From positions 5,560 through 69,559 of the forward strand of contig JAZNPH010000045.1 of assembly GCA_045589515.1 (NCBI GenBank): DNA of 64,000 nucleotides, written 5' to 3'. The translations under genes were made by a program, and so were the position numbers. The notes under the pieces were generated by a model, which was not told the origin of the DNA, ran no database searches, and saw nothing but the letters and a program-made list of their open reading frames with translations. Positions 1 through 64,000 of the stretch are shown one piece after another; within the stretch, counting starts at the first letter, position 1; the number at the start of each line of letters is the position of its first letter. Source of the stretch: Eubacteriales bacterium. Its GTDB lineage: Bacteria; Bacillota; Clostridia; Oscillospirales; CAG-382.

Positions 1-1
1 T

Positions 2-382
2 ACCATTGATTTCGAGAACATGACGCCTCCCGACCAGATTAACGGTGATCTCCTTTTCTGGATCTTGAATGCCGATCCTGCTTGTACTGTCAAAGAAAAC
101 GGTACTTTAGGCTTCCGTTTGACCTTTAAACTCAAGAGCGATAAACCCTTCGAAACCTCTATGCTTAGCATCGCAGAGCCGGAAGTTATTAACGGTGATC
201 TTCAGGAAATGTCTGAAGGTACGTACTCCATTTCCGTTGTTGCGCTCGACCAAAACACCGGGGGAGATAACGCCGGAGAGAGCACAGGTCTGAAGATCTT
301 CATTGCCGTCGCGGCAGCTGTTCTTGTCATCTGTGGTGGCGTTGGGATCTGGTACTTCGTCAGAAAGAAGAAGACCAAATGA
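2..382 (+). CDS. 3' end of a CDS entering from upstream; C-terminal part of a membrane-anchored extracellular protein
   Basis: The frame is open from nt 2 (TIDFENMTPP...), so the ATG at 20 is probably internal. A C-terminal hydrophobic helix IFIAVAAAVLVICGGVGIWYF is followed by the basic tail VRKKKTK. No family recognised. Confidence 0.4.
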   Translation, partial: TIDFENMTPPDQINGDLLFWILNADPACTVKENGTLGFRLTFKLKSDKPFETSMLSIAEPEVINGDLQEMSEGTYSISVVALDQNTGGDNAGESTGLKIFIAVAAAVLVICGGVGIWYFVRKKKTK

Positions 383-978
383 GAAGCTTAAAAGCTTTTT
401 GGTCGGCCTATTCTGCCAACCTCGTTAAATTCTGGACCAACCAAATCGTTATGTCCATTTTGGGCATTAGCGTAGGGCTGGCAACCATCGCGTTGGACAA
501 CACTCCCTTTGCGATTATCGGTTGCGTGTTCACCGTTGGCTTGCTTTGCTATTTACAGTACGACAACGCATTCCAACTGGGATTGAAAGATCACTATCGA
601 CCCATCGACGTTAAGAGACCTAAGCGAACGCTGGGACTAAAGATCGGTCTTCTTGGGTCCGTTCCCCTGATTGTATTTGTTGTGCTGGGGTTGCTTTTTC
701 AGTTGACCGGGTTAGAGTCGCCTACCGTAATCACTCAGTTGATCTATTATGCGATCCACGGCTCTTACGTCCAACTCCACGCGCTGATCAAATCTGCAGA
801 GCTGTTCCAAACAGCTTCTATGATGAACGGAGCGCTCAACTGGTTGCTCTGTCTGGCTTACGTTCTGCCTGCGCTTCTCTGTTCTGCCATCGGTTATCTC
901 TTAGGCGCGTACGACAAGCCGTTGCGTACTTTTTTTGGACTCAAATACGTTCCCGACGGAAAGAAAGAAAAGCATTGA
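379..978 (+). CDS. polytopic membrane protein, function unknown
   Basis: 199-aa ORF with several hydrophobic segments. Its start overlaps the upstream stop (ATGA at 379-382). No family recognised. Confidence 0.45.
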   Translation: MRSLKAFWSAYSANLVKFWTNQIVMSILGISVGLATIALDNTPFAIIGCVFTVGLLCYLQYDNAFQLGLKDHYRPIDVKRPKRTLGLKIGLLGSVPLIVFVVLGLLFQLTGLESPTVITQLIYYAIHGSYVQLHALIKSAELFQTASMMNGALNWLLCLAYVLPALLCSAIGYLLGAYDKPLRTFFGLKYVPDGKKEKH

Positions 979-1045
979 CCTTCATAAAATCGTTTCCCAT
1001 ACCATAAGATGACTTAGAGAAACACTGATAAAGGAATCGTACGGT

Positions 1046-1819
1046 ATGGGAAAACGGTCTCAATTTAATTTTAGAGAGCCGCGTTTCTTTTTGGTCTTTT
1101 TGACCATCTTGATTGCGGCTGTCATTCTATTTTACTTCATCGCCTCAATGATAACCTCGGTAGGGTATCAAACCTTTGCTGAAGCAAGCCAAACTACGGT
1201 TGCTTCCGAAAAGACGGTAACAATCATTCTGGATGCAGGGCACGGCGGTGAAGACCCGGGGGCAATTGCAAACGGTGTAACGGAAAAAGAGATCAATCTC
1301 ACTGTGACAAAAAAGATTGCCGCATTTCTAAAATTATCCGGATATAACGTGCGATTGACACGAGAAAGTGACCGTCTGCTATACAACGATGGGGAAGAGG
1401 CCCGTAAAAAGTTCTTTGACCTATACAATCGAGTGAAAATCGTAGCAGGGGAGTCCAACGCGATTTTTATCAGCATCCATATGAACAAATTCCCCATAGA
1501 AAGCTGCAAAGGCTTGCAGACGTTCTATTCCACAAACCACCCCTCCAATCAAGAACTGGCCAATATAATCCAAGAAAGCAATCGACTTTTGAACGCGGAA
1601 AACAAACGGAAGCCCAAGGAAGACCCCGGTACTATTTACGTATTAAAGAATCTCGAGATACCTTCTGTCCTGATAGAATGCGGATTTCTGTCCAACCCGG
1701 AGGAGGCAAAAATGCTTTCGGATATAAACTACCAGGAGGATCTCGCATTTACAATCTATTGCGGAATTATCCAATTCCTTCAGGAGAACCAAATTGAAAA
1801 CCAATTATATTTGCAATAA
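1046..1819 (+). CDS. cwlD: N-acetylmuramoyl-L-alanine amidase, CwlD-like (Amidase_3 fold, germination-type)
   Basis: N-terminal TM segment followed by LDAGHGGEDPGA ... ISIHMN ... ECGFLSN, the Zn-amidase signature of the CwlD/Amidase_3 family. Size is about right for CwlD. Confidence 0.75.
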   Translation: MGKRSQFNFREPRFFLVFLTILIAAVILFYFIASMITSVGYQTFAEASQTTVASEKTVTIILDAGHGGEDPGAIANGVTEKEINLTVTKKIAAFLKLSGYNVRLTRESDRLLYNDGEEARKKFFDLYNRVKIVAGESNAIFISIHMNKFPIESCKGLQTFYSTNHPSNQELANIIQESNRLLNAENKRKPKEDPGTIYVLKNLEIPSVLIECGFLSNPEEAKMLSDINYQEDLAFTIYCGIIQFLQENQIENQLYLQ

Positions 1820-3173
1820 TTGCGGCAACGTTACATCAAAATGGTATGGAAAATGCCCGGAATGCGATGCATGGAATACCATAGAGGAGCATATCGTCCA
1901 AGACGCTCCCATTGGGCAAAAGAACAAGCGTTCGCAACCCGGTTCTTATCCTACGATTTCGGAATCTAAAGCTAAAAAAATTTCCGAAATTGTCTTTCAA
2001 AAAGATATCCGTTTTATGACCGGCCTGGGAGAGTTTGATCGAGTTTTAGGCGGCGGTTTGGTAGAAGGCTCTGTTGTGCTCATCTCCGGAGAGCCCGGGA
2101 TCGGCAAATCCACGCTTTTGCTCCAAATTTGTCAGCACGTAGGAAATTCCGCTAAACTGCTATATGTGACCGGCGAGGAATCCGTGTCACAGATCAAACT
2201 TCGAGCCGAGCGAGTGGGAGTAAGCACGGATAATTTACTGTTATTAAGCGAGACATGTGTCAATAAAATCATACCCGAGATTGATGCAAACCAACCAAAT
2301 GTTGTTATTATAGACTCAATACAGACGATTTATGACGATAATTACCCGTCTTCTCCAGGCACGGTAACTCAGGTCAAACAAGCAACCATGCAATTGATCA
2401 CCAAAGCAAAGGAAGATCAGATCTCCATAATAATCGTAGGCCACGTTAACAAGGATGGCGCAATTGCAGGGCCCAAAGTGCTGGAGCATATGGTAGATGC
2501 CGTTCTGTATTTCGAAGGCGATAAGCAGCATGCTTACCGTATTATAAGAGCAGTAAAGAACCGTTACGGCTCCACAAATGAAATGGGCATGTTCGAAATG
2601 TCCGACGATGGTCTCACAGAGATTGAGAAGCCTTCTGAATTGATTTTAGAGCAAAGGCCCAAGGATGTACCCGGCAGCTGTGCCGTTGCAGTTATGGAAG
2701 GCACAAGGCCTCTGGTAACGGAGATCCAAGCATTATGTACTCAGACGTCCTATCCATCGCCCAGAAGAATGGCATCGGGATACGACTATAACCGCGTTTC
2801 GCTGTTACTTGCCGTACTGGAAAAGAGACTGGGGATGCGTTTTTCCAGTCAGGACGTTTATATCAATATTGCAGGAGGCATCCGTATCGACGAGCCTGCT
2901 TGTGACGCCGCTACTGCGTTGGCGTTGATTTCCAGTTATAAGGATCTTCCTGTTCCGGATGATCTCATCGTTATGGGCGAACTGGGCTTAGCGGGAGAAT
3001 GCCGTTCCATCAGCACGCTGGATCAGCGTTTGAGCAAAGCCGCAAGACTCGGATTCAAAAAAGCAGCCGTTCCGTTCCGAAACGCCGAAAGATTAAAAAA
3101 CAAGCATGGTTTGGAAATCATAAAGCTTCGCAGTGTTTATGATTTACTGAAACTACTGAAACCCCAAGAATAA
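1794..3173 (+). CDS. radA: DNA repair protein RadA/Sms
   Basis: N-terminal zinc finger CNNCG...CPECDAWNT, Walker A GEPGIGKST, KNRYG motif and a Lon-like C-terminal domain. TTG start at 1794 lies 6 nt after GGAGA. Confidence 0.95.
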   Translation: MKTNYICNNCGNVTSKWYGKCPECDAWNTIEEHIVQDAPIGQKNKRSQPGSYPTISESKAKKISEIVFQKDIRFMTGLGEFDRVLGGGLVEGSVVLISGEPGIGKSTLLLQICQHVGNSAKLLYVTGEESVSQIKLRAERVGVSTDNLLLLSETCVNKIIPEIDANQPNVVIIDSIQTIYDDNYPSSPGTVTQVKQATMQLITKAKEDQISIIIVGHVNKDGAIAGPKVLEHMVDAVLYFEGDKQHAYRIIRAVKNRYGSTNEMGMFEMSDDGLTEIEKPSELILEQRPKDVPGSCAVAVMEGTRPLVTEIQALCTQTSYPSPRRMASGYDYNRVSLLLAVLEKRLGMRFSSQDVYINIAGGIRIDEPACDAATALALISSYKDLPVPDDLIVMGELGLAGECRSISTLDQRLSKAARLGFKKAAVPFRNAERLKNKHGLEIIKLRSVYDLLKLLKPQE

Positions 3174-3177
3174 CCCC

Positions 3178-3230
3178 AAAACCGAGAAATTAACTTATTG
3201 TGATATATTTCTCGGTTTTAATCCCCTTTT
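3178..3230 (+). terminator. stem-loop downstream of radA
   Basis: aaaaccgagaaat (3178-3190) pairs with atttctcggtttt (3207-3219), followed by a T-containing tail. Confidence 0.5.
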
Positions 3231-3276
3231 GCAATATACAAAACTTGCATTTTGTATAATTGCATTGAGGTTTAAA

Positions 3277-3316
3277 GGGAGGTGCAGACAATCACAGTCT
3301 GCACCTCCCTTTTGTG
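3277..3316. terminator. GC-rich hairpin between convergent genes (bidirectional terminator candidate)
   Basis: gggaggtgcagac / gtctgcacctccc stem (3277-3309) followed by ttttgtg on the + strand. It sits just 3' of the minus-strand CDS ending at 3330. Confidence 0.5.
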
Positions 3317-3329
3317 TTATATAGCAAAT

Positions 3330-4328
3330 TTAACCGTGGTCAGTGAAAATAGGTTCCACTTCATCTTCTTCGGGAATCTCGTCGGGATGATCGCTGTAGT
3401 AAGGCTTGATCATATATTCATCGATCACAGGGTATGTACAATAAACGCCGATGAAGCCCAGAACACCAAAGGTAACAATGAGAGGCAGTACGATTCCGAA
3501 ATGCGGCATCGGCTTGTAGATCAGAAAATTCAAAAATATAATAGCCGCAGAAGAACCAATACAAGCAAGACTTCTCTTCCAACCAAGCAAAGTCATGTAA
3601 AGGGCGTTCTTCAGCATCTTCTTGAACTTAATGTCAAAGGTCATGGTGATCAAATAGATATAAAAACGCATGACATAGTAGATCAGCCCGAAGAACAGCA
3701 CGATATAGAAGGAGCTGAGAGAAAGTAAGCTACCGGATGCGGAAGCGCCTGCATGATATGCCATCAGATCATAAACGATAAAGATAATCATAAATGCATC
3801 CAAAATAGCGATTGGAAGTCCCACGCGAAGATTCTTTTTGATCACCGGAAAGAAATCGCTCCACGTAGAAACAGGTTCGCCCCGAGTAATGCTGCGGAAA
3901 TTATAGAGCATCCCAATGGTCGACAAACCAAAGGAAACAATCAGCAATAAAGCAGAATACATGAGTATCTTTGAAGTAGTAGACACAACAGGTACAGTCG
4001 CACTCAAGCCAAGCATCCCTTGAAGAGTGGTGAATACCGTACTGCTCTCCCCTGCTACCTCCATGCCGTAAATCTGACTATAAAGCGGTGTTGAGGGTGC
4101 AGCAACCTCAGGATCAAAAGTGCCGGAAATGCCAATGATGAATAAAATGATCGGAATGTTGCAAAGAGTAAAAATAAGATTTGTTCCGGAAATTTTTCCC
4201 AACCTGGTTCTAAGCAGATAAAAGAAATATCCGACTCCCATTTTTTTATCTTTCGCTACCTGTTTTTTAGAAACGCCTTTTCCGGTTCTATTTTCCGTTC
4301 CGGAAAAGAAATTATAAAGTCTTCCCAT
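3330..4328 (-). CDS. polytopic membrane protein (possibly YesL/DUF624-like)
   Basis: 332-aa ORF with a basic N-terminus followed by at least 6 hydrophobic helices. The family assignment is from memory only. Confidence 0.45.
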   Translation of the reverse strand: MGRLYNFFSGTENRTGKGVSKKQVAKDKKMGVGYFFYLLRTRLGKISGTNLIFTLCNIPIILFIIGISGTFDPEVAAPSTPLYSQIYGMEVAGESSTVFTTLQGMLGLSATVPVVSTTSKILMYSALLLIVSFGLSTIGMLYNFRSITRGEPVSTWSDFFPVIKKNLRVGLPIAILDAFMIIFIVYDLMAYHAGASASGSLLSLSSFYIVLFFGLIYYVMRFYIYLITMTFDIKFKKMLKNALYMTLLGWKRSLACIGSSAAIIFLNFLIYKPMPHFGIVLPLIVTFGVLGFIGVYCTYPVIDEYMIKPYYSDHPDEIPEEDEVEPIFTDHG

Positions 4329-4332
4329 GGAT

Positions 4333-5250
4333 TTATGCCCTCGGATGAAATTTCATATAACTATTCTTCATCTTGTCCTTCAAATACTGCGCATACCGCT
4401 GAGTAGAGGAAAGATCTTTATGACCAAGAATCTCCTGAATATCATGTATGTCCGCTCCGTTTTCCAGCAAATGGGTTGCAAAGGAATGGCGCAAGGTATG
4501 CGGTGTGATATCCTTGGTGATCTTTGCAGAGGAAACGTATGACTTGAGGATCTTCCAGAACCCCTGTCTTGTAAGCCGTTCACCGGAAATATTTACAAAT
4601 AACGCCCTTTCCTCGGAAGAATCGGCGAGAATCACTCTTGATTTATCCAAATACGTAGTAACAGCCTTCAAAGCAACAGGATACAACGGGATCAAACGCT
4701 CGTTTTCACCTTCGCCGCAACGAATACATGACACACTTAAATTCAGGTCATTCAAATCCAAACCGATCAGCTCCGAGACCTTGATGCCCGTGGCATAAAG
4801 AAGCTCCAACATAGCTTTATCGCGGATACCCTTGATATCGTTAACATCAGGTTGAGACAACAACGCATCCACCTCTTTTGAGGTCAGAACGTTAAGCTCC
4901 TTGTGAACCACTTTATCGTTGTGAACGTTCTTTGCGGGGTTAGCGTCAGCAAGACCCACGGAAAGAAGATACTGAAACAAACCGCGAAGAGAAGACAAGG
5001 AACGGCTGACAGAGGAAGACGAAAGTCCCTGGGCATTCAAATAAAGCTTGTACTCCTCTACATCCTCTTCGGTCAGTTGAGAAAAGCTGTGAATATCTCT
5101 TGCAATCGCAAAACCGAAAAATTTCTCTAGATCGCGACGATAAGCCTGAACGGTATTAGCAGAAGAATGTTTTTCATCACGCAGATACGCCAGGTAACGA
5201 TTTAATTGTATGGTAAGCTGCCCGGTAACTACCTGCATAAATAACTCCAA
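4333..5250 (-). CDS. xerD: site-specific tyrosine recombinase XerD-like
   Basis: N-terminal SAM-like core-binding domain (LAYLRDEKHSSANTVQAYRRDL). C-terminal catalytic residues lie in ...TPHTLRHSFATHLLENGADIHDIQEILGHKDLSSTQRY. Confidence 0.85.
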   Translation of the reverse strand: MELFMQVVTGQLTIQLNRYLAYLRDEKHSSANTVQAYRRDLEKFFGFAIARDIHSFSQLTEEDVEEYKLYLNAQGLSSSSVSRSLSSLRGLFQYLLSVGLADANPAKNVHNDKVVHKELNVLTSKEVDALLSQPDVNDIKGIRDKAMLELLYATGIKVSELIGLDLNDLNLSVSCIRCGEGENERLIPLYPVALKAVTTYLDKSRVILADSSEERALFVNISGERLTRQGFWKILKSYVSSAKITKDITPHTLRHSFATHLLENGADIHDIQEILGHKDLSSTQRYAQYLKDKMKNSYMKFHPRA

Positions 5251-5268
5251 CTTAAATCACGAAAATAC

Positions 5269-5796
5269 TTATATCACGAAAATAATAGACACAATCAAAG
5301 AAAGAACAAGTAACAGAAAATGACGATGAAATAACAAGTTACGCCAGCCCTGCAATCCCCTTTTCCAGGAGAAAATACCTTCGCAAGAAAGAAGCAAAAA
5401 AGAAAAAGAAAAGAAACAGAGCAAAATATAGTCGCCAGCGGTGGAAACACATCCATTGCCAATAGAATACCCGATGAAAATAAATACCCAAAGAACAGAC
5501 AGAGGTATTAAAACAAAAGCTAAGGCAGTCAATCCAAAAAGAAAAACAGCAATACAATGAACTGTCAAAAAAGAAGACAACTGCGTCGACAAGAAACCAT
5601 AACGAAGAAACCCACCCAGAAGCAACCCCCAAAATGCCGGAAAACACATGACAAGATAGCATATTTTCCCCTCGTGGAAATGCTTGTCAACTTCCATAAA
5701 AACACGGCGAAGCAACGCTCTGACCGCGACTGCCACGCCGTTCGGGGACGCTTTGTAAGGAACAAGAGCACGAACGGTAGTACGCTGAAAAGACAA
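5269..5796 (-). CDS. small polytopic membrane protein; weak candidate for SpoIIM-like
   Basis: Hydrophobic 175-aa ORF directly upstream of xerD. The SpoIIM idea rests only on rough xerD neighbourhood synteny in Firmicutes. Start codon uncertain. Confidence 0.3.
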   Translation of the reverse strand: MSFQRTTVRALVPYKASPNGVAVAVRALLRRVFMEVDKHFHEGKICYLVMCFPAFWGLLLGGFLRYGFLSTQLSSFLTVHCIAVFLFGLTALAFVLIPLSVLWVFIFIGYSIGNGCVSTAGDYILLCFFSFSFLLLSCEGIFSWKRGLQGWRNLLFHRHFLLLVLSLIVSIIFVI

Positions 5797-5837
5797 TCAA
5801 ATCACCTCAGCACACTATATGAAACGAGCCTGTGCTG

Positions 5838-6668
5838 TTATGACTCCAGAGATTTAGTTATCTCGTCCGCTCTTCTGGAGCAGGCAAACATAGCGTTCTT
5901 AACGATCCCGACAAAATCAGAATCCTCGAAAACCTTCATTGCTTCCAAAGTCGTGCCGCCGGGACTGCAAACGCGGCGGATCTCCTCGGCGGGAGTAAGT
6001 GTAGATTGCTCGATCATCTTCGCAGACCCGATAATGGTCTTAAGAATCAAAGGCAAAGCCTGCTTCTCGGAAATACCCTGCTCTTTCGCCCCTTCCAGCA
6101 TTGCCTGAACAAGAAGAAAAACATAAGCAGGAGAAGATCCGTTTACCGAGATTATGGGATTCAAAAGCTCTTCTTCCATCACCGAAACGGTAGCAACCGA
6201 AGACAGCAGACGGCAAACGTAAGCAAAAGACTTATTGTCAACCAAGTGATTCTTGCAAACCGCAACGGTACCTTCCCCGATCTGCAAAGGCATACCAGGC
6301 ATGGTACGGATCACGGGCACTTCAACGCCCGCATAACGGCAAATAAGCGTTGACGTAACGGAAGCCGCAATAGAAACGAAAATAGCGTTTGAGGGAAGCT
6401 CAGAGGCTTCACGGCACTCTGCAACCACCTCCGGAAAGCTCACTGGCTTAACACAAAGAAAAACATAGTCGGCTCCCGCAACAGCAGAGGCAATGGAATC
6501 GGCAGTAGAAACACCAATAGAACGGAAAGATGGATACCGCTCACTGCTTTTGCAGCAAACTGTAATCTCGGAAGCGTCCACCGCGCCGGAGGCAACCAAA
6601 CCTCTGATGATGGCGCCGCCCATATTTCCTCCGCCGATGAAGGCAAGCTTTGCGTTTCTTTTTGCCAT
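5838..6668 (-). CDS. proC: pyrroline-5-carboxylate reductase
   Basis: Rossmann motif LAFIGGGNMGGAIIRGL near the N-terminus; C-terminal ...VCSPGGTTLEAM. Start chosen at MAKRNAK (6668) rather than the longest ORF (6707). Confidence 0.9.
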   Translation of the reverse strand: MAKRNAKLAFIGGGNMGGAIIRGLVASGAVDASEITVCCKSSERYPSFRSIGVSTADSIASAVAGADYVFLCVKPVSFPEVVAECREASELPSNAIFVSIAASVTSTLICRYAGVEVPVIRTMPGMPLQIGEGTVAVCKNHLVDNKSFAYVCRLLSSVATVSVMEEELLNPIISVNGSSPAYVFLLVQAMLEGAKEQGISEKQALPLILKTIIGSAKMIEQSTLTPAEEIRRVCSPGGTTLEAMKVFEDSDFVGIVKNAMFACSRRADEITKSLES

Positions 6669-7133
6669 AAAAATCAATCCTTTGCTGAACGTGGTTATAT
6701 CATACATCTTTTCCTCAAAAAATTCAAGAGAGAATCGCGAAATAAATCATTTTCGTTAAAAAAGTAGAATTATCGGCCTATATTATGTCAACCGAATTAT
6801 GTATACCTTCGCAACCGGGACGCAAAAAGACATCATGTTGTGAAGTTCGGATCAACGAGCGCAAGATGTTGTTTGTGCATTTCGTCAAAGAGGCTTCGAC
6901 ATACCTCGCAATCTTTCGAGAAATCTCATTTTTTCGTTCGTCTCCTCTGTAAAAAAATCGAGGGGAAAACAGATCTAAAATAAAAAGAACGCCCCATATG
7001 AGGCGTACAGAGGATCAATCACCTCCAAGCACTAAAAAGGCAGTCAGGGACAGATCCCCTGCCCTTTTTTGACACCTTAAAAATTTACGTTAAAGTTCAT
7101 TCCTGAACACTTTTGCACTTTTTGAGGAACAAG

Positions 7134-7180
7134 AAAAACCCCTTGCATTGCTTGATTTTTAAGCAATACAAGGGGTTTCC
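7134..7180 (-). terminator. intrinsic terminator of ssrA
   Basis: On the minus strand: gaaaccccttgtattgctt-loop-aagcaatgcaaggggttt followed by ttcttg, immediately 3' of the tmRNA CCA end. Confidence 0.7.
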
Positions 7181-7194
7181 CTGCCGATCGTTTT

Positions 7195-7546
7195 TGGTGG
7201 AGGCGAGGGGAATCGAACCCCTGTCCTAAGATCCATCCGGAAAGCTTTCTCCGAGCGCAGAAGATTCTTACGTTCCCGATCCTGCAGGTGAATCCTCAAA
7301 CCGGCAGAAAAGGTAGCTTCATAAATTCATGACGAAACGCAAAGCTTAATTTCGTTCACGTTCACCGCTTAGTGACGCCATATCCCGAGCCGCGGTACTC
7401 TCGGGTATGACGGAAGCCACACTTAGGCAGCTACGAGATTGCTATTATTGTTAGCGTTTAATTTTAAAGTGCACATTTTAAGGAAGTTATGCGCTTCCGC
7501 TCGCTTACCTTCGTTCAAAATCCCAGTCGAAACCTTTACGCCCCCC
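7195..7546 (-). ncRNA. ssrA: transfer-messenger RNA (tmRNA, SsrA)
   Basis: The minus strand begins GGGGGGCGTAAAGGTTTCGACTGGGATTTTGAACG... and ends ...GGACAGGGGTTCGATTCCCCTCGCCTCCACCA (tRNA-Ala-like acceptor/T-arm). The internal tag ORF at 7423-7455 reads ANNNSNLVAA-stop. It lies immediately downstream of smpB. Confidence 0.9.
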
Positions 7547-7548
7547 TG

Positions 7549-8001
7549 TTATCGGTTCTGCTCCTTGAAGGCACGTTCCATTTCGCGCTTAGCAGAGCGT
7601 TCTGCATCCGCATCTCGTTTGTCGTACAATTTCTTACCGCGGCATAGACCTACCTCCATCTTCGCCCACTTCCCTTTAAAATATACGGAAAGAGGGATCA
7701 AAGAATAGCCCTTTTGTCCCACTTGACCAAACAGACGCATAATTTCCTTCTTGTGCATCAAAAGCCTGCGGGTGCGGTAAGGATCACGGTTAAAGATATT
7801 GCCCTGCTCGTAGGGACTGATGTGCATCCCGAACACAAGCAGCTCTCCGTTATCCACGCGGCAAAAGGAATCCTTCAGATTGATGGCTCCTTTGCGGAGA
7901 GACTTTACCTCCGTGCCGGTGAGCTCAAGACCAGCCTCGAATCTTTCGTCGACAAAATACTCATGATATGCTTTTTTGTTTTGAGAGACGATCTTGATCA
8001 T
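7549..8001 (-). CDS. smpB: SsrA-binding protein SmpB
   Basis: [34 protein letters not shown]... is a classic SmpB N-terminus, with a basic C-terminal tail. Start taken at MIKIV (8001). Confidence 0.93.
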
Positions 8002-8058
8002 CTCGCTCACAGGAGTCCCTCCTTTCGTGAATTCAGTTTTTACAGTATACAATATTTT

Positions 8059-8778
8059 TTATGAAAAATCAAGAGCGAAAATTGCCTGGAAGCAAGGTTT
8101 TTCAAGAGTTTTGTTCCACGCGATGGCTGTAAAGCCTTCAGAAGTCTTTTGAAACCGTAATTCGATCTCGTCGCCCAAGTACGCCTCGTGATCAAACAAG
8201 ATGCACAGCGCCCTTACAGGAGCTTCACAGACGTTTATCGGCGCATGATCCAAGATATAGTCGGAATAATAGCAATTGTTCAGATGCTTGTTTTCGTCCA
8301 ACTCGGTTAAAAGTACGTTCCTTGTTGCCGTATTTTCCACAGCAGTTTGGGAAACCCGTCTGGGAATAGGACCGAATTCAGATGCGGGCAAGGATTCCTT
8401 GATCTCATACGGAAGATCAGAGGGGCGAAGAATGGTTCGTTTCTGATAATTGATCAAAACCCAGCGGCTGTCCGCATTACATACCAACTCTTCCCCACTC
8501 CAGAGCTCAAAGGCGCGGAAAAAGGTCACTCCTTCCACCTTGTAGGGGTACGTGCGCAGGATCAATTGGTCTCCGGAAAGGATATCCTTATAGAAATCCA
8601 TACGCAGCTTGGTGATCACAAATACCATCGAATGTGCACGCATATTCTGATACGTCGCGCCTCGATCGGCAATATCCTCCAATGCGATTTGTTGAAAATA
8701 CCTTTGCAGAGCGGATGGCTTAACTCTGCCGTCCGGCAAAACATCATAACTGCAAATTGTAATCTTAGATTCTTTCAT
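8059..8778 (-). CDS. acyl-ACP thioesterase family protein
   Basis: 239 aa with a double hot-dog pattern (ICSYDVLPDGRVKPSALQRYFQQIALED...), typical of bacterial FatA/B-like acyl-ACP thioesterases. Confidence 0.75.
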   Translation of the reverse strand: MKESKITICSYDVLPDGRVKPSALQRYFQQIALEDIADRGATYQNMRAHSMVFVITKLRMDFYKDILSGDQLILRTYPYKVEGVTFFRAFELWSGEELVCNADSRWVLINYQKRTILRPSDLPYEIKESLPASEFGPIPRRVSQTAVENTATRNVLLTELDENKHLNNCYYSDYILDHAPINVCEAPVRALCILFDHEAYLGDEIELRFQKTSEGFTAIAWNKTLEKPCFQAIFALDFS

Positions 8779-8793
8779 AGTAAATTCATTCCA

Positions 8794-9792
8794 TTACAGT
8801 GTGTCCATGTCCGCCAAGGGATTCGCCTGCATGGCTTGCTCCAGCTTTTTATCGGATACGTGAGTATAGATCTGTGTGGTTGTCAATTGCTCGTGTCCGA
8901 GGATATCCTTCAAGACGCGGATATCTACGTCGCCGTTGTTATACATCAGGGTAGCAGCGGTGTGACGGAGCTTGTGGGTGGAATACCCCTTCCCCTCCAG
9001 ACCTGCCATTTTAAGCTGCTTCTTCACGATCCATTGAACGGTCTTGTTGGAAATGCGGTTCCCGCGGCTGCTCAAAAACAAAGCGTTTTTGTCCTTGATG
9101 GTTTCCGAGTGCGACCTTCCAAGCTGTTCTCTGATAGAGAGATACGAAACCAGAGCACTTTGGCAAGCCTTGTTCAGATAAATGGTACGTTGTTTATTCC
9201 CCTTACCGGTGACAACCATCTTTTTCATATCGCTTTCGATATGGCTGAGATTGATTCCCACAAGCTCGGAAAGACGCATTCCGCAATTCAGGAAAAATGT
9301 CAAAATACAGTAGTCCCGTTTGGCAGTATCCGAATCAGGATCCACACTTTCCAAAAGATCCTTGCTTTCGTCTAAGGATAAGTATTTGGGCAAAGCCTGG
9401 CGAACCGTTGGACTGTCGATATCTCTGGTAGGGTCTTGTTCCAGCTGACGGGATTTTGTGGTATGGTACTTATAAAAGGAACGTAATGAAGAAAGCTTAC
9501 GGGCTCTTGCCGTGGAGCCGTTCTTCTGATCTCTTGCCAACCAAAGAAGATAGGCATAGATCTCATCCGTGGTGACGCTTGCGACAAAATTCCGATCGAT
9601 GGATTCGATGGAGACTTCTGCTAAGGCTTCCTTGTCGCCGCGCTCTACCTGAACCTCTCCTCGGGAAACCAGCAGATACCGAAAGAAGGTGCGAAGATCA
9701 AGGTAATACTCCTTGACGGTTAGGGGAGAGCGCCCTTGGATGGTTTCTTTGTATGCGAGAAACGTTTGTATGATGGTGGGAATCCGTTCCAT
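8794..9792 (-). CDS. tyrosine-type recombinase, XerC-like
   Basis: Catalytic box ...STHKLRHTAATLMYNNGDVDIRVLKDILGHEQLTTTQIYTHV. Start chosen at MERIPT (9792), preceded by AAGGAGG. Confidence 0.85.
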   Translation of the reverse strand: MERIPTIIQTFLAYKETIQGRSPLTVKEYYLDLRTFFRYLLVSRGEVQVERGDKEALAEVSIESIDRNFVASVTTDEIYAYLLWLARDQKNGSTARARKLSSLRSFYKYHTTKSRQLEQDPTRDIDSPTVRQALPKYLSLDESKDLLESVDPDSDTAKRDYCILTFFLNCGMRLSELVGINLSHIESDMKKMVVTGKGNKQRTIYLNKACQSALVSYLSIREQLGRSHSETIKDKNALFLSSRGNRISNKTVQWIVKKQLKMAGLEGKGYSTHKLRHTAATLMYNNGDVDIRVLKDILGHEQLTTTQIYTHVSDKKLEQAMQANPLADMDTL

Positions 9793-9926
9793 AGCAACCC
9801 GACCTCCTTTTCGCCTTCTATTATATAACATTCGGACGCAATTTACAAGGTTTTTTTCACGAATTGGTTGACAGGAAACGAAAAAAATAGTATGATAGAT
9901 TTAGATATTATATGGAGGAACTATTT

Positions 9927-10541
9927 ATGAGCAATACTTCCGTTTATAACATTTTGGTCAAGGATTCTGTGGATTTCTCGGATGCCCCCAGGGCGGAGAT
10001 CTCCTGCTATAAGTGGACCGAGGGCTATACCCCCTATGCATTCGCCCAGCTGATTTACGTAAAGGACCTTGGACTTGCTTTGCACATGGAAGCTTTTGAA
10101 AGCGATCCTAAGCGATTCTATACCATGTATAACCAGCCCGTCTACACTGACAGCTGTCTGGAGTTCTTTGTAAACTGCAATCCCGCGCAGCCCTTGTATA
10201 TCAATTTTGAAATGAACGCTAACGGTGCCTTTCTTTCCGCTTTACGCCCCGGAAGAAAGGGTAAACAGCCCATTCACGAGTTGATGTCCGATCTTCCTGC
10301 CGTCATGGCCAAGAGATTTGAAGATCGCTGGACCGTGGACGCTTTCTTTACCTTGGCTCAGATCAAAACGTTGTTTGGCAAGGACAGTTTTGCCGAAGGA
10401 GATGTTCTGAAGGGTAATTTCTACAAGTGCGGCGATGAAACGCCTATTCCTCATTTCGGCATGTGGGCTCCCATTGATCTGGAGGCTCCCGATTTCCACA
10501 GACCCGAATTTTTCGGTGATCTGGTCATCGGAGCGTTTTAA
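9927..10541 (+). CDS. cytoplasmic protein resembling carbohydrate-binding family 9-like/DOMON-like domain proteins
   Basis: 204-aa product with no signal peptide. The first ATG (9912) overlaps the GGAGGA Shine-Dalgarno, so the start was moved to 9927. Family call is from memory and weak. Confidence 0.45.
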   Translation: MSNTSVYNILVKDSVDFSDAPRAEISCYKWTEGYTPYAFAQLIYVKDLGLALHMEAFESDPKRFYTMYNQPVYTDSCLEFFVNCNPAQPLYINFEMNANGAFLSALRPGRKGKQPIHELMSDLPAVMAKRFEDRWTVDAFFTLAQIKTLFGKDSFAEGDVLKGNFYKCGDETPIPHFGMWAPIDLEAPDFHRPEFFGDLVIGAF

Positions 10542-10543
10542 GT

Positions 10544-11110
10544 ATGGCTGCTAATTCCAAAAGAAGACCTTCTTCAAAAAAAATTCACATTTTCTTTTTG
10601 CGTGCTTTGCTCTTTTTGGGTTTTGTATTGTTGTTCGGAACACTGGCTTTACAGATTGCCAACATATTGCTTCCTGCGGCAATCCCTGAGGAAACGCCTC
10701 CGACGTTGGGGGTGCCTTCCAACGCATTTGCATTCACCAAGGAAAATCTCTTCCCTTTCCTGTTAGCGCCTCTGCTTGTGCTGATTGTTTGTTATTTGTA
10801 TCTCAAGAAGTATTTAACCAAAAACAACATATCTGCAATGGATCATATCCCCTATTTCCGCAAGCATCCTCACACTCTTTTCGGGAGAAAATTTTATAAT
10901 GCTTTTTCCGTTGGGGTTATAGGGTGCTCTGTGCTCTTTGCCGTAATCGGAAGTGTTTGCAACGGTATTCATGAATCCTGGTTCGGAACATTTACCGCAG
11001 TAGGATGCGTTTGCCTTTTGACTTTCGCTTCCAAAACATTGCGCCACACCAGACGTCAATATTTTGCCCATCGAAAAAAGAAGGCCGATGCGGGAGAAAT
11101 CAATCGATGA
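10544..11110 (+). CDS. membrane protein, unknown function
   Basis: 188 aa with basic N- and C-termini and 3-4 hydrophobic helices. Confidence 0.4.
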   Translation: MAANSKRRPSSKKIHIFFLRALLFLGFVLLFGTLALQIANILLPAAIPEETPPTLGVPSNAFAFTKENLFPFLLAPLLVLIVCYLYLKKYLTKNNISAMDHIPYFRKHPHTLFGRKFYNAFSVGVIGCSVLFAVIGSVCNGIHESWFGTFTAVGCVCLLTFASKTLRHTRRQYFAHRKKKADAGEINR

Positions 11111-12054
11111 GACAGTTGACCATAGGCCCTAACGATTGTGGCCAACGTATCGATAAATTCATGGGCAAGAGGTTCAAAACCATGCCCACTGCGTTGATCT
11201 ATAAGTTTATCCGCAAAAAATGCGTTGCAGTCAACAAGAAAAAGGTTGCGGAAAACTACATCCTGCAAGAGGGTGACGTCCTTTCCTTCTTCATCAGCGA
11301 CGAATTCTTCGGGGATTCCGCAAAAACAGAGCCTTTTCGCAAGTTGAAGCCAGAACTAAAAGTGGCTTACGAAGACGAAAACGTTTTGGTCATCGACAAG
11401 CCTGCCGGACTGATCGTGCATTCGGACGAAAAGGAAGGGTACAACACCCTGATCAACCATATTTTAGCCTATTTGTACCAGAAGGGCGAATATGATCCGG
11501 ACAAAGAGAATTGCTTTGCACCCGCATTATGCAACCGCATCGACAGAAACACGGAAGGTCTGGTGATCGCCGCCAAAAATGCCCGTGCGCTAGGCGAGAT
11601 GAACGAGATCATCAAGCAACGTCTGGTGGAAAAAAAGTATTTGACGGTGGTTCACGGCTTCCTCGACCAAAAACAAGGAGAGATCCGTTCCAGGCTGGAA
11701 AAGGATCAGAAGACCAACACCGTTCGGGTATCCAATAAATACGGAAAAGAAGCAATTACCCGTTACCGTGTCCTTCGCTCCAACATAGAAAAGGAGCTTA
11801 CCTTATTGGAGGTGGAGCTTCTTACCGGCCGAACCCATCAGATCCGCGCACAGTTTGCGTCTTTGGGACACCCACTTTTGGGGGACGGAAAATACGCCGT
11901 AAACAAGGAGGATCGTGCTATGGGGTATTCCTACCAGGCACTTTGCTCATACTCCTTGCGTTTTTTCCCGGGAAAAGAGTTTGCTCTGCTTTCTTACTTA
12001 AACGGAGTCACCGTTCACGCAGGCGAGCCTGCTTTTCTGAAGTTATTCGATTAA
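11107..12054 (+). CDS. rluD: RluA-family 23S rRNA pseudouridine synthase (RluD/RluC-like)
   Basis: S4-like N-terminal domain (QRIDKFMGKRF...), the catalytic motif HRIDRNTEGLV variant (CNRIDRNTEGLV), and the C-terminal GRTHQIRAQ. ATG at 11107 overlaps the upstream stop. Confidence 0.88.
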   Translation: MRQLTIGPNDCGQRIDKFMGKRFKTMPTALIYKFIRKKCVAVNKKKVAENYILQEGDVLSFFISDEFFGDSAKTEPFRKLKPELKVAYEDENVLVIDKPAGLIVHSDEKEGYNTLINHILAYLYQKGEYDPDKENCFAPALCNRIDRNTEGLVIAAKNARALGEMNEIIKQRLVEKKYLTVVHGFLDQKQGEIRSRLEKDQKTNTVRVSNKYGKEAITRYRVLRSNIEKELTLLEVELLTGRTHQIRAQFASLGHPLLGDGKYAVNKEDRAMGYSYQALCSYSLRFFPGKEFALLSYLNGVTVHAGEPAFLKLFD

Positions 12055-12065
12055 TACGCATCAAA

Positions 12066-12106
12066 CAAAAGAATCCTTATCCGCTTTGGGTAAGGATTCT
12101 TTGTTT
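12066..12106. terminator. bidirectional intrinsic terminator between convergent rluD and capG
   Basis: aagaatccttatcc / gggtaaggattctt stem flanked by an A-run and a T-run. Confidence 0.7.
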
Positions 12107-12108
12107 TG

Positions 12109-13293
12109 TCAGAATTTGCGCCAAACCATTTTGTTGACCACGCCGGTGTAGGATTGAATAATCTTCACAACCTTGGTGGAAACGTTTTCCTCGGTGTAAT
12201 CGGGGACGGGAATGCCGTGATGGGCATCCTTCGTCATTTCTACGGCTGTAAAAACAGCCTGGAGGAGCGAGGTCTCATCGATACCCGCCAGAATGAAGCA
12301 AGCCTTATCGAGGGCTTCAGGGCGTTCCGTAGAGGTTCGGATGCAAACCGCAGGGAACGGATTGCCGATGGAGGTGAAGAAAGAGCTTTCCTCCGGCAGG
12401 GTTCCGCTGTCGGAAACCACGGCGAAGGCGTTCATTTGCAAGCAGTTGTAATCGTGGAAGCCCAGGGGCTCGTGGCGGATGACACGGGAGTCCAAAACAA
12501 AGCCGGAGGATTCCAGACGGTTGCGAGAACGAGGATGGCAGGAGTATAGGATGGGCATATCGTATTTCTCTGCCAGCTTATTGATGGCGTTGAATAGCGA
12601 GAGGAAGTTCTTTTCCGTATCGATGTTCTCTTCCCTGTGGGCGGAAAGGAGGATGTACTTCCCTTTTTCCAGACCCAGACGGGTGTGGATATCGCTGGAC
12701 TTGATGGCTTCCAGATTCTCGTGAAGCACCTCCGCCATGGGAGAGCCTGTGACGTAGATGCGCTCCTTGGGCAGGCCGCATTCATGGAGGTAGCGGCGGG
12801 CGTGTTCGGAGTAGGCAAGGTTTACGTCGGAGATGATGTCCACGATGCGGCGGTTGGTTTCCTCGGGAAGGCATTCGTCTTTGCAACGGTTGCCCGCTTC
12901 CATGTGGAAGATGGGGATGTGCAGGCGTTTCGCGGCGATGGCGGACAGGCAGGAGTTGGTGTCCCCCAGGATCAGCAGAGCGTCGGGCTTGACGGCGTTC
13001 ATCAGCTTGTAGGCGCAGTTGATGATGTTGCCCACGGTGGCCCCCAGATCGTCGCCCACGGCGTTCATGTACACGTCGGGATCGGCAAGACCCAGGTCCT
13101 TGAAGAACACACCGTTCAAGTTGTAGTCGTAGTTTTGCCCTGTGTGAGCAAGGAGAGTATCAAAGTATTTGCGGCACTTTTTAATGACAGAGGCAAGGCG
13201 GATGATCTCCGGGCGGGTGCCCACGATGATCAGCAGCTTCAGCTTGCCGTTGTTTTGGAAATGCACGTCAGTGTAATCAAGTTTGAGGTTCAT
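12109..13293 (-). CDS. capG: UDP-N-acetylglucosamine 2-epimerase (non-hydrolysing), Cap5G/FnlC-like
   Basis: LLIIVGTRPEIIRL..., HMEAGNR and the C-terminal SDSGTLPEES are the WecB/Epimerase_2 signature. It is adjacent to a CapF-type gene. Confidence 0.85.
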   Translation of the reverse strand: MNLKLDYTDVHFQNNGKLKLLIIVGTRPEIIRLASVIKKCRKYFDTLLAHTGQNYDYNLNGVFFKDLGLADPDVYMNAVGDDLGATVGNIINCAYKLMNAVKPDALLILGDTNSCLSAIAAKRLHIPIFHMEAGNRCKDECLPEETNRRIVDIISDVNLAYSEHARRYLHECGLPKERIYVTGSPMAEVLHENLEAIKSSDIHTRLGLEKGKYILLSAHREENIDTEKNFLSLFNAINKLAEKYDMPILYSCHPRSRNRLESSGFVLDSRVIRHEPLGFHDYNCLQMNAFAVVSDSGTLPEESSFFTSIGNPFPAVCIRTSTERPEALDKACFILAGIDETSLLQAVFTAVEMTKDAHHGIPVPDYTEENVSTKVVKIIQSYTGVVNKMVWRKF

Positions 13294-13479
13294 AGGGTAA
13301 CTCCTTTAGGTTGGAGAGAATTAAAAACGTCCGTTAATACGGCGGACCCTTCTGCCATTTACCGAGCAAAAGAATCCGGGAGATATCTTCGCCTCCTCTG
13401 GGATAGAGGAGGAGCAGCCCCTCACAAGCGTAATCATAGAAAAATTCGCTTATGCGTCCTCCTGGCAAAATAGGCGGTA

Positions 13480-14646
13480 TTACTTCTCCACCGGTTCAAA
13501 AAACGTATCCGGATGATGGGGGTTGAAGCATTCATTTGCCCACATGAGGGTAACCAAATTTTCCGTTTCGGAGAGGTTGATGATATTATGGGTATACCCG
13601 GGGAGCATATGGACAGCCTGGATGTGTTCCCCGTCTACGTAGAAGTTCAACACTTCGTCGGTGCCGATCTTACGTTGCTGAATGAGCCCTTTGCCGGAAA
13701 CCACGATGAACAGCTCCCATTTTGTGTTGTGCCAATGCTGTCCCTTGGTGATGCCGGGCTTTGAAATGTTCACGGAAAACTGGCCGCGGGAGGGAGTTTT
13801 GAAAAGCTCGGTGAAGCTGCCTCTGGCGTCCTCGTTCATGTGCAGAGGAAAGGCTATTTTTTCTACTGGGAGATAGGAAAGGTAGGTGGAATACAACTTT
13901 TTGGCAAAGGAGTCCGCGGGGATGGCGGGCATCATCAAAGTGGAAGGCTGTGCTTTGAAGCTTTCCAGAAGGCTCACGATCTCCCCCAAAGTGACCTTAT
14001 GAGTGGTTGGGACGCGGCAATAATCGCCGTCGTGGTGTTCACTCCCGACCAGGGCGGCAAGCATTTCTTCCACCAGGTCGTCGATATAGAGAAGCTCCAG
14101 CTCGATGGCGGGATCGTTCACCGTAATGGGAAGGTCGTTTGCCATATTATAGCAGAAGGTTGCCACGGCGGAATTGTAGTTGGGGCGGCACCATTTCCCG
14201 AAAAGGTTGGGGAAACGGTAGACCAGCACCTTGGCTCCCATCTCGTTTCCGTAGGCAAAGAGGCACTCCTCCCCTGCTTTCTTGCTTCTGCCGTAATCGT
14301 TGTTGTAGCGGCCCTCCAGGGTTGCCTGGATAGACGAAGAGAGCATGACGGGACAGGTGTTGCGGTATTTCTTCAGGGTGTCCAGCAAGGTGGAGGTGAA
14401 GCCGAAGTTCCCAGCCATAAAGTCGGCAGGATCCTTGGGGCGGTTCACTCCTGCCAGGTGAAAAACGAAGTCCGCTTTTTCGCAGGCGGTCTCCAAAAGG
14501 TCTGCGGGAGACTCTACATCATAGAGGTAAAGCTCGTCCACGGTGATCCCAGAATGAGTTCTATCCTTGCCGTCTTTGATGTTTTGAAGTGCGCAGGTGA
14601 GGTTTTTGCCCACGAAGCCTGCGGAACCTGTAATGAGGATATTCAT
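13480..14646 (-). CDS. capF: CapF/FnlB-like bifunctional SDR-cupin protein (L-FucNAc-type nucleotide sugar pathway)
   Basis: N-terminal MNILITGSAGFVGKNL Rossmann/SDR half plus a C-terminal cupin half (GSFTELFKT...GITKGQHWHNTKWELFIVVSG). Confidence 0.82.
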   Translation of the reverse strand: MNILITGSAGFVGKNLTCALQNIKDGKDRTHSGITVDELYLYDVESPADLLETACEKADFVFHLAGVNRPKDPADFMAGNFGFTSTLLDTLKKYRNTCPVMLSSSIQATLEGRYNNDYGRSKKAGEECLFAYGNEMGAKVLVYRFPNLFGKWCRPNYNSAVATFCYNMANDLPITVNDPAIELELLYIDDLVEEMLAALVGSEHHDGDYCRVPTTHKVTLGEIVSLLESFKAQPSTLMMPAIPADSFAKKLYSTYLSYLPVEKIAFPLHMNEDARGSFTELFKTPSRGQFSVNISKPGITKGQHWHNTKWELFIVVSGKGLIQQRKIGTDEVLNFYVDGEHIQAVHMLPGYTHNIINLSETENLVTLMWANECFNPHHPDTFFEPVEK

Positions 14647-14809
14647 GGAATCGCCTTACCTTCCTTCACAAATATTCAACAGCAGTATACCACGAAACCT
14701 GTTTTTCGTCAAGGGATGAGCAGAAGGAGTTGAGGAAAAATACGTGAGTTTTGGCGATGAAAAAAGAAACCAGCACTCTGCAGACATGAGCAGAGTGCTG
14801 TAATATGCA

Positions 14810-16213
14810 TTATAATGCAATCATATCCCGGAACGCTTGAATATACGTTTCCGCCTGTTCTTCGGTAGAAGATTCGGCAAAAATACGAAGGAGAGGTTCC
14901 GTTCCCGAAAAACGACAGATAACGAAGTCCCCGTTTTCGAAGTAGACCTTGCATCCATCCTCGTAGTTCACGCGCTGTACGGGAATCGCAAAAGCGGGAA
15001 GCTGTTTGTCCACCATCAGCTGATGAACAATTGCGGCTTTGGCCTCAGGAGCAAATTGCAGATTGCTTTCCACCATGCAATGCACACCGTATTTTTCCTC
15101 CAGGGTGCGGAAATACTCGGAGGGAGACATACCGATCACAGAAATCATTTCGACAAACAAAGCCGCGGCATAAACGGAATCCTTGCCGTGAATATGTCCG
15201 CGAACGGTCAAGCCGCCGGAGGATTCACCGCCCAGAATTGCATCGGTTTCGTCAATCTTGGCACTGATGTACTTAAAGCCGATAGGAACCTCGTGGCAGG
15301 CTTCCCCGAGATCGGCAGCAAGCTTATCGAGCATGTGGGTCGTGGCAAGGTTTCTAACCACAGGACCTCTCCAGCCTTTATACTCATGGAGATAGTGATA
15401 CAGCATCACCAGGATCTTGTTGGCATCAATGTACGTACCATCGGAATCAATAATGCCAAGACGATCGCCGTCTCCATCCAAAGCAATGCCAAGCTCATAA
15501 CCGCCGCGCAAGACTTGTTCGGTAAGATCCTGCAGGGAATGAGGTGCAGGTGCGGGCATCATGCCACCAAAATAGGCATCCTTGTTGTAGTTGATAGGGT
15601 CAACGGTGCAACGGACGGTATACAAAATACACATCAAAGGATACATGCCGGAGCCGTGCATGGGATTAAACAGCAAGCGAGTGCCGTGGGCGCGCATGGC
15701 ATCGGTATTCAACTGAGAAAGAATGTCATCAATGTAATCGTTGAAAGGGTTGCGAAGGATCTCGCTATATTCGTTGGGAACGCTTTGATGCTTAACCTCG
15801 GAAGAGGTGATCTTTTCAATATACGCTTCAAGCTCCGCAGTGAATTCAACAGGAGCGTCTCTACCCTCGGAAACGATGATCTTGATGCCGTTGTAAGCAG
15901 AAGGGTTATGGCTTGCGGTAATCTCAATACCGAAATCCAAGCCGTGCTTCTGCACGTAATGCATGATCATAGGGGTAGGCATACTGCGTCCCATCAAAAT
16001 AACAGGAATTTTGTTAGCCGTCAGCACCTCCGCAAACCAAACCGAGGCTTCGTCAGAAAGGAAGCGACGATCGTGACCAATGATTACCTTCTGCTTATCC
16101 AAGCCTTTGTCGTGCAAAAGATCAGAAAAACCCTGAGCCACAAGATAAATGTTTTCTTTTGTAAACTCATCCCCAATGATGGCGCGCCATCCGCCGGTAC
16201 CAAATCGAATCAT
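14810..16213 (-). CDS. phosphoglucomutase/phosphomannomutase family protein
   Basis: MIRFGTGGWRAIIG N-terminus, active-site TASHNPSAYNGIK, metal loop DGDGDR. Confidence 0.88.
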   Translation of the reverse strand: MIRFGTGGWRAIIGDEFTKENIYLVAQGFSDLLHDKGLDKQKVIIGHDRRFLSDEASVWFAEVLTANKIPVILMGRSMPTPMIMHYVQKHGLDFGIEITASHNPSAYNGIKIIVSEGRDAPVEFTAELEAYIEKITSSEVKHQSVPNEYSEILRNPFNDYIDDILSQLNTDAMRAHGTRLLFNPMHGSGMYPLMCILYTVRCTVDPINYNKDAYFGGMMPAPAPHSLQDLTEQVLRGGYELGIALDGDGDRLGIIDSDGTYIDANKILVMLYHYLHEYKGWRGPVVRNLATTHMLDKLAADLGEACHEVPIGFKYISAKIDETDAILGGESSGGLTVRGHIHGKDSVYAAALFVEMISVIGMSPSEYFRTLEEKYGVHCMVESNLQFAPEAKAAIVHQLMVDKQLPAFAIPVQRVNYEDGCKVYFENGDFVICRFSGTEPLLRIFAESSTEEQAETYIQAFRDMIAL

Positions 16214-16235
16214 AAGATCCCCTCCATGAATAAAT

Positions 16236-16850
16236 TTATTGTTCTTCCGCGGCCGAACGTAAAATTCTCGCCCACAGTTGTTCTCTTCCCAAATCCTTTG
16301 CTGAGGAATAAAGAATAATCTCTGTTCCAGGGCGAAGAGCTGGGTGTTTTAAAATCTTATCAACGGCTTTTTGAAGCTCCGTTTTGTTGAGCTTGTCACA
16401 TTTCGTTGCAACAAGCATATAGGGAACGCCGAAGTGATCCATATATTGCAACATAGAAACATCGTCGGCAGTAAGACCGACTTTACAATCAACCAACTGC
16501 AAAACAAGCTTTAATGCTCCATTATCATAGAAATAGCCTTCGGTAAGAGAAGACCATTTCTGAATCTCGTTTTTCGGGCGTCGTGCAAATCCATAGCCGG
16601 GGAGATCCACCAACCAAAGCTTTCCATCAACATCGTAACAATTTACGGTAATGGTTTTACCGGGCTCGCTACTGACGCGGGCAAGTTTTTTGCGTCCCAA
16701 AAGAGAATTCACCAAAGAGCTCTTTCCCACATTGCTTCTGCCAGAAAGTGCGATCTGAGGTGCACCCTCCTTGACAAGCTGTGAAGGAAGCCCTGCTGTT
16801 AGACGCAAGATTGCATTGTGGAGGTTGACGCCCCCGAAGCTCATTTCCAT
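16236..16850 (-). CDS. engB: ribosome biogenesis GTPase YsxC/EngB
   Basis: G1 GRSNVGKSSL, G3 DLPGYG, G4 TKCDK; conserved position downstream of lon. Confidence 0.9.
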   Translation of the reverse strand: MEMSFGGVNLHNAILRLTAGLPSQLVKEGAPQIALSGRSNVGKSSLVNSLLGRKKLARVSSEPGKTITVNCYDVDGKLWLVDLPGYGFARRPKNEIQKWSSLTEGYFYDNGALKLVLQLVDCKVGLTADDVSMLQYMDHFGVPYMLVATKCDKLNKTELQKAVDKILKHPALRPGTEIILYSSAKDLGREQLWARILRSAAEEQ

Positions 16851-16868
16851 AAAACGCTCCTTTGCTAT

Positions 16869-19202
16869 TTAAGGGTTGACCGCAAGGCGAAGAACCTCGG
16901 AAACGTTCTTCACAGGAATCAATTTCAGATGCTCCTTGACCTCGCTGTCCAGCTCCTCGATATCGCCGCTGTTATCATAAGGAATGATAACGGTGTCGCA
17001 TCCGTATTTATAAGCGGCCATAGTCTTCTCCCGCAAGCCGCCGATAGGAAGCACACGCCCGGTCAGCGTGATCTCTCCCGTCATGGCTACGTTACGCTTA
17101 ACAGTCTTGCTGGTCAACTCGCTGACGAGAGCCGTACACAAAGTCACCCCGGCAGAAGGACCGTCTTTGGGAACAGCTCCCTCGGGAACGTGAATATGCA
17201 CGTCCTGCTTGACGTAAAACTCTGGATCGATCCCAAGTTCGTTGCTATGCTTGCGAATATAGCTTACAGCAGCCTTGGCACTTTCCTTCATAACGTCGCC
17301 CAGATTACCGGTAAGCTCCAGCTTGCCGGAGCCCTGCACGGTGCTTACTTCAACACGGAGAAGCTCGCCACCCAAAGAAGTCCAAGCCAAACCGTTCACA
17401 ATACCAATCTCGTCGGAATCGTTCATTTGCTCTCGTAAGTACTTCACGGGGCCGAGGAAGCGCTTTACGACGTCGGGAGTCACCCGGACAGACTTTCTCT
17501 TGCCGGAAACGATCTCCTTCGCTGTTTTACGACACACGGAGGCCACGGTGCGTTCAAGGTTACGAACGCCGTTTTCTCTGGTATAGCCGGAGATCATCAG
17601 CATGATGCCCTCGTCGGTGAAGCGGCACTGGGCTTTCTTCAAGCCGTGAGCCACCATCTGCTTAGGAATCAAATGGTTTTTGGCGATCGATAGTTTTTCC
17701 GTATCGGTGTAGCTGCTCATCTCAATCACTTCCAGTCGATCCAGAAGAGCATGAGGAACAGTATCCAAAGTATTTGCGGTGGCGATAAACATTACGGAAG
17801 ATAAGTCGTAGGGCAACTCAATGAAATGATCACGGAAGGTGTGGTTTTGTTCACCATCCAATACTTCCAAAAGTGCCGCCGCAGGATCGCCATGGGAATC
17901 TGTGGTCAATTTATCAAGCTCATCAAGAAGGATAACAGGATTAGATGTTCCTGCAAGCTTAACGGCGTTGATAATGCGACCGGGCATGGCGCCGATGTAC
18001 GTCTTTCTGTGACCGCGAATTTCCGCTTCATCGCGAATACCGCCCAAAGAAATACGTGCAAACTTGCGATCGACAGCACGAGCGATAGACTTTGCAACCG
18101 AAGTCTTACCCACACCGGGAGGCCCCACCAAGCAAAGGATCTGTCCTTTGATGTCCTGCTTCAACTGCTTAACGGAAAGGAACTCAAGAATGCGTTCTTT
18201 CACCTTCTCGATGCCGTCGTGATCTTCATCCAGGATCTTCTGGGCAACGGCAATATCCAAGCGATCTTTGCTGTATTTTTCCCAAGGAAGCTCTAAGCAA
18301 ACATCCAAATAATTATGGATAACAGAAGCCTCGGAGCTGCCGAAAGGCATTTTCGCAAGCTTGGATGCTTCTGACTTCAGTTTCTCCGCAACCTCGGCAG
18401 GAAGATTGGCCTCGGCAATACGTTTGGCGTATTCGCTTCCCTCTTCCCCGTCGCCGCCTTCTTCATCCATGCCAAGCTCACCGCGGATGGTGTTCAATTG
18501 CTCACGGAGATAAGCATCACGCTGACGACGCTGCAGGCGATATTTCACTTTGGATTGGATGGAATTTTCCAATTCCATCAATGCGATATTCTTTTCCAAA
18601 ATGTTGCAAAGCTTTTCGGCTCTCTTAACGGAGTCCACTTCTTCGAGAAGAAGCTTGCGATCCTCAAAATTGTTCAGGAAATTGCTGGCAAGGAAATCCG
18701 CAAGGACACCTGCATCATCAATGTGATGCAATTCCTCCAAGATCTCAGGAGAGGGTTTGTTGATATACCTTAAGTAATCGGAAAACAAAGCCCAAAGAGA
18801 GTCGATCACTCTCTGTTCCCGCTCGGGATGAGAGGAAGAGCTACGGTACGGGAGGATCTCGCTTTCCAAATGATCGTTTTCTAAGACAGTGGAAACCCGT
18901 CTGGCACGATAAAGACCTTCAGCCATGATCTGCAAATTACCGTTGGTCAAACGCAAAACGCTCTTGATATTGGCAACTACACCAACCTCAGCGAGATCGT
19001 AGTGACCCGGATCCTCAACTGCAGGATTTTTCTGAACTGCAAGATATACAGGCTGATCGTTTTCCATGGCAGTCTGCAAGGAAGCAACAGAAAGCTTACG
19101 GCCCAATTCAAAGCTCGTGGTAATACCGGGAAAAACCACGATGCCACGAAGTGCAATTGTAGGATATGTCAGCACTTCGGCTTTATCAAAAATCAAAGAC
19201 AT
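16869..19202 (-). CDS. lon: ATP-dependent Lon protease (LonA)
   Basis: LON N-domain, AAA+ Walker [10 protein letters not shown], proteolytic serine motif [10 protein letters not shown]. Confidence 0.95.
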
Positions 19203-19247
19203 AAAAACTAAATAACTCCAAGTAGTACTGTACTGAAAAGGTGCGGG

Positions 19248-20198
19248 TTATCTACCGAGAGATGCCGCTCCGATGATGCCGGCACGGTTGCCCAGCTCGG
19301 CGATCTTAATAATGGTCTTCTTATCGCTGTTACGGGAATACTGCTCCACTTCAACGATCTTCTTCAAGGGCTCCAAGAGCCCTTCTCTTTCGTTGCTGAC
19401 ACCGCCGCCGATGCTGAACACCTCGGGCTGGAACACGTTGATGAAATTGGTAACACCGCAAGCGAGATACCCGATGTAGGTATCTACAACCTCTTTAGCG
19501 GCCGCGTCACCGGCGCGATTGGCGTCAAAAGCGGTTCTGCCGTCAACGTTTTCCAGCTTACCGTCGCAAAGCTTCCACATAAGAGAATCCTTGTGCTGCT
19601 CCATTTTCTCGCGGGTCAACTCCATCAGTGCGGTCGCAGAAGCGTAGCACTCCAGACATCCCTTTCTGCCGCAAGTGCAGGGCTTTCCGTTATGAACGAT
19701 GACGGTGTGGCCAAGCTCAGCACCGGCGAAATTAAAGCCGGACAGAATTTTGCCATCAACAATGATACCGCCGCCTACGCCGGTACCCAGGGTCAGGAAA
19801 ACGGAGTCCTTATATCCCTTGGCTGCACCGAAGGTAGCCTCGCCCTTTGCAGCTGCATTTGCATCGTTATCAATATAGATCTTCTTGATGCCGGTAAGCG
19901 CCGAAAGCTTTTCCGCAATGGGATAATGGAGAAAAGGCAAGGTGCAAGCGTAAACGATCACGCCGCGCTCGCTGTCGTTGGTGCCGGGAGATGCGATGCC
20001 TGCATACTCCAAGTCCTCGGGCCGAACGCCGCCCTTTTCCAAAACACGCAGACAAAGGTCTGCCATATCCTTAGTGATACGGTCACCGTCTTCGTCTCTA
20101 ACGGTTGGACAGCTTTCCTGCACGAGAATATTGCCCTCCTCATCACAGAGGCCGGCTTTAATGGACATTCCGCCCAGATCGATTCCAAGATAATACAT
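19248..20198 (-). CDS. glcK: ROK-family glucokinase
   Basis: YYLGIDLGGMSIKAG ATP-binding N-terminus; ROK zinc motif GHTVIVHNGKPCTCGRKGCLECYAS. Confidence 0.85.
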   Translation of the reverse strand: MYYLGIDLGGMSIKAGLCDEEGNILVQESCPTVRDEDGDRITKDMADLCLRVLEKGGVRPEDLEYAGIASPGTNDSERGVIVYACTLPFLHYPIAEKLSALTGIKKIYIDNDANAAAKGEATFGAAKGYKDSVFLTLGTGVGGGIIVDGKILSGFNFAGAELGHTVIVHNGKPCTCGRKGCLECYASATALMELTREKMEQHKDSLMWKLCDGKLENVDGRTAFDANRAGDAAAKEVVDTYIGYLACGVTNFINVFQPEVFSIGGGVSNEREGLLEPLKKIVEVEQYSRNSDKKTIIKIAELGNRAGIIGAASLGR

Positions 20199-20222
20199 AT
20201 TCAATACCATTCCTTTTTTGAA

Positions 20223-21164
20223 TTACTGTCTGCTGGTAAATTCCATAAGACGCTTGTTAAACTCTTCAGCTGTGTTGTAGCCCATTTTCTTCTGTCTGTG
20301 GTTCATGGCGGCGATCTCGATAATAACCGCCAGGTTTCTACCCGGTTTTACGGGGATAGTGATGGAAGGAATCTTGATACCAAGCAGATCGGTATATTCA
20401 GCTTCCAATCCGAAACGCTCATACTGCTTTTCGGAATCCCAAGGCTCGTAGTTGATCACCAAGTCGACCTTCTCAGTATCTTTAACAGCACCCATACCAA
20501 AAATACGGCAAACGTCAACAATACCAATGCCGCGAAGCTCGATGTAGTGTTTGATCAGCTCCGGAGCAGAACCAACTAAGGTCTTATCGGACACCCGTTT
20601 CAACTCAACGGCATCATCCGCAATAAGGCGGTGACCGCGCTTTACCAGCTCAATCGCGGTCTCGCTCTTGCCGATGCCGCTTTCGCCCATCACCAAAATA
20701 CCTTCGCCATAAACCTCCACCAAAACACCGTGGGTGGTGATTCGCTCTGCCAGCAGAACGTTCAACTCAGAGGTAATGGCAGCAACTACTTTAGAGGTGT
20801 AGCCCTGAGAGCGGTAAAGAGGAGTCTCATATCGCTCGGCCATCTCCTTCATTTCCGGGAAAATGGGAAGCCCCGCTGTAACAATCACCATCACAAGGCT
20901 GTGAGAAAAGAAGGCTTCCAAAGACGCCTTACGCTGTTCCAGCGGCAAAGAGCAAAGATAGCTATGCTCCATGTTGCCAATCACCTGGATACGCTCGTTT
21001 TCAAAATCCTTATAAAACCCCGCCAAAGGCAATCCCGGACGGCTGGTGTCGGAGCGGGAAATATAACGGTCGTCAATATCTGTGGGTTCATAAATGGTCT
21101 CAAGCGAAAATTTATCGACGATAGCGCGAAGTTTTTCCTTGTGCTTAGGTCCTTTCATCTGCAT
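20223..21164 (-). CDS. hprK: HPr(Ser) kinase/phosphorylase
   Basis: Walker A GESGIGKSETA, followed by LIADD and the ELRGIGIVDV signature. Confidence 0.92.
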   Translation of the reverse strand: MQMKGPKHKEKLRAIVDKFSLETIYEPTDIDDRYISRSDTSRPGLPLAGFYKDFENERIQVIGNMEHSYLCSLPLEQRKASLEAFFSHSLVMVIVTAGLPIFPEMKEMAERYETPLYRSQGYTSKVVAAITSELNVLLAERITTHGVLVEVYGEGILVMGESGIGKSETAIELVKRGHRLIADDAVELKRVSDKTLVGSAPELIKHYIELRGIGIVDVCRIFGMGAVKDTEKVDLVINYEPWDSEKQYERFGLEAEYTDLLGIKIPSITIPVKPGRNLAVIIEIAAMNHRQKKMGYNTAEEFNKRLMEFTSRQ

Positions 21165-21849
21165 TTTTTGCTTCCTCCTGTAATTCGGTCGAAGAGCGAT
21201 TCTTAAGCCATTCGTTCAACCACATAGCGCCAAGAACGGAAAAAATAATCGCCAAAGGGATCAACACGCTTAATACCATAGTCGCTTTTGTATTGCCAAA
21301 AAGTCCGGCGAAAAGGGTGGCGTATTTGTAGAGCAGCACTTCCCCGCCATATACAATTCTGGTAGCAATATTAATCAGGACATTCGCCCCTTTTTCATAC
21401 TCCGGAGCTTCCAACAGCATGGATTGTGTTTCCAAAAAACCGCGAATAGCAAACTGATATGCGATCAAAACGGAAGCAATAAAATCCAATGCAAAGAAGA
21501 TGAATGCCGTATTCCGATATCGAGTAGCGTTTCGTTTCATAGCGACATCGGAAAGAGAGATCGGGTTTTCGGAAACGAAATACGCCCACAAGGAATACGT
21601 TGTTGCCAAAGCTTCTCCCTTACGCTCGTGAGAAGAAATGAGCGCAAGCCCATTCTCGCTTTCGGGAGAGCAATCTAACCATTCTACGCTGTAATACAAA
21701 ACATCATCGGTCATCTCAAAGGTATAGGAATTCTCCCCGCGAAAGAGCAAACGATACCCCTGCTTCCCGAGCTGATTTAACCAAAGACACTCATTTACAG
21801 AAGAGAAGAATCGTTTTTTGATTGTTTTTTGGGGAATCATAGCTTCCAC
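21145..21849 (-). CDS. membrane protein, DUF2812-like
   Basis: N-terminal soluble region (WLNQLGKQGYRLL...) followed by TM helices, as I remember for DUF2812 proteins. Overlaps the hprK start by 20 nt. Confidence 0.35.
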   Translation of the reverse strand: MEAMIPQKTIKKRFFSSVNECLWLNQLGKQGYRLLFRGENSYTFEMTDDVLYYSVEWLDCSPESENGLALISSHERKGEALATTYSLWAYFVSENPISLSDVAMKRNATRYRNTAFIFFALDFIASVLIAYQFAIRGFLETQSMLLEAPEYEKGANVLINIATRIVYGGEVLLYKYATLFAGLFGNTKATMVLSVLIPLAIIFSVLGAMWLNEWLKNRSSTELQEEAKNADERT

Positions 21850-21999
21850 GCGAACGACCTCCTAAATATACATAAACTCATATTGATTTATTATACCCGC
21901 TTTGTTTCGATTTGTCAATGTTATAACATGGATTTTCCAATGGTTTTTCCTTCCCTTTTCAAAAAATAATTATTTTTTGCGAATTTTTGAAAAACATAC

Positions 22000-22028
22000 T
22001 TGCAAAGGCGTCTCTTTTATGATATACT
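22000..22028 (+). promoter_or_regulatory. sigma-A-type promoter for the SRP RNA gene
   Basis: TTGCAA (22000-22005), 17-nt spacer, TATACT (22023-22028). Confidence 0.55.
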
Positions 22029-22042
22029 ACACTTTGTGAAAA

Positions 22043-22340
22043 CGGGATATGGAATATGGCCATACTATCCGGGGAGTTAGCGGTGCCTTGTACCTGCAAT
22101 CGGCTCCAGCAGGGGTGATATGCCAGCATGAGGGCAAAGTTTGTGTCGCTGCATCCATACAAAGCCGTTGAGAAATGGGTCCTGCGCAATTCGCACCTGT
22201 GAACCATGTCAGGTGGGGAACCAAGCAGCATTAAGCAGATCTGCGGATGTGCCGTGGGGCAGCCTGTTTTGAGGCCGAGTATGGGTTTCCGGATGGAGAT
22301 TTTGTTCGAACTTGGCTGTATGGTCATATTGCGTATCCCG
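22043..22340 (+). ncRNA. ffs: signal recognition particle RNA, long Bacillus-type (scRNA, with Alu domain)
   Basis: AGCGGTGCCTTGTACCTGCAATCGGCTCCAGCAGGGG matches the Alu-domain start of B. subtilis scRNA. The domain IV motif GTCAGGTGGGGAACCAAGCAGC lies at 22208-22229. 5' GGGATATGGAATATGGCCATAC pairs with 3' GTATGGTCATATTGCGTATCCC. Position is immediately upstream of dnaX. Ends are approximate. Confidence 0.85.
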
Positions 22341-22353
22341 TATTTTATAGGAG

Positions 22354-23889
22354 GTGGAGCCCGTGTATCAAGCTTTATACAGAAAATGGAGACCGCGCAC
22401 ATTCGATGAGATCTCAGGGCAACAGCACATCACAAAGATCCTTCGCTTGCAATGCATGGAAGATCGTGTATCGCACGCCTACTTGTTCTGCGGCACCAGA
22501 GGCACCGGCAAAACCTCTACTGCAAAGATTTTGGCAAAAGCGGTCAACTGCGAGAATCCCATTGACGGGAATCCTTGCAATTGTTGTTATGCCTGCACCT
22601 CTATCGACAGCGGTAATGCCACCGACGTTTTGGAAATCGACGCAGCCAGCAACAACGGCGTTGACGACATCCGTGATCTGCGCGACGAGGTGGTCTATCC
22701 CCCGTCCATGCTTAAAAAACGGGTTTATATCATCGACGAGGTTCACATGCTTTCCACCGGCGCATTCAATGCGTTGTTGAAAACTTTGGAAGAGCCTCCG
22801 GAATACATCGTCTTTGTGCTTGCAACTACAGAGCTAAACAAGCTGCCCGCCACCATCATTTCACGCTGTATTCGTTTTGATTTCAGTCGCTTGAGTGAAG
22901 AGATCATTGAAGAACGTTTGAATTACGTTGCACAGCAGGAGCAAATCCATTTGGGTGAAGGCGCTTCTGCATTGCTCGCAAGATTAGCCGACGGCGCATT
23001 ACGAGACGGTCTTTCGATTTTGGAAGCTTGCACTTCGGGTGTGGGCGACGGCAACGAGATCACTGCAGAGGCTATTCGAGAACGACTGGGAATTGCCGAT
23101 GCCGATCAGCTTTTGGCCTATTACCGAGGGATCTGCCAAAAAGATACCCCCTCCGCCCTAACAATTCTCGATGAAGTGCACGGCTCCTCCAAAGATATTA
23201 CTATTTTTCTGGAAGATGTCTCTGCCCTTGCTCGTGATTTATTGGTTCTCAAACAGCTTAAAGGCGGTACCACAAGAAGCGGTCTTATCCGCTTTCAAAA
23301 GGAAGCAAGGCAATTGCTTGAAGAATACCCCGATATACTCACTACGGAAGCTCTTTTCTATATTTGTTCCGTGCTTGAGGATACATTGGGACGCATTTCC
23401 AAGTACGCCACCAATAAAAAAATGTTATTGGAATTCGCAACCATTAAGCTGTGCGATTTTACGCTGTCGGATAGCAACAAGGCTTTGTTGGCAAGGCTTT
23501 CCAGATTAGAGAAGCTGTTGGCCAACGGAGGCGTTCAACCTCTTTCTTCTATGCCTGTTGTTGAAAAAACGATAGAAAAACCTCAACAGGTCGAAAAGAA
23601 GCCGTCTCCCGAGAGGAAGAGCAGCGAAGCGTTTACAAAATACGCAGAGCTTGCTGAAGAGATGATGGGGCATCCCGATCTACTCCCCTATATTCAAAAG
23701 ATTAAGGTATCCATAGAGGATGGAAAGTTCGTAATCACTGCCGATGGCTTTACCAATCAAATGTTACAGCTTGGTTCTAATCCTCAAGCCTTGAACGAGG
23801 CAATACGCATGGTGACAGGCCGAGCTTATGAAATCGTATTCCGCGACCGTACAAAAGCCATTGAAGAAGACCCCTTGAACGAATTATAA
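22354..23889 (+). CDS. dnaX: DNA polymerase III subunit gamma/tau
   Basis: YQALYRKWRPRTFDEISGQ, Walker A GTRGTGKTS, zinc module CENPIDGNPCNCCYAC. The real start may be the GTG at 22363 (MYQALY...), 7 nt after AGGAGGTGG. Confidence 0.93.
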   Translation: MEPVYQALYRKWRPRTFDEISGQQHITKILRLQCMEDRVSHAYLFCGTRGTGKTSTAKILAKAVNCENPIDGNPCNCCYACTSIDSGNATDVLEIDAASNNGVDDIRDLRDEVVYPPSMLKKRVYIIDEVHMLSTGAFNALLKTLEEPPEYIVFVLATTELNKLPATIISRCIRFDFSRLSEEIIEERLNYVAQQEQIHLGEGASALLARLADGALRDGLSILEACTSGVGDGNEITAEAIRERLGIADADQLLAYYRGICQKDTPSALTILDEVHGSSKDITIFLEDVSALARDLLVLKQLKGGTTRSGLIRFQKEARQLLEEYPDILTTEALFYICSVLEDTLGRISKYATNKKMLLEFATIKLCDFTLSDSNKALLARLSRLEKLLANGGVQPLSSMPVVEKTIEKPQQVEKKPSPERKSSEAFTKYAELAEEMMGHPDLLPYIQKIKVSIEDGKFVITADGFTNQMLQLGSNPQALNEAIRMVTGRAYEIVFRDRTKAIEEDPLNEL

Positions 23890-23908
23890 ATGCGAAAGGA
23901 TAAATATC

Positions 23909-24256
23909 ATGAAAGTAAGATTACCTAAAGGAATGGGCGGCGGCCCTTCCGACATGAATTCCATGATCCGCCAAGCGCAAAAAATGCAGGAACAAATGGC
24001 AGAAAAGCAGGCCGAATTGGATGAACGCGAATACGATGTTCAAGCAGGCGGCGGTGTAGTTGCTGTTAAGATCAAAGGTACCAAAGAGATTTTGGATATC
24101 TCCATTCAGCCCGAGATCATTGATCCCGATGATCCCGAAACCTTACAAGATATTCTCGTTGCCGCAATCAACGAGGCTATCAAGAAGGTCGAATCCACCA
24201 ACGAGCAGGAAATGAGCAAGATCGCAGGCGGAATGAACGTTCCGGGAATGTTCTGA
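23909..24256 (+). CDS. ybaB: YbaB/EbfC nucleoid-associated protein
   Basis: 115 aa with ...MIRQAQKMQEQM...VKIKGTKEILDISI... Canonical dnaX-ybaB-recR order. Confidence 0.9.
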   Translation: MKVRLPKGMGGGPSDMNSMIRQAQKMQEQMAEKQAELDEREYDVQAGGGVVAVKIKGTKEILDISIQPEIIDPDDPETLQDILVAAINEAIKKVESTNEQEMSKIAGGMNVPGMF

Positions 24257-24257
24257 T

Positions 24258-24845
24258 ATGACGCCCGCTCTCGAAAAACTGATTGCTCATTTTGCTGCGC
24301 TGCCTTCCATCGGAAGAAAAAGCGCAGTTCGTTTGGCGTACCATGTTCTTGACATGAGCGACGACACTGTTGCCGATTTTGCAAACGCATTGTTGGATGT
24401 AAAAAAGTCGATTGGCCTGTGTACCGTTTGTCAGTGCTACAGCGAGACAGAGATCTGTCGTTTTTGTGACGACGGGACAAGGGAAAGCAACGTGATTATG
24501 TGTGTGGAAGATAACCGTGCTTTGGAAGCTATCGAAGCTCTTCACGAATACCGCGGAAAGTACCACGTTTTGCACGGTGTCATCTCCCCCATCGATGGCG
24601 TCGGTCCCGATAAGCTGAAGATCAAGGAGCTTTTGGCACGACTTGACGACCGAGTTGAAGAAGTAATCATCGCAACAAATCCCAGTGTGGAAGGCGAGGC
24701 TACCGCGATGTATCTTGGAAGGCTGTTAAAGCCCCTGGGAATCAAAGTAACGCGCCTTGCGTACGGACTGCCCGTCGGCGGAACTTTGGAATACGCTGAC
24801 AATACAACTCTTCTGAAAGCCATTGAGGGCAGAACAGAAGTATAA
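24258..24845 (+). CDS. recR: recombination protein RecR
   Basis: Helix-hairpin-helix N-terminus LPSIGRKSAVRLAYH, C4 zinc finger CTVCQCYSE..CRFC, Toprim VEDNRALEAIE. Confidence 0.95.
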   Translation: MTPALEKLIAHFAALPSIGRKSAVRLAYHVLDMSDDTVADFANALLDVKKSIGLCTVCQCYSETEICRFCDDGTRESNVIMCVEDNRALEAIEALHEYRGKYHVLHGVISPIDGVGPDKLKIKELLARLDDRVEEVIIATNPSVEGEATAMYLGRLLKPLGIKVTRLAYGLPVGGTLEYADNTTLLKAIEGRTEV

Positions 24846-24856
24846 AAGTATTCATA

Positions 24857-24889
24857 GCAAAAAGCTGTCCTGCTCGGACAGCTTTTTTC
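24857..24889. terminator. bidirectional intrinsic terminator (ends recR on + and the pil-cohesin-TCS-kinase string on -)
   Basis: aaaagctgtcc-tgctc-ggacagctttt perfect 11-bp stem flanked by an A-run and a T-run. Confidence 0.8.
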
Positions 24890-24891
24890 GT

Positions 24892-25671
24892 TTACTTCTT
24901 TTTTGAATTGTTTTGCTTCCCTTTGAGATAGGGATTATCGCCATAGCCGTAGCCATAATCGCCCTTACCATACCCATAACGATAGTATTTTTTATAATAC
25001 TTCCCGTATCTATAGTAAGACCCTTTATAAAAACGGCTGTTGTGGATCGTCACTCGGTTCAAAACAGTTCCGAGAACAGGACAACCGCTTTTCTCAAGCT
25101 GCTCCAAAACGTTCTTGGCAAAATGTCTGCTGATGGTATTTGCACAGATTACCAATACAGAACCGTCACAATTCTTCGCGACAACGGCGGCATCAATAAC
25201 GGCCCCCAAGGGAGGAGTATCCACAATGATCATGTCGTATTGAGACTTCAGTTCCTCCAACAATTGAACGAATGCTGAGGAACCGAGAAGTTCTACAGGA
25301 TTGGGCGGCACAACGCCGGCAAACAAAATATCCAAATTGGAAAACTGTGTTTTACAAACGCATTCTTCAAAAGAATTTGTCTTGGAAATAACGCATGTGG
25401 TTCCCAAAGATACATCCTCGCCGAGTAACCGTCTGGCCATAACAGATTTTCTCAGGTCGGTATCTAAGAGCAGAACACGCTGGCCATCCTCCGCAAATGC
25501 TTTTGCGATTCCAAAGGAAACGGTGGTCTTACCATCGCTTTGTAAGCATGAGGTGACCATGATCACTTTATGATCCGCACCGCAAAAGCGAATATTGGTA
25601 CGTAAGGTCTTGAACGCCTCGGAAATTCTGTAATCATCCTGAAAATCAATCTGCACTTGAATTTGTTTCAT
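24892..25671 (-). CDS. CpsD/CapB-family bacterial tyrosine kinase (BY-kinase), cytoplasmic subunit
   Basis: Walker A SCLQSDGKTT, Walker A' LLLDTDLR, Walker B IIVDTPP. The Tyr-cluster C-terminus reads YYRYGKYYKKYYRYGYGKGDYGYGYGDNPY. Confidence 0.88.
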   Translation of the reverse strand: MKQIQVQIDFQDDYRISEAFKTLRTNIRFCGADHKVIMVTSCLQSDGKTTVSFGIAKAFAEDGQRVLLLDTDLRKSVMARRLLGEDVSLGTTCVISKTNSFEECVCKTQFSNLDILFAGVVPPNPVELLGSSAFVQLLEELKSQYDMIIVDTPPLGAVIDAAVVAKNCDGSVLVICANTISRHFAKNVLEQLEKSGCPVLGTVLNRVTIHNSRFYKGSYYRYGKYYKKYYRYGYGKGDYGYGYGDNPYLKGKQNNSKKK

Positions 25672-26525
25672 GACCGAGCGCCCTCCTTTCTTCCCGCGGA
25701 TTTCTTATGTTTCTCCTCAGTGATTTCCGTTTCGGGAATCATCGCCAATACAGGAAGGCCTAAGTATTTTTCCACGTCTTCAGAGGTATTGATCTTGTCG
25801 TCGCGTAAGTACAACAGTACTAAAACACCCGCTACGAGAGCCATACCAACCAAAGCTGCAAGAACAGCCAAGGTATAACGCTTGGAAGATGCAGGCATAT
25901 AAGATAAGCGAGGCTGTTCGTCAATGGCCACCTCTTCCACTCCAAAGAAGTCGGAAAGGCTGACCAGCGATGCTTTCAAAACGGCATTAGTCGCAGCGTA
26001 AGAGAGGATGGGATCGGTAGACTGTACAACCACTCGCAAATAATGCGTATTTTCCACATTCTCGATAGAAGTGGCAGATCGCAAGGTCTTCCAGTCAACG
26101 GATGCACAGATCTGACGAATGTACGATTCAAGCTCTGCCTCGTTTACCTGATTGGTGGCATCGAGATACACAGCTCGAAGCTCCTCCGGCAACAAGTCAA
26201 CTGCTTTGCGGAAATTTTCTTCCGTGGTCACACGGTAAATGTAGTCATCCATAACCATGCCGGTATAACTGATTTCGCTACTTCCGAACTGATTTTCCTT
26301 CTTTTCTACAAGGAAAATACTGCCGTAGGATTCATAGGTATCTACATAAGTTGCATCCGTATATACCATTGCAACACCGCCAAAAAGAATGGCTACCAGC
26401 AGAACCAGCCACCATTTCCCTATGACGGAAAGAAAGATATCCCAAATGGCAACGGTATTTTCTTGTTCGGATGCTTCCGAAGTATAATTCGTTACTTTCT
26501 TATTCTCCACAATACACCAACCCAA
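25668..26525 (-). CDS. Wzz/CapA/YwqC-type transmembrane modulator of the BY-kinase (polysaccharide co-polymerase fold)
   Basis: Two TM helices flank an extracellular domain. The C-terminal activator tail is ...DVEKYLGLPVLAMIPE. A 4-nt overlap links it to the kinase gene. Confidence 0.8.
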   Translation of the reverse strand: MGWCIVENKKVTNYTSEASEQENTVAIWDIFLSVIGKWWLVLLVAILFGGVAMVYTDATYVDTYESYGSIFLVEKKENQFGSSEISYTGMVMDDYIYRVTTEENFRKAVDLLPEELRAVYLDATNQVNEAELESYIRQICASVDWKTLRSATSIENVENTHYLRVVVQSTDPILSYAATNAVLKASLVSLSDFFGVEEVAIDEQPRLSYMPASSKRYTLAVLAALVGMALVAGVLVLLYLRDDKINTSEDVEKYLGLPVLAMIPETEITEEKHKKSAGRKEGARS

Positions 26526-26586
26526 AAATATTTACTGAAATATTATAACCAATTCGCAAAACGAGGACAAGGCGATTCGTGACGTT

Positions 26587-28131
26587 CTACTCCTCTTCCC
26601 CGGCGGGAATTGCAACCTTGATCTCAAAAACGCCCTCGGCAAAGAAAGGTACAGCAACGCCTCCGTATTTTTCCGCAATCTCATAAATGATCTGTAACCC
26701 CAAGCCATGACGGGTTCCGTCTTCCTTTGTGGTGTGGAACAAGCCGTTGTCCGCCACCCGGGGCTCTTTAATATAAGGATTGCGACAATCAATACGCATT
26801 ACGTTTTTTTCCATACGGATCATGATCTCAACCCATCGTTGATCCTCGGGCAAAAGGGATACAGCCTCCAAAGCATTTTGAAGGATATTATTCAACTCGC
26901 TGGCAATATCAGTATCCTTGATATCCAGCTTGGACGGCAAAACGGCATGGCAGCGAAAATCAGCGCCAAGCTTTTCGAAGCGCTCCTCGAACATCAAAAG
27001 CAGATAATTTGTCAGAATATGTCTGCAATATTGATCTGCACGAACCGTGGCAATATAATCTGTCATATTACCAAGGTATTCTTCCAACTGCCCATACTCT
27101 CCGTTTTTGCAAAGCATGGCAGCAACATTCAAGGTATTGGAAATATCGTGCTTGATTTTTCGTACAGAATCCTCGTATCTTTGAAGATTCTGCGCGTATT
27201 CCATATTGGCCTCGTCCCTCGAACGCAGCGTTTGCAATTGCAAAGTGTGCTGATGGTACTGCCTAAGGTAATTGACGATGATCAGGACTGAAGTTCCGAA
27301 AAAAACGATCGGATCCAGGACATTGGCACGCACCCAATTTAGCGAAAGATCGAACGTCACCAGTTCGTCCCTTACACGTGCGACGGAAAAACCGTTCCTA
27401 ATCAACACAACTACCGCATGAAAAACGATCACGGTAAAGAAAGATAGTACAAAAGCCGATCCGAAGGAACGCAGGAAGACGTTTTTCGACTTCCATTCCA
27501 GAAGAGAAAACAAAATCCCAAGAGCAAAGCAGAAAATAAACGCGATATCGCTGACAGTACTAAACCAAAATATCGTGCTTGACTCCATATTCCACGCCAA
27601 TGCAAACAGCAAGGCGGATGAAGCAAAACAATTTGCCAACACGAACGGTATATAGAAACGATCGTATCGACGCATATAGTAGATCAGGCACAAAAGTAAC
27701 GGCAGGACAGAGAGCTGCCCAAGTCCATCAGCGACCTGAGAAAACACGTGCGGTCTTGCGGCAGACAGCAAACGTCCGATCTTACCCAAGCAACTCAAAA
27801 CGCCCAACGAGGAACACCAGATCAACAAAACCGGAATTAACTGGAATTTATTCTCCCAGGCATTCATTAGGAAGACCACGCACATACATGCCAGCAGCAA
27901 CAAGAAAAAGCACATGGAGAAGAAATAGCCAATATAGGAATACCATTCCTCAAAAATCACATAGATTTCTTGAGAATCCGCCAACGCTGCCAAATCCCGC
28001 GGCAAACTGTCAAAGGAGAGAATGGTCATAATCTCCACAGCCAGAATAGCGGTAATCCCCAGCACGGAAAGTATAAACAGTCTTCTTTTTCGCCACCAAG
28101 CGGAAAAAGAGATCCTCTCTACCCGTTTCAT
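26587..28131 (-). CDS. AgrC/HPK10-like sensor histidine kinase (multi-TM sensor plus GHKL ATPase)
   Basis: About 6-7 N-terminal TM helices, H-box KIKHDISNTLN, N-box NILQNALEA, G-box HGLGLQI. Overlaps the LytTR regulator gene (ATGA). Confidence 0.8.
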   Translation of the reverse strand: MKRVERISFSAWWRKRRLFILSVLGITAILAVEIMTILSFDSLPRDLAALADSQEIYVIFEEWYSYIGYFFSMCFFLLLLACMCVVFLMNAWENKFQLIPVLLIWCSSLGVLSCLGKIGRLLSAARPHVFSQVADGLGQLSVLPLLLCLIYYMRRYDRFYIPFVLANCFASSALLFALAWNMESSTIFWFSTVSDIAFIFCFALGILFSLLEWKSKNVFLRSFGSAFVLSFFTVIVFHAVVVLIRNGFSVARVRDELVTFDLSLNWVRANVLDPIVFFGTSVLIIVNYLRQYHQHTLQLQTLRSRDEANMEYAQNLQRYEDSVRKIKHDISNTLNVAAMLCKNGEYGQLEEYLGNMTDYIATVRADQYCRHILTNYLLLMFEERFEKLGADFRCHAVLPSKLDIKDTDIASELNNILQNALEAVSLLPEDQRWVEIMIRMEKNVMRIDCRNPYIKEPRVADNGLFHTTKEDGTRHGLGLQIIYEIAEKYGGVAVPFFAEGVFEIKVAIPAGEEE

Positions 28132-28838
28132 AATGCGCCGATCATGGAAGCAAAGCGCTCCTGCGCCTCTTTATACGAGGGCTTGGCGATGGGAATAATG
28201 GACCCGTCGGTCATGATAAAACGATAGTTCTGCAAACGATGCACATAGCTCATATTTACAGCATAGCTTCTGTGACACTTGAAGAAATAGCTCCCCGGGA
28301 GCTCGGGAACAAACTCCGAAAAAACGCCGGAAAAGCGCAAGGTTTCCCCATTGTTCAGCTGCATTACGATGTCATGCCCCATGGATTCCAGATACAAAAT
28401 GCTTTCATATTGAACTACGGTTCTACCCTTGTATTTATCGTTGATCATAAACGTAGGACGCTTTAAATAGAGGGTCAGGATACGATCCAACAACGCGTGG
28501 ACATCCTTCTTTGAAATGGGTTTAGCAAGAAAAGTGATGGGATAAATGGAAAAAGCTTCCAATGCATAGTCGGTATTCGAGGACACAAAAACAATATTGG
28601 TGTCATCGCTTCGCTCTCTCATTTGCTTTGCAAATTCCATCCCGGAATCACTGCGAATCATAATATCCAAGAACAAAAGATCGAACTTCTGCTCCTTCTG
28701 CGCGCGTTCCAACTCAAACAGAGCCGTAAAAGCGTCCACACTGTACGGATAATTACGATATTCCATATATTCGGTGATATATTCCACCATACTATCATTG
28801 AAAACGCGTTCGTCGTCACAGATCGCAATACGGAACAT
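28128..28838 (-). CDS. LytR/AlgR-family response regulator (REC plus LytTR DNA-binding domain)
   Basis: MFRIAICDDE..., phospho-acceptor context LLFLDIMI, and a C-terminal LytTR region (ILYLES...FFKCHRSYAVNMSYV). Confidence 0.9.
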   Translation of the reverse strand: MFRIAICDDERVFNDSMVEYITEYMEYRNYPYSVDAFTALFELERAQKEQKFDLLFLDIMIRSDSGMEFAKQMRERSDDTNIVFVSSNTDYALEAFSIYPITFLAKPISKKDVHALLDRILTLYLKRPTFMINDKYKGRTVVQYESILYLESMGHDIVMQLNNGETLRFSGVFSEFVPELPGSYFFKCHRSYAVNMSYVHRLQNYRFIMTDGSIIPIAKPSYKEAQERFASMIGAL

Positions 28839-28873
28839 AGAAGCCTCCTAAAAGAACGATTTGCAAGAGTTAT

Positions 28874-30124
28874 TTAAATACTTTGCTTCTTACGGTACAA
28901 GAACAAAAGGCGCACCAACAAAGCAACAAGACAAATACCGCCTACAACAGCGATGCAAAGAATGATTCCCGTCCAGTTCCTTTCTTCGGGCTGAAACGGT
29001 GTAATGACCACGTCATTAATCGATTGAGAAGAGGAGGAGTCGATTACATCAGAGGAAGTAACAGAAACCGCTTCTTCGGAAGAGTCGGAAGACACGTTGC
29101 TTTCTTCATACTCGGACACTTCATCAGATTCCTCGATACTCTGTTCGTCGGAAGTGTTATCTATCGAAGAATCATCGGAGAAATCGGGTTCCTCCTCCGA
29201 TGAATCATCCGGCACGGAAAGCTCCTCTTCAGAAGAATCTTCCGGTAAAGACGGCTCTTCCTCGGAAGAATCATCAGAAGTCAAAGACTCATCCCCGGAA
29301 ACAATCTGAGAAATCTCCGGCGGACGCTCGCGGAACAACACGATGGTGTACTCCATTTCCGTACCGTCCTCAGCAGAAACCTTAACAGTAATGGGATTTG
29401 TACCTTCGGCCAAATCCCCTTCCGCCTCAACAATTACCGTTGCTGACGAATCATTTGGAACAGCTTGTATACGGTAGCGGGTATACTCATTGGGGACGGT
29501 TGCGCTATAAAAATCCACCTTGCTTGAAAACGCAGGATTTAACGTGGGGATAAAGCCTCGCTCATCCTCCTGCGCCTCAAAAACCGTGATGTTCAGGGAC
29601 TTTAAAGTAGCATCCGAGGATTTTTTATCAACAAATTTGACGGTAAAAGATGCGTCGTTAACGTCTTCGGTATGGGAGCCGTTCAAAATTTTACCGGAGG
29701 TGAAACGTACGGTGGTGCTACTCCCCAGCTTAGCTGTATCGTATACAAGAAACGTAAGATTCACCATTTTGGTAACAGTTCTTTCGTGGGTCAAAATGAC
29801 AGTTCCTGTATCAGCAAAGAAATGAAACTCTTTTTGATATTTGCCGTTGACAGGCTTCACGCCGGTCAGCTTCAAAACAGAATCATCGTACTCCAATACA
29901 CCCTGATAGCCGTATGCGCCAGAATCCAGCAACAATCTTACGGTAAAAGTATCTCCGGGACAAACTTCCTTTTCGGCAGAAAGCCTCGCTGTATAGCACA
30001 CGCCCACCAATTGGAGCGCAGAAACGCAAGGAATCAAAAGCATAACGGTCAGAAGAAGAGAAGCTACGCGTCTCTTCAAAGGCGTTTGGGTTTTATTTTT
30101 GGTATGATTACGATTCAAAATCAA
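28874..30124 (-). CDS. membrane-anchored surface protein: signal peptide, one cohesin-like domain, cadherin-like beta-sandwich domain, acidic Ser/Asp/Glu stalk, C-terminal TM anchor
   Basis: Cohesin-like pattern GDTFTVRLLLDSGAYGYQGVLEYDDSVLKLTGVKP...TVRFTSGKILNG. Cadherin-like pattern SSDATLKSLNITV...YTIVLFRE. DSSEEE repeats are followed by GIILCIAVVGGICLVALLVRLLFLYRKK. Confidence 0.7.
   Translation of the reverse strand: MILNRNHTKNKTQTPLKRRVASLLLTVMLLIPCVSALQLVGVCYTARLSAEKEVCPGDTFTVRLLLDSGAYGYQGVLEYDDSVLKLTGVKPVNGKYQKEFHFFADTGTVILTHERTVTKMVNLTFLVYDTAKLGSSTTVRFTSGKILNGSHTEDVNDASFTVKFVDKKSSDATLKSLNITVFEAQEDERGFIPTLNPAFSSKVDFYSATVPNEYTRYRIQAVPNDSSATVIVEAEGDLAEGTNPITVKVSAEDGTEMEYTIVLFRERPPEISQIVSGDESLTSDDSSEEEPSLPEDSSEEELSVPDDSSEEEPDFSDDSSIDNTSDEQSIEESDEVSEYEESNVSSDSSEEAVSVTSSDVIDSSSSQSINDVVITPFQPEERNWTGIILCIAVVGGICLVALLVRLLFLYRKKQSI
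29165..29285 (-). repeat. in-frame roughly 30-nt tandem repeats encoding (P/S)xDSSEEE(P/L)x
   Basis: Protein: TSDDSSEEEPSL PEDSSEEELSV PDDSSEEEPDF SDDSS. The + strand shows repeated ...cctcggaagaatcatc... units. Confidence 0.6.
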
Positions 30125-32057
30125 GCACTTCCTCTATAGGTTGTCCAACTTTATCTGCATGAATACGTAAATGACACGTCTCAGAATGTTGGAAATTCCC
30201 GCTCTTAAATGTAATGATAAGGCCTTCCATACGGAAGCACTTAGCACCGGTTTCGCTGGTCACAACCGGCAAGACATACGCGCCGCCAACGGAATCGATC
30301 CCCCGCAAAGAAATACCGGATACTTTTTGGAGATAGGGCATCAAGTTTTCAACAGTAACGTAGGGGCTTCCCATTCGTTGCGAATATGCGCTCAACACAA
30401 ACTGATGCAACGCTTTTGTATCCTCGGGAATGCGATCGCCGAATTCAGCTCGGAAGCTGCGGATCAGTCCGTTTTTCAGATTTGATTTTGCTTCCTCGAT
30501 AGCTGCTTTGCATGCCAAAGCATGGTCTTCTTTCACGGGAAGACTCTTTCGTTTAGCGACACGCTTCCATTGGACAATCAACCAAAGGAGCAATACCAAA
30601 ACGACACCGGCAATGACACCAATCACGATCAAGGTTTTACGATTGATAGTGAACAAAACAAATCCGCCAGAGTTTTCATCGGAGGAATCATCTCCTTCAG
30701 AGCTTTCCTCAGGCGAAGCCTCAGAAGAAGAGTCACCAACAAAACCGGGAATGTCCTCTGACTCCTCACTTTCTTCGCGAGAAGAATCCTCTTCGGAAAC
30801 GTCGGACTCTTCCTCGGAAACACCAGGTTCGGAGGATGTATCTTCGGAAGACTCCTGAGAAACCTCGGGCACTTCTTCACGCAAAAGGTTAATCGTATAC
30901 GTCTTCTCCGTCCCATCTTCGGCACGAACCTTGATGGCGATGATGTTCATCCCCTCATTGAGGCTACCTTCGGTCGCGGAAAGAACTTTTGCAGCAGAAT
31001 CACTGCAAACAGCATCGATCTTAAACGAAGAACACTCGTTGGAAACGGATCCGTTATACGACATAGTGTCGCTTGAAAAGGAGGGCTCCAACGTAAGGGT
31101 TGAACCGTCTCTGTCGTTATCTCCGCTGAATACTTTTACAGATAGGGATTTTAAAGTAGCATCAGCAGACTTCTTTTTTGTAATCTTCACAGTGGCGGAA
31201 GCATCGTTAACAGCAGTTGCTCTTGAGCCGTTTAACGCTTCACCGGAAGTAAAGCTGATCTTGGTATTGCCGACCTTCGCAGAATCCTTTACGGCAAAGG
31301 TAACCTTCAGCATTTTTGTTACACGAGTCGTATGGGTCACAACCGCCAAGCCGGTATCGCTATCGTAATCGGAGTTCTCTTTCAAATCGCCGTTTACAGG
31401 AGCGATCTTGGTCAATTTCAAAACCGAAGAATCATAGGAAAGAACACCGCGGTAACCAAATGCACCGTTGTCTAACGCTAAGCGGAGCGTAAAGGATTGT
31501 CCCTGCTGAGCTTCCGAATCTCCGGTAAGCTTAGCTGTATAGCGAATATCAGGTTCCGCCAAAGAAATATTAAAGGATAGGTCATCCATATATTCGGAAT
31601 CAAAGCCGTTGATCACTTCCCAATCGGTAAAGTATATGGAAGTGGTGCTGCCCGACACGGCATCATCCAAAACGGTATAGGTGATCGTCGCCATCTTTTT
31701 TGATGCCGTAGTATAGTCAACGATCAGCAAACCGGAGCCTTCGTCATAAAAGAAATCCTCTTCCAATTTCTTATCACCAGATTCGACGTTGGCGATCTCT
31801 AAAACAGAAGAATCATATTCTAAATAACCCATGCAACCTTCTGCAGCTTCATCCAGAGTCAAATTGATTGTAAAAGAGCTGCCAATGTATGCCTTGGTAT
31901 CGCCGGTAAGCTGCCCGGTGTAGCAAAGGCCCACCAAAGAGGTGGCACATACAACCGGGACGAGGAGAGCCAGAGACAAAAGGACGGCGAAGACTCTCTT
32001 TTGCAAGAAAGAGTTGATTCTATTTTTCACGGAATACGTATTCAAGGTTTCACACAT
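30108..32057 (-). CDS. bitopic membrane protein: signal peptide, two cohesin-like domains, cadherin-like domain, acidic stalk, TM helix, 152-aa cytoplasmic domain of unknown family
   Basis: Two copies of the ...(F/Y)G(C/Y)(M/R)G(Y/V)L(E/S)YDSSVL(E/K)... cohesin-like pattern, then SADATLKSLSVKV...YTINLLRE. TM helix LIVIGVIAGVVLVLLLWLIVQW is followed by KRVAKRK... through DFES. Paralogous to the downstream 416-aa gene, with a 17-nt overlap. Confidence 0.7.
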   Translation of the reverse strand: MCETLNTYSVKNRINSFLQKRVFAVLLSLALLVPVVCATSLVGLCYTGQLTGDTKAYIGSSFTINLTLDEAAEGCMGYLEYDSSVLEIANVESGDKKLEEDFFYDEGSGLLIVDYTTASKKMATITYTVLDDAVSGSTTSIYFTDWEVINGFDSEYMDDLSFNISLAEPDIRYTAKLTGDSEAQQGQSFTLRLALDNGAFGYRGVLSYDSSVLKLTKIAPVNGDLKENSDYDSDTGLAVVTHTTRVTKMLKVTFAVKDSAKVGNTKISFTSGEALNGSRATAVNDASATVKITKKKSADATLKSLSVKVFSGDNDRDGSTLTLEPSFSSDTMSYNGSVSNECSSFKIDAVCSDSAAKVLSATEGSLNEGMNIIAIKVRAEDGTEKTYTINLLREEVPEVSQESSEDTSSEPGVSEEESDVSEEDSSREESEESEDIPGFVGDSSSEASPEESSEGDDSSDENSGGFVLFTINRKTLIVIGVIAGVVLVLLLWLIVQWKRVAKRKSLPVKEDHALACKAAIEEAKSNLKNGLIRSFRAEFGDRIPEDTKALHQFVLSAYSQRMGSPYVTVENLMPYLQKVSGISLRGIDSVGGAYVLPVVTSETGAKCFRMEGLIITFKSGNFQHSETCHLRIHADKVGQPIEEVLDFES

Positions 32058-32073
32058 CCTTTATTTTTAATGA

Positions 32074-32592
32074 TTACGGGGCCTTCTCAACCACCGCTAA
32101 TTTCACGCGGAAAAGCTTGGCAAACTCCCGGTCGCCTATGGAATAAGAGATGCTAAGAAGGTTGGTGTCGGGCACCATAGTGATTTCAAAGGCGGTAATT
32201 TTGCTTTGAAGAAGCTCTGAAGATGCTCCATCCTCCGCCTTGAAAATGGTTAACGTTCCATCAACTGACCAAACCAACGATTCCCCCGTGGGAACATCTT
32301 CAAAAAAGTCTTCCGCCGTTTTAGTCCGAGAATAAAAGGAAATTACCTTGGAGCCGTTCTGTTGGTCGCGCTCATCAAGCAAAATGAAACAATCTTCATT
32401 TTCGAAAAGCAATTCTAACCGCTTATTCAGCAAATCGGCATCCTGTGCTGCAGAAGTACCGGTAACGATCATATTGTTAGAACGGATAGAGAACATCAGC
32501 AAAGTAAAAGCGGAAATGCCAACGATGGAAAGAATGGCGATAGCGCTGATCAACTCGATTAAGGTGACGCCTTTGTTAAGATTACGCTTCAT
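32074..32592 (-). CDS. type IV pilin-like protein (prepilin N-terminal cleavage/methylation domain)
   Basis: MKRNLNKG|VTLIELISAIAILSIVG: G-1, E+5 and a hydrophobic helix. Start at 32592 follows AGGAGG and forms an ATGA overlap with the upstream gene. Confidence 0.8.
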   Translation of the reverse strand: MKRNLNKGVTLIELISAIAILSIVGISAFTLLMFSIRSNNMIVTGTSAAQDADLLNKRLELLFENEDCFILLDERDQQNGSKVISFYSRTKTAEDFFEDVPTGESLVWSVDGTLTIFKAEDGASSELLQSKITAFEITMVPDTNLLSISYSIGDREFAKLFRVKLAVVEKAP

Positions 32593-33023
32593 TGGGACAC
32601 CTCCTGCCAAACAGACGAATCCCAACTAAAATACTTAGAAGCATTCCCCTTAGAGATCGTAATGATATAGGTTTCCCCCTCCGGTTTCTCGACAGTTACA
32701 GAAACGCCGTCAAAAAGATAATCTTCAGGATATTCTCCATCCAAGCCGCTCGAGCAACTGTCAAAAAATGCAACAAGAAGATTCTTTCCATCAGTCTCAA
32801 GTAGTAAATTGTCAATAGAAGTGCCTTGGTTAAGAGCGTTGTGGATCAGATCAGCGCAGAGCTCTACCTCGGCAAGGTGCTGTTGATTTTCCTCTGCCTG
32901 AATAGCGTTTCCATAATGGTTGAAAGAAAGAAAAATCGTCCAAGCCAGCAAAATGCTTGCAATAGCAAGTACAGCAACAACTGTCACAAGGCCTGCGCCA
33001 CGGTTTGCATTTCGTTTAACCAT
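32589..33023 (-). CDS. atypical minor pilin-like protein (PilX/ComGG-like N-terminus without Glu5)
   Basis: MVKRNANRGAGLVTVVAVLAIASILLAW has a basic leader and a hydrophobic helix but no E+5. It sits between two canonical pilin genes with overlapping stops and starts. Confidence 0.5.
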   Translation of the reverse strand: MVKRNANRGAGLVTVVAVLAIASILLAWTIFLSFNHYGNAIQAEENQQHLAEVELCADLIHNALNQGTSIDNLLLETDGKNLLVAFFDSCSSGLDGEYPEDYLFDGVSVTVEKPEGETYIITISKGNASKYFSWDSSVWQEVSQ

Positions 33024-33486
33024 AAGACAACAACCCCTTTCTCTCGATTACAAGGTCGTCGCCGCTTACAACATAAGTCACCTTAATGTCAACGCGACAG
33101 TAAGGTTTCACTAAGTTCGTTAGGGTTAATTCAAAGTGGTAACGGTTGTAAGAAAATTCCAACTTGTCACCGCTAAATTCGCTGGGAAGCCCCAGTATAT
33201 CAAGAGGTTCGGAAGCATATTTGACGAACTCGGCCAAAAACGCTGCTTTCAACTTGCCGAGATACTCAGCTTCATTCTTCGGATCGGCATCCTCATCCAT
33301 CTTAACCTGCATCTCTTCCAACAACATCATCACGTCATCTGCGGCGTCATTCATGGCAGACAAATGATAGGCCTTTGCATCTGTTTTTGCGGCCAATGCA
33401 AAAGAGGAAACGATCGGAAGAGAAATAATTCCCAAGATCGCTACAGCGACCAGAAGCTCTACAAAGCTAAAGCCTTTATTTTTCAT
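33016..33486 (-). CDS. type IV pilin (candidate major subunit of this locus)
   Basis: MKNKG|FSFVELLVAVAILGIISLPIV is a canonical class III signal with G-1/F+1/E+5. It is the first pilin gene after pilO. Confidence 0.8.
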   Translation of the reverse strand: MKNKGFSFVELLVAVAILGIISLPIVSSFALAAKTDAKAYHLSAMNDAADDVMMLLEEMQVKMDEDADPKNEAEYLGKLKAAFLAEFVKYASEPLDILGLPSEFSGDKLEFSYNRYHFELTLTNLVKPYCRVDIKVTYVVSGDDLVIERKGLLSYG

Positions 33487-33523
33487 ACCGAACGTCTCCT
33501 TTCTTTTGAATGTTTAATCGGAT

Positions 33524-34153
33524 TTATCCGAGAATGTTATCTGTTCCCACTTGGATACCGGGGATCTCGGGAGCCTCGTACTCATCCAGACCGGTAACGT
33601 AGTAACGGCGCAGAATCATAGTACCGGCAACAGTATCGGTTTGAGCATCGTAAGCGATTGTCAAGGAAACCAAAGACATGGGATTGTCTTCGTTCTCCAC
33701 CAAGTAGGTGATCAGCTCCTTGAATTCCTTGTATGGCAGGGAATAGCTGAAGGGGAAGGTCTTTTCATTCAAAACCAGCGAGCCGGTAGAGAATAATTTG
33801 GAATCTGCGCCAAATACGATCTGGGTCTGGGTTTGTTTGGTAATGCGTTCCAGATCGCGAATGAACAGGATCTGATCCTCTTCTAAAATCGCACCGGGCA
33901 TATCAACGGATTCCAGCAACGCCTGGGTTTGAAGTTTTACCTTAACAGCCTCTTCGGCGTAGTAAGACTCCTGAGAAAGATTGCCCTTGGCGGTAGCAAT
34001 CTTCAATTCCAGCAGGTCGATATTCTTTTCTGCATTTTCCTTTTCGGTTACGGCAGTGAGATAAAGATTATTGTAGCAATAGTACAAGCCGACAACGCCC
34101 ACAATCAAAAGGAGCAGGGCAACCATCCATTTTCTGATATAAACTTTTTTCAT
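33524..34153 (-). CDS. pilO: PilO-like type IV pilus alignment protein
   Basis: Short basic N-terminus, one TM helix (WMVALLLLIVGVVGLYY), a coiled-coil segment, then an approximately 120-aa globular part. Position directly after pilMN. Call rests on topology and synteny. Confidence 0.6.
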   Translation of the reverse strand: MKKVYIRKWMVALLLLIVGVVGLYYCYNNLYLTAVTEKENAEKNIDLLELKIATAKGNLSQESYYAEEAVKVKLQTQALLESVDMPGAILEEDQILFIRDLERITKQTQTQIVFGADSKLFSTGSLVLNEKTFPFSYSLPYKEFKELITYLVENEDNPMSLVSLTIAYDAQTDTVAGTMILRRYYVTGLDEYEAPEIPGIQVGTDNILG

Positions 34154-34171
34154 TGATCAATTGCCCTCCTT

Positions 34172-36427
34172 TCAAGATTGCGACGATTCGTCGGAGGTTT
34201 CCCCGGAGATCTCGTCAGAAACGTCCGGAAGCTCTTCAAATTCACCGGTATACTGCAATGCTACAGAGAAGGAAAGAATCTCGGTATTCACAATCTGCTG
34301 AGGTAATTTAATACCGCTTCCCTCTTCCGAATACTCGGTACGGACATGCTTAATGAAAATATTATCCCAAGTGTAGCCGAAGGATCCCATTTTATCGAGG
34401 TATCCGTTGTAATCCTCTTCGGTGATATCGAAATCAGACAAGGGGAAGACATTGTTGTTGACGTAGGTAAAGCTGTCAAGCACAGAAAGATCTTCCGTCT
34501 GGTTCGTATTCAAATATTTCACCATGGCATCCATAAGCTCATCTGCACGCTGTACCAAAGGATTATCGGCATACATAGGCTTCATAAGCTCAATCATGGA
34601 AAGAACGGTTTCGTCAACGGTATACTCCAAATACGTATGAGGAATATAGTTGGAGTACACATCAGCGGGTGAAAGCACACCGCTTTGCAGCATCGGAATC
34701 AACGCATCCAGCTGTGCCTGCGTATAGTCCTCATACTTGGAGGCAAGGTTCTCGCGAGACAAGTGCCCTTCGGAATCCAGCAAAGCATCGATATTATACC
34801 CGGTCACTTGAGAATCCTGGGTAATGGAGATCGCAGAAGGCGTTCCCATGGTGACAGAAGCGCAGTTGCGGAGCGTTTGGATCACATACGCAGCTTCCTC
34901 TCTGGTGCTGACGCGAATGTTCATGACTACGCCCTTGTCACTGACAGAAATACCGAACACGCGGAACTGAGAGGGCATTTTACGCTCTAACTCTTCAATG
35001 AACTGAACGAAATGATCGTTGTAAGTCTCCATATAATCGTCGATAGAGCCGATGCCCTTTTGGAGAGACTCATACAAGCTGACAGCATTTTGGTATGCGT
35101 TCTTCTCTTTGGTGGTATCGCCAAGAGCAATCAACTCAGCATTCAGCATGGATTCATGAGAGACGACAAGATCTCTATCCGCATCCGACATATATACCAA
35201 AGCACCGGAAATGGCACCGCAGATCAAGAAGCAAACGATACCAATGGCAAGGAGCGTATTCTGCACAGAACGATCATTGAAGACATCAAGCGCAGAAACA
35301 GTATTCGACTTCTGTCGGTTTGCCAAGTTAATAGGATGAATGCAGGCGCCGATAGGCGCTGCAAACTCAGCAAAGGAAAACGCAAAGGAATCACCGGCAT
35401 TGGCATATTTTTTTTCAAGCTCGCTCTCCAACGGAACCACAGGGAGATCCAGCTCGTGAGCCAATAGATCATTAAAGCCACCGTACAACAGGGAGCCGCC
35501 TACCAAATAGACCTCGATAGAACTGGTGGACGTAACAGAGAGATAATACTCTACGCTACGGCGAATAGAAACGATCAAAGAACGTAGTGCTCTGGTGCAG
35601 CGAGCCTTGTCGCCGGCATAAGCAGGATCATCCCCTCGCTCCAAGGCGGTATAGCACAGGTCGTCATCGCGATCACGCAGAAGCCGATCATAAGAAATCG
35701 GTTCATTTTCGTCGATAAGATCGGGAAGTAATTGAGCCATTAAGGCACTGGAGCCCACCGACAGCATTCTTTGGAGGCAGATGGTTCCGCCTTTCACAAA
35801 CGTCAACACGGCATGCTCAGAATAAACGGAAACGAGCAACTGCGTTTTTTCGGTATTGATTGTCTCCTTAACCAGATCTCTCGCGGAAACCTTCACAGCC
35901 TGGAAAACACCGTTGCCACCAAAGTCAATGGCCACAATATCCAATCCGACGTAGTTTGCAAATTGGTAATATGAACGAATGATATCTCTGGGAACGGCGC
36001 ACACCAAAAGCTTATGCATACGCTTGCCGTCCTCATCAACTTTTCCCAAACTGTTATAAATCAACTTGTAGTCGGAAATGTTAACAGGAAAATAGTCGGA
36101 GGCGTTTTGATACAGCAAAGTCTCGATCTTGGATTCCTTTACCAAAGGAATCGTAATCTCGCGGTTGATGATACGGGAGGAAGAGATCGAGAATGCAGCA
36201 CGGTCAGCAGAAACACCTACACGAGCAAGCGTTTCCTTGAAGGACTGACGGAATTTCTCGCTTTCCTGCACCAATCCATCTTCCGAAATAAGGTTCAAAG
36301 GGGTGGGTACCGTAAACGCATGGTAAATCTTAGGAGCTTTGGATTTAAAATCCATCTCCACCACACGAGTCACACCATTATCCAATTCAATGCCGAGTAC
36401 CTTCGGCGCACCAATTGTAATATTCAT
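34172..36427 (-). CDS. pilM: PilM-PilN fusion protein with a long extra C-terminal extracytoplasmic extension
   Basis: Residues 1-365 are actin-like PilM (VLGIELDNGVTRVVEM..., DIVAIDFGG, VYLVGGS). TM at 391-413 (LLAIGIVCFLICGAISGALVYM), PilN-like region to about 535, then 216 further residues ending in an acidic tail. Confidence 0.78.
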   Translation of the reverse strand: MNITIGAPKVLGIELDNGVTRVVEMDFKSKAPKIYHAFTVPTPLNLISEDGLVQESEKFRQSFKETLARVGVSADRAAFSISSSRIINREITIPLVKESKIETLLYQNASDYFPVNISDYKLIYNSLGKVDEDGKRMHKLLVCAVPRDIIRSYYQFANYVGLDIVAIDFGGNGVFQAVKVSARDLVKETINTEKTQLLVSVYSEHAVLTFVKGGTICLQRMLSVGSSALMAQLLPDLIDENEPISYDRLLRDRDDDLCYTALERGDDPAYAGDKARCTRALRSLIVSIRRSVEYYLSVTSTSSIEVYLVGGSLLYGGFNDLLAHELDLPVVPLESELEKKYANAGDSFAFSFAEFAAPIGACIHPINLANRQKSNTVSALDVFNDRSVQNTLLAIGIVCFLICGAISGALVYMSDADRDLVVSHESMLNAELIALGDTTKEKNAYQNAVSLYESLQKGIGSIDDYMETYNDHFVQFIEELERKMPSQFRVFGISVSDKGVVMNIRVSTREEAAYVIQTLRNCASVTMGTPSAISITQDSQVTGYNIDALLDSEGHLSRENLASKYEDYTQAQLDALIPMLQSGVLSPADVYSNYIPHTYLEYTVDETVLSMIELMKPMYADNPLVQRADELMDAMVKYLNTNQTEDLSVLDSFTYVNNNVFPLSDFDITEEDYNGYLDKMGSFGYTWDNIFIKHVRTEYSEEGSGIKLPQQIVNTEILSFSVALQYTGEFEELPDVSDEISGETSDESSQS

Positions 36428-36449
36428 TTTCGCTCACTTTCTGAATCTT

Positions 36450-37223
36450 TTATACGAGAAGTGAAATATACCATTCCACAAATGGATCACACAGGAACAA
36501 GGAAAGAAGGACACCTAAAGAAAGATAGGGACCCATGGCAAGAACGTGGTCTGCATTTGAGCGCTTCATCCGCACAGAATGTATCAATGAGCCAAGAATA
36601 CATCCTGCAAGAAATGCGAAGCATATCTTTTGCCAGCCTATCAAAAGGCCGCAGGCAGCCATAAGCTTGACATCTCCCCCGCCGATCGCTCTTCCTTTGG
36701 AAACCAAAAAGATCAAGAGCAAGGGAAGGCTGATGCAAAGAAGACCGATCAAAGAATCAAGCCAAGAAGACAAGTCTGTCAGCAGACGAACAACGCCAAG
36801 ACATCCGATGAAGATGTTGAAGCCCACAGGAATCTCATACGTACGAAAATCAATCACGCTCAAGGCTAACAGGGCAGAACACATGAGCGCCAACAACAAC
36901 GCATGAAGCAGAGGAATCATCTCTGCACCATCCGCGGGTAAATACCATGCAAAAACGAAAAACCAACAGACTGCATTCGCGCCTTCTACCAAAGGATATT
37001 GAGGTGAGAGACGCGCTTTGCAGTAGCGGCACTTCCCTCCCAGAGACAACCAGCTTACCACAGGAAATAAGTCGTACCAAGCTAAGCGATGTCCACAGGA
37101 CATACAGTGAGAAGGCGTTTTAACAAACTCTTCTTTTTTCGGAATGCGGAAAATCAGCACGTTCAGAAAACTACCGATCAATGCTCCGAACACAGCCGCA
37201 ATAGCGGCAATCAAATATCTCAT
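36450..37223 (-). CDS. pilD: prepilin peptidase/N-methyltransferase (A24 family)
   Basis: FLNVLIFRIP, zinc motif CMSCGH...CRYCK, active-site context GGGDVKLMAACG. Confidence 0.92.
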   Translation of the reverse strand: MRYLIAAIAAVFGALIGSFLNVLIFRIPKKEEFVKTPSHCMSCGHRLAWYDLFPVVSWLSLGGKCRYCKARLSPQYPLVEGANAVCWFFVFAWYLPADGAEMIPLLHALLLALMCSALLALSVIDFRTYEIPVGFNIFIGCLGVVRLLTDLSSWLDSLIGLLCISLPLLLIFLVSKGRAIGGGDVKLMAACGLLIGWQKICFAFLAGCILGSLIHSVRMKRSNADHVLAMGPYLSLGVLLSLFLCDPFVEWYISLLV

Positions 37224-37231
37224 ACACTACC

Positions 37232-38452
37232 TCATGCCGCACTGCCGAGCGCATCGTACATGGAGAACATGGGGAGCAAAATAGAACATACAACGATACC
37301 GACGATAGCAGCCATAACCAAAATAATAGCGGGTTCAAGAGCGGCGAGCAATGCCTTGGTTGCAGCCTCTACCTCCTCGTCGTAATAATCAGCGAGTCGA
37401 TCGAGCATCTCCTCCAGGTCGCCGGTTTCCTCGCCAATACCGGTCATGTGGTAAACCATGGGAGGGAACAAGCCATTGGACTCCAAAGGTACGGAAAGGT
37501 TCGCACCGGCAGCCGCTTCGTCACGGCAGAAAAGAACCGCCTCTTTGAAGTAGATATTATTCATATTTTTCGCAGTGATCTCCAAAGAATCGAGCATAGG
37601 AAGACCGGAGGAGGTCAACGTGCTCAAAGTTCTTGCAAAATTAGCGCTTGCACTCTTGACTGTCATATCGCCAAACAGCGGGAGCTTCATCACAATTTTT
37701 CCAAAGAAGTGTCTCCCTTTGTCGGTTTTCGAAAACATAACCAGCAGGCAAACCACGGCAAATATGCCCAGGAACAACTTCCACCAATGGGCAACCATCC
37801 AGTCGGAGAAGCCCATGACGATCTTTGTAATGAAAGGAAGATCCATGCCCATATCTTCAAAAACACCCGTAAAAGCAGGGATAACCATGACCATCATAAT
37901 CGCGACAACTACAACCACGACAACCAAAACGATCGTAGGATAAACCATAGCTTTTTTGACTGCACCCTTTACACGGGAACCCTTTTCGAAGTGATCCGCA
38001 AGACGGGAAAACGCCTTTTCCAAATTACCGGATGCTTCTCCCGCAGCAACCATGTTGATCATCATCGCAGGAAAAATATCGGGAGAATGAAGACGCATAG
38101 CGTCAGAAAGAGATTCACCCTTTTCGATCTGTGCATGAGTATCCAAAATCGCTTTCTTCAGACGAACATTTTGTGTCTGAGAAGCCAGCATGGTCAATGC
38201 TGCAAAAATAGGAATGCCGGCGCTGACAATACTCACAAACTGACGGCAGAAAACCCCCAGATCACGAGCTTTGACACGATTCAAAAACGGAAGATCAATA
38301 TCCTTTGTCAAAAGCCCCTGTTCCTTCAGCTCGATGGCGGTCAGATCACTGCGCTTCAAAAATGCGCGAGCTTGCTCCAGATCTTCCGCCTCGATACTGC
38401 CTTTTTTAATTTTACCAAGCGGGTTTACCGCAACATAACCGTAAGAAGGCAT
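37232..38452 (-). CDS. pilC: type IV pilus platform protein PilC (T2SS-F family)
   Basis: 406 aa with two T2SSF repeats and three TM helices. N-terminus YGYVAVNPLGKIKKGSIEAEDLEQARAFLK is typical. Confidence 0.92.
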   Translation of the reverse strand: MPSYGYVAVNPLGKIKKGSIEAEDLEQARAFLKRSDLTAIELKEQGLLTKDIDLPFLNRVKARDLGVFCRQFVSIVSAGIPIFAALTMLASQTQNVRLKKAILDTHAQIEKGESLSDAMRLHSPDIFPAMMINMVAAGEASGNLEKAFSRLADHFEKGSRVKGAVKKAMVYPTIVLVVVVVVVAIMMVMVIPAFTGVFEDMGMDLPFITKIVMGFSDWMVAHWWKLFLGIFAVVCLLVMFSKTDKGRHFFGKIVMKLPLFGDMTVKSASANFARTLSTLTSSGLPMLDSLEITAKNMNNIYFKEAVLFCRDEAAAGANLSVPLESNGLFPPMVYHMTGIGEETGDLEEMLDRLADYYDEEVEAATKALLAALEPAIILVMAAIVGIVVCSILLPMFSMYDALGSAA

Positions 38453-38473
38453 TTTTCACCTCGGTAACGAATA

Positions 38474-39535
38474 TCAAATGTTCATGATCTTTTTTTGTAA
38501 CGTAATGGGGTCGTGGGCAAAATCTACTGCCGTATTCAGGGAAATACGGCGCTGAAGGTACAACTCAGACAAATGATCATCCATTGTTTGCATCCCAAGT
38601 TTTTTACCGGTTTGAATATTGGAAGTGATCTGGAAGGTCTTATTCTCACGGATCAAATTACGAATGGCATTGGTTGCAACCATCACTTCGAAAGCCGCCT
38701 CTCGCTTACCATCTACGGTAGGCACCAGACTCTGACATAGAATGCATTCGATGGCATTGGCAAACTGGATGCGAATCTGCTGTTGTTGTTCCTCAGGGAA
38801 CGCGTCGATTACACGGTCCACGGTGGCCGCCGCACTGTTGGTATGTAAGGTAGCCAAAACCAAGTGGCCTGTCTCCGCCGCGGTTATGGCAGTGGAAATG
38901 GTTTCAAGGTCACGCATTTCTCCCACCAAAATAACATCGGGATCCTGACGCAAAGCGGCACGAAGAGCTGCGGAAAATGTTTTTGTATCCACGCCGATCT
39001 CTCTCTGATGGATGATAGACTGGATGTGAGGATGCACAAACTCTACCGGGTCTTCCAAGGTAACGATATGCTTTTTATAATTGCTGTTCAAGTAATTGAT
39101 CACAGCAGCAAGCGTCGTGGACTTACCGCTACCCGTAGGCCCTGTAACTAAGATCAACCCGCGCTTTTTGCAGGATGACTTCACCACCGCATCGGGGACC
39201 TTTGTTTCCTCGATGGTAGGCATTTTAACAGGAAGCAAACGCAAAGCCAAGGCGTAATTGCCTCGTTCATGATAAATGTTGCATCTTAATCGGGATAGCC
39301 CCTCAAAAGAATACGCAAAGTCCACTTCCCCGTCTCTTTCCAAAACGGAGCGGGTACGAGCATCCATGATCTCCTCCGCGCAAGAGATCACGTCTCTCTC
39401 GGTCAAGATCTCATCGTTCCAAAAAATCAGTTCACCGGAACAGCGGAACTGGATTGGTCTCCCCACAGAAATATGAATATCCGAAGCTTTTGCTTCCAAA
39501 GCACCTAAAATGGCGCCCCTCATTCGTTCAGCCAT
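38474..39535 (-). CDS. pilT: twitching-motility retraction ATPase PilT
   Basis: 353 aa. ASDIHI, Walker A GPTGSGKSTT, Asp box, Walker B ILVGEMRD, His box ATLHTNSA. Confidence 0.93.
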   Translation of the reverse strand: MAERMRGAILGALEAKASDIHISVGRPIQFRCSGELIFWNDEILTERDVISCAEEIMDARTRSVLERDGEVDFAYSFEGLSRLRCNIYHERGNYALALRLLPVKMPTIEETKVPDAVVKSSCKKRGLILVTGPTGSGKSTTLAAVINYLNSNYKKHIVTLEDPVEFVHPHIQSIIHQREIGVDTKTFSAALRAALRQDPDVILVGEMRDLETISTAITAAETGHLVLATLHTNSAAATVDRVIDAFPEEQQQQIRIQFANAIECILCQSLVPTVDGKREAAFEVMVATNAIRNLIRENKTFQITSNIQTGKKLGMQTMDDHLSELYLQRRISLNTAVDFAHDPITLQKKIMNI

Positions 39536-39580
39536 ATACTCTAAAGCCTTTCTTTTCTTCCAAACACAAATAAAGCGAGA

Positions 39581-41269
39581 TCAATCCTCGAAGGAAACGT
39601 TCAAGGATTCTCTGAAAGAGGTAATCCCCTCCAAAGCAAGTCGGATAGCACTTGCGCGAAGCGTGCTCATTCCGTTTGCAACGGCAGCCTTCTTAATGGT
39701 GTTGGCATTTTCCTTGCGGGAGATCATATATTTGATTTCCGGCGTAACTTCAAGGATCTCGTATACACCGATACGACCTGTAAAACCGGTCTGGTTGCAT
39801 CTCTGACAACCGACGGATTCGTACAACTCCACCTTACTGTCTGCAGGAAGCCCCATAAAGGCAAGCTCGTTGGGTTCCGCAAATTTCTTCTTCTTGCAGT
39901 GAGGGCACAAGCGGCGAACAAGTCGCTGTGCGATGATGCCCACCACAGAGTCTGCGATCAAATAACTGTCCACACCCATATCCAAAAGACGGGTAATGGA
40001 GCTCGCGGAGCTGTTGGTATGCAAGGTGCTGACCACCAAGTGACCTGTAATGGACGCTTGTACGGCGATCATTGCGGTCTCTGTATCACGAATCTCACCA
40101 ATCATGATAATATCCGGGTCCTGACGCAAAATGGAACGCAGTGCGTTAGCGAAGGTCATATCTGCCTTGGTGTTGACCTGAACCTGGTTGATGCCGTCGA
40201 TATTGGCCTCCACAGGGTCCTCGACGGTGATAATATTGGTGCTCTCGGCATTCAATTCACTCAAAGCGGTGTACAGAGTAGTGGACTTACCACTACCCGT
40301 AGGCCCGGTAATCAAAACGATGCCGTGGGGATGAGCCAGCAGATGGTCAAACTTTACAAGCTCGTCATCCGAGAAGCCAAGCAATCTTTTATCTCTGGTA
40401 AAATCTTGCTTTACCTGCAAACGAAGCACACACTTTTCGCCAAATACTGTGGGAAGGCAGGAAACACGGATGTCGTATTCCCGGTGATCCACAATGTAGG
40501 TAGCACGACCATCTTGAGGCTTACGCTTTTCCGAAATATCCATACCGCTGATGATCTTGATACGGGCAATAATGGCGGAAGCCAGCTGAGAAGCATACTT
40601 CACACGATTATACAGCACACCGTCGATTCGATAGCGAACACGAACGGATTCAGCAAGAGCTTCCACATGAATATCCGAAGCTCGCTGACGGGCAGCTTGC
40701 TCGATCATGGAGTTGACGATAACGACAATAGGAGAATTATTGATCTCATCTACCCTGTCATCCTCGGCCTCTTGGTTCATTTTTTCCCGCTCTTTGGTAT
40801 ACTGCTCAGCTACAGATAGGGTAGCGTTCCTGCCATAATAACGGTCAATCGCCGACATGATGTCCGTAGGCGTGGATACGTAAGGTTCAACGTGCATTCC
40901 CGTCACGATAGAAATATCGTCGATGGCGGTAATATTCATGGGATCAGAGATGGCTACGTACAACGTATTGGTGCCATCCTGAGCATACGCAAAAGGCATC
41001 ACACGATGACGGCGAAGAACAGAATACTCAACGAGAGACTGGATATCTTCTGCAATCTGCAAACCATTCAACACCACCATGGGTGCATCGTACTTCGCAG
41101 CGATCGCTTCCGCAAGCTGGGTTTCGTTTGCCAACCCACGCTCCAAAATGGTATCGTATTCGCTTTTCCCCGTTTCGGAAACCAACGCAAGAACCTCGTT
41201 TGCCGCTTCTGCGGATACAACGAGATGGTCCTGCAATATTTCGATCAAATGTTTTTTCTGGCTGTTCAT
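39581..41269 (-). CDS. pilB: type IV pilus assembly ATPase PilB (GspE family)
   Basis: 562 aa. N-terminal GSPII_E_N-like domain, Walker A GPTGSGKSTT, IMIGEIRD, tetracysteine CPHCK...CQRC. Confidence 0.93.
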   Translation of the reverse strand: MNSQKKHLIEILQDHLVVSAEAANEVLALVSETGKSEYDTILERGLANETQLAEAIAAKYDAPMVVLNGLQIAEDIQSLVEYSVLRRHRVMPFAYAQDGTNTLYVAISDPMNITAIDDISIVTGMHVEPYVSTPTDIMSAIDRYYGRNATLSVAEQYTKEREKMNQEAEDDRVDEINNSPIVVIVNSMIEQAARQRASDIHVEALAESVRVRYRIDGVLYNRVKYASQLASAIIARIKIISGMDISEKRKPQDGRATYIVDHREYDIRVSCLPTVFGEKCVLRLQVKQDFTRDKRLLGFSDDELVKFDHLLAHPHGIVLITGPTGSGKSTTLYTALSELNAESTNIITVEDPVEANIDGINQVQVNTKADMTFANALRSILRQDPDIIMIGEIRDTETAMIAVQASITGHLVVSTLHTNSSASSITRLLDMGVDSYLIADSVVGIIAQRLVRRLCPHCKKKKFAEPNELAFMGLPADSKVELYESVGCQRCNQTGFTGRIGVYEILEVTPEIKYMISRKENANTIKKAAVANGMSTLRASAIRLALEGITSFRESLNVSFED

Positions 41270-41338
41270 TCAGAGAACTCCTCTCTTGGGAATTCGTACA
41301 TGTGCACAAATAAACCCAAGATAAAATAATACGTTTAC

Positions 41339-41367
41339 ATTATATCCGAACAGATTCCCAAAGTCAA
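41339..41367 (-). promoter_or_regulatory. consensus sigma-A promoter upstream of pilB
   Basis: Minus strand: TTGACT (41367-41362), 17-nt spacer, TATAAT (41344-41339), about 70 nt upstream of the pilB ATG. AGAGGAG Shine-Dalgarno precedes the ATG. Confidence 0.6.
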
Positions 41368-41430
41368 GTTAAAAGAATGTAAAATATAGATTGTTTCAGG
41401 AAAAAACGTATTATTTACACGGTTTTTATA

Positions 41431-41463
41431 CAAAAAGAAAAGCGGCAATCAATGATTACCGCT
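41431..41463 (-). terminator. intrinsic terminator after the decarboxylase operon
   Basis: Minus strand: agcgg-taatcattgatt-gccgct followed by tttctttttg, 20 nt after the stop at 41484. Confidence 0.55.
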
Positions 41464-41483
41464 CTTGCAATTTGACATTGAAA

Positions 41484-42899
41484 TTACTTAACTTCTTTGA
41501 TGTTTACGAAGTACTTGGCTTCTGCATCGGAGAGGGCTTCTGCGATCTTAGAATCGGTATCGCGACGATCAAAGAACTTCATGGCAACCTGCTCGAACAG
41601 AGCATAGGAGAGAACATCCTCTTCCTGCTTTGCCTTGTCGCCCAGTTTTGCCTTGAGGTTCTCAAGCTCGGGCTTGATATTATCAGCGGGACGGCAGGTG
41701 ATCTGCTGTTCATCGCCGATGATCTTCTTAACAAAAGCGGGATCGATGGGCAGAGGAGTCTTACCGTAGTCACCGCGAACCAGGCCCTTGAACTCCTTGG
41801 TTACGGACTTATAACGCTCGCCGGTGAGCACGTTGAACACTGCCTGAGTACCGACGATCTGAGAGGAAGGAGTAACCAGAGGAGGATAACCTGCATCTGC
41901 ACGAACGCGAGGAACCTCTTCCAGAACCTGCTCCAGCTTATCGGACTGGTTAGCCTGCTTCAGCTGAGAGATCAGGTTGGACAGCATGCCGCCGGGAACC
42001 TGGTACAGAAGGGCGTTTACGTCTACCTTCAGCACCTTGGGATCCAACTGGCCGCTGGCAAGATACTTCTCACGCAGCTTGCTGAAGTGCTTGCTTACCA
42101 CGTCCAGCTTGTTCAGATCCAGACCGGTATCGAAAGGAGTGCCCTGGAGTGCGGCTACCAGAGGCTCGGTGGGAGCCTGGGAGGTGCCCAAAGACATGGG
42201 AGCGATGGCAGTATCCACAACGTCTACGCCAGCTTCAATGGCCTTCAGAATGGTCATGGAAGCAACGCCGGCGGTGTAGTGGGTATGAAGCTGTACAGGA
42301 ACCTTAACAACGGACTTGATGGCCTTTACCAGGTCATAAGCGTCGTAAGGCAGAAGCAGACCGGACATATCCTTGATACAGATGGAGTCTGCACCCATTT
42401 CCTCCAGAGTCTTCGCATACTTTGCATAGTACTCGTTGGTGAACACGGGACCGGTGGTGTAGGAGATAGCCGCCTGAACGTGGCCGCCTTCCTTCTTGGT
42501 AGCCTTGATGGCAGTCTGCAGGTTGCGGGGGTCGTTCAGAGCATCGAAAATACGCAGAATGTCGATACCGTTTGCGATGGACTTCTGTACGAAGTATTCA
42601 ACGACGTCATCGGCATAGTGACGATAGCCAAGGATGTTCTGGCCGCGGAACAGCATCTGCAGCTTAGTATTCTTTACATGGTCGCGGATGGTGCGGAGAC
42701 GATCCCAGGGATCCTCGTTCAAGAAACGGAGGCAGGAGTCAAAGGTTGCGCCGCCCCAAGCTTCGAGAGAGTGATAACCGACCTTATCCATTTCGTCCAG
42801 GATGGGAAGCATCTCATCCATGGTCATACGGGTAGCGATCAGGGACTGGTGAGAGTCACGCAGTACGGTTTCTGTAATCTTAACAGGTCTTTTTTCCAT
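41484..42899 (-). CDS. oxaloacetate decarboxylase alpha / carboxyltransferase 5S-type subunit (no fused biotinyl domain)
   Basis: ITETVLRDSHQSLIATRMT...LEAWGGATFD...RGQNILGYRHY is the PycB/OadA TIM-barrel signature. At 471 aa the protein ends before any AMKM biotinyl motif. Confidence 0.88.
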   Translation of the reverse strand: MEKRPVKITETVLRDSHQSLIATRMTMDEMLPILDEMDKVGYHSLEAWGGATFDSCLRFLNEDPWDRLRTIRDHVKNTKLQMLFRGQNILGYRHYADDVVEYFVQKSIANGIDILRIFDALNDPRNLQTAIKATKKEGGHVQAAISYTTGPVFTNEYYAKYAKTLEEMGADSICIKDMSGLLLPYDAYDLVKAIKSVVKVPVQLHTHYTAGVASMTILKAIEAGVDVVDTAIAPMSLGTSQAPTEPLVAALQGTPFDTGLDLNKLDVVSKHFSKLREKYLASGQLDPKVLKVDVNALLYQVPGGMLSNLISQLKQANQSDKLEQVLEEVPRVRADAGYPPLVTPSSQIVGTQAVFNVLTGERYKSVTKEFKGLVRGDYGKTPLPIDPAFVKKIIGDEQQITCRPADNIKPELENLKAKLGDKAKQEEDVLSYALFEQVAMKFFDRRDTDSKIAEALSDAEAKYFVNIKEVK

Positions 42900-42919
42900 A
42901 TATCAGTACCGCCTTTCAA

Positions 42920-44116
42920 TTACTTAAACAGGGTAAGGAAGACGCCGGCTGCAACTGCAGAACCGATAACGCCTGCCACGTTGGGGCCCATGGCGTGCAT
43001 CAGAAGGAAGTTGGAAGGATTCGCCTCCTGGCCAACCTTCTGGGCAACACGAGCTGCCATGGGAACAGCGGAAACACCCGCGGAGCCGATCAGAGGATTG
43101 ATCTTGCCGCCGGTAATAAAGCTCATCAGCTTGCCGAAGAGCACGCCTGCAAGGGTTGCAAACGCGAAGGCACACAGACCAAGAACGATGATGTACAGGG
43201 TCTTGGGATCCAGGAAGGTATCTGCCTTAGCAGTAGCACCGACGCAAACGCCCAGCATAATGGTGACGATGTTCATCAACTCGTTCTGAGCAGTCTTGGA
43301 AAGACGCTCGGTAACGCCGGAAACACGCAGCAGGTTACCCAGCATCAGCATACCAACCAGAGACAGAGCGGAGGGCAGGATGGCGGAAACCACCAGAGCT
43401 ACCACGATGGGGAAAATGATCTGCTCGGTCTTAGAAACGGGACGGAGCACGTCCATCTTGATCATACGCTCCTTCTTGGAGGTGAAGGCCTTCATAATAG
43501 GAGGCTGGATCATGGGAACCAATGCCATGTAGGAGTATGCGGCAACGGCGATAGCGCCCAACAGAGCGGGAGCCAGGGTCTTGGTTACGTAGATCGCAGT
43601 AGGACCGTCTGCACCACCGATGATACCGATGGATGCGGCCTCGGGAACGGTAAAGCCAAGGAGCAAAGCGCCGATAAATGCGGCAAATACGCCGAACTGA
43701 GCAGCCGCGCCCAAAAGCAAGCTCTTGGGGTTTGCGATCAGGGGGCTGAAGTCGGTCATTGCACCGACGCCCAGGAAGATCAGCGGAGGGAAGATACCCA
43801 GCTTAACGCCCAGGTACAGGTAGTCCAGCAAGCCGCCGTGAGCACCAAGCTCTGCCCAGTTGATCACAGCGCCATTGTCCTGAACGAAGAACTCCATGTG
43901 GAAGATAGCATCGCTGAGGGTGGGAATGTTGGTCAACAGCATACCGAACGCGATGGGCAACAGCAACAGGGGCTCGAACTTACGGACGATACCCAAGTAG
44001 AACAGAACAGCCACAATGGCATACATAACGAGATATTTCCAGCCGCCGTCCATAAAGCCGTCGATGATATAGCTAAATGCGGAGGACTCGTAAATACCCT
44101 TCAAAGCTTCTAACAT
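42920..44116 (-). CDS. Na+-translocating decarboxylase beta subunit
   Basis: 398-aa polytopic protein (OadB/GcdB/MmdB family) with ...[13 protein letters not shown]...[10 protein letters not shown].... Confidence 0.92.
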
Positions 44117-44161
44117 TCTAATTTCACACCTTTCTCAATTGTTTCAAGCGAAGAAAGATGA

Positions 44162-44551
44162 TTAACCGAGAACCAGCAGAACGTCGCCGGAGTTAACGGT
44201 TGCGCCTTCGTTTACGTTTACGGAGTTTACAACGCCGTCACGGGGAGCCATAACCTCGTTCTCCATCTTCATAGCCTCGAAGATGCACAGAACGTCGCCC
44301 TTCTTAACAGCCTGGCCTGCCTTTACGGGAACCTTCACGATGGTACCGGGCATGGGGCAAGTGATGGATTCGCCTGCGCCTGCGGGAGCGGGTGCTGCTG
44401 CGGGAGCGGGTGCTGCTGCAGGTGCGGGTGCTGCTGCGGGAGCAGGAGCTGCTGCAGGTGCGGCTGCGGGAGCGTAGGTTGCGTTGGGATCAGCGTTTTC
44501 AACAACGACTTCGTACTTAACGCCGTTAACGGTTACAATGTATTTTTTCAT
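44162..44551 (-). CDS. biotin carboxyl carrier subunit of the decarboxylase
   Basis: MKKYIVTVNGVKYEVVVE, an Ala-Pro linker, then the biotinyl motif EAMKMENEV. Start moved to 44551 (MKKYIV) from the longest ORF. Confidence 0.88.
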   Translation of the reverse strand: MKKYIVTVNGVKYEVVVENADPNATYAPAAAPAAAPAPAAAPAPAAAPAPAAAPAPAGAGESITCPMPGTIVKVPVKAGQAVKKGDVLCIFEAMKMENEVMAPRDGVVNSVNVNEGATVNSGDVLLVLG

Positions 44552-44571
44552 TTTAATCAATCTCCTTAAAT

Positions 44572-45138
44572 TTATTGAAGTTTGGTGACAGAAATTACTT
44601 TGAATGCGCATTCGGACTCGCCGCGCTCTGCAGCAATGGCAGCAGTAGCAATGGCAACGATGAGCTGTTCATCGTCAGCGGCGGGAGCAACGGGTGCTGC
44701 AGGGGCGGGTGCGGGAGCAGCCTTGGGTGCTTCTGCAGGCTTCTTAGAGCCGGAAGTGGCGAACAGCTTGAACACGTACAGGATCGCCATGATCAAAATC
44801 AGAACCAAGAATACGACGGCCATACCGATACCGGCCACCTGTAAGCCATACATAAACTTTTCTCCGATAGGTGCATCGGGATCGATGTTAGCAAAGCCGC
44901 TGGAAAACTTGTCGACCTCTGCGGGAGCTGTAACGCTTTCCTCGGTTTGTGCGGCAGAAGATTCCGTTTCGACTTCGGCTTCCTCCGCGAAGGCCACGAC
45001 GCCGGTCATCGCCAGCAGTGCAAAAGCCAACACGCAAGTCAACAGAATCCGAAGGAACTTTCTGTTTTTCGTGCCTGAATCTCTGAGACTCAAGTTAACA
45101 CATCCTTTCTTTTTTCGGGCTGACCCACAGTCAGCCAT
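44572..45138 (-). CDS. OadG-family gamma subunit with an unusual N-terminal extension
   Basis: Core FMYGLQVAGIGMAVVFLVLILIMAILYVFKLF plus the C-terminal ...DDEQLIVAIATAAIAAE... is OadG-like. Start is uncertain: a TTG at 45093 follows AAAGGA by 9 nt and would give a signal-peptide-like N-terminus, and an internal ATG lies at 44853. Confidence 0.65.
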   Translation of the reverse strand: MADCGSARKKKGCVNLSLRDSGTKNRKFLRILLTCVLAFALLAMTGVVAFAEEAEVETESSAAQTEESVTAPAEVDKFSSGFANIDPDAPIGEKFMYGLQVAGIGMAVVFLVLILIMAILYVFKLFATSGSKKPAEAPKAAPAPAPAAPVAPAADDEQLIVAIATAAIAAERGESECAFKVISVTKLQ

Positions 45139-45423
45139 TTTATTTTTTTACGAAATAATAATACTCTAAAATTCATAAAAAATCAAGAGAATTTTCAAAT
45201 ATTTTCTAAAACTGTATTTTCCGCTTACAGAAACGATATTTGCCATAAAAATATGTGGGATATTCACAATCTCACACAATATATAGAATACCACTCCCCC
45301 GCCTCAAGCAAAATAATAATTATCCCCCCGTAAAACGGGGGGTATTTCATTTTCGGGCAAAGCCCTAAACGCTACTGGCTACGCACAAGTGCGTTTTAGA
45401 TTGGCCTGCCAGCCATGCAACTA

Positions 45424-45894
45424 TTACTTACTACCCGTAAACGGGTCCCGTGGGTCGAACATGCTCAACTGATCGCTTTCCTGATCCCGCTTCAACTGTT
45501 CTGATATGTATTTCTTGATTTCCTTCGTGTTCTTCCCCACGGTATCAACGTAATATCCCTTACACCAAAATTCGCGATTTCGGTATGCGAACTTCATGTT
45601 TCCCCATCTTTGGAATATCAGCAATGCGCTTTTTCCTTTCAAATAGCCCATGAATCCCGAAACGCTCATTTTGGGCGGGATACTCACCAGCAGATGTATG
45701 TGGTCAGGGCAAACTTCTCCCTCGATTATTTCTACACCTTTCCATTGGCATAATTGGCGAAGTATCTCTCTTATCTCCAAACGTTTCTCTTCAAAAAATA
45801 CTTTTCTTCGGTATTTTGGCGCAAATACAATATGGTACTTGCAATTCCATTTCGTATGTGCTAAACTACTTGTGTCTATGGCTTCTTTTTTCAT
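45424..45894 (-). CDS. tnpA: IS200/IS605-family Y1 (HUH) transposase TnpA
   Basis: WNCKYHIVFAPKYRRKVF (HUH motif region), PDHIHLLVSIPPK, the catalytic Tyr region GYYVDTVG. 156 aa. Confidence 0.92.
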   Translation of the reverse strand: MKKEAIDTSSLAHTKWNCKYHIVFAPKYRRKVFFEEKRLEIREILRQLCQWKGVEIIEGEVCPDHIHLLVSIPPKMSVSGFMGYLKGKSALLIFQRWGNMKFAYRNREFWCKGYYVDTVGKNTKEIKKYISEQLKRDQESDQLSMFDPRDPFTGSK

Positions 45895-45898
45895 AGAT

Positions 45899-45967
45899 AA
45901 ATCCTCCGATTGTGTTTTTTGTTTTCGACTGGCAGGTCAAATTCATTATATCACAATCGGAGGATTT
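45899..45967 (-). promoter_or_regulatory. 5'-UTR stem-loop sequestering the tnpA Shine-Dalgarno
   Basis: Perfect 16-bp stem aaatcctccgattgtg / cacaatcggaggattt (45899-45914 and 45952-45967). The GGAGGA SD (45902-45907, 7 nt before the ATG) lies in the 3' arm on the mRNA. Confidence 0.6.
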
Positions 45968-46029
45968 TTTCTCAACGGTTAACCTCTTTTGAACCACGCG
46001 ACTATCGCGTGGTTTTCGTTGTACAAAAA

Positions 46030-46066
46030 GCATCCCGGTCAGGTAGATCGGGATGCTTTGTTTTGG
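46030..46066 (-). terminator. intrinsic terminator of the 5'-nucleotidase gene
   Basis: Minus strand: gcatcccg-atctacctgac-cgggatgc followed by tttttgtac. The + strand also has a T-rich tail, so it may act in both directions. Confidence 0.7.
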
Positions 46067-46141
46067 CAAGAGAACTGCTTGCGGAAGAGCCTATGGGTTA
46101 AGAGCGAACCCTTTTTTCGAAAAAAGGAACGATTGGTGCTT

Positions 46142-48019
46142 TTACAGCGCTTTCTTTTTGCGCTTGGTGCAAAGGATCGCCATAGTCATACTGCTCAGAA
46201 GCAGGAGGACTGCGGAGAACAGGGTTTCGGCGGTGTCCCCTGTTGCAGGGATGGATTTGACGGTGATTCTGCCGCAGCCTGTCACGGAGCTGTAGTCGAT
46301 GAGCATAGCGGGGTATTTGGCAAGGAGGGGGGAATTTGCGGCCTTGATCACGCCGTTTTCAAAGGCGGAAACGTAGTTGGCCAGCACCATGTAGTCTTCC
46401 ATAACGTAGTCCAGGACGTTTTCCCCGCCGTTGAGCATGGCAAAGCCGCCGCCCAAATCCCGCAGAGTGTAGTTATAGCCTGCCAAACCGTAGGTGGCGT
46501 TCAGGTCGAGGGGTTGCCAGGTGTTCGTGGCCTTGTCATAGATCTTTACGTCACGGACGCGGTATTCCGCGGGGCCTTGCACCCAAACGTCCAGATCATC
46601 CGCTACGGTGGTATTGGGGATGGCTGTATTGACAGTGTAGGTCACGCCGGAGACGTGGAGGAAGCTTCCGTTTTCCGCTTCCCCTGCGAAGCGGGCGCCC
46701 CATTCCAGCATATCCAGAATTTGCTGTCCGTTGACACGCAACAGGCAGGCAACGTTGCCAAAGGGGTGGATGTCCTTGCAGGTCTTGTAGGTCAGGTCGC
46801 CTGTGAGGGCTTGATTGCGGACACCGCCGCCGTTCATCACGGCAATATCTACGTCCAGCCCCATATCGTCGAAGAGGTAATAGAGAGCGTCTGCGGCGAG
46901 GTCGCCGGAGTTGGTCTCCACCATGCGCACCAGGCGGTTGCCCTCGGCGTCGTAGTTATCAAAGGTGATCTCAGAGGAACCGATTTTCTGACCCAGTTGT
47001 TGGTCAATGGTTTGCATCCAGGTGTTTTTGATCTCCGCAACGGCGGTGTCGGAAAGGAGGGTGCTTTGGTAAAGCTCGGAGGTAAGGGTACCGCTTTCGG
47101 GGTCGTATTCGATGAAATCGGTGGTGATCTCCCCTGTTTCGGAGTCAATGATCATCATGCCGATACGGTTGAAGTATTCCCCTGTTTGGGTAAGGAGGAC
47201 GGAGTTGCCGTCCTTGTCGGTGACGGTCTGCCCTTTCATCACGGTGTGAGAATGGCCGTCGATGAAGGCGTCCAGACCGCTGACTGCGGCAATGGTGGCC
47301 TGGCTCGTCCAAGGCCCCGAGGAGGCGTCTACACCCAAGTGTCCCAGGGCAATGACTTTGGTTGCACCGGCGGCTTTGGCATCGTTGACAGCCGTTTGGA
47401 CGTCCCTGTGCAGGTCGGCTCCGTCGTCACCGCCTGCGATGCCGTAGATGAAGCTCCCGTTTTCGTCTTGAAAATACGCAGGAGAGGATTTGGAGAAGGT
47501 TTCGGGGGTGGTGATACCCACGAAGGCGACGGTCTCTTCCCCGCAGGGGAACAGGACGAAGCTTTCCAGAACGTTTTCTCTGCGGATGCCGTCTTTTTCA
47601 TGATAAAAATTGCATGAAAGATAAGGAAACTCCGCCAGCGAGATTGCGTTGAGACAGCCCTGCATTTTGTAGTCGAATTCGTGGTTGCCCAACGTGGCCA
47701 CGTCGTACGCGGCGGCGTTCATCAGTCGGAGGATGGTCTCCCCTTGATCCATGGCGCCGTAGGCCGTGCCCTGGATGTGATCCCCCGCATCCGCCAGCAG
47801 AACGTAGCGGTAGCGAGTCTGCAGATCCTGCTTTACAGCGGCGATGACGTCGTAGCTCAGTTCGCCGTCGATGTAGGTATGTATATCGTTGGTGTAGAGG
47901 ATCACCACGTCTTCGGAAAGCTGTGCTTCCTCGGCCTGCACAGCCGTAGGAAGGAGGGTGATGAGCAGGAATGCGCACAAGAAAACGCTCAATACTCTGA
48001 TCGTTGATGGTTGTTTCAT
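46142..48019 (-). CDS. secreted bifunctional metallophosphatase/5'-nucleotidase with a C-terminal sortase-type sorting signal
   Basis: Signal peptide ...TAVQA|EE, metallophosphatase motifs (YTNDIHTY, GDHIQG, GNHEFD), a 5'-nucleotidase C-domain. C-terminus IPATGD plus hydrophobic helix plus KRKKK. Confidence 0.88.
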   Translation of the reverse strand: MKQPSTIRVLSVFLCAFLLITLLPTAVQAEEAQLSEDVVILYTNDIHTYIDGELSYDVIAAVKQDLQTRYRYVLLADAGDHIQGTAYGAMDQGETILRLMNAAAYDVATLGNHEFDYKMQGCLNAISLAEFPYLSCNFYHEKDGIRRENVLESFVLFPCGEETVAFVGITTPETFSKSSPAYFQDENGSFIYGIAGGDDGADLHRDVQTAVNDAKAAGATKVIALGHLGVDASSGPWTSQATIAAVSGLDAFIDGHSHTVMKGQTVTDKDGNSVLLTQTGEYFNRIGMMIIDSETGEITTDFIEYDPESGTLTSELYQSTLLSDTAVAEIKNTWMQTIDQQLGQKIGSSEITFDNYDAEGNRLVRMVETNSGDLAADALYYLFDDMGLDVDIAVMNGGGVRNQALTGDLTYKTCKDIHPFGNVACLLRVNGQQILDMLEWGARFAGEAENGSFLHVSGVTYTVNTAIPNTTVADDLDVWVQGPAEYRVRDVKIYDKATNTWQPLDLNATYGLAGYNYTLRDLGGGFAMLNGGENVLDYVMEDYMVLANYVSAFENGVIKAANSPLLAKYPAMLIDYSSVTGCGRITVKSIPATGDTAETLFSAVLLLLSSMTMAILCTKRKKKAL

Positions 48020-48116
48020 AAATACCTCCTGTGGGAATATGGATCTATGGTTTTATTCTACTCGGTTATGGCGAGAAATGCAAGAGTTTTTTGAAAAAAA
48101 CCGAATGCGGTTTCGA

Positions 48117-48160
48117 TAAAAAACGACCCGCTTACCATTTGGTAAAACAGGTCGTTTTTC
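48117..48160 (-). terminator. intrinsic terminator at the end of the SipW/giant-protein locus
   Basis: Minus strand: aaaacgacc...ggtcgtttt stem with the nested ttacc/ggtaa pair, followed by ttatcg. A second small hairpin aaaccg-catt-cggttt plus a T-run lies just downstream. Confidence 0.65.
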
Positions 48161-48162
48161 GG

Positions 48163-51100
48163 TTATTGGATCAAGAAATAATACTCGGCCTCCGCCACGG
48201 TGATCAAGCCCTGCTCGGCGGTCAAAACCAAGCAATAGCTGTTCGCAGAGTTACCTGCAAGAGAAATCTCCAGCTCTACGGTGTGTGCAATGAAATCCTT
48301 CGTGTCGATCTTTCTGGTGACGGCGGTACTGCTGTAGGTGCCGTCCTCGCTCTTGACCATCAGAACCAGCTCCAGCTCATGAGTGGGAGGCAGGTCTGCC
48401 CAGGAGACGGTTACCACAGCGGTAGCACCCACCTCATACAGCTTTTTGTCGGCGGTGATCTTCAGAGAAACGTTTTCACTGCGCACCGCTTTCAGCTTGA
48501 GCTCGGCGGAACGGAGAAGCTCGCCGTTCATGGGAGAGCCTTCCGCACGGGAGTTGGAGGAGCGCCATTCCACAGTGAATTGGTATTCCGTCTCGGTCTC
48601 GGGGAGTAGCCCGGATACCAGAGTGACGGTGATGAAGCCGCCGCCCTGCAGCATGGGATACACAAATTCTCCGTTGCTGTTGGCGTAGATCTCGGTGGTG
48701 GCTTCCCCGTTCTTCACCAAAAGGTGAGCGTCCGCGGGAAGGGTGACTCCGGATTGCGGGATGAATACCAGAGCTTCATCGCGGTTTTTCCACTTGGAGG
48801 CAATTCCCGCAGAGGGAGTGTAGATATAGTCAAGCTCGCCGTAATTCCCAGTAGCCGACAAGGTGTAGGAGGGTGCATCCTTTAAGGAGGTAACTGCCTG
48901 TTCCTGAACGTTTGCCGCACCGGAAGCGTCAGCCTTGTCTGCCGTAAGGGCGGTGGTCAAGGTATCCCCTGCCACGGTGCTGTCCGCGCGGGAGAAGTCT
49001 ACCACAAACTGCAGATTCAACGAGCCGTTTCCGTATGAGAATTTGATCTCTTCCGTGCCGAGGCGGACAAAGGAGGTCAGCTCCAGCGACGAATAGCCGG
49101 AAGCATCTGCCCAATAGTAAATGCCGGTGTTGCGATCCAACATCAGAACCGTGGTTCCGGTAGGAAGGGCGGCACTGAACATCAGCTTTATCGCCTTGTA
49201 CTCGGTGCTGTCGTAGTTGTCCACGTCAAAATAGACGGTGAAAGCGGAATCGCGGCTGATGGTTGCGGTGTCCGTGGTCACGGTTCCGAAGACCTGGTCC
49301 TCGGTGACCTTGGAGGAGACGGTCATCAGCTTTTTGGCGTCGGAAATGGTGATGGTGATGGTACAATCGGCGGGAATGTTATTGATCACATAGACCCCAA
49401 CAGAACCGTTTGGTGTAAGCACCGCTTCGCGGTCGTCCAAACCCTCGGTTTCTGTTTGAATGGTTACCGCATGCCCTATGGGATAGAAATAGCCGCTCTG
49501 CAAGGTATATTGCAAAGTGATACCGTTTTCCAGATTCGTGCCGTTGGCTTTCTCAAGGGTATATTGGATCCCCTCTCCGCAAATGACCTCCACCTTCACG
49601 TTACCGGTAAAGAAATATACGCTGTCCGCCGCTATTTGGGGAGAGGCGTTGTAGTTTGCCCCCTCGCTGTAGCGGGCGTAGATATAGTAGTTGGTCAGAG
49701 CGACGTTCAGCTCAAATTTGGCGGCATAGCCACCTTCAAGATCGCTTCCCTTGATCCATTCGGTAGAATACTCGACGCCGTTCGCGTAATACACCACGCG
49801 GTACTCGGCGTAGGAATCGTAACCGTCAGTGCCCGTCAAAGGAGAATTGGGAACGGGATATACCGAAAGAATCGAGCCGTCTGCGTCAATATTTGCATCG
49901 AACTTGGGTTTTTCGGCAGGTGCAGACTGGTCGGCCTTGGCGATGGTATAGGTGACGGATGCGGTACAATCTCCCGCCGTTACGGAGGCGGTGTAGGTTC
50001 CCGCGTACTTGGGAATACCAACATCCGTATCCCCTTGCCGATAGGTAACGGGCAGGCTCCAGGAGGAAGAACAGTAAACGCGGACGGGATGCTCCGCCTT
50101 GTCGTATACGGTGTTTTCCGCCGTCAGGGTGATCTGCTCGCTGTATCCGCCGCACTCACAGTCTCTGCGGAGAGTTCCGCCGTTTGCGGAATAGGTATAG
50201 GTATGGGTTTCGGGGTTATGGTCGCATTTTTGCCAAACGGCGTACAGGGTCACTACCTCGCCTTTTTTGGTGGTCAGGTTGGTGACCGTATCTTGATCTC
50301 CGTACTCCACTCCGCCGTCGGGGGTAGTGGACCAGCCTTGGAACAGATAACCGGGACGCGCGAATTGATTGGCGTCCAATTGAGTGGGCATGTCGTAGGT
50401 AAAGTTGACGCTGGGCATATTGCCGGAGTAGGTCTCCCCTGCAGGCACGTTGGGATCGTAGATCACGGTGTAGCCGTTGGGTTCCCAAATGGCATACAGG
50501 ATCAAGTCGCCGATAGGCTCTCCGTCGAACGTGTAGACCGACGAGACGTTAAACCAACCGGTTGCCTCACCCGGGTGCATCCCATACTCGTAGTCATCCA
50601 AGGGATCGTCGCTTTTGCCGGAGGAGGTGTTCCAGCCCTTGATGGTATAGCCGGGGTGGCTGTAGATGTTACCGCTGATGGTTACCTTGGAACCGATTAC
50701 TATCTCCAAAGACTTATACTGTCCGGTGGTGACGTTGGTGATGGGGTCGGTGAAGTTCTCGTAATAGTGGAGCTTGTAATACGCTTTCGTAATACGGTGG
50801 TCCTCGAAGTAGTCCCCCTCTTTTTTGATGTCGACGGTGATGACGTCCGAAATACGGGGGTTGGTCATATCACCCCACAGATCCATCTGACCGCCGGTGA
50901 CGTAAATGGAGTTCTCTACGTGGGTGTTGCCGAAGTTGGAATCCTGCTTTTCTTCATCCTGATGCTGAGAGGTGGTCACGGTGACCTTACCGCCGTCCAC
51001 TCTCATGAAATCGCTTTGACCATTGTCGGCGTTGGCGCTACTGCCTTTTTCCTCCAAGCAGTAGAGGTTCAGCACCGTGGAGGTATTACCGGTGACGTAC

Positions 51101-53751
51101 ACACCGCCGCCGGAAGCCAAAGAGGAATTGTATTTGATCACGGGACAGGTAACTGCATCGGCGCGGCCGTGGGGAACGTCCGAAAGCTTATTGCCATCGT
51201 CATCCACGTGCCTCTTATTGACGCCTACCGTTACCTCGATCTTCTCGGTGCCGTCTTGTGCGCCCACAACGGCCAAAGCACCGCCGTTACCGGTGGCTTC
51301 GTTATCGCTGACAGAACCGCTGTAAACGTTAACCGTTACATTTTGATCGTTTGCGCTGACGTAGATGCCGCCGCCCATACCGTTTTGGGCAGTGTTGCCG
51401 TCCACGTTACCGCCGGTCATTTGGTAGTTACCGTTGTTGACAGCGATACCGCCGCCGCTGTTCTGCGCCGTGTTGGCAGAAATGCTGCCGTTGGTAACCT
51501 CGACGTCGCCGCCGTTGATATAGGCACCGCCGCCATTCTCGGATGCGGAGTTGCCTGTGATGCTACCGCCGTTGACGGTAAATTTGCCGCCGCCAAGGTA
51601 GACACCGCCGCCGTTTTGTGCAGCGGAATTGGCTTTGATCTCGCCGCCTTCAACGGTCATTTCGCCGCCGCCAAGGTAGACACCGCCGCCGTTTTGGGTG
51701 GAGGAGCAGCCTTTGATCACGGCTTCCCCGGAGATGGTACAAGTGCCTGCGGTCATGTAGATCGCGCCGCCGTTTTCAGCCGCACAATTTTGAATGGTAC
51801 CGCCGGAAATCTCTACGGTTCCTCGGGAATCGTTCATATACACGGCGCCGCCGTTTTGCTGGGCATAAATAAACTGAGAAGTATCGCCTGTATCCACGCT
51901 ATGGAGGGTACCGCCTGTCATTATAAAGCTACAAGGCTGGGTGCCACCTTCCGACATCAGGAACTGGCCGCTGATATCGCCGCCGGAAATATCTGCTTTT
52001 GCGTAGCCAAGGCTACCCTCGGTATTTAAAGTATCACCGCCGCCGATGGAACCGGTTTTGATGACACCGTCGGTAACGTATACTTCTGCCGCACCGCCGT
52101 TACCGCCGGTACCACCTTTGCCGCCACCGATGGAAGCGGCTGTTAAGGAGCCTCCGTTGATCTTCACGGTAGCATCGCCGCCGTTGCCTATCTCGTTTCC
52201 GGCACCGCCGCCGATGGAACCGCCGACAGTCATGGTGCCTCCCTTGACGGTAATGGTTGCGCTGCCTCCATTGCCGGATTGACTCAGGCCACCGCCGATG
52301 CCGCCGGAAAGCGTAACGTTTGCCGTTCCGGAAATCGTTACGTCCGCGCTACCGCCCACACCGCTGGCACTGTCGCCGCCGCCAATGGAGCTGGCGATCA
52401 CAGTTCCGCCGGAAATGTTGATGGTCGCTTTACCGCCTGTAGAAGTTGAGCTGTTGCCGCCGCCGATGCCGTTGCCGAAGGTACCGTAGGCTTCCACATA
52501 GCCACCCTTGATCGTGACGGTACCGGTGGCGCCGCCGGCATTAAAGGAGCTTCCGGAGCCGATGGCAACACCGCCTACCACCTTATCATATGGCTTGTCC
52601 GGGGAGGTAATATTTGAACCATTAACATAGATCTTGCCATGGTTTTTTGCGTACACTTTGCCGCCGGTAATGGTAATATTGGAAGTGCCACCGGCACTGA
52701 ACCAACCGATGCCGCCTCCAATAGCCGCCCCTGTTCCATTGCAATGGGCGATGACCTCACCACCGGAAATCGTCATGGTACAAGACCCGTTTCCGCCGGC
52801 ACCGATGGCGGTACAGTTCTCCGCATAGGTGGTCAAGACCTGCAATTTGCCACCTGCGATCTCTAAGTTGGTTACGTTTGATACGCTGTCGTTTCCGCCA
52901 ATACCGGAATTCCAATGGTTATAGCTGGCGTTAGAGTTAACAAACGCATCGATCTGATCCTCAGGCACCTTTACAGGAATATATAAAGAGCCTCCGTCGA
53001 TTGCACCGTCGCCATTAATATCCGTGATTTTCAAGGAAGAACCGGCTGCATTACCCTGCGTATAATAATGAATCGCTCGAACAATGTTTTCGCCCTTCAA
53101 ACGCAAGATTACCTTTTTTGCCAAGGACTGATTTCCCGGCTGCATATCAATCGTTCCCTGAGCGTAGCTTGCCACATAGGACGTATTCGGAACGTGACCG
53201 CTTTTTGACGGACTTCCTAAATGGATGCCGGAAAGAGTAACGTCAAAGGGATCGGCAACCGCTCCGGTAAATTGAATGGTATTGGTTGAATAAGAAGAGA
53301 CGTCACTTTGTGTGATGACGTAGATATTGGAAGCTGCATGAGTTCCGGTAACAGCTCCCCCATTACCGGAGTAAGTGGCACCCAGGGTAACGCTTCCCTT
53401 GGAAAGGTCGAAGACCACCAGCTTTCCGATGGGGCCGACGGGATCGCTTTCCGTGCCGTTGGCTTTGACGCGAATGTATTTTCCCTCGTCGACGGCGGTG
53501 ATGTCATAATAGAAGTCGTTGGCACCGCTAATGTCGGCAAAGGTCCCGTCTACAGTGTCTGCTCTCTGCCACTGATAAGAAGCAGAGGAAGCTTCGGTTT
53601 TAGCTACCAAACGGGAACCGTTGGGCAAAACGGTCACGGGAGAGGCCGCCCATACGAATACTACGAAGAAAGATAAAACAAAGACGCTTACAACAAAAAG
53701 CAGACCCACTGCATAAAGGAGATGAGCGTTTTTTACGTTGTTCTTTTTCAT
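48163..53751 (-). CDS. giant secreted surface protein (1862 aa): signal peptide, Gly-rich and parallel beta-helix (PMP-like) repeats, two Listeria-Bacteroides-type repeats, C-terminal region shared with the 1513-aa paralogue
   Basis: Signal ...VFVWA|AS. Repeats SIGGG..., NGGGVYLGGG.., NGGAIYM, NGGALAV. GYTIKGWNTS...LYAIWE and GYLFQGWSTTPDG...LYAVWQ are Flg_new/List_Bact-type repeats. No LPXTG, SLH or C-terminal TM. Confidence 0.8.
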   Translation of the reverse strand: MKKNNVKNAHLLYAVGLLFVVSVFVLSFFVVFVWAASPVTVLPNGSRLVAKTEASSASYQWQRADTVDGTFADISGANDFYYDITAVDEGKYIRVKANGTESDPVGPIGKLVVFDLSKGSVTLGATYSGNGGAVTGTHAASNIYVITQSDVSSYSTNTIQFTGAVADPFDVTLSGIHLGSPSKSGHVPNTSYVASYAQGTIDMQPGNQSLAKKVILRLKGENIVRAIHYYTQGNAAGSSLKITDINGDGAIDGGSLYIPVKVPEDQIDAFVNSNASYNHWNSGIGGNDSVSNVTNLEIAGGKLQVLTTYAENCTAIGAGGNGSCTMTISGGEVIAHCNGTGAAIGGGIGWFSAGGTSNITITGGKVYAKNHGKIYVNGSNITSPDKPYDKVVGGVAIGSGSSFNAGGATGTVTIKGGYVEAYGTFGNGIGGGNSSTSTGGKATINISGGTVIASSIGGGDSASGVGGSADVTISGTANVTLSGGIGGGLSQSGNGGSATITVKGGTMTVGGSIGGGAGNEIGNGGDATVKINGGSLTAASIGGGKGGTGGNGGAAEVYVTDGVIKTGSIGGGDTLNTEGSLGYAKADISGGDISGQFLMSEGGTQPCSFIMTGGTLHSVDTGDTSQFIYAQQNGGAVYMNDSRGTVEISGGTIQNCAAENGGAIYMTAGTCTISGEAVIKGCSSTQNGGGVYLGGGEMTVEGGEIKANSAAQNGGGVYLGGGKFTVNGGSITGNSASENGGGAYINGGDVEVTNGSISANTAQNSGGGIAVNNGNYQMTGGNVDGNTAQNGMGGGIYVSANDQNVTVNVYSGSVSDNEATGNGGALAVVGAQDGTEKIEVTVGVNKRHVDDDGNKLSDVPHGRADAVTCPVIKYNSSLASGGGVYVTGNTSTVLNLYCLEEKGSSANADNGQSDFMRVDGGKVTVTTSQHQDEEKQDSNFGNTHVENSIYVTGGQMDLWGDMTNPRISDVITVDIKKEGDYFEDHRITKAYYKLHYYENFTDPITNVTTGQYKSLEIVIGSKVTISGNIYSHPGYTIKGWNTSSGKSDDPLDDYEYGMHPGEATGWFNVSSVYTFDGEPIGDLILYAIWEPNGYTVIYDPNVPAGETYSGNMPSVNFTYDMPTQLDANQFARPGYLFQGWSTTPDGGVEYGDQDTVTNLTTKKGEVVTLYAVWQKCDHNPETHTYTYSANGGTLRRDCECGGYSEQITLTAENTVYDKAEHPVRVYCSSSWSLPVTYRQGDTDVGIPKYAGTYTASVTAGDCTASVTYTIAKADQSAPAEKPKFDANIDADGSILSVYPVPNSPLTGTDGYDSYAEYRVVYYANGVEYSTEWIKGSDLEGGYAAKFELNVALTNYYIYARYSEGANYNASPQIAADSVYFFTGNVKVEVICGEGIQYTLEKANGTNLENGITLQYTLQSGYFYPIGHAVTIQTETEGLDDREAVLTPNGSVGVYVINNIPADCTITITISDAKKLMTVSSKVTEDQVFGTVTTDTATISRDSAFTVYFDVDNYDSTEYKAIKLMFSAALPTGTTVLMLDRNTGIYYWADASGYSSLELTSFVRLGTEEIKFSYGNGSLNLQFVVDFSRADSTVAGDTLTTALTADKADASGAANVQEQAVTSLKDAPSYTLSATGNYGELDYIYTPSAGIASKWKNRDEALVFIPQSGVTLPADAHLLVKNGEATTEIYANSNGEFVYPMLQGGGFITVTLVSGLLPETETEYQFTVEWRSSNSRAEGSPMNGELLRSAELKLKAVRSENVSLKITADKKLYEVGATAVVTVSWADLPPTHELELVLMVKSEDGTYSSTAVTRKIDTKDFIAHTVELEISLAGNSANSYCLVLTAEQGLITVAEAEYYFLIQ
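51586..51696 (-). repeat. 78-nt in-frame tandem repeat inside the beta-helix region (33-nt core identical)
   Basis: gccgccgccaaggtagacaccgccgccgttttg occurs at 51586-51618 and again at 51664-51696. It encodes NGGGVYLGGG(E/K)(M/F)TV(E/N)GG(E/S)I... 26-aa units. Confidence 0.8.
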
Positions 53752-53766
53752 AGTGCGTCTCTCCTT

Positions 53767-54588
53767 TTATGATGATAGGTCTTCTTTCTTGGCAATGTAT
53801 ATACCGTCGATGGTAATGATGAAATCTTCTATGGTATAGTTTTCGGGGTTGTCCACAAAGAAGCGGTAGGTATAGGAAGAATAGTTCTTGGTGAAGTTTG
53901 CGCTGTCTTTAAAAGAAATTGCTTGATAGGCGCCGTCTTTATAGTTATAGATCTCCCGCAGGGCGGGGTCGGTATTGTCGGGAATCAAGCCTGCTTTATC
54001 GCAGGAGACATACAGGGCACCTGCCACATTCTCCGTCCACACCGTAAGCAGGACGTAGGCGCTGTGAGAGGTATCCAGGTGTTTATACACGTTTTCCGCT
54101 TGGTCGGAAACGCGGAATTCTGCAGTCAAGGTCTGTTCGTAGCCTGCTTCTCCTGTGGCAACCACCGTATAGGTATTCCCCTTTTGGAGCTCCGACAGGG
54201 TGATGGTAACAGAAGACAGCTCGTTCCCCTTCAAGGTTCCGCCGGATACGCTGAGGGTGGGAGCGGGGGTCTGCTCTTCCTTGCAGGTCACGGACAGGGT
54301 GTAGGTTATATCGTCCTCGGAAAAACGCAGTTTGTCGATATGGTTTTCCAGAGTAAAAGTAACCGAGGTGGAGGTTGCATTCAGGACGTACTCTCCCTTG
54401 GTCTCTTTTAAAAGATTGCTGGTGAAGTAAAACTCCTTGGCATCAAACAGGTTTTCACCTTCGTTGGAATGGATATACTTGGCGAAAACACCGCCAAGGA
54501 TGGCCATCAGCACCACCGCCAGAACGCCGGTGATGATGTATTTGCGCTGAGAAAAGAACTTGTTATGGGATTTGCTTTGCTTTTCCAT
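53767..54588 (-). CDS. medium (273 aa) secreted protein with SipW-cognate-like N-terminus; paralogue of 59775..60521
   Basis: ...YIITGVLAVVLMAILGGVFAKYIHSNEGENLFDAKEFYFTSNLL. Shares FY..S(D/N)LL, LR.SE and PDNTDP motifs with the 248-aa protein. Start at 54588 (MEKQSK) is preceded by AAAGGAGA. Confidence 0.6.
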   Translation of the reverse strand: MEKQSKSHNKFFSQRKYIITGVLAVVLMAILGGVFAKYIHSNEGENLFDAKEFYFTSNLLKETKGEYVLNATSTSVTFTLENHIDKLRFSEDDITYTLSVTCKEEQTPAPTLSVSGGTLKGNELSSVTITLSELQKGNTYTVVATGEAGYEQTLTAEFRVSDQAENVYKHLDTSHSAYVLLTVWTENVAGALYVSCDKAGLIPDNTDPALREIYNYKDGAYQAISFKDSANFTKNYSSYTYRFFVDNPENYTIEDFIITIDGIYIAKKEDLSS

Positions 54589-54605
54589 CGGCAAGTCTCC
54601 TTTCG

Positions 54606-55097
54606 TCAATCTACCTGATGGGCTTCAATGAGAATCTCCACCAGATCTACCATGCCCATATATTCCAAAGCGCCTTCGGGATCCCAAAAGGCAGTAATGG
54701 TTACGGTGGACTCGGTGTTGGGCTCAATGTAGCAGGTAACCACACACTTCTTTTGAACCGGTTCGGAGCCGTTCACGGAGAACGCATACGGAATATTGCC
54801 GGTTTTGTTTTGGATGGTCACCTTGTAGCCCACGGCGACCTCGCTGTTGTTGGTAACGAGGATCTCTCTTTCAACCGTCCCGGGGACCGCATCAATGGTG
54901 AATTCCGATTGGAATGACGTGGCATTCTCGGAAATGTCAAATTTAGCAACCCGAGCAGAATCCTGCCCCGAGGAGGTGGTTGTGTAGCGGGCGTAAAGTC
55001 CCGAGAGCATGGAGGTGGAAAAGGCCGTCATACACAAAAGAATGAGAGCGAGGCGGATCATGAAATGCCCGATATAAATTCTGTTTTTACCGTTCAT
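54606..55097 (-). CDS. small (163 aa) TasA/camelysin-like candidate fibre subunit with SipW-cognate-like signal
   Basis: MNGKNRIYIGHFMIRLALILLCMTAFSTSMLSGLYARYTTTSSGQDSARVAKFDI... is near-identical in its N-terminus to 60533..61039. Ends ...LIEAHQVD. Confidence 0.6.
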   Translation of the reverse strand: MNGKNRIYIGHFMIRLALILLCMTAFSTSMLSGLYARYTTTSSGQDSARVAKFDISENATSFQSEFTIDAVPGTVEREILVTNNSEVAVGYKVTIQNKTGNIPYAFSVNGSEPVQKKCVVTCYIEPNTESTVTITAFWDPEGALEYMGMVDLVEILIEAHQVD

Positions 55098-55197
55098 TCG
55101 GAAACTACCCCTTTCTCTGATAATGCCTATTTATAGACCTATAGGGACGCGATGGAAAAGATACGCCACGCGTCCCTATGGTAAGCTTTCATTTCGG

Positions 55198-58100
55198 TTA
55201 CTCCAAGACAATCAAGCTGATGGGAACCTGAATCGTCTCGTTGTCGTTGTACGCTTTCAACAGCAAACGATAGGTTCCGGGAGATGTTTCGCCGCTGAGC
55301 TTCACCACCACGGTACCGTCTGCCAATAAACCGCATTTAAACACGCCGTAGTCGCCCTGTGTTACATCGTTCACCGCTTCGATGACGTTGGTTTGCGTCA
55401 CGTAGGCGGCGCCGATCTTCCTTTGGCATTCCACGGTAATAGTGTCGGCATTTTGGGTTTTAAGTTTCACGGTCAGTGCTGTGGTAAGCTCCTCGGTGTG
55501 GAGCAAACGATCGCTGACGAAATCCACCCGCAATGATGGTTTCGTTTTGTCGGAGACAGCAAGATTCACGGGAGCTGCAACGGCATTCCCCATCATCGGG
55601 GCAGAGCCGTCTGCGGTTGCGGACGCCCAAAGCTCTATTTTCAACGTAGCAGACTTTACCGTTGGCGAATGGAAGGAAAGCGTTACAGTTCCATCCCCCT
55701 CCTGGACAGACGGCAAAGGAATCAAGAAGGTTCCTGCACCGGACATGTAATAGCGGGAATCTCCCACTTTTACATAGGAATTCACAGGAAGTGCCGACGA
55801 AGATCCCGAGCTGATCACCAAAGAGAAATTTCTGTTGGTGTAGCGGGAATCAGAAACGGAGCACTCCGTTTTGTAATCCAGTGTGATCTCTTCCTCCACG
55901 GAAACGGATACCTGAGAGGTGGAGAGGGAAAACTCCCTCTTTTTCACCGTTTGGAAGGTTAGAGAAGCAGGCGCGGTATCGTCCGTGCCGGATTTGATAG
56001 TCCTTTGCAGGGAAACGGTGTTGGTTCGGCAGGTCTCCCCCGCTTCCGGGAAGGAGACGAGGAATAGCAACCGCTCCGTTGTCACCGCTGTGCTTTGGGA
56101 CTCTGTAAAGAACCCGTTTTCGCCCATGACCTTGAAGGATTTCAAAGGAATCTCGGTGGACGTCCCGTCTGCCGTATAATGATAATACTTCAGAGACGCA
56201 GAATCCGTCCAGTCGATCATGGTGATGGTGGTGCCTTCTGCCAAAGGCTTTCCGTTTTCAAAAACAAGCTTGAGATCCTGATAGTTGGCAGGAATATAGT
56301 CCTTTGTGACAAACTGTGCCGTAAAGGCAGAATCGGCGCTGACCACCGCACTTGTTTTCCCTTCGAAGGGAACGAAGACTTTACCTGCAACAATGGCAGA
56401 GCTGGTTGCTTCAGCCGCGGCAAGCTCGCGGCGGATGGTGATGAACACCGGTACGATAACGCCGTTATCCCCTACCAGCGTCAGTGCAACAGTACGTTCC
56501 GTTACGATATCGCTGAGAGCGTTTGCGTTTTCGATGGTGAAGATAAATTCGGGAGCTGTGTTCCTCGGCAAGGATCCGACCAAGGTATCGTCCTTTTTGA
56601 TGGGAACGGGGGGGCTTCCCACTTCGTCGGTGGCGCTGTTTTTCACCGAAACCTTGATACGGAAGTTTTCGTTTGCTTCCGCACTGGAGGCGGAGCTGAA
56701 GTCATACGTGCCGTCCATCAGGTTCACGTTGAAGGGTGTAATATGCTTGATGGAATAAGACTGAGCCAATATAAACTGTGGGAGAACGAAGGATGCGGTT
56801 TTGGAACCGTCCAGAGGCTCGCCCTTGGCCGCAGTCAAGGTGATCGATTTGGGAACTTCCGGAGTATATTGGAGCGTAATGGTACAGCCATCGGTAGATT
56901 GGATACCTGCAGTACTGTTGGAGCCAATGGTATAATGATAATAGCCACGGCTGTGCCAACGGATCTTCATACCTGCGAGCTGGGGATACTCCGTATCCTC
57001 CCCTGTGTATTTCAGGGGCACGGAAATAACACTGACCGACCCGTTGTTGATGATATCTCCATCTGCTATCACCTTAATGGCAGTAACCTCTTCCCAGGTT
57101 TTTCCGGAAGGAAGCGTTTCCACCCAATTTTGGGCACTATAAGCTTGATCGTAATTTTTCACTTCGTCAAAGCAATATCGAAGCTTTAATGGGGTCCCCT
57201 GCTGATTGTGCAGCGTTGGAGCGGAGCTGACCGCCAAAGTGATGTCGCACTGCTCCACAAAGTTGGAGTTGAGATCAAAGCCCTTCTTGGCGATGGGGAT
57301 GATGTAGTAGAAATCTTTTGCAGTACCGCCTTCGATGCACTTCACCTGCAACTGATAGGTAACGATATCCGCAAAGTTCTCCATGGGAACGTTGCTTCCG
57401 CTTTCTCCCTTGGAATTGATCAGGCTGTCAGTAATATCCAGCTCTGCGGGACGGGCAAAAAAGGTGACGGAGCCTGCAGAAGCGAAGCACCCCACATTAT
57501 CGCCGGTTCTCCCGTCACCGGTCAAGTCATACGTATCTTTTACAGCATTCTTTGAATACGAACCTCCGGCACCATTGCTCCTTTTATATCCGGCAACAAA
57601 CACACATTCGCGCAAATTAATCGTTCGGGTCGACATCGTGCTGTCGCTATTCAATTGAAGCGAAAACGATAATGTATTGCCGTGGGGCAATGCCCCTAAA
57701 GTCTCGTTATAATATCCAATCTTTTCGCCTCGTTTAAACTCGATGATGTAAAAAACATCCGTTGCACTAACCGGTTTAGGGGTTACATTAGCAACCTCAA
57801 GCGTTCCGCCCACATATTTGGCGGTAATGGAAGCAGTATTCACCGTAACGCCTTTGGGCAAAAGAAGACCGAGTCGAATATCGTTGAGACACGCATTACT
57901 GGTATAAGGGTATCGAATGACAAACACTCTGCCGCTAATTGTGACAGAACCGCCTGCATTTACGGAATTCGAAGATAGCGCAGCAGCTTCCAAGCCGTAT
58001 GATACACCGGTACCGTTGTCAAAAACCGAACTGCAGGTTGCATTGAAAACTTTATTCTTCTCCTCGCCGTCAACGGTGTATAACGTAATTCTATGCACCG

Positions 58101-59739
58101 GCTTTATAGCAGGCATCTCGGAAATGTTCACATATCCCCAAATCGTGCCGGCGGAATATGCGGCAGAAGAGGCACCGGCGTGGTATGCTTTACTGTTTCC
58201 CGGCAGATTCCCCATAGAATAGGAAAGCATTTTGAAATAATATGCACGATGATCCGCCGGAAGATTATTGCGGGAAAAAACCAGATAATGAGCTTCTGTT
58301 ATGGTTTTGCCCGGAGAGTAGTGCGGATTCTTGACAGAAGTCGTGAAAGAGCGCCCCTCAAAGGCAGGATTTCCGTCCCGATCCACCAAAGTATACTCAA
58401 TGGAAATCATCTCCGTATCTCTGTCACACATCAAGTTGACGGTGGTAACAGATACATGGTTTGTTTCATTGGTATCAAAAGAAAGTTCTATCCAAAGAGG
58501 CCCGCTACCGTTCAATGCGGAATCGTTGCGCATGGCAAGCGTTCCCATTAACTGAACTGCCTCCAAATCCAAAACATTTGCTTTCCCGTTCACGGTGTGA
58601 GCCTTTAAAACCGCCTCGGTATTGGTATCAAGGCGAATTGCAAAAGTATGATCCTTTAACGTTCTTCCGTCAATACTTACGGAAACCTTACCGTAGAATG
58701 TATAGTTGCCGGGAACGGATTTTAGTGCTTCCGGCGCTGAAAACAGAATTTCAAACAATTTTGAACTTTTGAAATACATCTGCTCTGCTCTGATTTGAAC
58801 AACACCCGTCTCCTCGTCATAAGATTCCGTAAACACAGGTGTCCCATTCGCCGTCGACAAAGAAACATTGCTGTACTTCAATCTATGGGTCGTACCGCTC
58901 ACGGTACACACAGGAAGACTGATACTGACCTTTAAATCTTTAATCAGATTATCACAACCTAAATTGTTCGATGAAAAATAAGAAAAAATAGTTTTAAGAG
59001 TCCCTTCGGCACCCATAATATCCGTGGCAACGGAGGAACCGCCAACCAAATAGGACGAAGTCGTCGTCTCATACGAAAGCTGACCGGAAACGGTGATCTG
59101 TTTCAAAGAAACCGAAGGTCCAACCGGTTCAAAAACACCTTCCCCATTTTCCTGCATCAACGTGAATTTCAAAAGCGGGGTTTCCCCATCGCCCAGGCCA
59201 CTGCCATTCTGCTTATCCCATAGGCCAGGGGTAAATCGGAACGGCAAGCTCATGGTAAGCGCATTTAAGCCCTCATTCAAGGTATAGGTCAATTGAGCAT
59301 AACTGTACTTATGCGGCGTATATTCTCCATCGGTATTGACCGTAAAAGGATCATTTCTCTGTGCCGTGATGGTAGCGTCCCCAGAAGAAGGATCGTCGGT
59401 TAGATTCACATACAGCACAGGGTCCATTTCAATTACGAAACGGTACTGCTTGTCCGTGGACATACCATCTATCTGAAGCCACAAATAACGGTCCGTGGAG
59501 GTGTAGTTTGCGTTGTCATACTCCCAGTCGGTCAATTTGGAGCCTTCCTGTGTGAGAGGGGTATCCAAGCTGGCTCGGTCGGCGTCGAAATACAGTCCCG
59601 CAGAGAAGCTGACATCACCTGCGGTATAAACCGCTTCTTCGGCGGCGGCAACCGTCGGGAGCGGGGGCATCAGGGGACAAAGGACGCAAAAGGTCAAAAG
59701 CCCTGCCAACAAACGCAATCCGATTCTTCTGTTGTTCAT
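55198..59739 (-). CDS. giant secreted surface protein (1513 aa), no recognised catalytic or anchor motif; C-terminal ~380 aa homologous to the 1862-aa protein
   Basis: Signal peptide ...LPTVAAA|EEA and a long beta-rich sequence. C-terminal VSADSAFTAQFVTKDYIPANYQDLKLVF...GTTITMID matches ISRDSAFTVYFDVDNYDSTEYKAIKLMF...GTTVLMLD of the other giant. Confidence 0.75.
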   Translation of the reverse strand: MNNRRIGLRLLAGLLTFCVLCPLMPPLPTVAAAEEAVYTAGDVSFSAGLYFDADRASLDTPLTQEGSKLTDWEYDNANYTSTDRYLWLQIDGMSTDKQYRFVIEMDPVLYVNLTDDPSSGDATITAQRNDPFTVNTDGEYTPHKYSYAQLTYTLNEGLNALTMSLPFRFTPGLWDKQNGSGLGDGETPLLKFTLMQENGEGVFEPVGPSVSLKQITVSGQLSYETTTSSYLVGGSSVATDIMGAEGTLKTIFSYFSSNNLGCDNLIKDLKVSISLPVCTVSGTTHRLKYSNVSLSTANGTPVFTESYDEETGVVQIRAEQMYFKSSKLFEILFSAPEALKSVPGNYTFYGKVSVSIDGRTLKDHTFAIRLDTNTEAVLKAHTVNGKANVLDLEAVQLMGTLAMRNDSALNGSGPLWIELSFDTNETNHVSVTTVNLMCDRDTEMISIEYTLVDRDGNPAFEGRSFTTSVKNPHYSPGKTITEAHYLVFSRNNLPADHRAYYFKMLSYSMGNLPGNSKAYHAGASSAAYSAGTIWGYVNISEMPAIKPVHRITLYTVDGEEKNKVFNATCSSVFDNGTGVSYGLEAAALSSNSVNAGGSVTISGRVFVIRYPYTSNACLNDIRLGLLLPKGVTVNTASITAKYVGGTLEVANVTPKPVSATDVFYIIEFKRGEKIGYYNETLGALPHGNTLSFSLQLNSDSTMSTRTINLRECVFVAGYKRSNGAGGSYSKNAVKDTYDLTGDGRTGDNVGCFASAGSVTFFARPAELDITDSLINSKGESGSNVPMENFADIVTYQLQVKCIEGGTAKDFYYIIPIAKKGFDLNSNFVEQCDITLAVSSAPTLHNQQGTPLKLRYCFDEVKNYDQAYSAQNWVETLPSGKTWEEVTAIKVIADGDIINNGSVSVISVPLKYTGEDTEYPQLAGMKIRWHSRGYYHYTIGSNSTAGIQSTDGCTITLQYTPEVPKSITLTAAKGEPLDGSKTASFVLPQFILAQSYSIKHITPFNVNLMDGTYDFSSASSAEANENFRIKVSVKNSATDEVGSPPVPIKKDDTLVGSLPRNTAPEFIFTIENANALSDIVTERTVALTLVGDNGVIVPVFITIRRELAAAEATSSAIVAGKVFVPFEGKTSAVVSADSAFTAQFVTKDYIPANYQDLKLVFENGKPLAEGTTITMIDWTDSASLKYYHYTADGTSTEIPLKSFKVMGENGFFTESQSTAVTTERLLFLVSFPEAGETCRTNTVSLQRTIKSGTDDTAPASLTFQTVKKREFSLSTSQVSVSVEEEITLDYKTECSVSDSRYTNRNFSLVISSGSSSALPVNSYVKVGDSRYYMSGAGTFLIPLPSVQEGDGTVTLSFHSPTVKSATLKIELWASATADGSAPMMGNAVAAPVNLAVSDKTKPSLRVDFVSDRLLHTEELTTALTVKLKTQNADTITVECQRKIGAAYVTQTNVIEAVNDVTQGDYGVFKCGLLADGTVVVKLSGETSPGTYRLLLKAYNDNETIQVPISLIVLE

Positions 59740-59774
59740 TGCTTTCTCCCCCCTTCGATGTCGTTGAAAATTTC

Positions 59775-60521
59775 TTACGGAACTGCTTTTGTCACAGTGA
59801 TCTGGCTGCTGTAATCCTTGGCGGGATCATTTTTATAAAAAGTAAACGTATACTGAGAATTTGCTTTGACGGTCACTTGGCAGGACATTCCGCTTGCGAA
59901 AGCCAGCAAAGGATCCGTATTATCGGGGACGACGCCATCAAGCCAGGAAATGATAACGTCCCCATGATAATCCGTCGTGGTAACGACAACATGCAGAAAA
60001 GGACTACCTATATTGTCATTTACCTGAACAGCCAGGTCAACGTTTTCCGCCACAACGGTGAAGCGCCCCTGCAATCTGGTTACGTAGGGAGACGTAGACG
60101 TGACGGTAACGGTGTAAACACCCGGTTCAAGGCCGTCAAAGGTAACGATCTCTTCGTCTCGAACACCCGCAGACAACGCAATGGTTTGCTTTTTCTCCCC
60201 GAAAGAAGAGGTCAGCACCACCTCGCATTGAACGGCAGTCTCGGAAACCCGTAATTCGTCGGGATAGTTCATCAACCGAAAGGAGATCTCCTTGACACCC
60301 GCTTGCAGAGTATACAAGGGAATCGGTTCGGTTTCAACCGCCAAAAGATCGCTTTCCAAGTAGAAGCTTTTGGCAATATAGGGCGTATCGGAGGTTTCCG
60401 CCGAAACGTATTTTGCCAACGTATACACACCCGCAGACACCGCAACGGCAAGCACGAGAAACGCCGTCACGGACAGGAGAATCATTCTGTTGTGGCGGGG
60501 AACTTGCTTGCGATTGTTCAC
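59775..60521 (-). CDS. medium (248 aa) secreted protein with SipW-cognate-like N-terminus; paralogue of 53767..54588
   Basis: ...MILLSVTAFLVLAVAVSAGVYTLAKYVSAETSDTPYIAKSFYLESDLL... and ...GVVPDNTDPLL.... Confidence 0.6.
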   Translation of the reverse strand: MNNRKQVPRHNRMILLSVTAFLVLAVAVSAGVYTLAKYVSAETSDTPYIAKSFYLESDLLAVETEPIPLYTLQAGVKEISFRLMNYPDELRVSETAVQCEVVLTSSFGEKKQTIALSAGVRDEEIVTFDGLEPGVYTVTVTSTSPYVTRLQGRFTVVAENVDLAVQVNDNIGSPFLHVVVTTTDYHGDVIISWLDGVVPDNTDPLLAFASGMSCQVTVKANSQYTFTFYKNDPAKDYSSQITVTKAVP

Positions 60522-60532
60522 CGGATTACCTC

Positions 60533-61039
60533 TTAATCGATCTGTTCTGTTTCTATAATCACCTGCAAAGCGTCCATTTCAAACGCTTGGGTAGCAGGCT
60601 GGGGAGATTCCCAAAGGATCTGTACCTCGTAGGTAACGGATTGAGATTCCCCTGCGTGGAAAACGCCTTGGATCTTGTCGATCTTCGTTTGCTCTCCCCC
60701 ATCCACCTTAAAGTACGTAAAGGCGAGGGGAAGGTTTTTCGTCAGATTGATCACCTTGACGCGGTATGTCTGGGCAACCTCGCAGACGGAACCGCCCTCC
60801 GTGTTTGTTATGGTAAAGCGGATGCGGTTTTCTTCACCCGGGGCGGCATACAGATCGGACAGGGTATAGGTCGCATCCCCGGCCATCAGCGCCACACGGG
60901 CGGAATCCTGCCCCGAGGATTTGGTGAGATAACGAGCATAGAGTCCCGACAGCATGGCAGTGGTGAAGGCGGTTGCGCACAAAAGAATCAATGCGAGACG
61001 CATGGTGAACTGTCCGCTAAGTATCCGTTTTTTGTCCAC
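60533..61039 (-). CDS. small (169 aa) TasA/camelysin-like candidate fibre subunit with SipW-cognate-like signal
   Basis: Start set at GTG 61039 (AAGGAGGG 6 nt upstream), because alignment with the 163-aa paralogue begins at DKKRILSGQFTMRLALILLCATAFTTAMLSGLYARYLTKSSGQDSARVA. Ends ...IIETEQID. Confidence 0.6.
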   Translation of the reverse strand: MDKKRILSGQFTMRLALILLCATAFTTAMLSGLYARYLTKSSGQDSARVALMAGDATYTLSDLYAAPGEENRIRFTITNTEGGSVCEVAQTYRVKVINLTKNLPLAFTYFKVDGGEQTKIDKIQGVFHAGESQSVTYEVQILWESPQPATQAFEMDALQVIIETEQID

Positions 61040-61055
61040 GATGCGCCCTCCTTTT

Positions 61056-61643
61056 TTAGTCTTCGGTCTTCTCTTGCGTGTCTTCGGGTTGGTTCTGCAT
61101 AGATTGCAGGCGGCGGATCTCTTCCTTGATCTGCTCCAATTCATCCATGGATTCCTGTTTTTCCTTGCGGAAGGAACGTTCCATCAGGAAGAAAGCGGCG
61201 CCGAGGATGAGAATGATGCCCAAGGGAGAACGGATGAAGGTGAGGATCAGCCCCACATAGGGCAGAGAGGCCACCACTTCCCCTTTGATGTCGGAAAGCT
61301 TGATGGCGGGATCCGCAGTTTGATTGGCATCCCCTTGGGTGACGACGGATTCACCGTCGATGGAAATGATGCGGTGGACGATGAGTGTTCCGTAGCTTTG
61401 GTACACCACCACGTCCCCCACCTCGTAGGAATCCCGCGCGATGACGATGATCATATCGTTGACTTGAAGCTCCGGTTCCATGCTGCCGGAAAGCACCACG
61501 GAGGTTGCGAAGCCCAAGGGCATGGGCATTTTGTTGCCGCCGAGGCTGCGGGCGTTCCAGGAATACAATTGGATTCCCAGAAAAGCACCTGCCAGGGCGA
61601 TGATCACAATGCGCAGGATCAGGCGTTTTGTGTTGGTCTTCAT
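61056..61643 (-). CDS. sipW: archaeal/ER-type signal peptidase I (SipW-like, S26B)
   Basis: VLSGSMEPELQVNDMII...GDVVVY...LIVHRII...TQGDANQTADP is the Ser/His S26B pattern as in B. subtilis SipW. A C-terminal TM helix is followed by a charged tail. ATG at 61643 forms an ATGA overlap with the upstream stop. Confidence 0.88.
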   Translation of the reverse strand: MKTNTKRLILRIVIIALAGAFLGIQLYSWNARSLGGNKMPMPLGFATSVVLSGSMEPELQVNDMIIVIARDSYEVGDVVVYQSYGTLIVHRIISIDGESVVTQGDANQTADPAIKLSDIKGEVVASLPYVGLILTFIRSPLGIILILGAAFFLMERSFRKEKQESMDELEQIKEEIRRLQSMQNQPEDTQEKTED

Positions 61644-62560
61644 AAGGTATCGTATGCAGAGTGTCTGTTTTTTGCTTGGTAAACCACGTAAAGCCCTGCA
61701 AGGGCCGCCAAAGCGATCAACAACCACCAGAAGGTAGAGTTATCGTCCCCGGTGACAGGCAGGTCGCCGCTGCTGTTATCGGAATCGGCACTTTGCTTGG
61801 CGTTGGTTTCGATGATCACGGTGAGGGTGACCTCCTGGTTTTCCACTGCAAGGTTGCCCAGGTATGTGTCGTACTCGTCGTCCCCTTCAAAAGCCCATTC
61901 CCAATCCATGGTGTAGGTATGCTGTCTGCCTGCGCCGATGGTGCTTTCGCACACCATGCCGTCCAGATCCAGAATATCCTCAAAGGAATCTTCGGAGCCT
62001 ACGGCATAGCTTCCGTCGGCAGTGCGGAGGCGCACCTTGATGGGAACGTCGTGATCGCTGAAGTTGACGAAGGCGGAAAGGTCCAGAGAGTAATCCAAAG
62101 CGAAATCGCCGGAATTTTCCAGAGTGAAGGTATATGCGTTGGAGGTGCCGGGGGCGATGACCTTATCGGTGCCGCCGTCCACGGTGATCTTGCCCTCCCC
62201 GTTTTCATAGGAGACCTTGAACAGCTCCACGTTGGTAATGCCGTTCCAGATGGTATTTTCGTCCGCGGGAGTGGAAGACGTATCCAGAGGACGGAAGGTG
62301 TTCAACGCATAGGGAGAAGCGGGGATCTTCAGCTCCGCTTCGGGGAAGGTGATGCGGCCGTCTTCATCCATTCTGCCCACACGCACGGTGGTACGTGCGT
62401 GGGAGCGGGTAAGGGAAAACACGTTGCGGGAGGGCTCGCCGGAAAAGGGAGTGAGGCGGCTACCCAGCATCACCAGAGCGCAGGCTTCGAAAAGGAGCAG
62501 CAAAGCGATGAGAACGCTGAACACGCTGTTATTCTTTTTGAGGCTTTTGTACTCGTTCAT
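61640..62560 (-). CDS. TasA-like-domain surface protein with LPXTG cell-wall sorting signal
   Basis: N-terminal TM/signal. Body motifs SNAYTFTLENSGDFALDYSL and HTYTMDWEWAFEGDDEYDTYLGNLAVENQEVTLTVIIET parallel the 235-aa protein (FDISWKWLFEGDN...DTVLGDAA...LKIDITVTQ). C-terminus LPVTGD plus hydrophobic helix plus KNRH. Confidence 0.7.
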   Translation of the reverse strand: MNEYKSLKKNNSVFSVLIALLLLFEACALVMLGSRLTPFSGEPSRNVFSLTRSHARTTVRVGRMDEDGRITFPEAELKIPASPYALNTFRPLDTSSTPADENTIWNGITNVELFKVSYENGEGKITVDGGTDKVIAPGTSNAYTFTLENSGDFALDYSLDLSAFVNFSDHDVPIKVRLRTADGSYAVGSEDSFEDILDLDGMVCESTIGAGRQHTYTMDWEWAFEGDDEYDTYLGNLAVENQEVTLTVIIETNAKQSADSDNSSGDLPVTGDDNSTFWWLLIALAALAGLYVVYQAKNRHSAYDTL

Positions 62561-62644
62561 ATACGCTTTTATCCTCCTTTTGGGTAGGTTGTAGGAAGTT
62601 CTCTTCCCTTTGTAGACTTCCGTAGGAGCACGGGAGCTTGCAAA

Positions 62645-62693
62645 GAAAAAAGAGGGGAATACGCCCCTCCGACCCGGCCACGTCGGGTCGGAG
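62645..62693 (-). terminator. intrinsic terminator/attenuator directly after the 235-aa subunit gene
   Basis: Minus strand: ctccgacccg-acgtgg-ccgggtcggag, then gagggg-cgtatt-cccctc followed by ttttttc. Confidence 0.7.
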
Positions 62694-62722
62694 AGACGAA
62701 AAGTGCTTTTTTGTGTGTTTGA

Positions 62723-63430
62723 TTAGTCGATCTGGGTAACGGTGATATCGATTTTAAGACCAATATTCAAATCTGCCAATGCAGCAGCATCGCCAAGCAC
62801 GGTATCGTACACATCGGTCTGTTTAATCTTCTCGCCGGAGTTATCACCTTCGAACAGCCATTTCCAACTAATGTCAAACGCTGTACCATTAGTAATCTCG
62901 GACAAATCCTTGTTAGGATCATACTTTGCAGAGTATGCCTCGATTTTTTCTTCAACGGCAGCGATAAAGCCGTCCGCATTATCATAATCTAAACCAGAAA
63001 CAGTTTCAGTACCAATGGTAAAGACAACAGGGCAGTAGAACTTGTCTACTTCGTCTACTTCAACCAACCAATTATCAGAAAGAGTCATGGTCGCCACAAA
63101 CTTTACGTCAACTGCAACCTCAGGAGTTCCTGCAAGCGTAATCTCGGTAAGCTTACCCTGAGTACCGGGGGCGAGAACAAAATCCTTGTCACCAGTTCCA
63201 GAAGATACAGAATAAGTTCCGGTAAAATTATCATCTTCTTTCGCGTAGTCTTTTAAAAACAAGGTGTTGTTTTCAGCAACGATTTTAACACCGAACTTTG
63301 CAACTCTTGCGGTGTCGGTTGCGCTGTCAGAAGTAACATACTTCGCGAAGGTGCCGCTGATGGCGCAGGTGGACATGAGAACTGCGATCAAGAGAACGGA
63401 AGCCAGTCTCATCATCTTGTTTTTCTTCAT
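62723..63430 (-). CDS. 235-aa TasA/BsaA-like candidate major fibre subunit with SipW-cognate-like signal
   Basis: MKKNKMMRLASVLLIAVLMSTCAISGTFAKYVTSDSATDTARVAKFGV... with a strong SD (GAAAGGAG). Followed by its own terminator. Ends ...IDITVTQID. Confidence 0.65.
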   Translation of the reverse strand: MKKNKMMRLASVLLIAVLMSTCAISGTFAKYVTSDSATDTARVAKFGVKIVAENNTLFLKDYAKEDDNFTGTYSVSSGTGDKDFVLAPGTQGKLTEITLAGTPEVAVDVKFVATMTLSDNWLVEVDEVDKFYCPVVFTIGTETVSGLDYDNADGFIAAVEEKIEAYSAKYDPNKDLSEITNGTAFDISWKWLFEGDNSGEKIKQTDVYDTVLGDAAALADLNIGLKIDITVTQID

Positions 63431-63733
63431 AAAAATTTTTCTCCTTTCATGTTGGTTCCGATTTACGATCAGAACCTTTTATTTATCCCTCACGGGAGAA
63501 TATTGCCGGGCATCCACGTGTTTTTTATGGTTGCCCATCGCGGAGAATGCCGCGGCATTTTTTATATTCACCCTCAGCGTGGCTTCCGAGGGATAAATAA
63601 CGGTTGTGTAGATGCGGTGGGGAGGCAATCCCCTCCGTCTCGCTATCGCGAGCCACCTCCCCTTGCTAAGGGGAGGCTTTTTGGCGAGGGAAAGACGGGT
63701 GGGTAGATTCGCGGGAGGCAATCCCTCAAAAAT

Positions 63734-64000
63734 TCACTCTGCCTTATTCTCTTCGGGGGCAGATTCTTTCGAAGGAGCTTCCGCAGGTTCTTCCGCAGGC
63801 GCTTCCGAGGGAGCGGTATTGGCGTTCTGCTGAGCCTGACGGGCGCGGAGGGTTTCCAGCTCTGCCAAGAGGGCCTTGGTGTCCGCTTGCTTTTCCTTAT
63901 CGAACTTGCGGCGGCGGAGCATCTCATAGGCGACAAAGATGCCCACGGGAAGGACGATGCACACCAGCAGACCGGGAGTGGTCTGGAGGAACATGGCCAC
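63734..64000 (-). CDS. 3' end of a second SipW-like signal peptidase gene (5' part outside the window)
   Basis: FLQTTPGLLVCIVLPVGIFVAYEMLRRRKFDKEKQ...LLAELETLRARQ aligns with the C-terminal TM helix and charged tail of the SipW at 61056..61643 (FIRSPLGIILILGAAFFLMERSFRKEKQ...EEIRRLQS). The catalytic part is not visible. Confidence 0.55.
   Translation of the reverse strand: MAMFLQTTPGLLVCIVLPVGIFVAYEMLRRRKFDKEKQADTKALLAELETLRARQAQQNANTAPSEAPAEEPAEAPSKESAPEENKAE

Follow-up and report, generated by a model that had tools for sequence, protein, structure and literature searches.

A putative type IVa pilus operon with cohesin-type, LytTR and BY-kinase genes in uncultured gut Clostridia

In an uncultured gut bacterium of the Clostridia, a 16.5-kb string of 15 genes combines a complete type IV pilus machine with three accessory modules. 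We hold, with moderate confidence, that this string is a type IVa pilus operon specific to one clade and inherited vertically, with the three modules as permanent passengers; this grading covers the identity of the operon and the mechanism proposed below taken together. The window analysed is a 64-kb stretch of DNA, in which all 15 ORFs, described as a single-strand string in an earlier note on this DNA, were recovered on the minus strand at positions 24892-41269 (Table 1). Their order is pilB-pilT-pilC-pilD-pilM(N)-pilO, three pilin-like genes, gene 10, gene 11, lytTR, kinase, wzz and BY-kinase. The calls made earlier for the pilus machine and for the cohesin-type, LytTR and BY-kinase genes were all confirmed by family or fold searches. 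The earlier note had regarded the combination as unfamiliar, and full-text literature searches gave no description of pilus, cohesin-type, LytTR and BY-kinase genes in one operon. The layout is present in about ten related lineages; therefore, it is a real but narrowly distributed version of a known system. The functions assigned to the products below are predictions from sequence.

Table 1. Genes and boundary elements of the 15-gene string, listed from its upstream to its downstream end
Feature	Position	Strand	Evidence
Terminator of upstream oxaloacetate/methylmalonyl-CoA decarboxylase-type operon (upstream unit boundary)	41438..41466	-	13-bp stem then T-run
Sigma-70-type promoter, TTGACT-17-TATAAT	41339..41367	-	11/12 consensus match
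pilB, extension ATPase, 562 aa	39581..41269	-	T2SSE E = 9e-135 plus MshEN N-terminal domain
pilT, retraction ATPase, 353 aa	38474..39535	-	T2SSE E = 3e-50, without MshEN N-domain
pilC, platform protein, 406 aa	37232..38452	-	two T2SSF repeats, E = 4e-66
pilD, prepilin peptidase, 257 aa	36450..37223	-	A24_N_bact plus Peptidase_A24
pilM fused to membrane-spanning PilN-position extracellular region, 751 aa	34172..36427	-	PilM_2 / TIGR01175, residues 10-332
pilO-like, 209 aa	33524..34153	-	fold match of AlphaFold model
Prepilin 1, 156 aa, MKNKG|FSFVE	33016..33486	-	N_methyl E = 2e-7; TIGR02532; class III signal motif
Atypical pilin-like protein, 144 aa, MVKRNANRGAGLVTVVAVLAI	32589..33023	-	hydrophobic N-terminus, without Glu5
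Prepilin 3, 172 aa from ATG at 32592, MKRNLNKG|VTLIE	32074..32592	-	N_methyl; TIGR02532
Gene 10, 649 aa	30108..32057	-	Cohesin E = 6e-10, Cadherin-like E = 5e-8
Gene 11, 416 aa	28874..30124	-	Cadherin-like E = 1e-8
LytTR-family response regulator, 236 aa	28128..28838	-	Response_reg plus LytTR
Sensor histidine kinase, AgrC-type catalytic domain, 514 aa	26587..28131	-	HATPase_c_5 E = 2e-18
Promoter-like element TTGTCC-17-TATAAT in 61-nt gap ahead of wzz	26542..26570	-	10/12 match
Wzz/CpsC-type transmembrane modulator, PCP2b-like, up to 285 aa (start codon uncertain)	25668..26525	-	Wzz E = 7e-5
BY-kinase, 259 aa	24892..25671	-	NCBIfam TIGR01007, 213.8 bits vs cut-off 108
Bidirectional intrinsic terminator, common to convergent recR	24859..24887	.	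12-bp stem, A-run/T-run either side

The Pfam cut-offs were passed by PilB, PilT, PilC, PilD, PilM, two prepilins, Cohesin plus Cadherin-like, Response_reg plus LytTR, and HATPase_c_5. PilB is 81-92% identical to its relatives. In the PilM fusion, the PilM part matches the solved PilM structures 3jc8_M and 2ych, one transmembrane (TM) helix lies at residues 393-411, and the C-terminal ~340 aa presumably represent PilN, to judge from their position. The PilO-like protein has no family match in Pfam or NCBIfam, and its family comprises only 31 protein clusters. The best matches of its AF2 model (pLDDT 79) are the solved PilO structures 2rjz, 3jc8_O and 5uvr (probability ~1.0, E = 2e-3), and its identity as PilO was confirmed at the level of the predicted fold. 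Prepilin 1 is the candidate major pilin. The atypical pilin-like protein matches no family in Pfam or NCBIfam, and its gene keeps its position in all relatives. For prepilin 3, the tabulated ATG, which forms an ATGA overlap with the preceding gene, is most likely the start, and an upstream TTG was set aside in its favour. All three pilin-like proteins are small, and the canonical prepilins 1 and 3 weakly match the ComGE-type minor pilin. Together, these components would build a retractile adhesive pilus.

Among the closest known systems are the type IVa clusters of Clostridia and Ruminococcus, for instance the R. flavefaciens 007 pil cluster (PMC3672088; a survey is given in PMC3244431). These likewise carry genes for PilB, PilT, PilC (PulF-like), PilD, PilM and several prepilins, all on one strand, lack a secretin gene in the operon and belong to gut fibre-degrading Firmicutes. 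In contrast to these clusters, PilM is fused here to a segment in the PilN position, PilO belongs to a highly divergent family, and six genes are added (orphan-domain, cohesin/cadherin, LytTR pair and BY-kinase pair). The matched passages of the R. flavefaciens 007 paper mention none of the six, and the terms 'response regulator' and 'tyrosine' are absent from its searched text (PMC3672088).

The anatomy of the string, its promoter and its terminators predict that the whole is a single transcription unit. The consensus promoter reported ahead of pilB is the sole 11/12 match within the 18 kb scanned, where matches of at least 9/12 occur at chance level (27 seen versus 24.2 +/- 4.8 expected). 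It is kept in 9/9 orthologous loci aligned, with TTGAC and TATAAT invariant, the sixth -35 base T or A, and the spacer and flanks variable. Downstream of it are the RBS GAGAGGAG and the pilB ATG at 41269. The terminator of the upstream operon sits just ahead of the promoter (-19.6 kcal/mol, z = -5.5), and relatives have a hairpin in the same place. At the other end, the bidirectional terminator that the earlier note had placed at 24857-24889 was recovered (-18.4 kcal/mol, z = -5.2). The gaps from pilB onward are 45, 21, 8, 22, 18, 37, -8, -37, 16, -17, 35, -4, 61 and -4 nt, the value of -37 becoming -4 if pilin 3 starts at its ATG. Thus, all recomputed junctions measure 61 nt or less, as had been claimed, but five overlaps were counted instead of the six reported.

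The search for internal signals gave a divided answer. Strong terminators are present at the operon borders only, and folding of all internal spacers of the string, including the 61-nt kinase-wzz spacer, gave no stable hairpin, which favours a single unit. The promoter-like element ahead of wzz speaks against it: the motif TTGnTT-17-TAnnAT after CACGAA recurs there in 6/6 aligned loci having wzz, with a 20-nt spacer in one of them (L011). Because this element is recurrent, wzz and the BY-kinase gene may have a transcript of their own as well.

Gene neighbourhoods were surveyed in 11 related lineages, all of them MAGs or metagenome contigs of uncultured gut Clostridia, with records labelled Eubacteriales, Clostridia or 'Ruminococcus sp.'. 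The adjacency is not unique to this strain, as the 13-gene core from pilB to the kinase gene is present in 11/11 lineages, across which PilO is 52-91% identical to that of the window. The wzz gene comes next after the kinase gene in 8/10 informative lineages, and the BY-kinase gene follows wzz in all seven lineages whose contigs reach that far. The comparison showed this gene order to be ancestral to the clade. Judging from pairwise identities, which correlate with those of PilM(N) (r = 0.98 for Wzz and 0.91 for BY-kinase), the Wzz/BY-kinase pair co-diverges with the pilus genes. The pair has been deleted twice, and both lineages keep everything else; in L010, remnants of wzz on the 5' side and of the Tyr cluster on the 3' side flank a ~1.45-kb deletion. 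Therefore, the pair is not needed for the pilus.

These losses, with the pil genes kept, could also mean that the string is a neighbourhood of independent modules, namely a pilus operon, surface proteins, and a two-component system and a BY-kinase pair that are unrelated to them, adjacent only because the clade is young and its gene order unshuffled, and that the regulators target genes elsewhere. The element recurring ahead of wzz is in line with this, as is the conservation of the upstream flank (OAD operon) in relatives, which points to general synteny in the clade. In addition, LytTR-type direct repeats were not recognisable upstream of the pilB promoter, where only a conserved block was seen. 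However, the neighbour 3' of the pair varies (recR, methyltransferase or citrate synthase) and the pair stays attached to the kinase gene, and in no lineage are the modules separated by terminators or long spacers. Between subclades, the kinase is 52-55% and PilO 52-59% identical, a substantial divergence, and rearrangement therefore had time to occur. We regard independent modules as rather unlikely and retain the reading of the string as one pilus operon.

Under the operon reading, the Wzz/BY-kinase pair would be co-expressed through read-through, probably also from its own internal promoter. The Wzz protein scores just below the Pfam cut-off (23.5 vs 25.5 bits) and matches the C-terminal part of TIGR01006 (E = 4e-16, under cut-off); it has two TM helices, at 30-48 and at 219-237, and its tail is cytoplasmic. 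The best solved relatives of the BY-kinase are VpsO 6u1q (7e-40) and CapB 4jlv, and its sequence contains Walker A' VLLLDTDLR, Walker B MIIVDTPP and 14 Tyr in the last 45 residues. The split BY-kinase pairs of Firmicutes (CapA/CapB, CpsC/CpsD and TkmA/PtkA) similarly consist of a separate two-TM modulator and a cytoplasmic kinase that has Walker A, A' and B motifs and a cluster of Tyr at its C-terminus, and the kinase start codon likewise overlaps the modulator stop. In contrast to those pairs, the present one ends a pilus operon rather than lying in a capsule/EPS locus, and no glycosyltransferase, flippase, polymerase or phosphotyrosine phosphatase gene adjoins it. A polysaccharide target is hypothetical.

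In view of this position, inside a pil operon and far from glycosyltransferase or Wzx/Wzy genes, the pair might instead act directly on the pilus machine, phosphorylating PilB, PilT, PilM or the LytTR regulator and not controlling polysaccharide. According to PMC5035731, BY-kinases of Firmicutes, PtkA among them, phosphorylate cellular proteins, and alternative activators set their substrate specificity. However, the kinase is a typical member of TIGR01007 ('polysaccharide biosynthesis tyrosine autokinase') and its partner is CpsC-like, two lineages retain the pilus genes without the pair, and the substrates are putative only. We give such direct action a low probability. In our preferred reading, the pair would tie pilus deployment to the control of polysaccharide (capsule/matrix) chain length or to the phosphorylation of other targets on tyrosine, and attachment and matrix production would thereby be coordinated. 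In M. xanthus, the pilus and EPS genes occupy separate loci and are linked via signalling pathways. Type IVa pilus function in this organism is tied to a Wzx/Wzy polysaccharide pathway, among whose components are a PCP and a tyrosine (pseudo)kinase (PMC7484181, PMC12004946). Here, unlike in M. xanthus, the kinase pair is physically inside the pilus operon; an EPS locus was not identified here.

The second signalling pair consists of the LytTR regulator, 59-97% identical in relatives, and a sensor kinase whose gene overlaps that of the regulator by 4 nt. The kinase has eight hydrophobic segments, suggesting ~8 TM helices, and a KHD H-box; it gave no sequence match to any solved kinase chain. 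The pair would sense an extracellular or envelope cue and tune transcription of the operon. A parallel exists in P. aeruginosa, where the LytTR regulator AlgR, with the membrane kinase FimS/AlgZ, controls both type IVa pilus biogenesis, via the minor-pilin operon fimU-pilVWXY1Y2E, and alginate and so links pili and matrix (PMC4064291). That system differs in its Gram-negative host, in the location of the regulator genes outside the operon they control and in having no BY-kinase; FimS/AlgZ is of limited characterization, with no demonstrated phosphotransfer (PMC4064291), whereas the kinase here belongs to a different family (AgrC-type HATPase_c_5). Agr-type quorum sensing (AgrBDCA) shares the HATPase_c_5 kinase with a polytopic sensor and the overlap of regulator and kinase genes. 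Unlike AgrBDCA, the present pair has a kinase with ~8 TM helices and lacks an AgrB- or AgrD-like gene, both within the operon and in the scanned ORFs of the window.

Genes 10 and 11 overlap by 14-35 nt in every locus and form a translationally coupled pair. Gene 11 encodes a type I surface protein with a signal peptide, a cohesin module, a cadherin-like module, an acidic Ser/Glu linker and a C-terminal TM anchor, and its family profile matches the solved cohesins 1g1k (E = 0.002), 5nrm, 5nrk, 4ums and 2xdh. Gene 10 encodes a signal peptide, two cohesin-like modules, a cadherin-like module, an acidic linker, a TM helix (477-495) and a conserved cytoplasmic orphan domain of ~150 aa (domain and helix at 30111-30665); its ectodomain is paralogous to gene 11. 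In most relatives, the gene 10 tail is a stand-alone protein of 187-197 aa. It forms only 8 clusters among 1.84 billion representatives, and its AF2 model (pLDDT 84) has no significant fold match. Judging from the relatives, the ancestral gene 10 is a ~190-aa membrane-anchored cytoplasmic orphan domain, and the 649-aa form is a lineage-specific fusion with a duplicated cohesin/cadherin ectodomain. The earlier domain calls for the 649-aa and 416-aa proteins stand, but the 649-aa protein is not the ancestral form. In the window, L009 and L001, fusion of the two parts gives a single receptor-like polypeptide. Because of this Rosetta-stone fusion in the window, we propose that the two products work as one transmembrane unit, with the cohesin ectodomain outside and the orphan domain inside. 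Near the pilus, this unit would anchor or sense a surface ligand of the dockerin or another type.

More distant cohesin/cadherin homologues directly follow giant dockerin proteins. This placement raises another reading, in which the machine would mainly serve cohesin-dockerin surface assemblies, as a type II-secretion-like or display device, and would not be a pilus for adhesion or motility: large dockerin proteins would be exported or positioned with the help of a short pseudopilus and then held at the surface by the gene 10/11 cohesin anchor. The small pilin-like proteins and the weak ComGE-type matches of prepilins 1 and 3 fit such a device, as does an outgroup pilus locus (L018), which lacks both signalling pairs and has a 1932-aa dockerin protein and a sortase directly after its pilins. 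It is nevertheless improbable, because the machine has a retraction ATPase (PilT) and the alignment proteins PilM/PilO, like bona fide type IVa pili, the 64-kb window encodes no dockerin, and the signal peptides of genes 10 and 11 are ordinary Sec-type. With the string read as a pilus operon, its cohesin proteins still resemble the membrane- or wall-anchored cohesins of cellulosome/amylosome-type systems in having a Pfam-passing cohesin that a long acidic stalk connects to a membrane anchor and in the dockerin neighbours of distant family members. They differ from those systems in that no dockerin partner lies in the window, the anchor is a C-terminal TM helix, and the gene is paired, and in the window fused, with a cytoplasmic orphan domain inside a pilus operon.

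The 15 minus-strand genes delimited by ORF listing and translation (pilB, pilT, pilC, pilD, pilM(N), pilO, three pilin genes, the surface-protein genes 10 and 11, a LytTR regulator gene, a histidine kinase gene, wzz and a BY-kinase gene) form a conserved, tightly packed unit that extends from promoter to terminator. The earlier note had stated that all junctions measure 61 nt or less, and the measured gaps (45, 21, 8, 22, 18, 37, -8, -37/-4, 16, -17, 35, -4, 61 and -4 nt) agree with this; overlaps, however, occur at five junctions according to the ORF coordinates, not at six as had been counted. The consensus promoter proposed for the operon was recovered as the sole 11/12 match in the 18 kb scanned, and weaker matches show no enrichment (27 found versus 24.2 +/- 4.8 in shuffled sequence). 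A terminator hairpin upstream of it closes the oxaloacetate/methylmalonyl-CoA decarboxylase operon that forms the upstream flank. The bidirectional terminator claimed for the downstream end was also found, and it is common to the operon and the convergent recR; the convergent downstream flank comprises dnaX-ybaB-recR, followed by hprK, a ROK kinase gene and lon. Housekeeping genes make up both flanks, and the G+C content of the region is not distinct from that of its surroundings. An IS200-like Y1 transposase gene separates the decarboxylase operon from a 5'-nucleotidase gene.

Within the operon, four internal spacers were folded and none gave a hairpin more stable than those of shuffled sequence. 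The search for internal terminators yielded only a hairpin in the coding sequence of pilT, which has a poor T-tract and was not counted as a terminator. This hairpin lies inside the 3' end of pilT and could be a partial pilT/pilC attenuator. A leader RNA or riboswitch like that of C. difficile pilA1 was rejected, because an Rfam search at E <= 1 gave only a sub-threshold match to the L20 leader. This match lies over the terminator of the upstream operon and is most likely due to chance.

Coordinates of the features described (window positions, except in the last two lines)
Feature	Coordinates	Strand	Remarks
Pilus operon	24892-41269	minus	15 genes
Promoter of pilB	41367-41339		TTGACT-17-TATAAT
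Terminator hairpin of the decarboxylase operon	41466-41438		-19.6 kcal/mol, z = -5.5
Bidirectional terminator	24859-24887		-18.4 kcal/mol, z = -5.2
Hairpin in pilT	38529-38550	minus	-11.9 kcal/mol, z = -2.8
Rfam L20_leader match	41428-41522	minus	30.2 bits; gathering score 58.7
Canonical prepilin	33016-33486	minus	N_methyl (Pfam)
Canonical prepilin	32074-32592	minus	N_methyl (Pfam)
Gene 10	30108-32057	minus	649 aa
Gene 11	28874-30124	minus	416 aa
Histidine kinase	26587-28131	minus
Promoter-like element before wzz	26542-26570
Wzz-type modulator	25668-26525	minus
BY-kinase	24892-25671	minus
Sugar-nucleotide genes	12109-16213	minus	UDP-GlcNAc 2-epimerase; NAD-dependent epimerase/dehydratase with Polysacc_synt_C; phosphoglucosamine/phosphoglucomutase-family mutase
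IS200-like Y1 transposase	45424-45894	minus
Secreted-protein region	48163-63430	minus
Giant secreted protein	48163-53751	minus	1862 aa
Small secreted protein	53767-54609	minus	A(K/R)Y
Small secreted protein	54606-55097	minus	A(K/R)Y...D(S/T)ARVA
Giant secreted protein	55198-59739	minus	1513 aa
Small secreted protein	59775-60521	minus	A(K/R)Y
Small secreted protein	60533-61144	minus	A(K/R)Y...D(S/T)ARVA
LPXTG protein	61640-62560	minus
Small secreted protein	62723-63430	minus	A(K/R)Y...D(S/T)ARVA
Candidate integrated element	4333-9831
Tyrosine recombinase	4333-5250
tmRNA gene	7195-7545		tag ANNNSNLVAA
smpB	7549-8052
Tyrosine recombinase	8794-9831
Deletion scar in locus L010	17045-17440
Outgroup locus L018	10837-20630

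The gene assignments of the earlier note were borne out by family searches (Pfam and NCBIfam) and, for PilO, by a fold match. In Pfam, PilB (562 aa) matches T2SSE (E = 9e-135) and MshEN, PilT (353 aa) matches T2SSE (E = 3e-50), PilC contains two T2SSF repeats, and PilD contains A24_N_bact and Peptidase_A24. The N-terminal 330 aa of a 751-aa protein correspond to PilM (matches to Pfam, TIGR01175 and PDB 3jc8_M / 2ych), and PilN would be represented, as we infer, by the TM helix and the extracellular segment that are fused to this part. The PilO-like protein (209 aa) has no sequence-family match; its AlphaFold model (pLDDT 79) shows a long helix and, after it, a ferredoxin-like domain, and the solved PilO structures 2rjz, 3jc8_O and 5uvr are its top Foldseek matches. 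Its family is very small, with 31 clusters in a set of 5.8 billion proteins. In the whole window there are just two canonical class III signal peptides (G-1, E+5), both in prepilins of the operon; a third pilin-like protein is atypical and lacks E5. The start of pilin 3 should be the ATG at 32592. Judged from these matches, the gene set for a type IVa pilus of the monoderm kind is complete, and a retractile filament is predicted. A competence (Com) pseudopilus was ruled out because PilT, PilM and PilO are present.

Orthologous loci were collected by looking up the encoding contigs of the small families and by one scan of GTDB species genomes. They represent 11 lineages, between which PilO is <90% identical except for the window and locus L009 (91%), and all of them come from MAGs or metagenome contigs with the label Clostridia, Eubacteriales or 'uncultured Ruminococcus sp.'; yak colon is the source of one. 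The core from pilB to pilO, the three pilin genes, genes 10 and 11, and the LytTR regulator and kinase genes occur in the same order in all lineages, and the Wzz/BY-kinase pair follows in most of the informative ones, which refutes the possibility that the adjacency is unique to this strain. The pair follows the kinase gene in the window and in L011, L013, L014, L015, L017 and L020, and in L021 wzz follows and runs off the contig end; L009 and L016 were left out of this tally, as their contigs end before the position of the pair. It is absent in L012 and L010/L001-4. L010 contains a deletion scar, in which the spacer with its promoter-like element is kept and approximately 1.45 kb has been deleted, leaving ~60 nt of the 5' end of wzz and the 3' end of the BY-kinase gene that encodes its Tyr cluster (YYRYGYGYGENPYLG). 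The gene downstream of the pair varies (recR, a methyltransferase gene or a citrate synthase gene), with the pair staying attached to the kinase gene. In addition, the pairwise identities of Wzz and BY-kinase correlate with those of PilM(N) (r = 0.98 and 0.91, respectively). Taken together, the distribution of the core and the pair, the deletion remnants, the varying flank and the co-divergence indicate that the 15-gene order is ancestral to the clade and that the pair was lost twice. A recent horizontal gain of the pair was ruled out by the co-divergence, the remnants in L010 and a G+C content like that of neighbouring sequence.

The proteins of the machine are 72-94% identical across lineages, whereas identity drops to only 30-67% in the pilins and the surface proteins, a level expected of exposed proteins. 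The outgroup locus L018 derives from an Oscillospiraceae MAG, and its PilO-like protein shows 39% identity along part of the sequence. The machine genes keep their order at this locus, and of the three pilins the last carries a fused CHAP (peptidoglycan hydrolase) domain; genes for a dockerin protein of 1932 aa and for a sortase come next. The protein in the PilM position is 1142 aa long in this locus. Neither a two-component system nor a BY-kinase was found at the L018 locus, and the signalling cargo is therefore specific to the clade.

Part of this cargo is a two-component system. The regulator consists of Response_reg and LytTR domains (Pfam); the histidine kinase has HATPase_c_5 (Pfam), approximately eight TM helices and a KHD H-box, and its sequence has no relative among solved structures. 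An AgrC-type kinase with HATPase_c_5 and a LytTR regulator are features shared with Agr-type quorum sensing. However, that system also has an AgrB enzyme and an AgrD propeptide, neither of which was found at the operon: none is present beside the kinase gene, where gaps are at most 61 nt, and no AgrB was found among the window ORFs scanned.

The BY-kinase is a ParA/MinD-type ATPase by Pfam and scores 213.8 bits against TIGR01007 of NCBIfam (cut-off 108). It contains a P-loop GKT aligned with that of VpsO, Walker A' (VLLLDTDLR) and Walker B (MIIVDTPP) motifs and 14 Tyr within the last 45 residues, and its closest solved relatives are VpsO and CapB. The modulator has TM helices at residues 30-48 and 219-237, an extracellular loop and a 48-aa cytoplasmic tail; its matches to Wzz (Pfam) and TIGR01006 (CpsC family, E = 4e-16) are significant and lie below the curated cut-offs, narrowly so for Wzz. 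These features identify the two proteins as a bona fide split BY-kinase pair with predicted kinase activity, encoded outside any polysaccharide locus. BY-kinase/PCP2b pairs are expected in a Wzx/Wzy locus, whereas this pair lies between recR-ybaB-dnaX and the pilus operon. No cognate phosphatase was found beside the pair among the window genes scanned. The nearest sugar-nucleotide genes are located 8-12 kb from the pair, beyond housekeeping genes, and no glycosyltransferase, flippase or polymerase was seen.

Genes 10 and 11 encode the surface proteins of the operon. By Pfam, the former contains Cohesin (39.9 bits versus a cut-off of 24.1) and Cadherin-like domains and the latter a Cadherin-like domain. 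The family profile of gene 11 matches solved cohesins, 1g1k (E = 0.002) and then 5nrm, 5nrk, 4ums and 2xdh, and a cohesin module of weak similarity is predicted in these proteins. In the set of 5.8 billion proteins, 26 clusters belong to the surface-protein family. The gene 10 product of most lineages measures only 187-197 aa; a TM helix at its N-terminus precedes a strongly basic stretch and a domain of ~150 aa that ends in GQPIEEVLDFES. In the window, L009 and L001, a larger protein ends in the same TM helix and orphan domain and begins with a signal peptide, after which come one or two cohesin-like modules, a cadherin-like module and an acidic linker. This ectodomain is a duplicate of that of gene 11 (36% and 49% identity over two segments), and the two genes overlap by 14-35 nt in every locus. 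The topology of gene 10 places the orphan domain in the cytoplasm, and the fusion is an argument for joint action of the gene 10 and gene 11 products as a single transmembrane unit.

The confident model of the orphan domain (pLDDT 84) shows helices packed against a six-stranded sheet. The PDB gave only weak NTF2/ketosteroid-isomerase-like matches and no significant one (E >= 0.036, TM 0.25-0.39), and no fold family was assigned; the gene 10 sequence also had no match among solved structures. In a set of 1.84 billion representative proteins the domain forms only eight clusters, each of which belongs to this clade, and an HMMER profile search detected no remote homologues outside it. Clade-restricted and always coupled to a cohesin-type surface protein, it is a candidate new pilus-associated or signalling component. 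As for a dockerin partner, the scanned proteins of the window gave no Dockerin_1 match, and the six-frame translation contained no dockerin-like repeat. Distant homologues of gene 11 (~30% identity) directly follow giant dockerin proteins rather than pilus genes. An association with the cohesin-dockerin system recurs in pilus loci of this lineage and of the outgroup.

When the pilB promoters of nine loci were aligned, the -10 hexamer and TTGAC of the -35 were invariant, with a varying spacer between them, and the terminator hairpin of the preceding operon was kept by position. A block just upstream of the -35 is conserved within each subclade, reading TTTCCTGAAA...TATATTTTACAT in near relatives and showing a related pattern in distant ones. 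Paired ~9-bp direct repeats ~21 bp apart, as a LytTR operator, were sought upstream of the pilB promoter and of wzz, and none was convincing. In the spacer between the kinase gene and wzz, TTGnTT-17-TAnnAT follows CACGAA in all six aligned loci with wzz (with a 20-nt spacer in L011). Given this recurrent element, wzz and the BY-kinase gene may in addition have a transcript of their own; no terminator is present between the kinase gene and wzz.

Type IV pili of Gram-positive gut anaerobes are implicated in attachment to fibre and to host surfaces. In this operon, a machine for such pili is hard-wired to a LytTR system and a BY-kinase pair, an arrangement conserved across the clade; the layout suggests coordination of attachment with polysaccharide or phosphotyrosine signalling. 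The two-component system would tune the operon in response to some cue, the pair would couple pilus deployment to polysaccharide chain-length control or phosphotyrosine signalling, and genes 10 and 11 would anchor or sense a surface ligand. A more ambitious and rather improbable proposal is that the operon is a self-contained Gram-positive surface-sensing circuit, in which the retractile pilus and the cohesin receptor would report contact to the LytTR system and the BY-kinase, and the cell would then switch from attachment to matrix or capsule remodelling. Genes 10 and 11 would be the receptor, the clade-specific cytoplasmic domain the transducer, and the contact would be with a substrate or a partner cell. 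If true, the operon would be a one-operon analogue, built from unrelated parts, of the PilY1/FimS-AlgR surface-sensing pathway of Pseudomonas.

Several elements of this picture have precedents. In P. aeruginosa, AlgR/FimS includes a LytTR regulator needed for both a minor-pilin operon and alginate (PMC4064291), and in M. xanthus the pilus is linked to EPS, with involvement of a PCP and a tyrosine (pseudo)kinase (PMC7484181, PMC12004946). Pilus clusters are also on record for ruminococci (PMC3672088). Our full-text literature search retrieved nothing describing a pilus operon with this cargo and nothing on the regulation of type IV pili in Gram-positive gut anaerobes. Every part is individually well known, and what is new is one orphan domain and a combination that is conserved in a clade both narrow and uncultured; its value is that of a hypothesis, not the discovery of a principle.

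Two further regions of the window were noted. The secreted-protein region encodes two giant and five small secreted proteins together with one LPXTG protein, in an interleaved order; their only match to a Pfam or NCBIfam family is one Flg_new repeat of the 1862-aa protein. An A(K/R)Y motif occurs just past the hydrophobic N-terminal segment of all five small proteins and continues as ...D(S/T)ARVA in three; by eye, these N-termini resemble TasA/camelysin (SipW-type) signals. This region may be an undescribed fibre or surface-assembly locus. In the other region, a tmRNA gene adjoins smpB, with a tyrosine recombinase gene on either side, and the whole may represent an element integrated at the tmRNA site.

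Follow-up and report, generated by a model that had tools for sequence, protein, structure and literature searches.

Two tandem cohesin proteins with predicted membrane anchors at the distal end of a predicted type IV pilus operon

The window studied here, a stretch of 64,000 nucleotides (64 kb) from an uncultured Clostridia bacterium of the gut, encodes two neighboring cohesin-bearing proteins, A416 and B649, which follow the pilin genes of a predicted type IV pilus operon. Our preferred reading, with a rough probability of 55%, is that they are wall-spanning cohesin anchors that were recruited into the pilus operon and would still act as surface docking proteins. The two genes and the parts of their products are as follows.

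28874..30124, minus strand: gene A416 (416 aa), with signal sequence, one cohesin, Cadherin-like domain, acidic stalk, transmembrane (TM) helix and short basic tail
29630..30007, minus strand: A416 cohesin module, residues 40-165 (Pfam Cohesin 22.0 bits, E=2e-4, sole match)
29327..29623, minus strand: A416 Cadherin-like beta-sandwich, residues ~168-266 (PF12733 35.7 bits; all-beta in the AF2 model)
28985..29323, minus strand: A416 acidic Ser/Asp/Glu stalk, residues ~268-380 (from composition per 50-residue block)
28901..28972, minus strand: A416 C-terminal TM helix, residues ~385-408, followed by RKKQSI (Kyte-Doolittle peak 3.02)
30108..32057, minus strand: gene B649 (649 aa), with signal sequence, Coh1, Coh2, Cadherin-like domain, acidic stalk, TM helix and cytoplasmic domain
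31557..31931, minus strand: B649 cohesin 1 (Coh1), residues 43-167 (Pfam Cohesin 32.0 bits)
31188..31556, minus strand: B649 cohesin 2 (Coh2), residues 168-290 (Pfam Cohesin 24.8 bits)
30873..31175, minus strand: B649 Cadherin-like beta-sandwich, residues ~295-395 (PF12733 33.8 bits)
30663..30869, minus strand: B649 acidic stalk, residues ~397-465 (from composition)
30567..30635, minus strand: B649 TM helix, residues ~475-497, followed by the positive-inside KRVAKRK (Kyte-Doolittle peak 3.28)
30111..30566, minus strand: B649 cytoplasmic orphan domain, residues 498-649, ending PIEEVLDFES

The original prediction had described two tandem paralogues, and indeed both minus-strand ORFs are present and their products are 52% identical over 237 aa (BLASTP, E=5e-73), a stretch that spans Coh2 and the Cadherin-like domain of B649; Coh1 is more distant from the A416 cohesin (36% identity over 164 aa). 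The motifs GDTFTVRLLLDSGAYGYQGVLEYDDSVLKLTGVKP, S.DATLKSL and YTI.L.RE, quoted at that time, were all found in the proteins. A416 begins with a TTG codon with the Shine-Dalgarno sequence AGAGGAAG ahead of it, and its start overlaps the 3' end of B649 by 17 nt, which makes the two a translationally coupled pair. Orthologues of A416 are 58-73% identical to it, and the nearest database proteins to B649 are P0001 (98% identical) and P0002 (65%). Each protein has a hydrophobic N-terminal segment and a single C-terminal TM helix (19-residue Kyte-Doolittle window), and the Pfam scan found neither SLH nor Gram_pos_anchor domains in A416 or B649, the TM helix standing in their place. The acidic, Ser-rich stalks that had been noted reach 21 D/E and 15 S per 50 residues, and that of A416 differs in length and sequence between orthologues. 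Anchoring by the proteins' own TM helices thus stood for both, but in B649 the helix is not the end of the protein, which runs on for ~150 residues on the cytoplasmic side.

Several lines of evidence agree that the cohesin modules are real. Against Pfam cut-offs of 24.1 bits for Cohesin (PF00963) and 24.2 bits for Cadherin-like (PF12733), the whole of B649 scored 39.9 bits for the former (in two stretches) and 33.8 bits for the latter, and the whole of A416 scored 35.7 bits for PF12733, so the Cadherin-like beta-sandwich claimed for both proteins holds as well. In module-by-module scans Cohesin ranked first each time, with 32.0 bits for Coh1, 24.8 for Coh2 and 22.0 for the A416 module, the only one slightly below the cut-off. 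A profile of the A416/B649 family matched the cohesin chains 5nrm and 5nrk in the PDB (E=1.8e-4). An AF2 model of A416 residues 40-275 had a mean pLDDT of 92.2, and with this predicted model as query the ten highest-ranking Foldseek matches in the PDB were all cohesins (E from 2e-9 to 7e-6), led by the non-cellulosomal 2w1n, 2vo8, and 2jh2 from C. perfringens and the cellulosomal 5nrm, 5lxv, and 5n5p. Target-normalised TM-scores were 0.65-0.74 for single-module chains and 0.44-0.53 for the longer 2w1n and 5lxv. Profiles and model together point to a genuine cohesin fold in A416 and B649, as had been proposed.

The genomic surroundings, as read from the window, are listed below.

41438-41466: strong terminator, just before the promoter match
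41339..41367, minus strand: best sigma-70-like promoter match, TTGACT-17-TATAAT, upstream of pilB (consensus match only)
39581-41269, minus strand: PilB (translation; Pfam on L001 orthologues)
38474-39535, minus strand: PilT (translation; Pfam on L001 orthologues)
37232-38452, minus strand: PilC platform protein (translation; Pfam on L001 orthologues)
36450-37223, minus strand: PilD prepilin peptidase (translation; Pfam on L001 orthologues)
34172-36427, minus strand: PilM-PilN fusion with a long extracytoplasmic extension
33524-34153, minus strand: PilO-like gene (PilM_2 and TIGR01175 matches in the region 33524..36427)
33016..33486, minus strand: first pilin-like gene (156 aa, KG|FSFVE; N_methyl 30.6 bits, weak ComGE-like NCBIfam match)
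32589..33023, minus strand: second pilin-like gene (144 aa, atypical, lacking Glu5; an ORF kept in position and 37-66% identical in relatives)
32074..32592, minus strand: third pilin-like gene (prepilin motif KG|VTLIE; Pfam N_methyl and prepilin regex), just upstream of B649
28128-28838, minus strand: LytTR response regulator, directly downstream of A416 (Pfam)
26587-28131, minus strand: multi-TM GHKL histidine kinase (Pfam)

For the pilus machinery (36450..41269) the Pfam assignments (T2SSE, T2SSF, Peptidase_A24) were precomputed on L001 orthologues that are 86-94% identical, and the PilMN extension has no Pfam match. The genes are tightly packed, neighbors either overlapping or lying 16 to 35 nt apart, and the position of A416 and B649 directly after the pilin genes was as originally described. 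The promoter-like match upstream of pilB agrees with the consensus at 11 of 12 positions; the scan scored the other sites inside the operon lower, close to its minimum or at it. Because of these short gaps and overlaps, the best promoter-like site lying at pilB and a gene order kept in 10 loci, A416 and B649 are predicted members of the type IV pilus operon and are probably co-transcribed with the pil genes. Within the window, the combination of a G|(F/V)xxxE prepilin motif with N_methyl was found only in the 156-aa and 183-aa ORFs, the N-termini of A416 and B649 being of Sec type; with no prepilin signal and a membrane tether, the two proteins were ruled out as pilus subunits.

Ten pilus-linked loci were gathered (L001, L002, L008, L009, L010, L087, L089, L091, L092 and, in part, L090), and all of them have the same order of three pilins, cohesin anchors, LytTR response regulator, and kinase. 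They span two lineages, between which PilC is 81% and the response regulator 61% identical. A homologue of the third pilin precedes the TM-cytoplasmic gene wherever the sequence just upstream is available, even in the distant L090; on the other side, A416 is followed by the response regulator and kinase in every locus with downstream sequence, and Wzz and CpsD-like genes come next in several loci. In the same species pairs, identity is ~60% for the ectodomains, 37-66% for the pilins and 86-94% for PilB/T/C/D. The number of cohesins varies from one to three per locus, with a constant pilin set. This pilus-linked variant is restricted to a few uncultured species, and the synteny, being confined to such a narrow group of relatives, could partly reflect common descent instead of selection.

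The region beyond the TM helix of B649 has a history of its own. In L009, L010, L087, and L089 the cytoplasmic domain with its TM helix is a separate gene of 182-197 aa in the same position, while in L001 and L008 it is fused to a one-cohesin ectodomain and in the window to the two-cohesin ectodomain of B649, attesting to a fusion or fission event between the ectodomain and the TM-cytoplasmic gene. Coh1 of B649 clusters with the lone cohesin of the 533-aa orthologue in L001 and L008 (NJ tree). Since they are separate genes in some loci and fused in others, a functional link between ectodomain and cytoplasmic domain is suggested. Only 9 representatives of this domain were found among 1.84e9 (1.84 billion) proteins. 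It is conserved at 34-77% identity, with many invariant residues in the C-terminal part, and searches for Pfam, PDB-sequence, and fold matches to it were negative.

A dockerin partner had been reported as missing from the window, and all our searches of it agree: the dockerin Ca-loop regex gave zero matches, an HMM made from 38 real dockerins reached E=4.7 at best, Pfam detected no dockerin in the two giant ORFs, and there is no glycoside hydrolase with a dockerin. Nor was a dockerin gene seen near any of the 10 pilus-linked loci, with 10-kb flanks examined for nine related loci. The picture is very different among the non-pilus relatives, where 37 of 40 ORFs with an A416/B649-family cohesin adjoin a Dockerin_1 gene (34 immediately upstream on the same strand, one downstream, and two divergently adjacent). 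Eight of these partners were confirmed as Pfam Dockerin_1, and the cargo domains include SH3_3, a papain-like protease with a lectin, glucosaminidase, BspA leucine-rich repeats, and transglutaminase-like domains. We define this two-gene pair of dockerin cargo and membrane cohesin anchor (loci L003-L086) as a cassette. Its anchor consists of a signal peptide, a cohesin, one to four Cadherin-like domains, a linker, and a C-terminal TM helix, its hosts are MAGs of Bacilli, Oscillospiraceae, and Lachnospiraceae, and literature searches returned no publication on such a cassette as such. By their adjacency to dockerin genes, the members of the wider family make up a non-cellulosomal cassette of this kind. 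A416 and B649 have the anchor architecture (signal peptide, cohesin, Cadherin-like domain, linker, and TM helix), but their upstream neighbors are B649 and a pilin gene, respectively. With no adjoining dockerin, they are homologues of cassette anchors and not cassette members. As 37 of 40 relatives do sit beside a dockerin, and TM-anchored cohesins are known elsewhere, a dockerin-free stretch of 64 kb is a poor guide to the remainder of the genome. The pilus-linked cohesins are ~25-33% identical to those of the cassettes and form a small branch of their own (NJ tree, no bootstrap support), and their binding specificity, or dockerin binding itself, may have changed.

Putting these observations together, A416 and B649 would be Sec-exported bitopic membrane proteins in an N-out, C-in orientation, their surface display, signal-peptide cleavage, and co-transcription being predicted from sequence. 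The C-terminal TM helix would fix each anchor in the cytoplasmic membrane, the acidic and probably disordered stalk (~70-110 residues) would carry the folded region across the wall, the Cadherin-like sandwich could serve as a spacer, and the distal cohesins (one in A416, two in B649) would present protein-docking faces at the surface. Their ancestry would lie among the widespread non-cellulosomal "membrane cohesin anchors" of gut Firmicutes, whose usual role, as gene adjacency suggests, may be to keep a neighbor-encoded, dockerin-tagged secreted protein on the cell. The type IV pilus operon would have taken up an anchor gene at its distal end, next to a lineage-specific protein with a TM helix and a cytoplasmic domain; in the species of the window this protein would have become fused to a duplicated cohesin/Cadherin ectodomain, giving rise to B649, and the dockerin gene of the cassette would have been lost in the pilus-linked lineage. 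The anchors would then be co-expressed with the pilus and still serve as surface docking devices, the cytoplasmic domain probably coupling them to a cytoplasmic partner. We infer this docking function from an adjacent dockerin gene, exactly the feature that the pilus-linked clade breaks. As a rough split, a dockerin protein encoded elsewhere is the likeliest ligand, at a little under an even chance, a pilus component is a weaker candidate, and direct adhesion without such a partner takes the rest.

A doubtful alternative, but one that several observations fit, is that the cohesins act as pilus accessories that bind a type IV pilus component instead of dockerins, the candidate targets being the PilMN extension or the three minor-type pilins, which probably make up a tip or priming complex. 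The cohesin proteins and the TM-cytoplasmic protein might be parts of a Gram-positive pilus envelope complex or of a surface-sensing relay. The invariant place just after the pilins in every pilus-linked locus of both lineages, the translational coupling of B649 and A416, the lack of a dockerin nearby, and the fusion of the ectodomain to a cytoplasmic domain conserved solely in the pilus operon context are all consistent with it. The ectodomains also diverge as fast as the pilins and much faster than PilB/T/C/D, although this is expected of any surface protein. Proteins with a membrane tether and no prepilin signal cannot travel with the fiber, the variable cohesin number contrasts with the constant pilin set, and no pilin-binding cohesin is known to us. 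A specific version, in which the cohesin was repurposed to bind either the PilMN extension or the tip complex of minor pilins and the TM-cytoplasmic partner links the pilus to a cytoplasmic function such as its motor or the LytTR system, seems unlikely; if true, it would be the first cohesin-based type IV pilus accessory, and Gram-positive pili would gain a new envelope component.

Less probable still are stand-alone adhesins, with the cohesin and Cadherin-like sandwiches binding a host, dietary, or bacterial surface ligand directly, no bacterial protein partner, and an operon position that would only keep two adhesion devices under common regulation. The build, with sandwich domains on an extended acidic stalk, does resemble that of Gram-positive surface adhesins, PF12733 is common in surface proteins of gut Firmicutes, and the ectodomain sequences evolve fast, but the pairing of the same cohesin type with a dockerin gene in 37 of 40 relatives speaks for a protein-protein docking device, and the conserved cytoplasmic domain is left unexplained. 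We consider least probable of all that ectodomain and TM-cytoplasmic domain signal surface contact or a ligand to the LytTR regulator and GHKL kinase, a pair that would in turn govern the expression of pili or exopolysaccharide. The constant place of regulator and kinase after A416, the Wzz and CpsD-like genes next to them in several loci, and the conservation of the cytoplasmic domain with its invariant C-terminal residues would suit such a role, but this domain matches no known signaling domain, the kinase owns a multi-TM sensor region, and A416, which is universally present, has a cytoplasmic tail of only six residues.

Recruited docking anchors, our preferred reading, can be set against several known systems. 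TM-anchored single-cohesin and anchoring scaffoldins have been described in ruminococci (R. difficilis, Ruminococcus sp. HUN007, JE7B6, and others); there they belong to systems akin to cellulosomes or amylosomes, and the genomes encode numerous dockerin enzymes (PMC13463774). By that description, A416 and B649 resemble them in carrying one or a few cohesins on a C-terminal TM helix, with no SLH or sortase anchoring, in gut or rumen Clostridia (PMC13463774), but differ in lying in a type IV pilus operon within 64 kb devoid of dockerins, in adding a Cadherin-like domain and, in B649, an orphan cytoplasmic domain. With the cassette anchors they share the same architecture and homologous cohesin and Cadherin-like modules at 25-33% identity, but dockerin neighbors (37/40 there) are absent from the pilus-linked clade (0/10), and the cassettes are not beside pil genes, the TM-cytoplasmic protein, or the LytTR regulator and kinase. 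The cassettes have an importance of their own, the pair being common in uncultured gut Bacilli, Oscillospiraceae, and Lachnospiraceae with proteases, peptidoglycan hydrolases, and leucine-rich-repeat proteins as cargoes and not cellulases, so that cohesin-dockerin pairing would be a general surface-display system in gut Firmicutes. A likeness in non-cellulose protein assembly exists with the glycoside hydrolase and toxin cohesins of C. perfringens, the top matches of the A416 model. These are built into large secreted enzymes and bind dockerins carried by different enzymes, while those of A416 and B649 sit on small membrane anchors, with a sequence identity of only 11-18%.

Cellulosomal anchoring scaffoldins (C. 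thermocellum SdbA/OlpB, R. flavefaciens ScaE) likewise hold a cohesin on a cell-bound protein via a long linker, and the ScaB and ScaC cohesins of A. cellulolyticus were among the matches in the PDB profile and Foldseek searches. However, they are anchored by SLH or sortase (LPXTG) in place of a TM helix, and their partners are dockerins of scaffoldins that carry cellulases, genes which the window does not have. As regards pili, the PilY1/PilC-type tip adhesins are non-pilin proteins encoded in Gram-negative fimU-pilVWXY1E operons, and A416 and B649 resemble the PilY1 genes in coming immediately after minor-type pilin genes in a pilus operon. Unlike them, PilY1 has no C-terminal TM anchor and is carried on the fiber, and there is no relation in sequence or fold. 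To our knowledge, how type IV pili pass through or engage the thick Gram-positive wall is poorly understood, with few accessories known beyond PilMNO; A416 and B649 provide a concrete candidate, a conserved operon-encoded and putatively wall-spanning pair, one of them with a dedicated cytoplasmic domain.

The two proteins encoded directly after the pilin genes, A416 (416 aa, one cohesin module) and B649 (649 aa, two modules, Coh1 and Coh2), are genuine cohesin-bearing, membrane-tethered proteins, homologous to dockerin-anchoring proteins, located in a type IV pilus operon and tied to an orphan cytoplasmic domain. The paralogy claimed in the original prediction was borne out (52% identity over 237 aa, E=5e-73), with 36% identity between B649 Coh1 and the A416 cohesin, and so were its domain assignments. 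With whole proteins, Pfam Cohesin matched B649 at 39.9 bits in two stretches and the Cadherin-like profile (PF12733) scored above cut-off in both paralogues, while module by module Cohesin was the best match for all three (32.0, 24.8, and 22.0 bits). A profile of the family matched the PDB cohesin chains 5nrm/5nrk (E=1.8e-4), and an AlphaFold2 model of A416 residues 40–275 (mean pLDDT 92.2) had cohesins as 10 of its 10 top PDB matches, led by the non-cellulosomal ones of C. perfringens (2w1n, 2vo8, 2jh2) and followed by those of A. cellulolyticus and R. flavefaciens. By the definitions of their families, these are cohesin and Cadherin-like modules. The signal segment, stalk, and membrane anchor were also found as described: each protein has a hydrophobic segment of the Sec type at its N-terminus, an acidic stalk rich in Ser, and one C-terminal TM helix. 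Neither is a pilus subunit, because both are without a prepilin signal. The conserved Cys that follows the signal segment (LVGLC, LVGVC) was considered as a lipoprotein anchor and rejected, since position -1 is Leu or Val, with no lipobox, and the Cys is missing from P0002, a database relative of B649.

Both genes belong to a closely packed row on the minus strand, running from pilB to a CpsD-like gene with spacing of 16–35 nt or overlaps:

39581–41269, minus strand, pilB
38474–39535, minus strand, pilT
37232–38452, minus strand, pilC
36450–37223, minus strand, prepilin peptidase
34172–36427, minus strand, pilM-pilN fusion
33524–34153, minus strand, pilO-like gene
33016–33486, minus strand, pilin-like gene 1
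32589–33023, minus strand, pilin-like gene 2
32074–32592, minus strand, pilin-like gene 3
30108–32057, minus strand, B649 (649 aa)
28874–30124, minus strand, A416 (416 aa)
28128–28838, minus strand, LytTR response regulator
26587–28131, minus strand, multi-TM GHKL histidine kinase
25668–26525, minus strand, Wzz-like gene
24892–25671, minus strand, CpsD-like gene

A416 starts with a TTG codon, preceded by AGAGGAAG and lying 17 nt ahead of the B649 stop, and the top promoter-like match (11/12) is found upstream of pilB, directly past a predicted strong terminator. The three pilin-like proteins (32074–33486, minus strand) are all small, two with a canonical prepilin motif and one atypical. No major pilin gene is evident within the 64-kb window, and therefore the gene for the fibre subunit probably lies elsewhere, or else the system builds a short pseudopilus. 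Past its TM helix, the PilM-PilN fusion has ~330 extracytoplasmic residues (residues 420–751; 34175–35170, minus strand) with no Pfam match, ending in an acidic Ser/Asp/Glu tail similar in composition to the stalks of the cohesin proteins. The LytTR regulator and the HPK10-like GHKL kinase with its multi-TM sensor (26587–28838, minus strand) make up an Agr/Com-type pair, for which no peptide-pheromone or AgrB-like gene is obvious in the vicinity. Directly after the kinase come the Wzz-like chain-length protein and the CpsD-like tyrosine-kinase ATPase (24892–26525, minus strand), syntenic in several relatives (also in L009, L087, and L089) and missing from L001 and L008, a position and synteny that hint at pili and exopolysaccharide being controlled jointly.

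In a midpoint-rooted neighbor-joining tree (no bootstrap support), the cohesins of A416 and B649 fall on one branch together with those of close relatives. The corresponding pilus-linked loci are L001, L002, L008, L009, L010, L087, L089, L091, and L092, together with L090 in partial view. Gene order is fixed in every one, from three pilins to B649 or its equivalent, A416, the response regulator, and the kinase, and no dockerin was found within the flanks examined, which reach up to 10 kb to each side of a match. There are two lineages, L087 and L089 being much further from the window (PilC 81%, response regulator 61%, kinase 52–56% identity). For the closer lineage, identity with the window proteins is mostly 86–94% for PilB, PilT, PilC, and PilD (80% for PilD in L010), 90–95% for the response regulator, about 80% for PilMN and PilO, 75–78% for the kinase, 67–77% for the cytoplasmic domain, about 60% for the cohesin ectodomains, and 37–66% for the pilins. 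Like the pilins, the exposed parts evolve fast. The MAGs, labelled "Clostridia bacterium" or "Eubacteriales bacterium", come from yak colon and other gut samples, and only a few uncultured Clostridia of the gut have this pilus-linked variant.

The original prediction overlooked a cytoplasmic domain of B649, which extends ~150 residues past the TM helix (KRVAKRK ... PIEEVLDFES). A word-based search for this domain retrieved 6 proteins, and HMMER, run exhaustively against 1.84 billion representatives, only 9 at E≤0.001, eight of them at E≤1e-10 and in the same pilus-operon context wherever context was visible; the ninth, the database protein P0042 (E=6e-5), is marginal and unrelated. Neither Pfam nor PDB sequence-profile searches gave a match, Foldseek returned nothing below E=0.3, and the AF2 model was poor and uninformative (pLDDT 57). 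At the B649 position, L009, L010, L087, and L089 encode a protein of 182–262 aa with little beyond the TM helix and this domain. The fusion partner of the domain is a single cohesin with a Cadherin-like domain in L001 and L008, and two cohesins with a Cadherin-like domain in the window. B649 Coh1 is the orthologue of the single cohesin of the L001 form, and Coh2 is nearer to the A416 type. Such a pattern of fission and fusion argues that the surface ectodomain and the cytoplasmic domain would work together.

The original prediction also overlooked the wider family, in which more distant homologues share a common architecture (signal peptide, cohesin, 1–4 Cadherin-like domains, linker, and TM helix), and a Dockerin_1 protein directly adjoins 4/4 of those whose contigs were examined. 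Custom HMMs for cohesin and dockerin, applied to 79 loci of species-representative genomes, identified 40 non-pilus ORFs with a cohesin of the A416/B649 family. The dockerin ORF is immediately upstream on the same strand in 34 of the 40, downstream in one, and divergently adjacent in two, and three have none. For eight partners, Dockerin_1 was verified with Pfam, and their cargo domains include SH3_3, papain-like protease plus lectin, N-acetylglucosaminidase, BspA-type leucine-rich repeats, and transglutaminase-like domains; a cellulase domain was absent from all eight. On this evidence, the family is a non-cellulosomal cassette that pairs a dockerin cargo with a membrane cohesin anchor. It is widespread in uncultured gut Bacilli, Oscillospiraceae, and Lachnospiraceae (loci L003–L086), for example in L011 (cargo and anchor at 3781–9876 and 9899–11158) and L025 (5470–7260 and 7277–8752), and its cargoes include proteases and a peptidoglycan hydrolase. 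We found no published description of this cassette in the literature searched; in ruminococci, proteins with a single cohesin and a TM anchor were noted recently (PMC13463774). A Firmicutes-type locus also appeared on contigs binned as Bacteroides helcogenes or Muribaculaceae MAGs (L022, L024, L049, and L057), probably by mis-binning or possibly through horizontal transfer. Here, a dockerin ORF adjoins the Cadherin-like/TM protein in L022, L024, and L057 and is missing in L049, and a cohesin of the A416/B649 family was detected in L057 only.

As originally claimed, the window yielded no dockerin, whether searched by regular expression, with a custom HMM made from 38 real dockerins, or, for the two giant ORFs, with Pfam. 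Run without filters and up to E=10, the HMM gave a single match, a spurious single loop in the 1862-aa ORF, and none in PilO, the pilins, or the extension of PilMN. Comparing the giant ORFs (1862 and 1513 aa) by BLASTP with a relative's 1490-aa dockerin partner also gave nothing. These giant secreted proteins are clustered at 48163–59739 (minus strand), no member containing a cohesin or dockerin; the only Pfam match of the larger is a Listeria-Bacteroides repeat (Flg_new), the 1513-aa protein has a signal peptide and no Pfam match, and two small ORFs without matches lie between them (53767–54609 and 54606–55097). A 5'-nucleotidase (Metallophos plus 5_nucleotid_C; 46142–48019, minus strand) matched the profile of the LPXTG cell-wall anchor weakly (18.2 bits, under the 20-bit cut-off). 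If genuine, sortase-dependent surface display would also exist in this organism, while the cohesin proteins use TM helices.

We infer that the acidic stalks would carry the ectodomains of A416 and B649 through the cell wall for display, and that both probably serve as protein-docking anchors expressed together with the pilus. The conservative reading of their ligand is a dockerin protein whose gene lies elsewhere; the 64-kb window is a small fraction of the genome. A more novel but less likely reading is that the cohesins bind a pilus component, a hypothetical tie to pilus biology that would fit the invariant synteny and the disappearance of the neighbouring dockerin. Weaker alternatives to the docking anchors are that A416 and B649 serve as direct adhesins or as input to the adjoining two-component system.

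Compared with the cassette, A416 and B649 are missing the adjacent dockerin that defines it, and compared with classical anchoring scaffoldins they are missing both the SLH or sortase anchoring and the cellulase partners. In the literature searched, nothing connected cohesins with type IV pili or their operons; the two are mentioned together for cellulose adhesion in Ruminococcus, with pili and cellulosomes as separate systems.

Follow-up and report, generated by a model that had tools for sequence, protein, structure and literature searches.

A conserved operon of gut Clostridia encodes two SipW-type signal peptidases, remote TasA/BsaA relatives with a putative wall anchor, and giant secreted proteins

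Introduction

In Bacillus subtilis, the tapA-sipW-tasA operon places one dedicated signal peptidase of the archaeal/ER type next to the genes of its substrates, namely TasA, a beta-sandwich fiber subunit with a G-T-x-A-x-[FY]-type motif at the end of its signal, and TapA, an accessory protein that has an N-terminus of the donor type and mediates attachment. SipW cuts TasA at TWA/AF. In Clostridium perfringens, the sipW-bsaA-bsaB-bsaC operon encodes several paralogous SipW-dependent subunits of the TasA superfamily together with the VWA protein BsaC. BsaA oligomers have been reported to be membrane-anchored and not wall-anchored, and the proximity of BsaA-like genes to LPxTG, sortase and signal peptidase genes has already been remarked (Obana 2020, PMC7395162; Kivimaki 2025, bioRxiv 10.1101/2024.11.04.621531). 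The haloarchaeal tat-fimbriae (tafi) are proposed to be composed of a tip (TafC), an adaptor (TafE), a shaft (TafA) and an anchor (TafF), with TafD as the peptidase (PMC11821415). In addition, in the bacterial AbpX loci of the TasA superfamily, subunit genes are linked with those of a dedicated signal peptidase I and of anchor proteins (LPXTG or SLH), which are predicted to join the fiber via donor-strand complementation (bioRxiv 10.64898/2026.01.04.697558).

Here, we analyzed an operon of this known kind in a version that is uncharacterized; it is conserved in gut Clostridia yet unannotated. The preliminary description of this DNA had seen in it an enlarged SipW-dependent TasA/BsaA-like locus. 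Our analysis supports that interpretation: remote subunit similarity, peptidase catalytic residues and gene linkage, the three points on which it could have failed, were all found.

Results and Discussion

Operon layout and gene order

Positions 48163-64000 of the window (the whole 64-kb stretch of DNA analyzed) form a single operon on the minus strand; it has ribosome-binding sites and overlapping junctions and ends in a terminator (Table 1). All ten reading frames are present at or very near the coordinates given earlier, and the frames, ribosome-binding sites and junction lengths bear out the earlier claim of at least 15.8 kb on one strand with short or overlapping junctions. From S26a to giant2, and with corrected starts, the junctions measure 303, 162, -4, 16, 11, 35, 100, 17 and 15 nt. 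The gene order first proposed (S26a, 235-aa protein, LPXTG protein, S26b, small-medium-giant twice, terminator) also stands, including the hairpin and U6 run after the giant2 stop, with new starts for S26b (ATG 61643, in an ATGA overlap with the p306 stop), small1 (GTG 61039 behind AAGGAGG, the resulting length being equal to that of database gene call P0186), med1 (GTG 60521 behind AAGAGG) and med2 (ATG 54588 behind GAAAGGAGA, equal in length to P0236).

Table 1. Features of the operon, in order of transcription
Feature	Coordinates	Strand	Description
S26a	63734..64000	-	C-terminal 88 aa: transmembrane segment and charged tail; catalytic part beyond window edge
Intergenic region	63431..63733	-	303 nt 5' of p235; hairpin 63640-63700 and ribosome-binding site GAAAGGAGA
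p235	62723..63430	-	Putative major fiber subunit; signal end SGTFAKY, N-terminal strand ARVAKFGV, beta-sandwich body
Structured RNA element	62640..62722	-	Directly 3' of p235 stop; terminator-like hairpin and U-run 62670-62651
p306	61640..62560	-	p235 paralogue; LPVTG sorting signal at the C-terminus, with hydrophobic segment and charged tail; putative base subunit anchored to the wall
S26b	61056..61643	-	Complete archaeal/ER-type (SipW-type) signal peptidase I
small1	60533..61039	-	168 aa; signal SGLYARY, strand DSARVA; short p235-like subunit, putative adaptor
med1	59775..60521	-	248 aa; cognate-type signal VYTLAKY, then two Ig-like domains predicted from the homology with med2
giant1	55198..59739	-	1513 aa; secreted, ordinary Sec signal TVAAA/EE, no anchor, no known domain; rare giant type
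small2	54606..55097	-	163 aa; signal SGLYARY, strand DSARVAKF; second short p235-like subunit
med2	53767..54588	-	273 aa; signal GGVFAKY, conserved AKEFYFTSN segment, two Ig-like beta-sandwich domains
giant2	48163..53751	-	1862 aa; secreted, adhesin-like, ordinary signal peptide, no anchor; common giant type of these loci
Intrinsic terminator of operon	48105..48162	-	Hairpin -24.1 kcal/mol then UUUUUU just after giant2 stop, z -4.74

Pairwise protein comparison showed that the small-medium-giant module is duplicated within the operon: small1 and small2 are 41.5% identical (E 3e-29), med1 and med2 are 27.6% identical (E 1e-16), and giant1 and giant2 have approximately 350 aa in common at the C-terminus (E 4e-15). 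The order S26a, p235, LPXTG paralogue, S26b, small, (medium), giant recurs in approximately 80 related loci of other genomes, and the order of its four-gene core (S26a, p235, p306, S26b) is kept across many Clostridia. Since the identical order is found so often, the arrangement is not due to chance, and the tight linkage of these genes across the approximately 80 loci removes the earlier concern that they might be unlinked in relatives.

Two SipW-type signal peptidases

The presence of two ER-type signal peptidases, as originally proposed, was confirmed. S26b matches TIGR02228 (74.7 bits; cutoff = 51.85) as well as Pfam Peptidase_S26, and its score against the Bacillus SipW equivalog model lies below the cutoff (65 vs 190), so that S26b is of the same type as Bacillus SipW but not its orthologue. 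The S26a fragment shares 86-88% identity with the complete a-type S26 genes that occupy the same position in related loci (L071, L081 and L001/L008), which identifies it as the first archaeal/ER-type signal peptidase I of the operon. Both peptidases are of the short SipW-like form, with hydrophobic segments at the N- and C-terminus.

In the S26B type, the catalytic His stands where the bacterial type has Lys. Ser, His and Asp are all intact in S26b (motifs SGSMEP, VHRI and GDAN), and the catalytic residues on which the S26B assignment depends are in place in its relatives: the b-type orthologues carry Ser in 76/76, His in 74/76 and Asp in 72/76 cases, and the a-type orthologues carry Ser in 68/68, His in 68/68 and Asp in 55/68. 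The two types form distinct groups (31% identity between groups vs 42-48% within), and their genes flank p235-p306 here and in most of 86 related loci. Each peptidase may read one class of signal, either G-x-[FY]-A-[KR]-Y (p235, small and medium proteins) or [FVL]-S-R-[LI]-x-x-F (the anchor family). A conserved and catalytically intact pair of archaeal-type peptidases offers a clean way into the substrate choice of SipW-type enzymes.

Fiber-like subunits and a putative wall anchor

The p235 family comprises 7054 homologues, all labelled hypothetical and none with a Pfam domain. Its alignment revealed invariant residues in the signal motif (G26, T27, A29, K30 and Y31) and in the strand that follows (A41, R42, A44, K45, G47 and V48); K45 together with E104 and D209 is invariant in the family, and N173 is near-invariant. 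In the BsaA subgroup, a conserved N-E-K triad (donor Asn, acceptor Lys, catalytic Glu) makes up an isopeptide lock between subunits. The single-chain AF2 model of p235 (pLDDT 86) is a beta-sandwich with three helices, in which the invariant A41-V48 stretch comes after a low-confidence linker. When this model was compared with the PDB by Foldseek, the best match was the TasA fiber 8AUR_A (E 4e-3, prob 0.89, but TM 0.30 and RMSD 9.6 Å), in an alignment of 242 columns that spans the full length, and no match besides 8AUR had a prob >0.2.

At the level of sequence the relationship is distant. A profile search of PDB sequences with p235 found nothing, and when the profile of the p235 family was compared with that of TasA, the signal peptide alone aligned, at negligible probability, with SGTFAKY placed by hhalign against GGTWAAF of TasA. 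The five proteins p235, small1, small2, med1 and med2 had no Pfam or NCBIfam match at E<=0.1, no match to TIGR04088 (the dedicated cognate-signal model) was reported, and no protein of the window reached the threshold of the curated TasA, BsaA and M73 models (Peptidase_M73 PF12389; TIGR04090). Below its 60-bit cutoff, TIGR04090 (BsaA family) was matched by 7/61 members of the small family (best E 8e-5; invariant residues A36, Y38, D46 and A48) and by 4/5 of the "post" paralogues encoded in related loci (29-46 bits, E down to 7e-12), the latter aligning with the small family in hhalign at 96.1%. In addition, the signals of p235 and of the small and medium proteins all end in an invariant, TasA-like A-[KR]-Y. 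The similarity of the small and 235-aa proteins to TasA/BsaA, on which the first interpretation depended, is thus found in the 8AUR match, the sub-threshold TIGR04090 matches and the signal motif, and we consider the kinship of the two families to TasA/BsaA real but remote.

Profile-profile alignment of the sequences places p235, p306 and the small proteins in one homologous group: hhalign gave 99.9% for the p235 and small families (205 columns) and 99.2% for the p235 and p306 families (191 columns). The p306 protein ends in LPVTGDDNSTFWWLLIALAALAGLYVVYQAKNRH... and scores above the cutoff of TIGR01167 (20.9 vs 15.9 bits), and most members of its family carry xPxTG(D) and a transmembrane segment. 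These results, together with its homology to p235, agree with the earlier identification of an LPXTG member of the family. In the alignment of the two families, p306 lacks the ARVAKF strand and has a variable spacer in its stead. No sortase-like reading frame was found within the 64-kb window; among 86 related loci, 14 have a sortase within 10 kb, several of them directly after the cluster.

The regions around p235 also set it apart. The region upstream of p235 (-25.4 kcal/mol, z -2.9) is the probable promoter region of the major-subunit gene, and the corresponding spacer is also long in relatives (median 134 nt). The element downstream of p235 (-32.4 kcal/mol, z -4.4) is probably a partial terminator or an mRNA stabilizer that sets subunit stoichiometry; the 130 nt that follow the stop codon of the p235 gene have a median fold of -47 kcal/mol across 63 relatives, vs -31 kcal/mol within the gene. 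We count the long spacers on either side and the strong 3' hairpin, all kept in relatives, as the signature of a major subunit.

We consider it fairly probable that the locus encodes a chaperone-free, donor-strand-assembled surface fiber of the TasA/BsaA superfamily that is tethered to the cell wall. p235 and the small and medium proteins would be exported by Sec and cut by the dedicated peptidases within or next to G-x-[FY]-A-[KR]-Y, by analogy with the cleavage of TasA by SipW, and this cleavage would free an N-terminal strand (ARVAKFGV in p235, DSARVAKF in the small proteins) able to enter the beta-sandwich of a neighboring subunit. As its freed strand would insert into the next subunit, p235 is proposed to polymerize into the shaft. 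In turn, p306 would be a strand acceptor and not a donor, joined to peptidoglycan by a housekeeping sortase, and for these reasons it is proposed to be the base, with the small proteins serving as putative adaptors.

The small-medium-giant cassettes

The med2 protein has 286 homologues, in which A36 and Y38 are invariant, and med1 scores 253 bits against the HMM of the medium family. Foldseek with the AF2 model of med2 (pLDDT 89.9) retrieved proteins with two Ig domains of a generic kind, among them PapD-like chaperones and RbmA, with TasA absent among the matches. The earlier description has to be corrected for the medium proteins, which are not TasA-like: they have only the signal and the N-terminal stretch in common with the other subunits, and their body consists of two Ig-like domains. 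For med2 we propose a role as tip or initiator, or else as the giant's adaptor. Within the proposed fiber, the combination of a donor-like N-terminus with a body unrelated to TasA would make the medium protein the initiator or the tip, located at the distal end, and the resulting layout would agree with the tip-adaptor-shaft-anchor model of the haloarchaeal tafi.

The medium proteins also bear on an alternative that we regard as improbable, namely that the locus is an export or processing platform and not a fiber, in which the A-[KR]-Y proteins stay membrane-anchored through signal-anchors that are not cleaved and, with the two peptidases, mature the giants or aid their passage through a thick wall. 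This would fit the hydrophobic N-termini modelled as long helices in p235 and med2, the resemblance of the medium protein to two-domain PapD-like chaperones and the requirement of C. perfringens Bsa secretion for extra machinery. However, the chaperone matches are of the generic two-Ig-domain sort (TM 0.2-0.4), the hydrophobic region ends in an invariant motif similar to the one at which TasA is cleaved, and the presence of dedicated peptidases whose active sites are intact implies cleavage; moreover, the p235 body resembles the TasA fiber subunit and the LPXTG paralogue suggests a wall-attached structure.

The two proteins of more than 1500 aa, described previously as having ordinary signal peptides and no wall anchor, are giant1 and giant2. 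No match to giant1 was found in Pfam, NCBIfam or PDB sequences, and its relatives among the related loci are limited to L015 and L048. giant2, which clusters with 46 giants from related loci, contains Gly-rich repeats of approximately 26 aa (NGGG[VI]Y at 633-880) that probably form a beta-helix, and one Listeria-Bacteroides repeat (Pfam Flg_new, 32.5 bits; cutoff = 27); it has no match among PDB sequences. The C-termini of the giants have no profile similarity to the fiber families. The giants are tied to the system through conserved gene linkage only, and it is this part of their earlier designation as passengers that stands.

The giants could be co-transcribed but independent secreted adhesins or enzymes, unrelated to a TasA-like fiber or matrix that is itself real, the small and medium proteins being minor fiber subunits. 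This would be in line with the ordinary Sec signals of the giants, with the dissimilarity of their C-termini to the fiber families and with the swapping of giant types between close relatives. We consider this unlikely, since a giant of 1300-2300 aa comes after small/medium in nearly every locus with enough sequence, the small/medium/giant junctions are tight (11-35 nt), and the accessory gene ("medium" vs "post") co-varies with the giant type: a "post" gene lies downstream of 21/25 motif-positive giants with a WLNGNS-type C-terminus, and all 10 giants that lack this C-terminus and have a "medium" gene upstream also lack "post."

The most speculative step of the proposed fiber mechanism is that the giants, as beta-helix/Ig-rich adhesins, would be displayed on the fiber or delivered with it via their cognate small/medium pair; if so, the window encodes two alternative tip modules. 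We put forward tentatively, and with some doubt, a more specific modular core-plus-cargo display, in which two substrate-specialized S26B peptidases, a TasA-like shaft and an LPXTG base would form the core and swappable small-medium-giant cassettes, two of them here, would add different megadalton-scale adhesins at the fiber end. If true, this would be a new route by which Gram-positive gut commensals display and swap giant adhesins without sortase polymerization.

Comparison with described systems

The locus shares with tapA-sipW-tasA of B. subtilis the dedicated archaeal/ER-type signal peptidase adjoining its substrate genes, the type of motif at the end of the substrate signal, a beta-sandwich subunit (the TasA fiber being the best Foldseek match of p235) and accessory proteins with a donor-type N-terminus beside the major subunit. 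It differs in having two peptidases, no significant sequence similarity of its proteins to TasA or Pfam Peptidase_M73, a predicted covalently anchored LPXTG paralogue where B. subtilis relies on TapA, and additional small, medium and giant classes, all in anaerobic gut Clostridia. With the Bsa operon it has in common clostridial, SipW-dependent subunits of the TasA superfamily in several paralogues per operon, and TIGR04090 is the best, sub-threshold profile match of the small family and the "post" paralogues. In contrast, Bsa has reported membrane anchoring, where wall anchoring via p306 is predicted here, an N-E-K isopeptide triad, which was not identified here, and a VWA protein, which is absent here, and it lacks giants and a second peptidase.

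To the haloarchaeal tafi the locus is likened by layout alone. In the proposed arrangement, the medium protein would correspond to the two-domain tip subunit with a donor strand, the small protein to the small shaft-like adaptor, p235 to the major subunit, and p306 to the anchor with its subunit-like acceptor domain and C-terminal anchor, and both systems have a dedicated signal peptidase I. The tafi, however, are archaeal, with Tat signals, a membrane anchor, one peptidase and no giants, whereas the signals here are of the Sec type and the predicted anchor is sortase-linked. Like the AbpX loci, the operon links putative fiber subunit genes to a dedicated signal peptidase I and a predicted LPXTG-type anchor; a ten-transmembrane peptidase is described in those loci, unlike the short SipW-like forms here, and c-di-GMP and two-component regulators, abundant there, were not seen here.

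A wall-anchored filament with an LPXTG base subunit and tip adhesins, as proposed here, also recalls the sortase-assembled pili of the SpaA type. We considered and rejected such a pilus, as SpaA, Cna_B and Sortase Pfam matches are absent from the ten proteins and p306 alone carries a sorting signal. The operon contains no pilus-specific sortase, and SpaA-type pili are assembled by sortase transpeptidation, in contrast to the strand exchange proposed here.

The novelty claimed in the preliminary description has to be narrowed accordingly: papers from 2024-2026 have described TasA-superfamily loci equipped with dedicated peptidases, adaptors, tip subunits and anchors of the LPXTG or membrane kind, and it is the paired peptidases and the giants that we have not found described. 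The locus would take the donor-strand principle of TasA, BsaA and the tafi to a sortase-anchored, multi-subunit bacterial form.

Distribution and divergence

Relatives of p235 are present in at least 356 species genomes, again all labelled hypothetical. The family, with more than 7000 sequence clusters, is abundant yet unannotated, and neither Pfam nor NCBIfam has a model for it. The carriers include Oscillospiraceae, Acutalibacteraceae, Lachnospiraceae and Ruminococcus and its relatives, from human and animal guts. If true, wall-anchored fibers with giant adhesins would be a major unrecognized surface structure of dominant gut commensals, with a bearing on adhesion to mucus, fiber particles and other cells, on biofilm formation, and on phage and immune recognition.

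Many carriers are spore-forming Clostridia and TasA was first described as spore-associated (PDB 5OF1 names it "spore coat-associated protein N"), and endospore appendages are common throughout Firmicutes; the structure could on these grounds be a spore appendage or coat and not a fiber of vegetative cells. We consider this very improbable, as neither sporulation genes nor a sporulation promoter was identified beside the locus, attachment to peptidoglycan by sortase speaks for the wall of vegetative cells, and relatives are present in Parolsenella and Erysipelotrichaceae MAGs, groups that to our knowledge are not known as spore formers.

Identity to the nearest relatives is 84-88% for the peptidases, approximately 62% for p306 and 46-56% for p235, and the giants are replaced, a pattern that we count toward surface exposure of the fiber proposed here. 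One close relative (L001/L008) has a SpaA-type pilus cluster immediately upstream of its locus.

Organization of the operon

The preliminary description placed a one-strand locus at 48163-64000, and our analysis bears this out: ten reading frames, all on the minus strand, fill this part of the window. They encode an upstream and a downstream archaeal/ER-type (SipW-like) signal peptidase I (S26a and S26b), a putative major fibre subunit (p235), its LPXTG paralogue (p306) and two copies of a cargo module made of a small, a medium and a giant protein. Three start codons were revised on sequence evidence; all three lie behind a ribosome-binding site, and two match the database gene calls. The junctions are short or overlapping as claimed (the stop of p306 and the start of S26b share an ATGA), the exceptions being spacers of 303 and 162 nt flanking p235, and the operon ends in the terminator already proposed, which consists of a hairpin (-24.1 kcal/mol) and a U6 run behind it. 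The repeated small-medium-giant order is a true duplication: small1 and small2 share 41.5% identity (E = 3e-29), med1 and med2 share 27.6% (E = 1e-16), and giant1 and giant2 have a C-terminal part of approximately 350 aa in common (E = 4e-15).

Reading frames of the operon and other features of the window
Feature	Position (nt)	Strand	Description
S26a	63734-64000	minus	last 88 aa only; peptidase running off the window
p235	62723-63430	minus	235 aa
Element 3' of p235	62640-62722		overlapping hairpins
p306	61640-62560	minus	306 aa
S26b	61056-61643	minus	peptidase
small1	60533-61039	minus	168 aa
med1	59775-60521	minus	248 aa
giant1	55198-59739	minus	1513 aa
small2	54606-55097	minus	163 aa
med2	53767-54588	minus	273 aa
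giant2	48163-53751	minus	1862 aa
5'-Nucleotidase	46142-48019	minus	625 aa
Short reading frame	45424-45894	minus	156 aa
Strong hairpins	45321-45344		near the 156-aa frame
Type IV pilus cluster	28874-41269	minus	complete
Cohesin and cadherin-like domain proteins	30108-32057 and 28874-30124		after the type IV pilus genes

Distribution and subtypes of the locus

Homologues of p235 form 7054 sequence clusters at E<=1e-3, all of them hypothetical proteins and none with a Pfam domain. In a scan of one genome per species, relatives of p235 were present in at least 356 genomes, mostly MAGs of Oscillospiraceae, Acutalibacteraceae, Lachnospiraceae, Ruminococcus, Saccharofermentans and unclassified Clostridia from human, ruminant and other guts, with a few in Erysipelotrichaceae, Mogibacterium and Parolsenella. 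Roseburia sp. AF12-17LB and Blautia sp. MSJ-19 are candidate cultured carriers. We fetched 86 related loci from other genomes (L001-L086) and assigned their reading frames to families by best single-sequence match and gene position, because iterated profiles merged paralogous families. In these classified loci the genes are linked as they are in the window, in the recurring order S26a (~220 aa), p235-like, p306-like, S26b (~190 aa), small, sometimes medium, and giant (1300-2300 aa).

Two types of loci can be told apart. In type I loci, the giant has a C-terminus resembling WLNGNS...N(R/K)KG and is followed by a paralogue of ~185 aa, here called 'post' (examples with this giant motif are L004:13178-18309, L009, L029, L045 and L079). 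Type II loci have a medium gene before the giant, whose C-terminus is YYFIVR-like or CCVVGGY-like, and they have no 'post'; the window belongs to type II, with its cargo module in two copies. Among the related loci, 'post' lies downstream of 21 of the 25 motif-positive giants, and all ten motif-less giants with an upstream medium gene are without it. This co-variation suggests that the C-terminal Asn-rich segment of the giant and 'post' may interact, perhaps via strand insertion or a covalent lock. The 'post' proteins are BsaA-like, and their N-terminus follows the pattern GTV(I/L)AYMF(R/K)QTE..N.F.PA.VSC.V.E.

A conserved pair of signal peptidases

Both ER-type peptidases recognized in the preliminary description could be confirmed. 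S26b scores 74.7 bits against TIGR02228 (the NCBIfam model of archaeal/ER-type signal peptidase I; cutoff 51.85), also matches Pfam Peptidase_S26, and carries the motifs SGSMEP, VHRI and GDAN of a Ser/His enzyme, the type in which the Lys of bacterial-type signal peptidases is replaced by His. Of S26a, the window contains no more than a transmembrane segment and a charged tail; in the nearest relatives, the complete peptidases encoded at this position match the fragment with 86-88% identity.

Across the related loci, the a-type and b-type peptidases form two separate orthologous groups: the best match of every a-type sequence is another a-type and that of nearly every b-type sequence a b-type, with identities of 48.5% within a, 42.5% within b and 31.4% between them. 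The catalytic Ser is present in 68/68 a-type and 76/76 b-type sequences, and the His in 68/68 and 74/76, respectively. The separate groups and the retained catalytic residues argue that the pair of dedicated peptidases, both apparently active, is an old conserved feature and no local accident.

Subunit families, signals and the putative wall anchor

Profile comparisons with hhalign related p235 to small (99.9% probability, 205 columns) and to p306 (99.2%, 191 columns), and small to 'post' (96.1%, 111 columns) and to medium (95.5%, 77 columns); p235 and medium align over the signal and N-terminal stretch only (93%, 47 columns). The motifs DKV(V/I)APGT, WxWxFE and DxxDTxLG are common to p235 and p306, and the conserved N-terminal strand of p235 is replaced in p306 by a variable low-complexity spacer. 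That p306 is an LPXTG protein, as first noted, is evident from its C-terminus, which consists of LPVTG, a hydrophobic segment and a charged tail and matches TIGR01167 above cutoff. Most members of its family (L306) have xPxTG(D), which resembles the (S/P)PxTG signals of clostridial sortases. No sortase gene was found in the window by motif or phmmer.

The cognate signals attributed to the other subunits were also found: an invariant A-[KR]-Y closes the hydrophobic N-terminus (SGTFAKY in p235, SGLYARY in small, GGVFAKY in medium), and a highly conserved stretch follows the signal (ARVAKFGV in p235, DSARVAKF in small). The anchor family L306 lacks this motif, and many of its members carry a semi-conserved [FVL]-S-R-[LI]-x-x-F right behind the hydrophobic segment (GSRLTPF, VSRLDSF, FSRLTFF), so two putative signal classes stand alongside the two peptidase groups.

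An alignment of 65 p235 homologues (52-63% identity) contains an invariant single C133 (F-Y-C-P) and an invariant C-terminal Q233 (T-Q-I-D), as well as invariant K45, E104 and D209; the C-terminal Q-[IV]-D is common to the small proteins. A covalent intra- or inter-subunit bond is conceivable.

Relationship to TasA and BsaA

The likeness to TasA (Bacillus) and BsaA (Clostridium perfringens) on which the preliminary description was built was supported, but it is remote. No window protein reached the curated threshold of Peptidase_M73 or of the SipW-substrate models in Pfam and NCBIfam, the p235 profile retrieved nothing relevant from the PDB sequences, and in hhalign comparisons with a verified TasA sequence, no family aligned beyond the signal peptide (probability <8%). 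In favour of the likeness, this short alignment places SGTFAKY of p235 on GGTWAAF of TasA, and there are hints from structure and from matches below the curated cutoff. AF2 models p235 (pLDDT 86) as a beta-sandwich that has three helices and lies behind a low-confidence linker. The one Foldseek match to this model with a probability above 0.2 is the TasA fibre solved by cryo-EM (8AUR), a modest match over the full length (242 alignment columns; E = 4e-3, probability 0.89, TM 0.30). TIGR04090 ('BsaA family SipW-dependent biofilm matrix protein') is matched by 'post' of related loci (E down to 7e-12) and is the model matched by the largest number of small-family members (7 of 61, best E = 8e-5), in both cases below the curated cutoff. 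Since small and 'post' connect p235 to TIGR04090, the p235 superfamily appears to be a real but remote branch of the BsaA/TasA superfamily, which agrees with the extreme sequence divergence reported for the latter.

Medium proteins and giants

The medium proteins had been counted among the cognate-signal proteins of a TasA/BsaA-like locus. In the AF2 model of med2 (pLDDT 89.9), an N-terminal helix and a short disordered linker lead into two Ig-like beta-sandwich domains. Foldseek matched this model to tandem-Ig proteins of a generic kind (PapD-like pilus chaperones, ASH/CEP192 domains, RbmA and WxLIP; TM 0.2-0.4), with TasA not among them. Medium is therefore a cognate-signal protein, but its body is unrelated to TasA, and the two Ig-like domains rule it out as a TasA-like subunit. 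That it might be a PapD-like chaperone is a weak idea, because tandem-Ig matches are generic.

Giant2 has the ordinary signal peptide, and the lack of an anchor, that were ascribed to the giants. Its sequence includes a stretch rich in Gly, in which NGGG(V/I)Y recurs about every 26 aa and which by motif pattern alone may be read as a parallel beta-helix, and a single Listeria-Bacteroides repeat that passes the Pfam cutoff. When the giants of related loci were clustered, 46 of them grouped with giant2, and giant1 had relatives in L015 and L048 only. Direct sequence searches of the PDB with giant1 and giant2 gave no matches, and a TasA-like acceptor domain was rejected, as hhalign found no signal between the last 200 or 450 aa of the giants and any of the five fibre families. 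What appears to make the giants part of the system is that their linkage is conserved and that they co-vary with the accessory genes.

Expression layout and divergence

In the related loci, the p235 homologues also have a long spacer on either side (medians 134 and 139 nt) and the other junctions are tight, and the 130 nt 3' of the p235-homologue stop fold at a median of -47 kcal/mol versus -31 inside the gene. Long spacers with strong 3' folding are usual for a highly expressed major subunit that precedes less abundant accessory genes, and we take the layout as a sign that p235 may be such a subunit. Two folds overlap just 3' of the p235 stop in the window, one a structure of -32 kcal/mol and the other a hairpin that, with its U-run, resembles a terminator; a GGAGGGG segment is common to the long stem and the shorter terminator-like stem, which are mutually exclusive. 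This element may act as a regulated attenuator instead of simply terminating transcription.

Compared with L008, L020 and L071, its nearest relatives, the operon shows a falling identity along its length, from 88% for S26a and 84-87% for S26b to 62-63% for p306, 46-56% for p235 and 41-52% for small, and the giants of these relatives are of an altogether different type. The small-medium-giant modules of the window are closest to those of distant genomes, namely L033 and L046 (Saccharofermentans), L064, L080 and L015. The gradient and the replaced giants point to a conserved processing core, fast-diverging exposed parts and exchanged cargo, and the steep drop, together with the affinity of the modules to distant genomes, suggests that small-medium-giant cassettes may be exchanged between genomes.

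Proposed mechanism and comparison with known systems

Our analysis established the components of the locus, their homologies, intact active sites, a sorting signal and a conserved gene order. The locus is well founded as a gene system, and we infer its mechanism from TasA, BsaA and the haloarchaeal tat-fimbriae (tafi; PMC11821415). Sec would export the subunits, and the dedicated peptidases would cut them at A-[KR]-Y, in p235 at or next to K30/Y31. The cut would expose the conserved N-terminal strand, which would complete the sandwich of the next subunit. p235 would form the shaft; p306, an acceptor body with a sorting signal and without a donor strand, the wall-linked base; small, both donor and acceptor, the adaptor; and medium, with a donor-type N-terminus on a foreign body, the distal initiator or tip. 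More speculatively, the giants may be adhesins presented by their cognate small/medium pair, and the substrates may be divided between the two peptidases, the anchor family having its own motif. The roles proposed here map one-to-one onto those published for tafi (TafC tip, TafE adaptor, TafA shaft, TafF anchor and TafD peptidase). A SpaA-type sortase pilus was ruled out, as Pfam found no pilin domains in the operon proteins.

The combination of features had been put forward as undescribed, which holds for some of them. The principle of a dedicated archaeal-type peptidase with donor-strand and accessory subunits is known from TasA and BsaA, TasA-superfamily genes have already been noted beside LPxTG proteins, sortases and signal peptidases (bioRxiv 10.1101/2024.11.04.621531), and LPXTG anchors have been predicted to join such fibres (bioRxiv 10.64898/2026.01.04.697558). 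Our literature search found no paper on a conserved peptidase pair flanking shaft and anchor genes, on the small/medium accessory classes or on obligatory giants as exchangeable modules, and no description of the abundant unannotated p235 family in gut Clostridia.

Neighbouring genes

Directly downstream of the operon lies a 5'-nucleotidase/metallophosphoesterase gene (Pfam Metallophos and 5_nucleotid_C) with its own promoter-like region. Its product ends in IPATGD, a hydrophobic segment and a KRKKK tail, which makes it a likely second sortase substrate beside the locus. The 156-aa reading frame beyond it has the N-terminal motif HTKWNCKYHIVFAPKYRRK and presumably encodes an IS200/IS605-type transposase (TnpA).

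The type IV pilus cluster, which ends 6.9 kb from the operon terminator, encodes a PilB-like ATPase (T2SSE+MshEN), a PilT-like ATPase, PilC (T2SSF), a prepilin peptidase (A24), a PilM fusion and two N_methyl pilins. It may be relevant, because the secretion of Bsa proteins in C. perfringens has been linked to type IV pilus genes. Within 10 kb of the p235 homologues, the 86 loci, the flanks of which are shorter than the spacing in the window, have no homologues of PilB/C/D/M or of pilins.

In Oscillospiraceae bacterium SIG690, among the closest relatives, a SpaA-type pilus cluster lies immediately upstream of S26a (L001/L008:876-8529) and comprises a VWA+SpaA tip pilin, a SpaA pilin, a sortase, a Cna_B protein and a third S26 peptidase; the ~7.7 kb of the contig beyond the window might hold a similar cluster.
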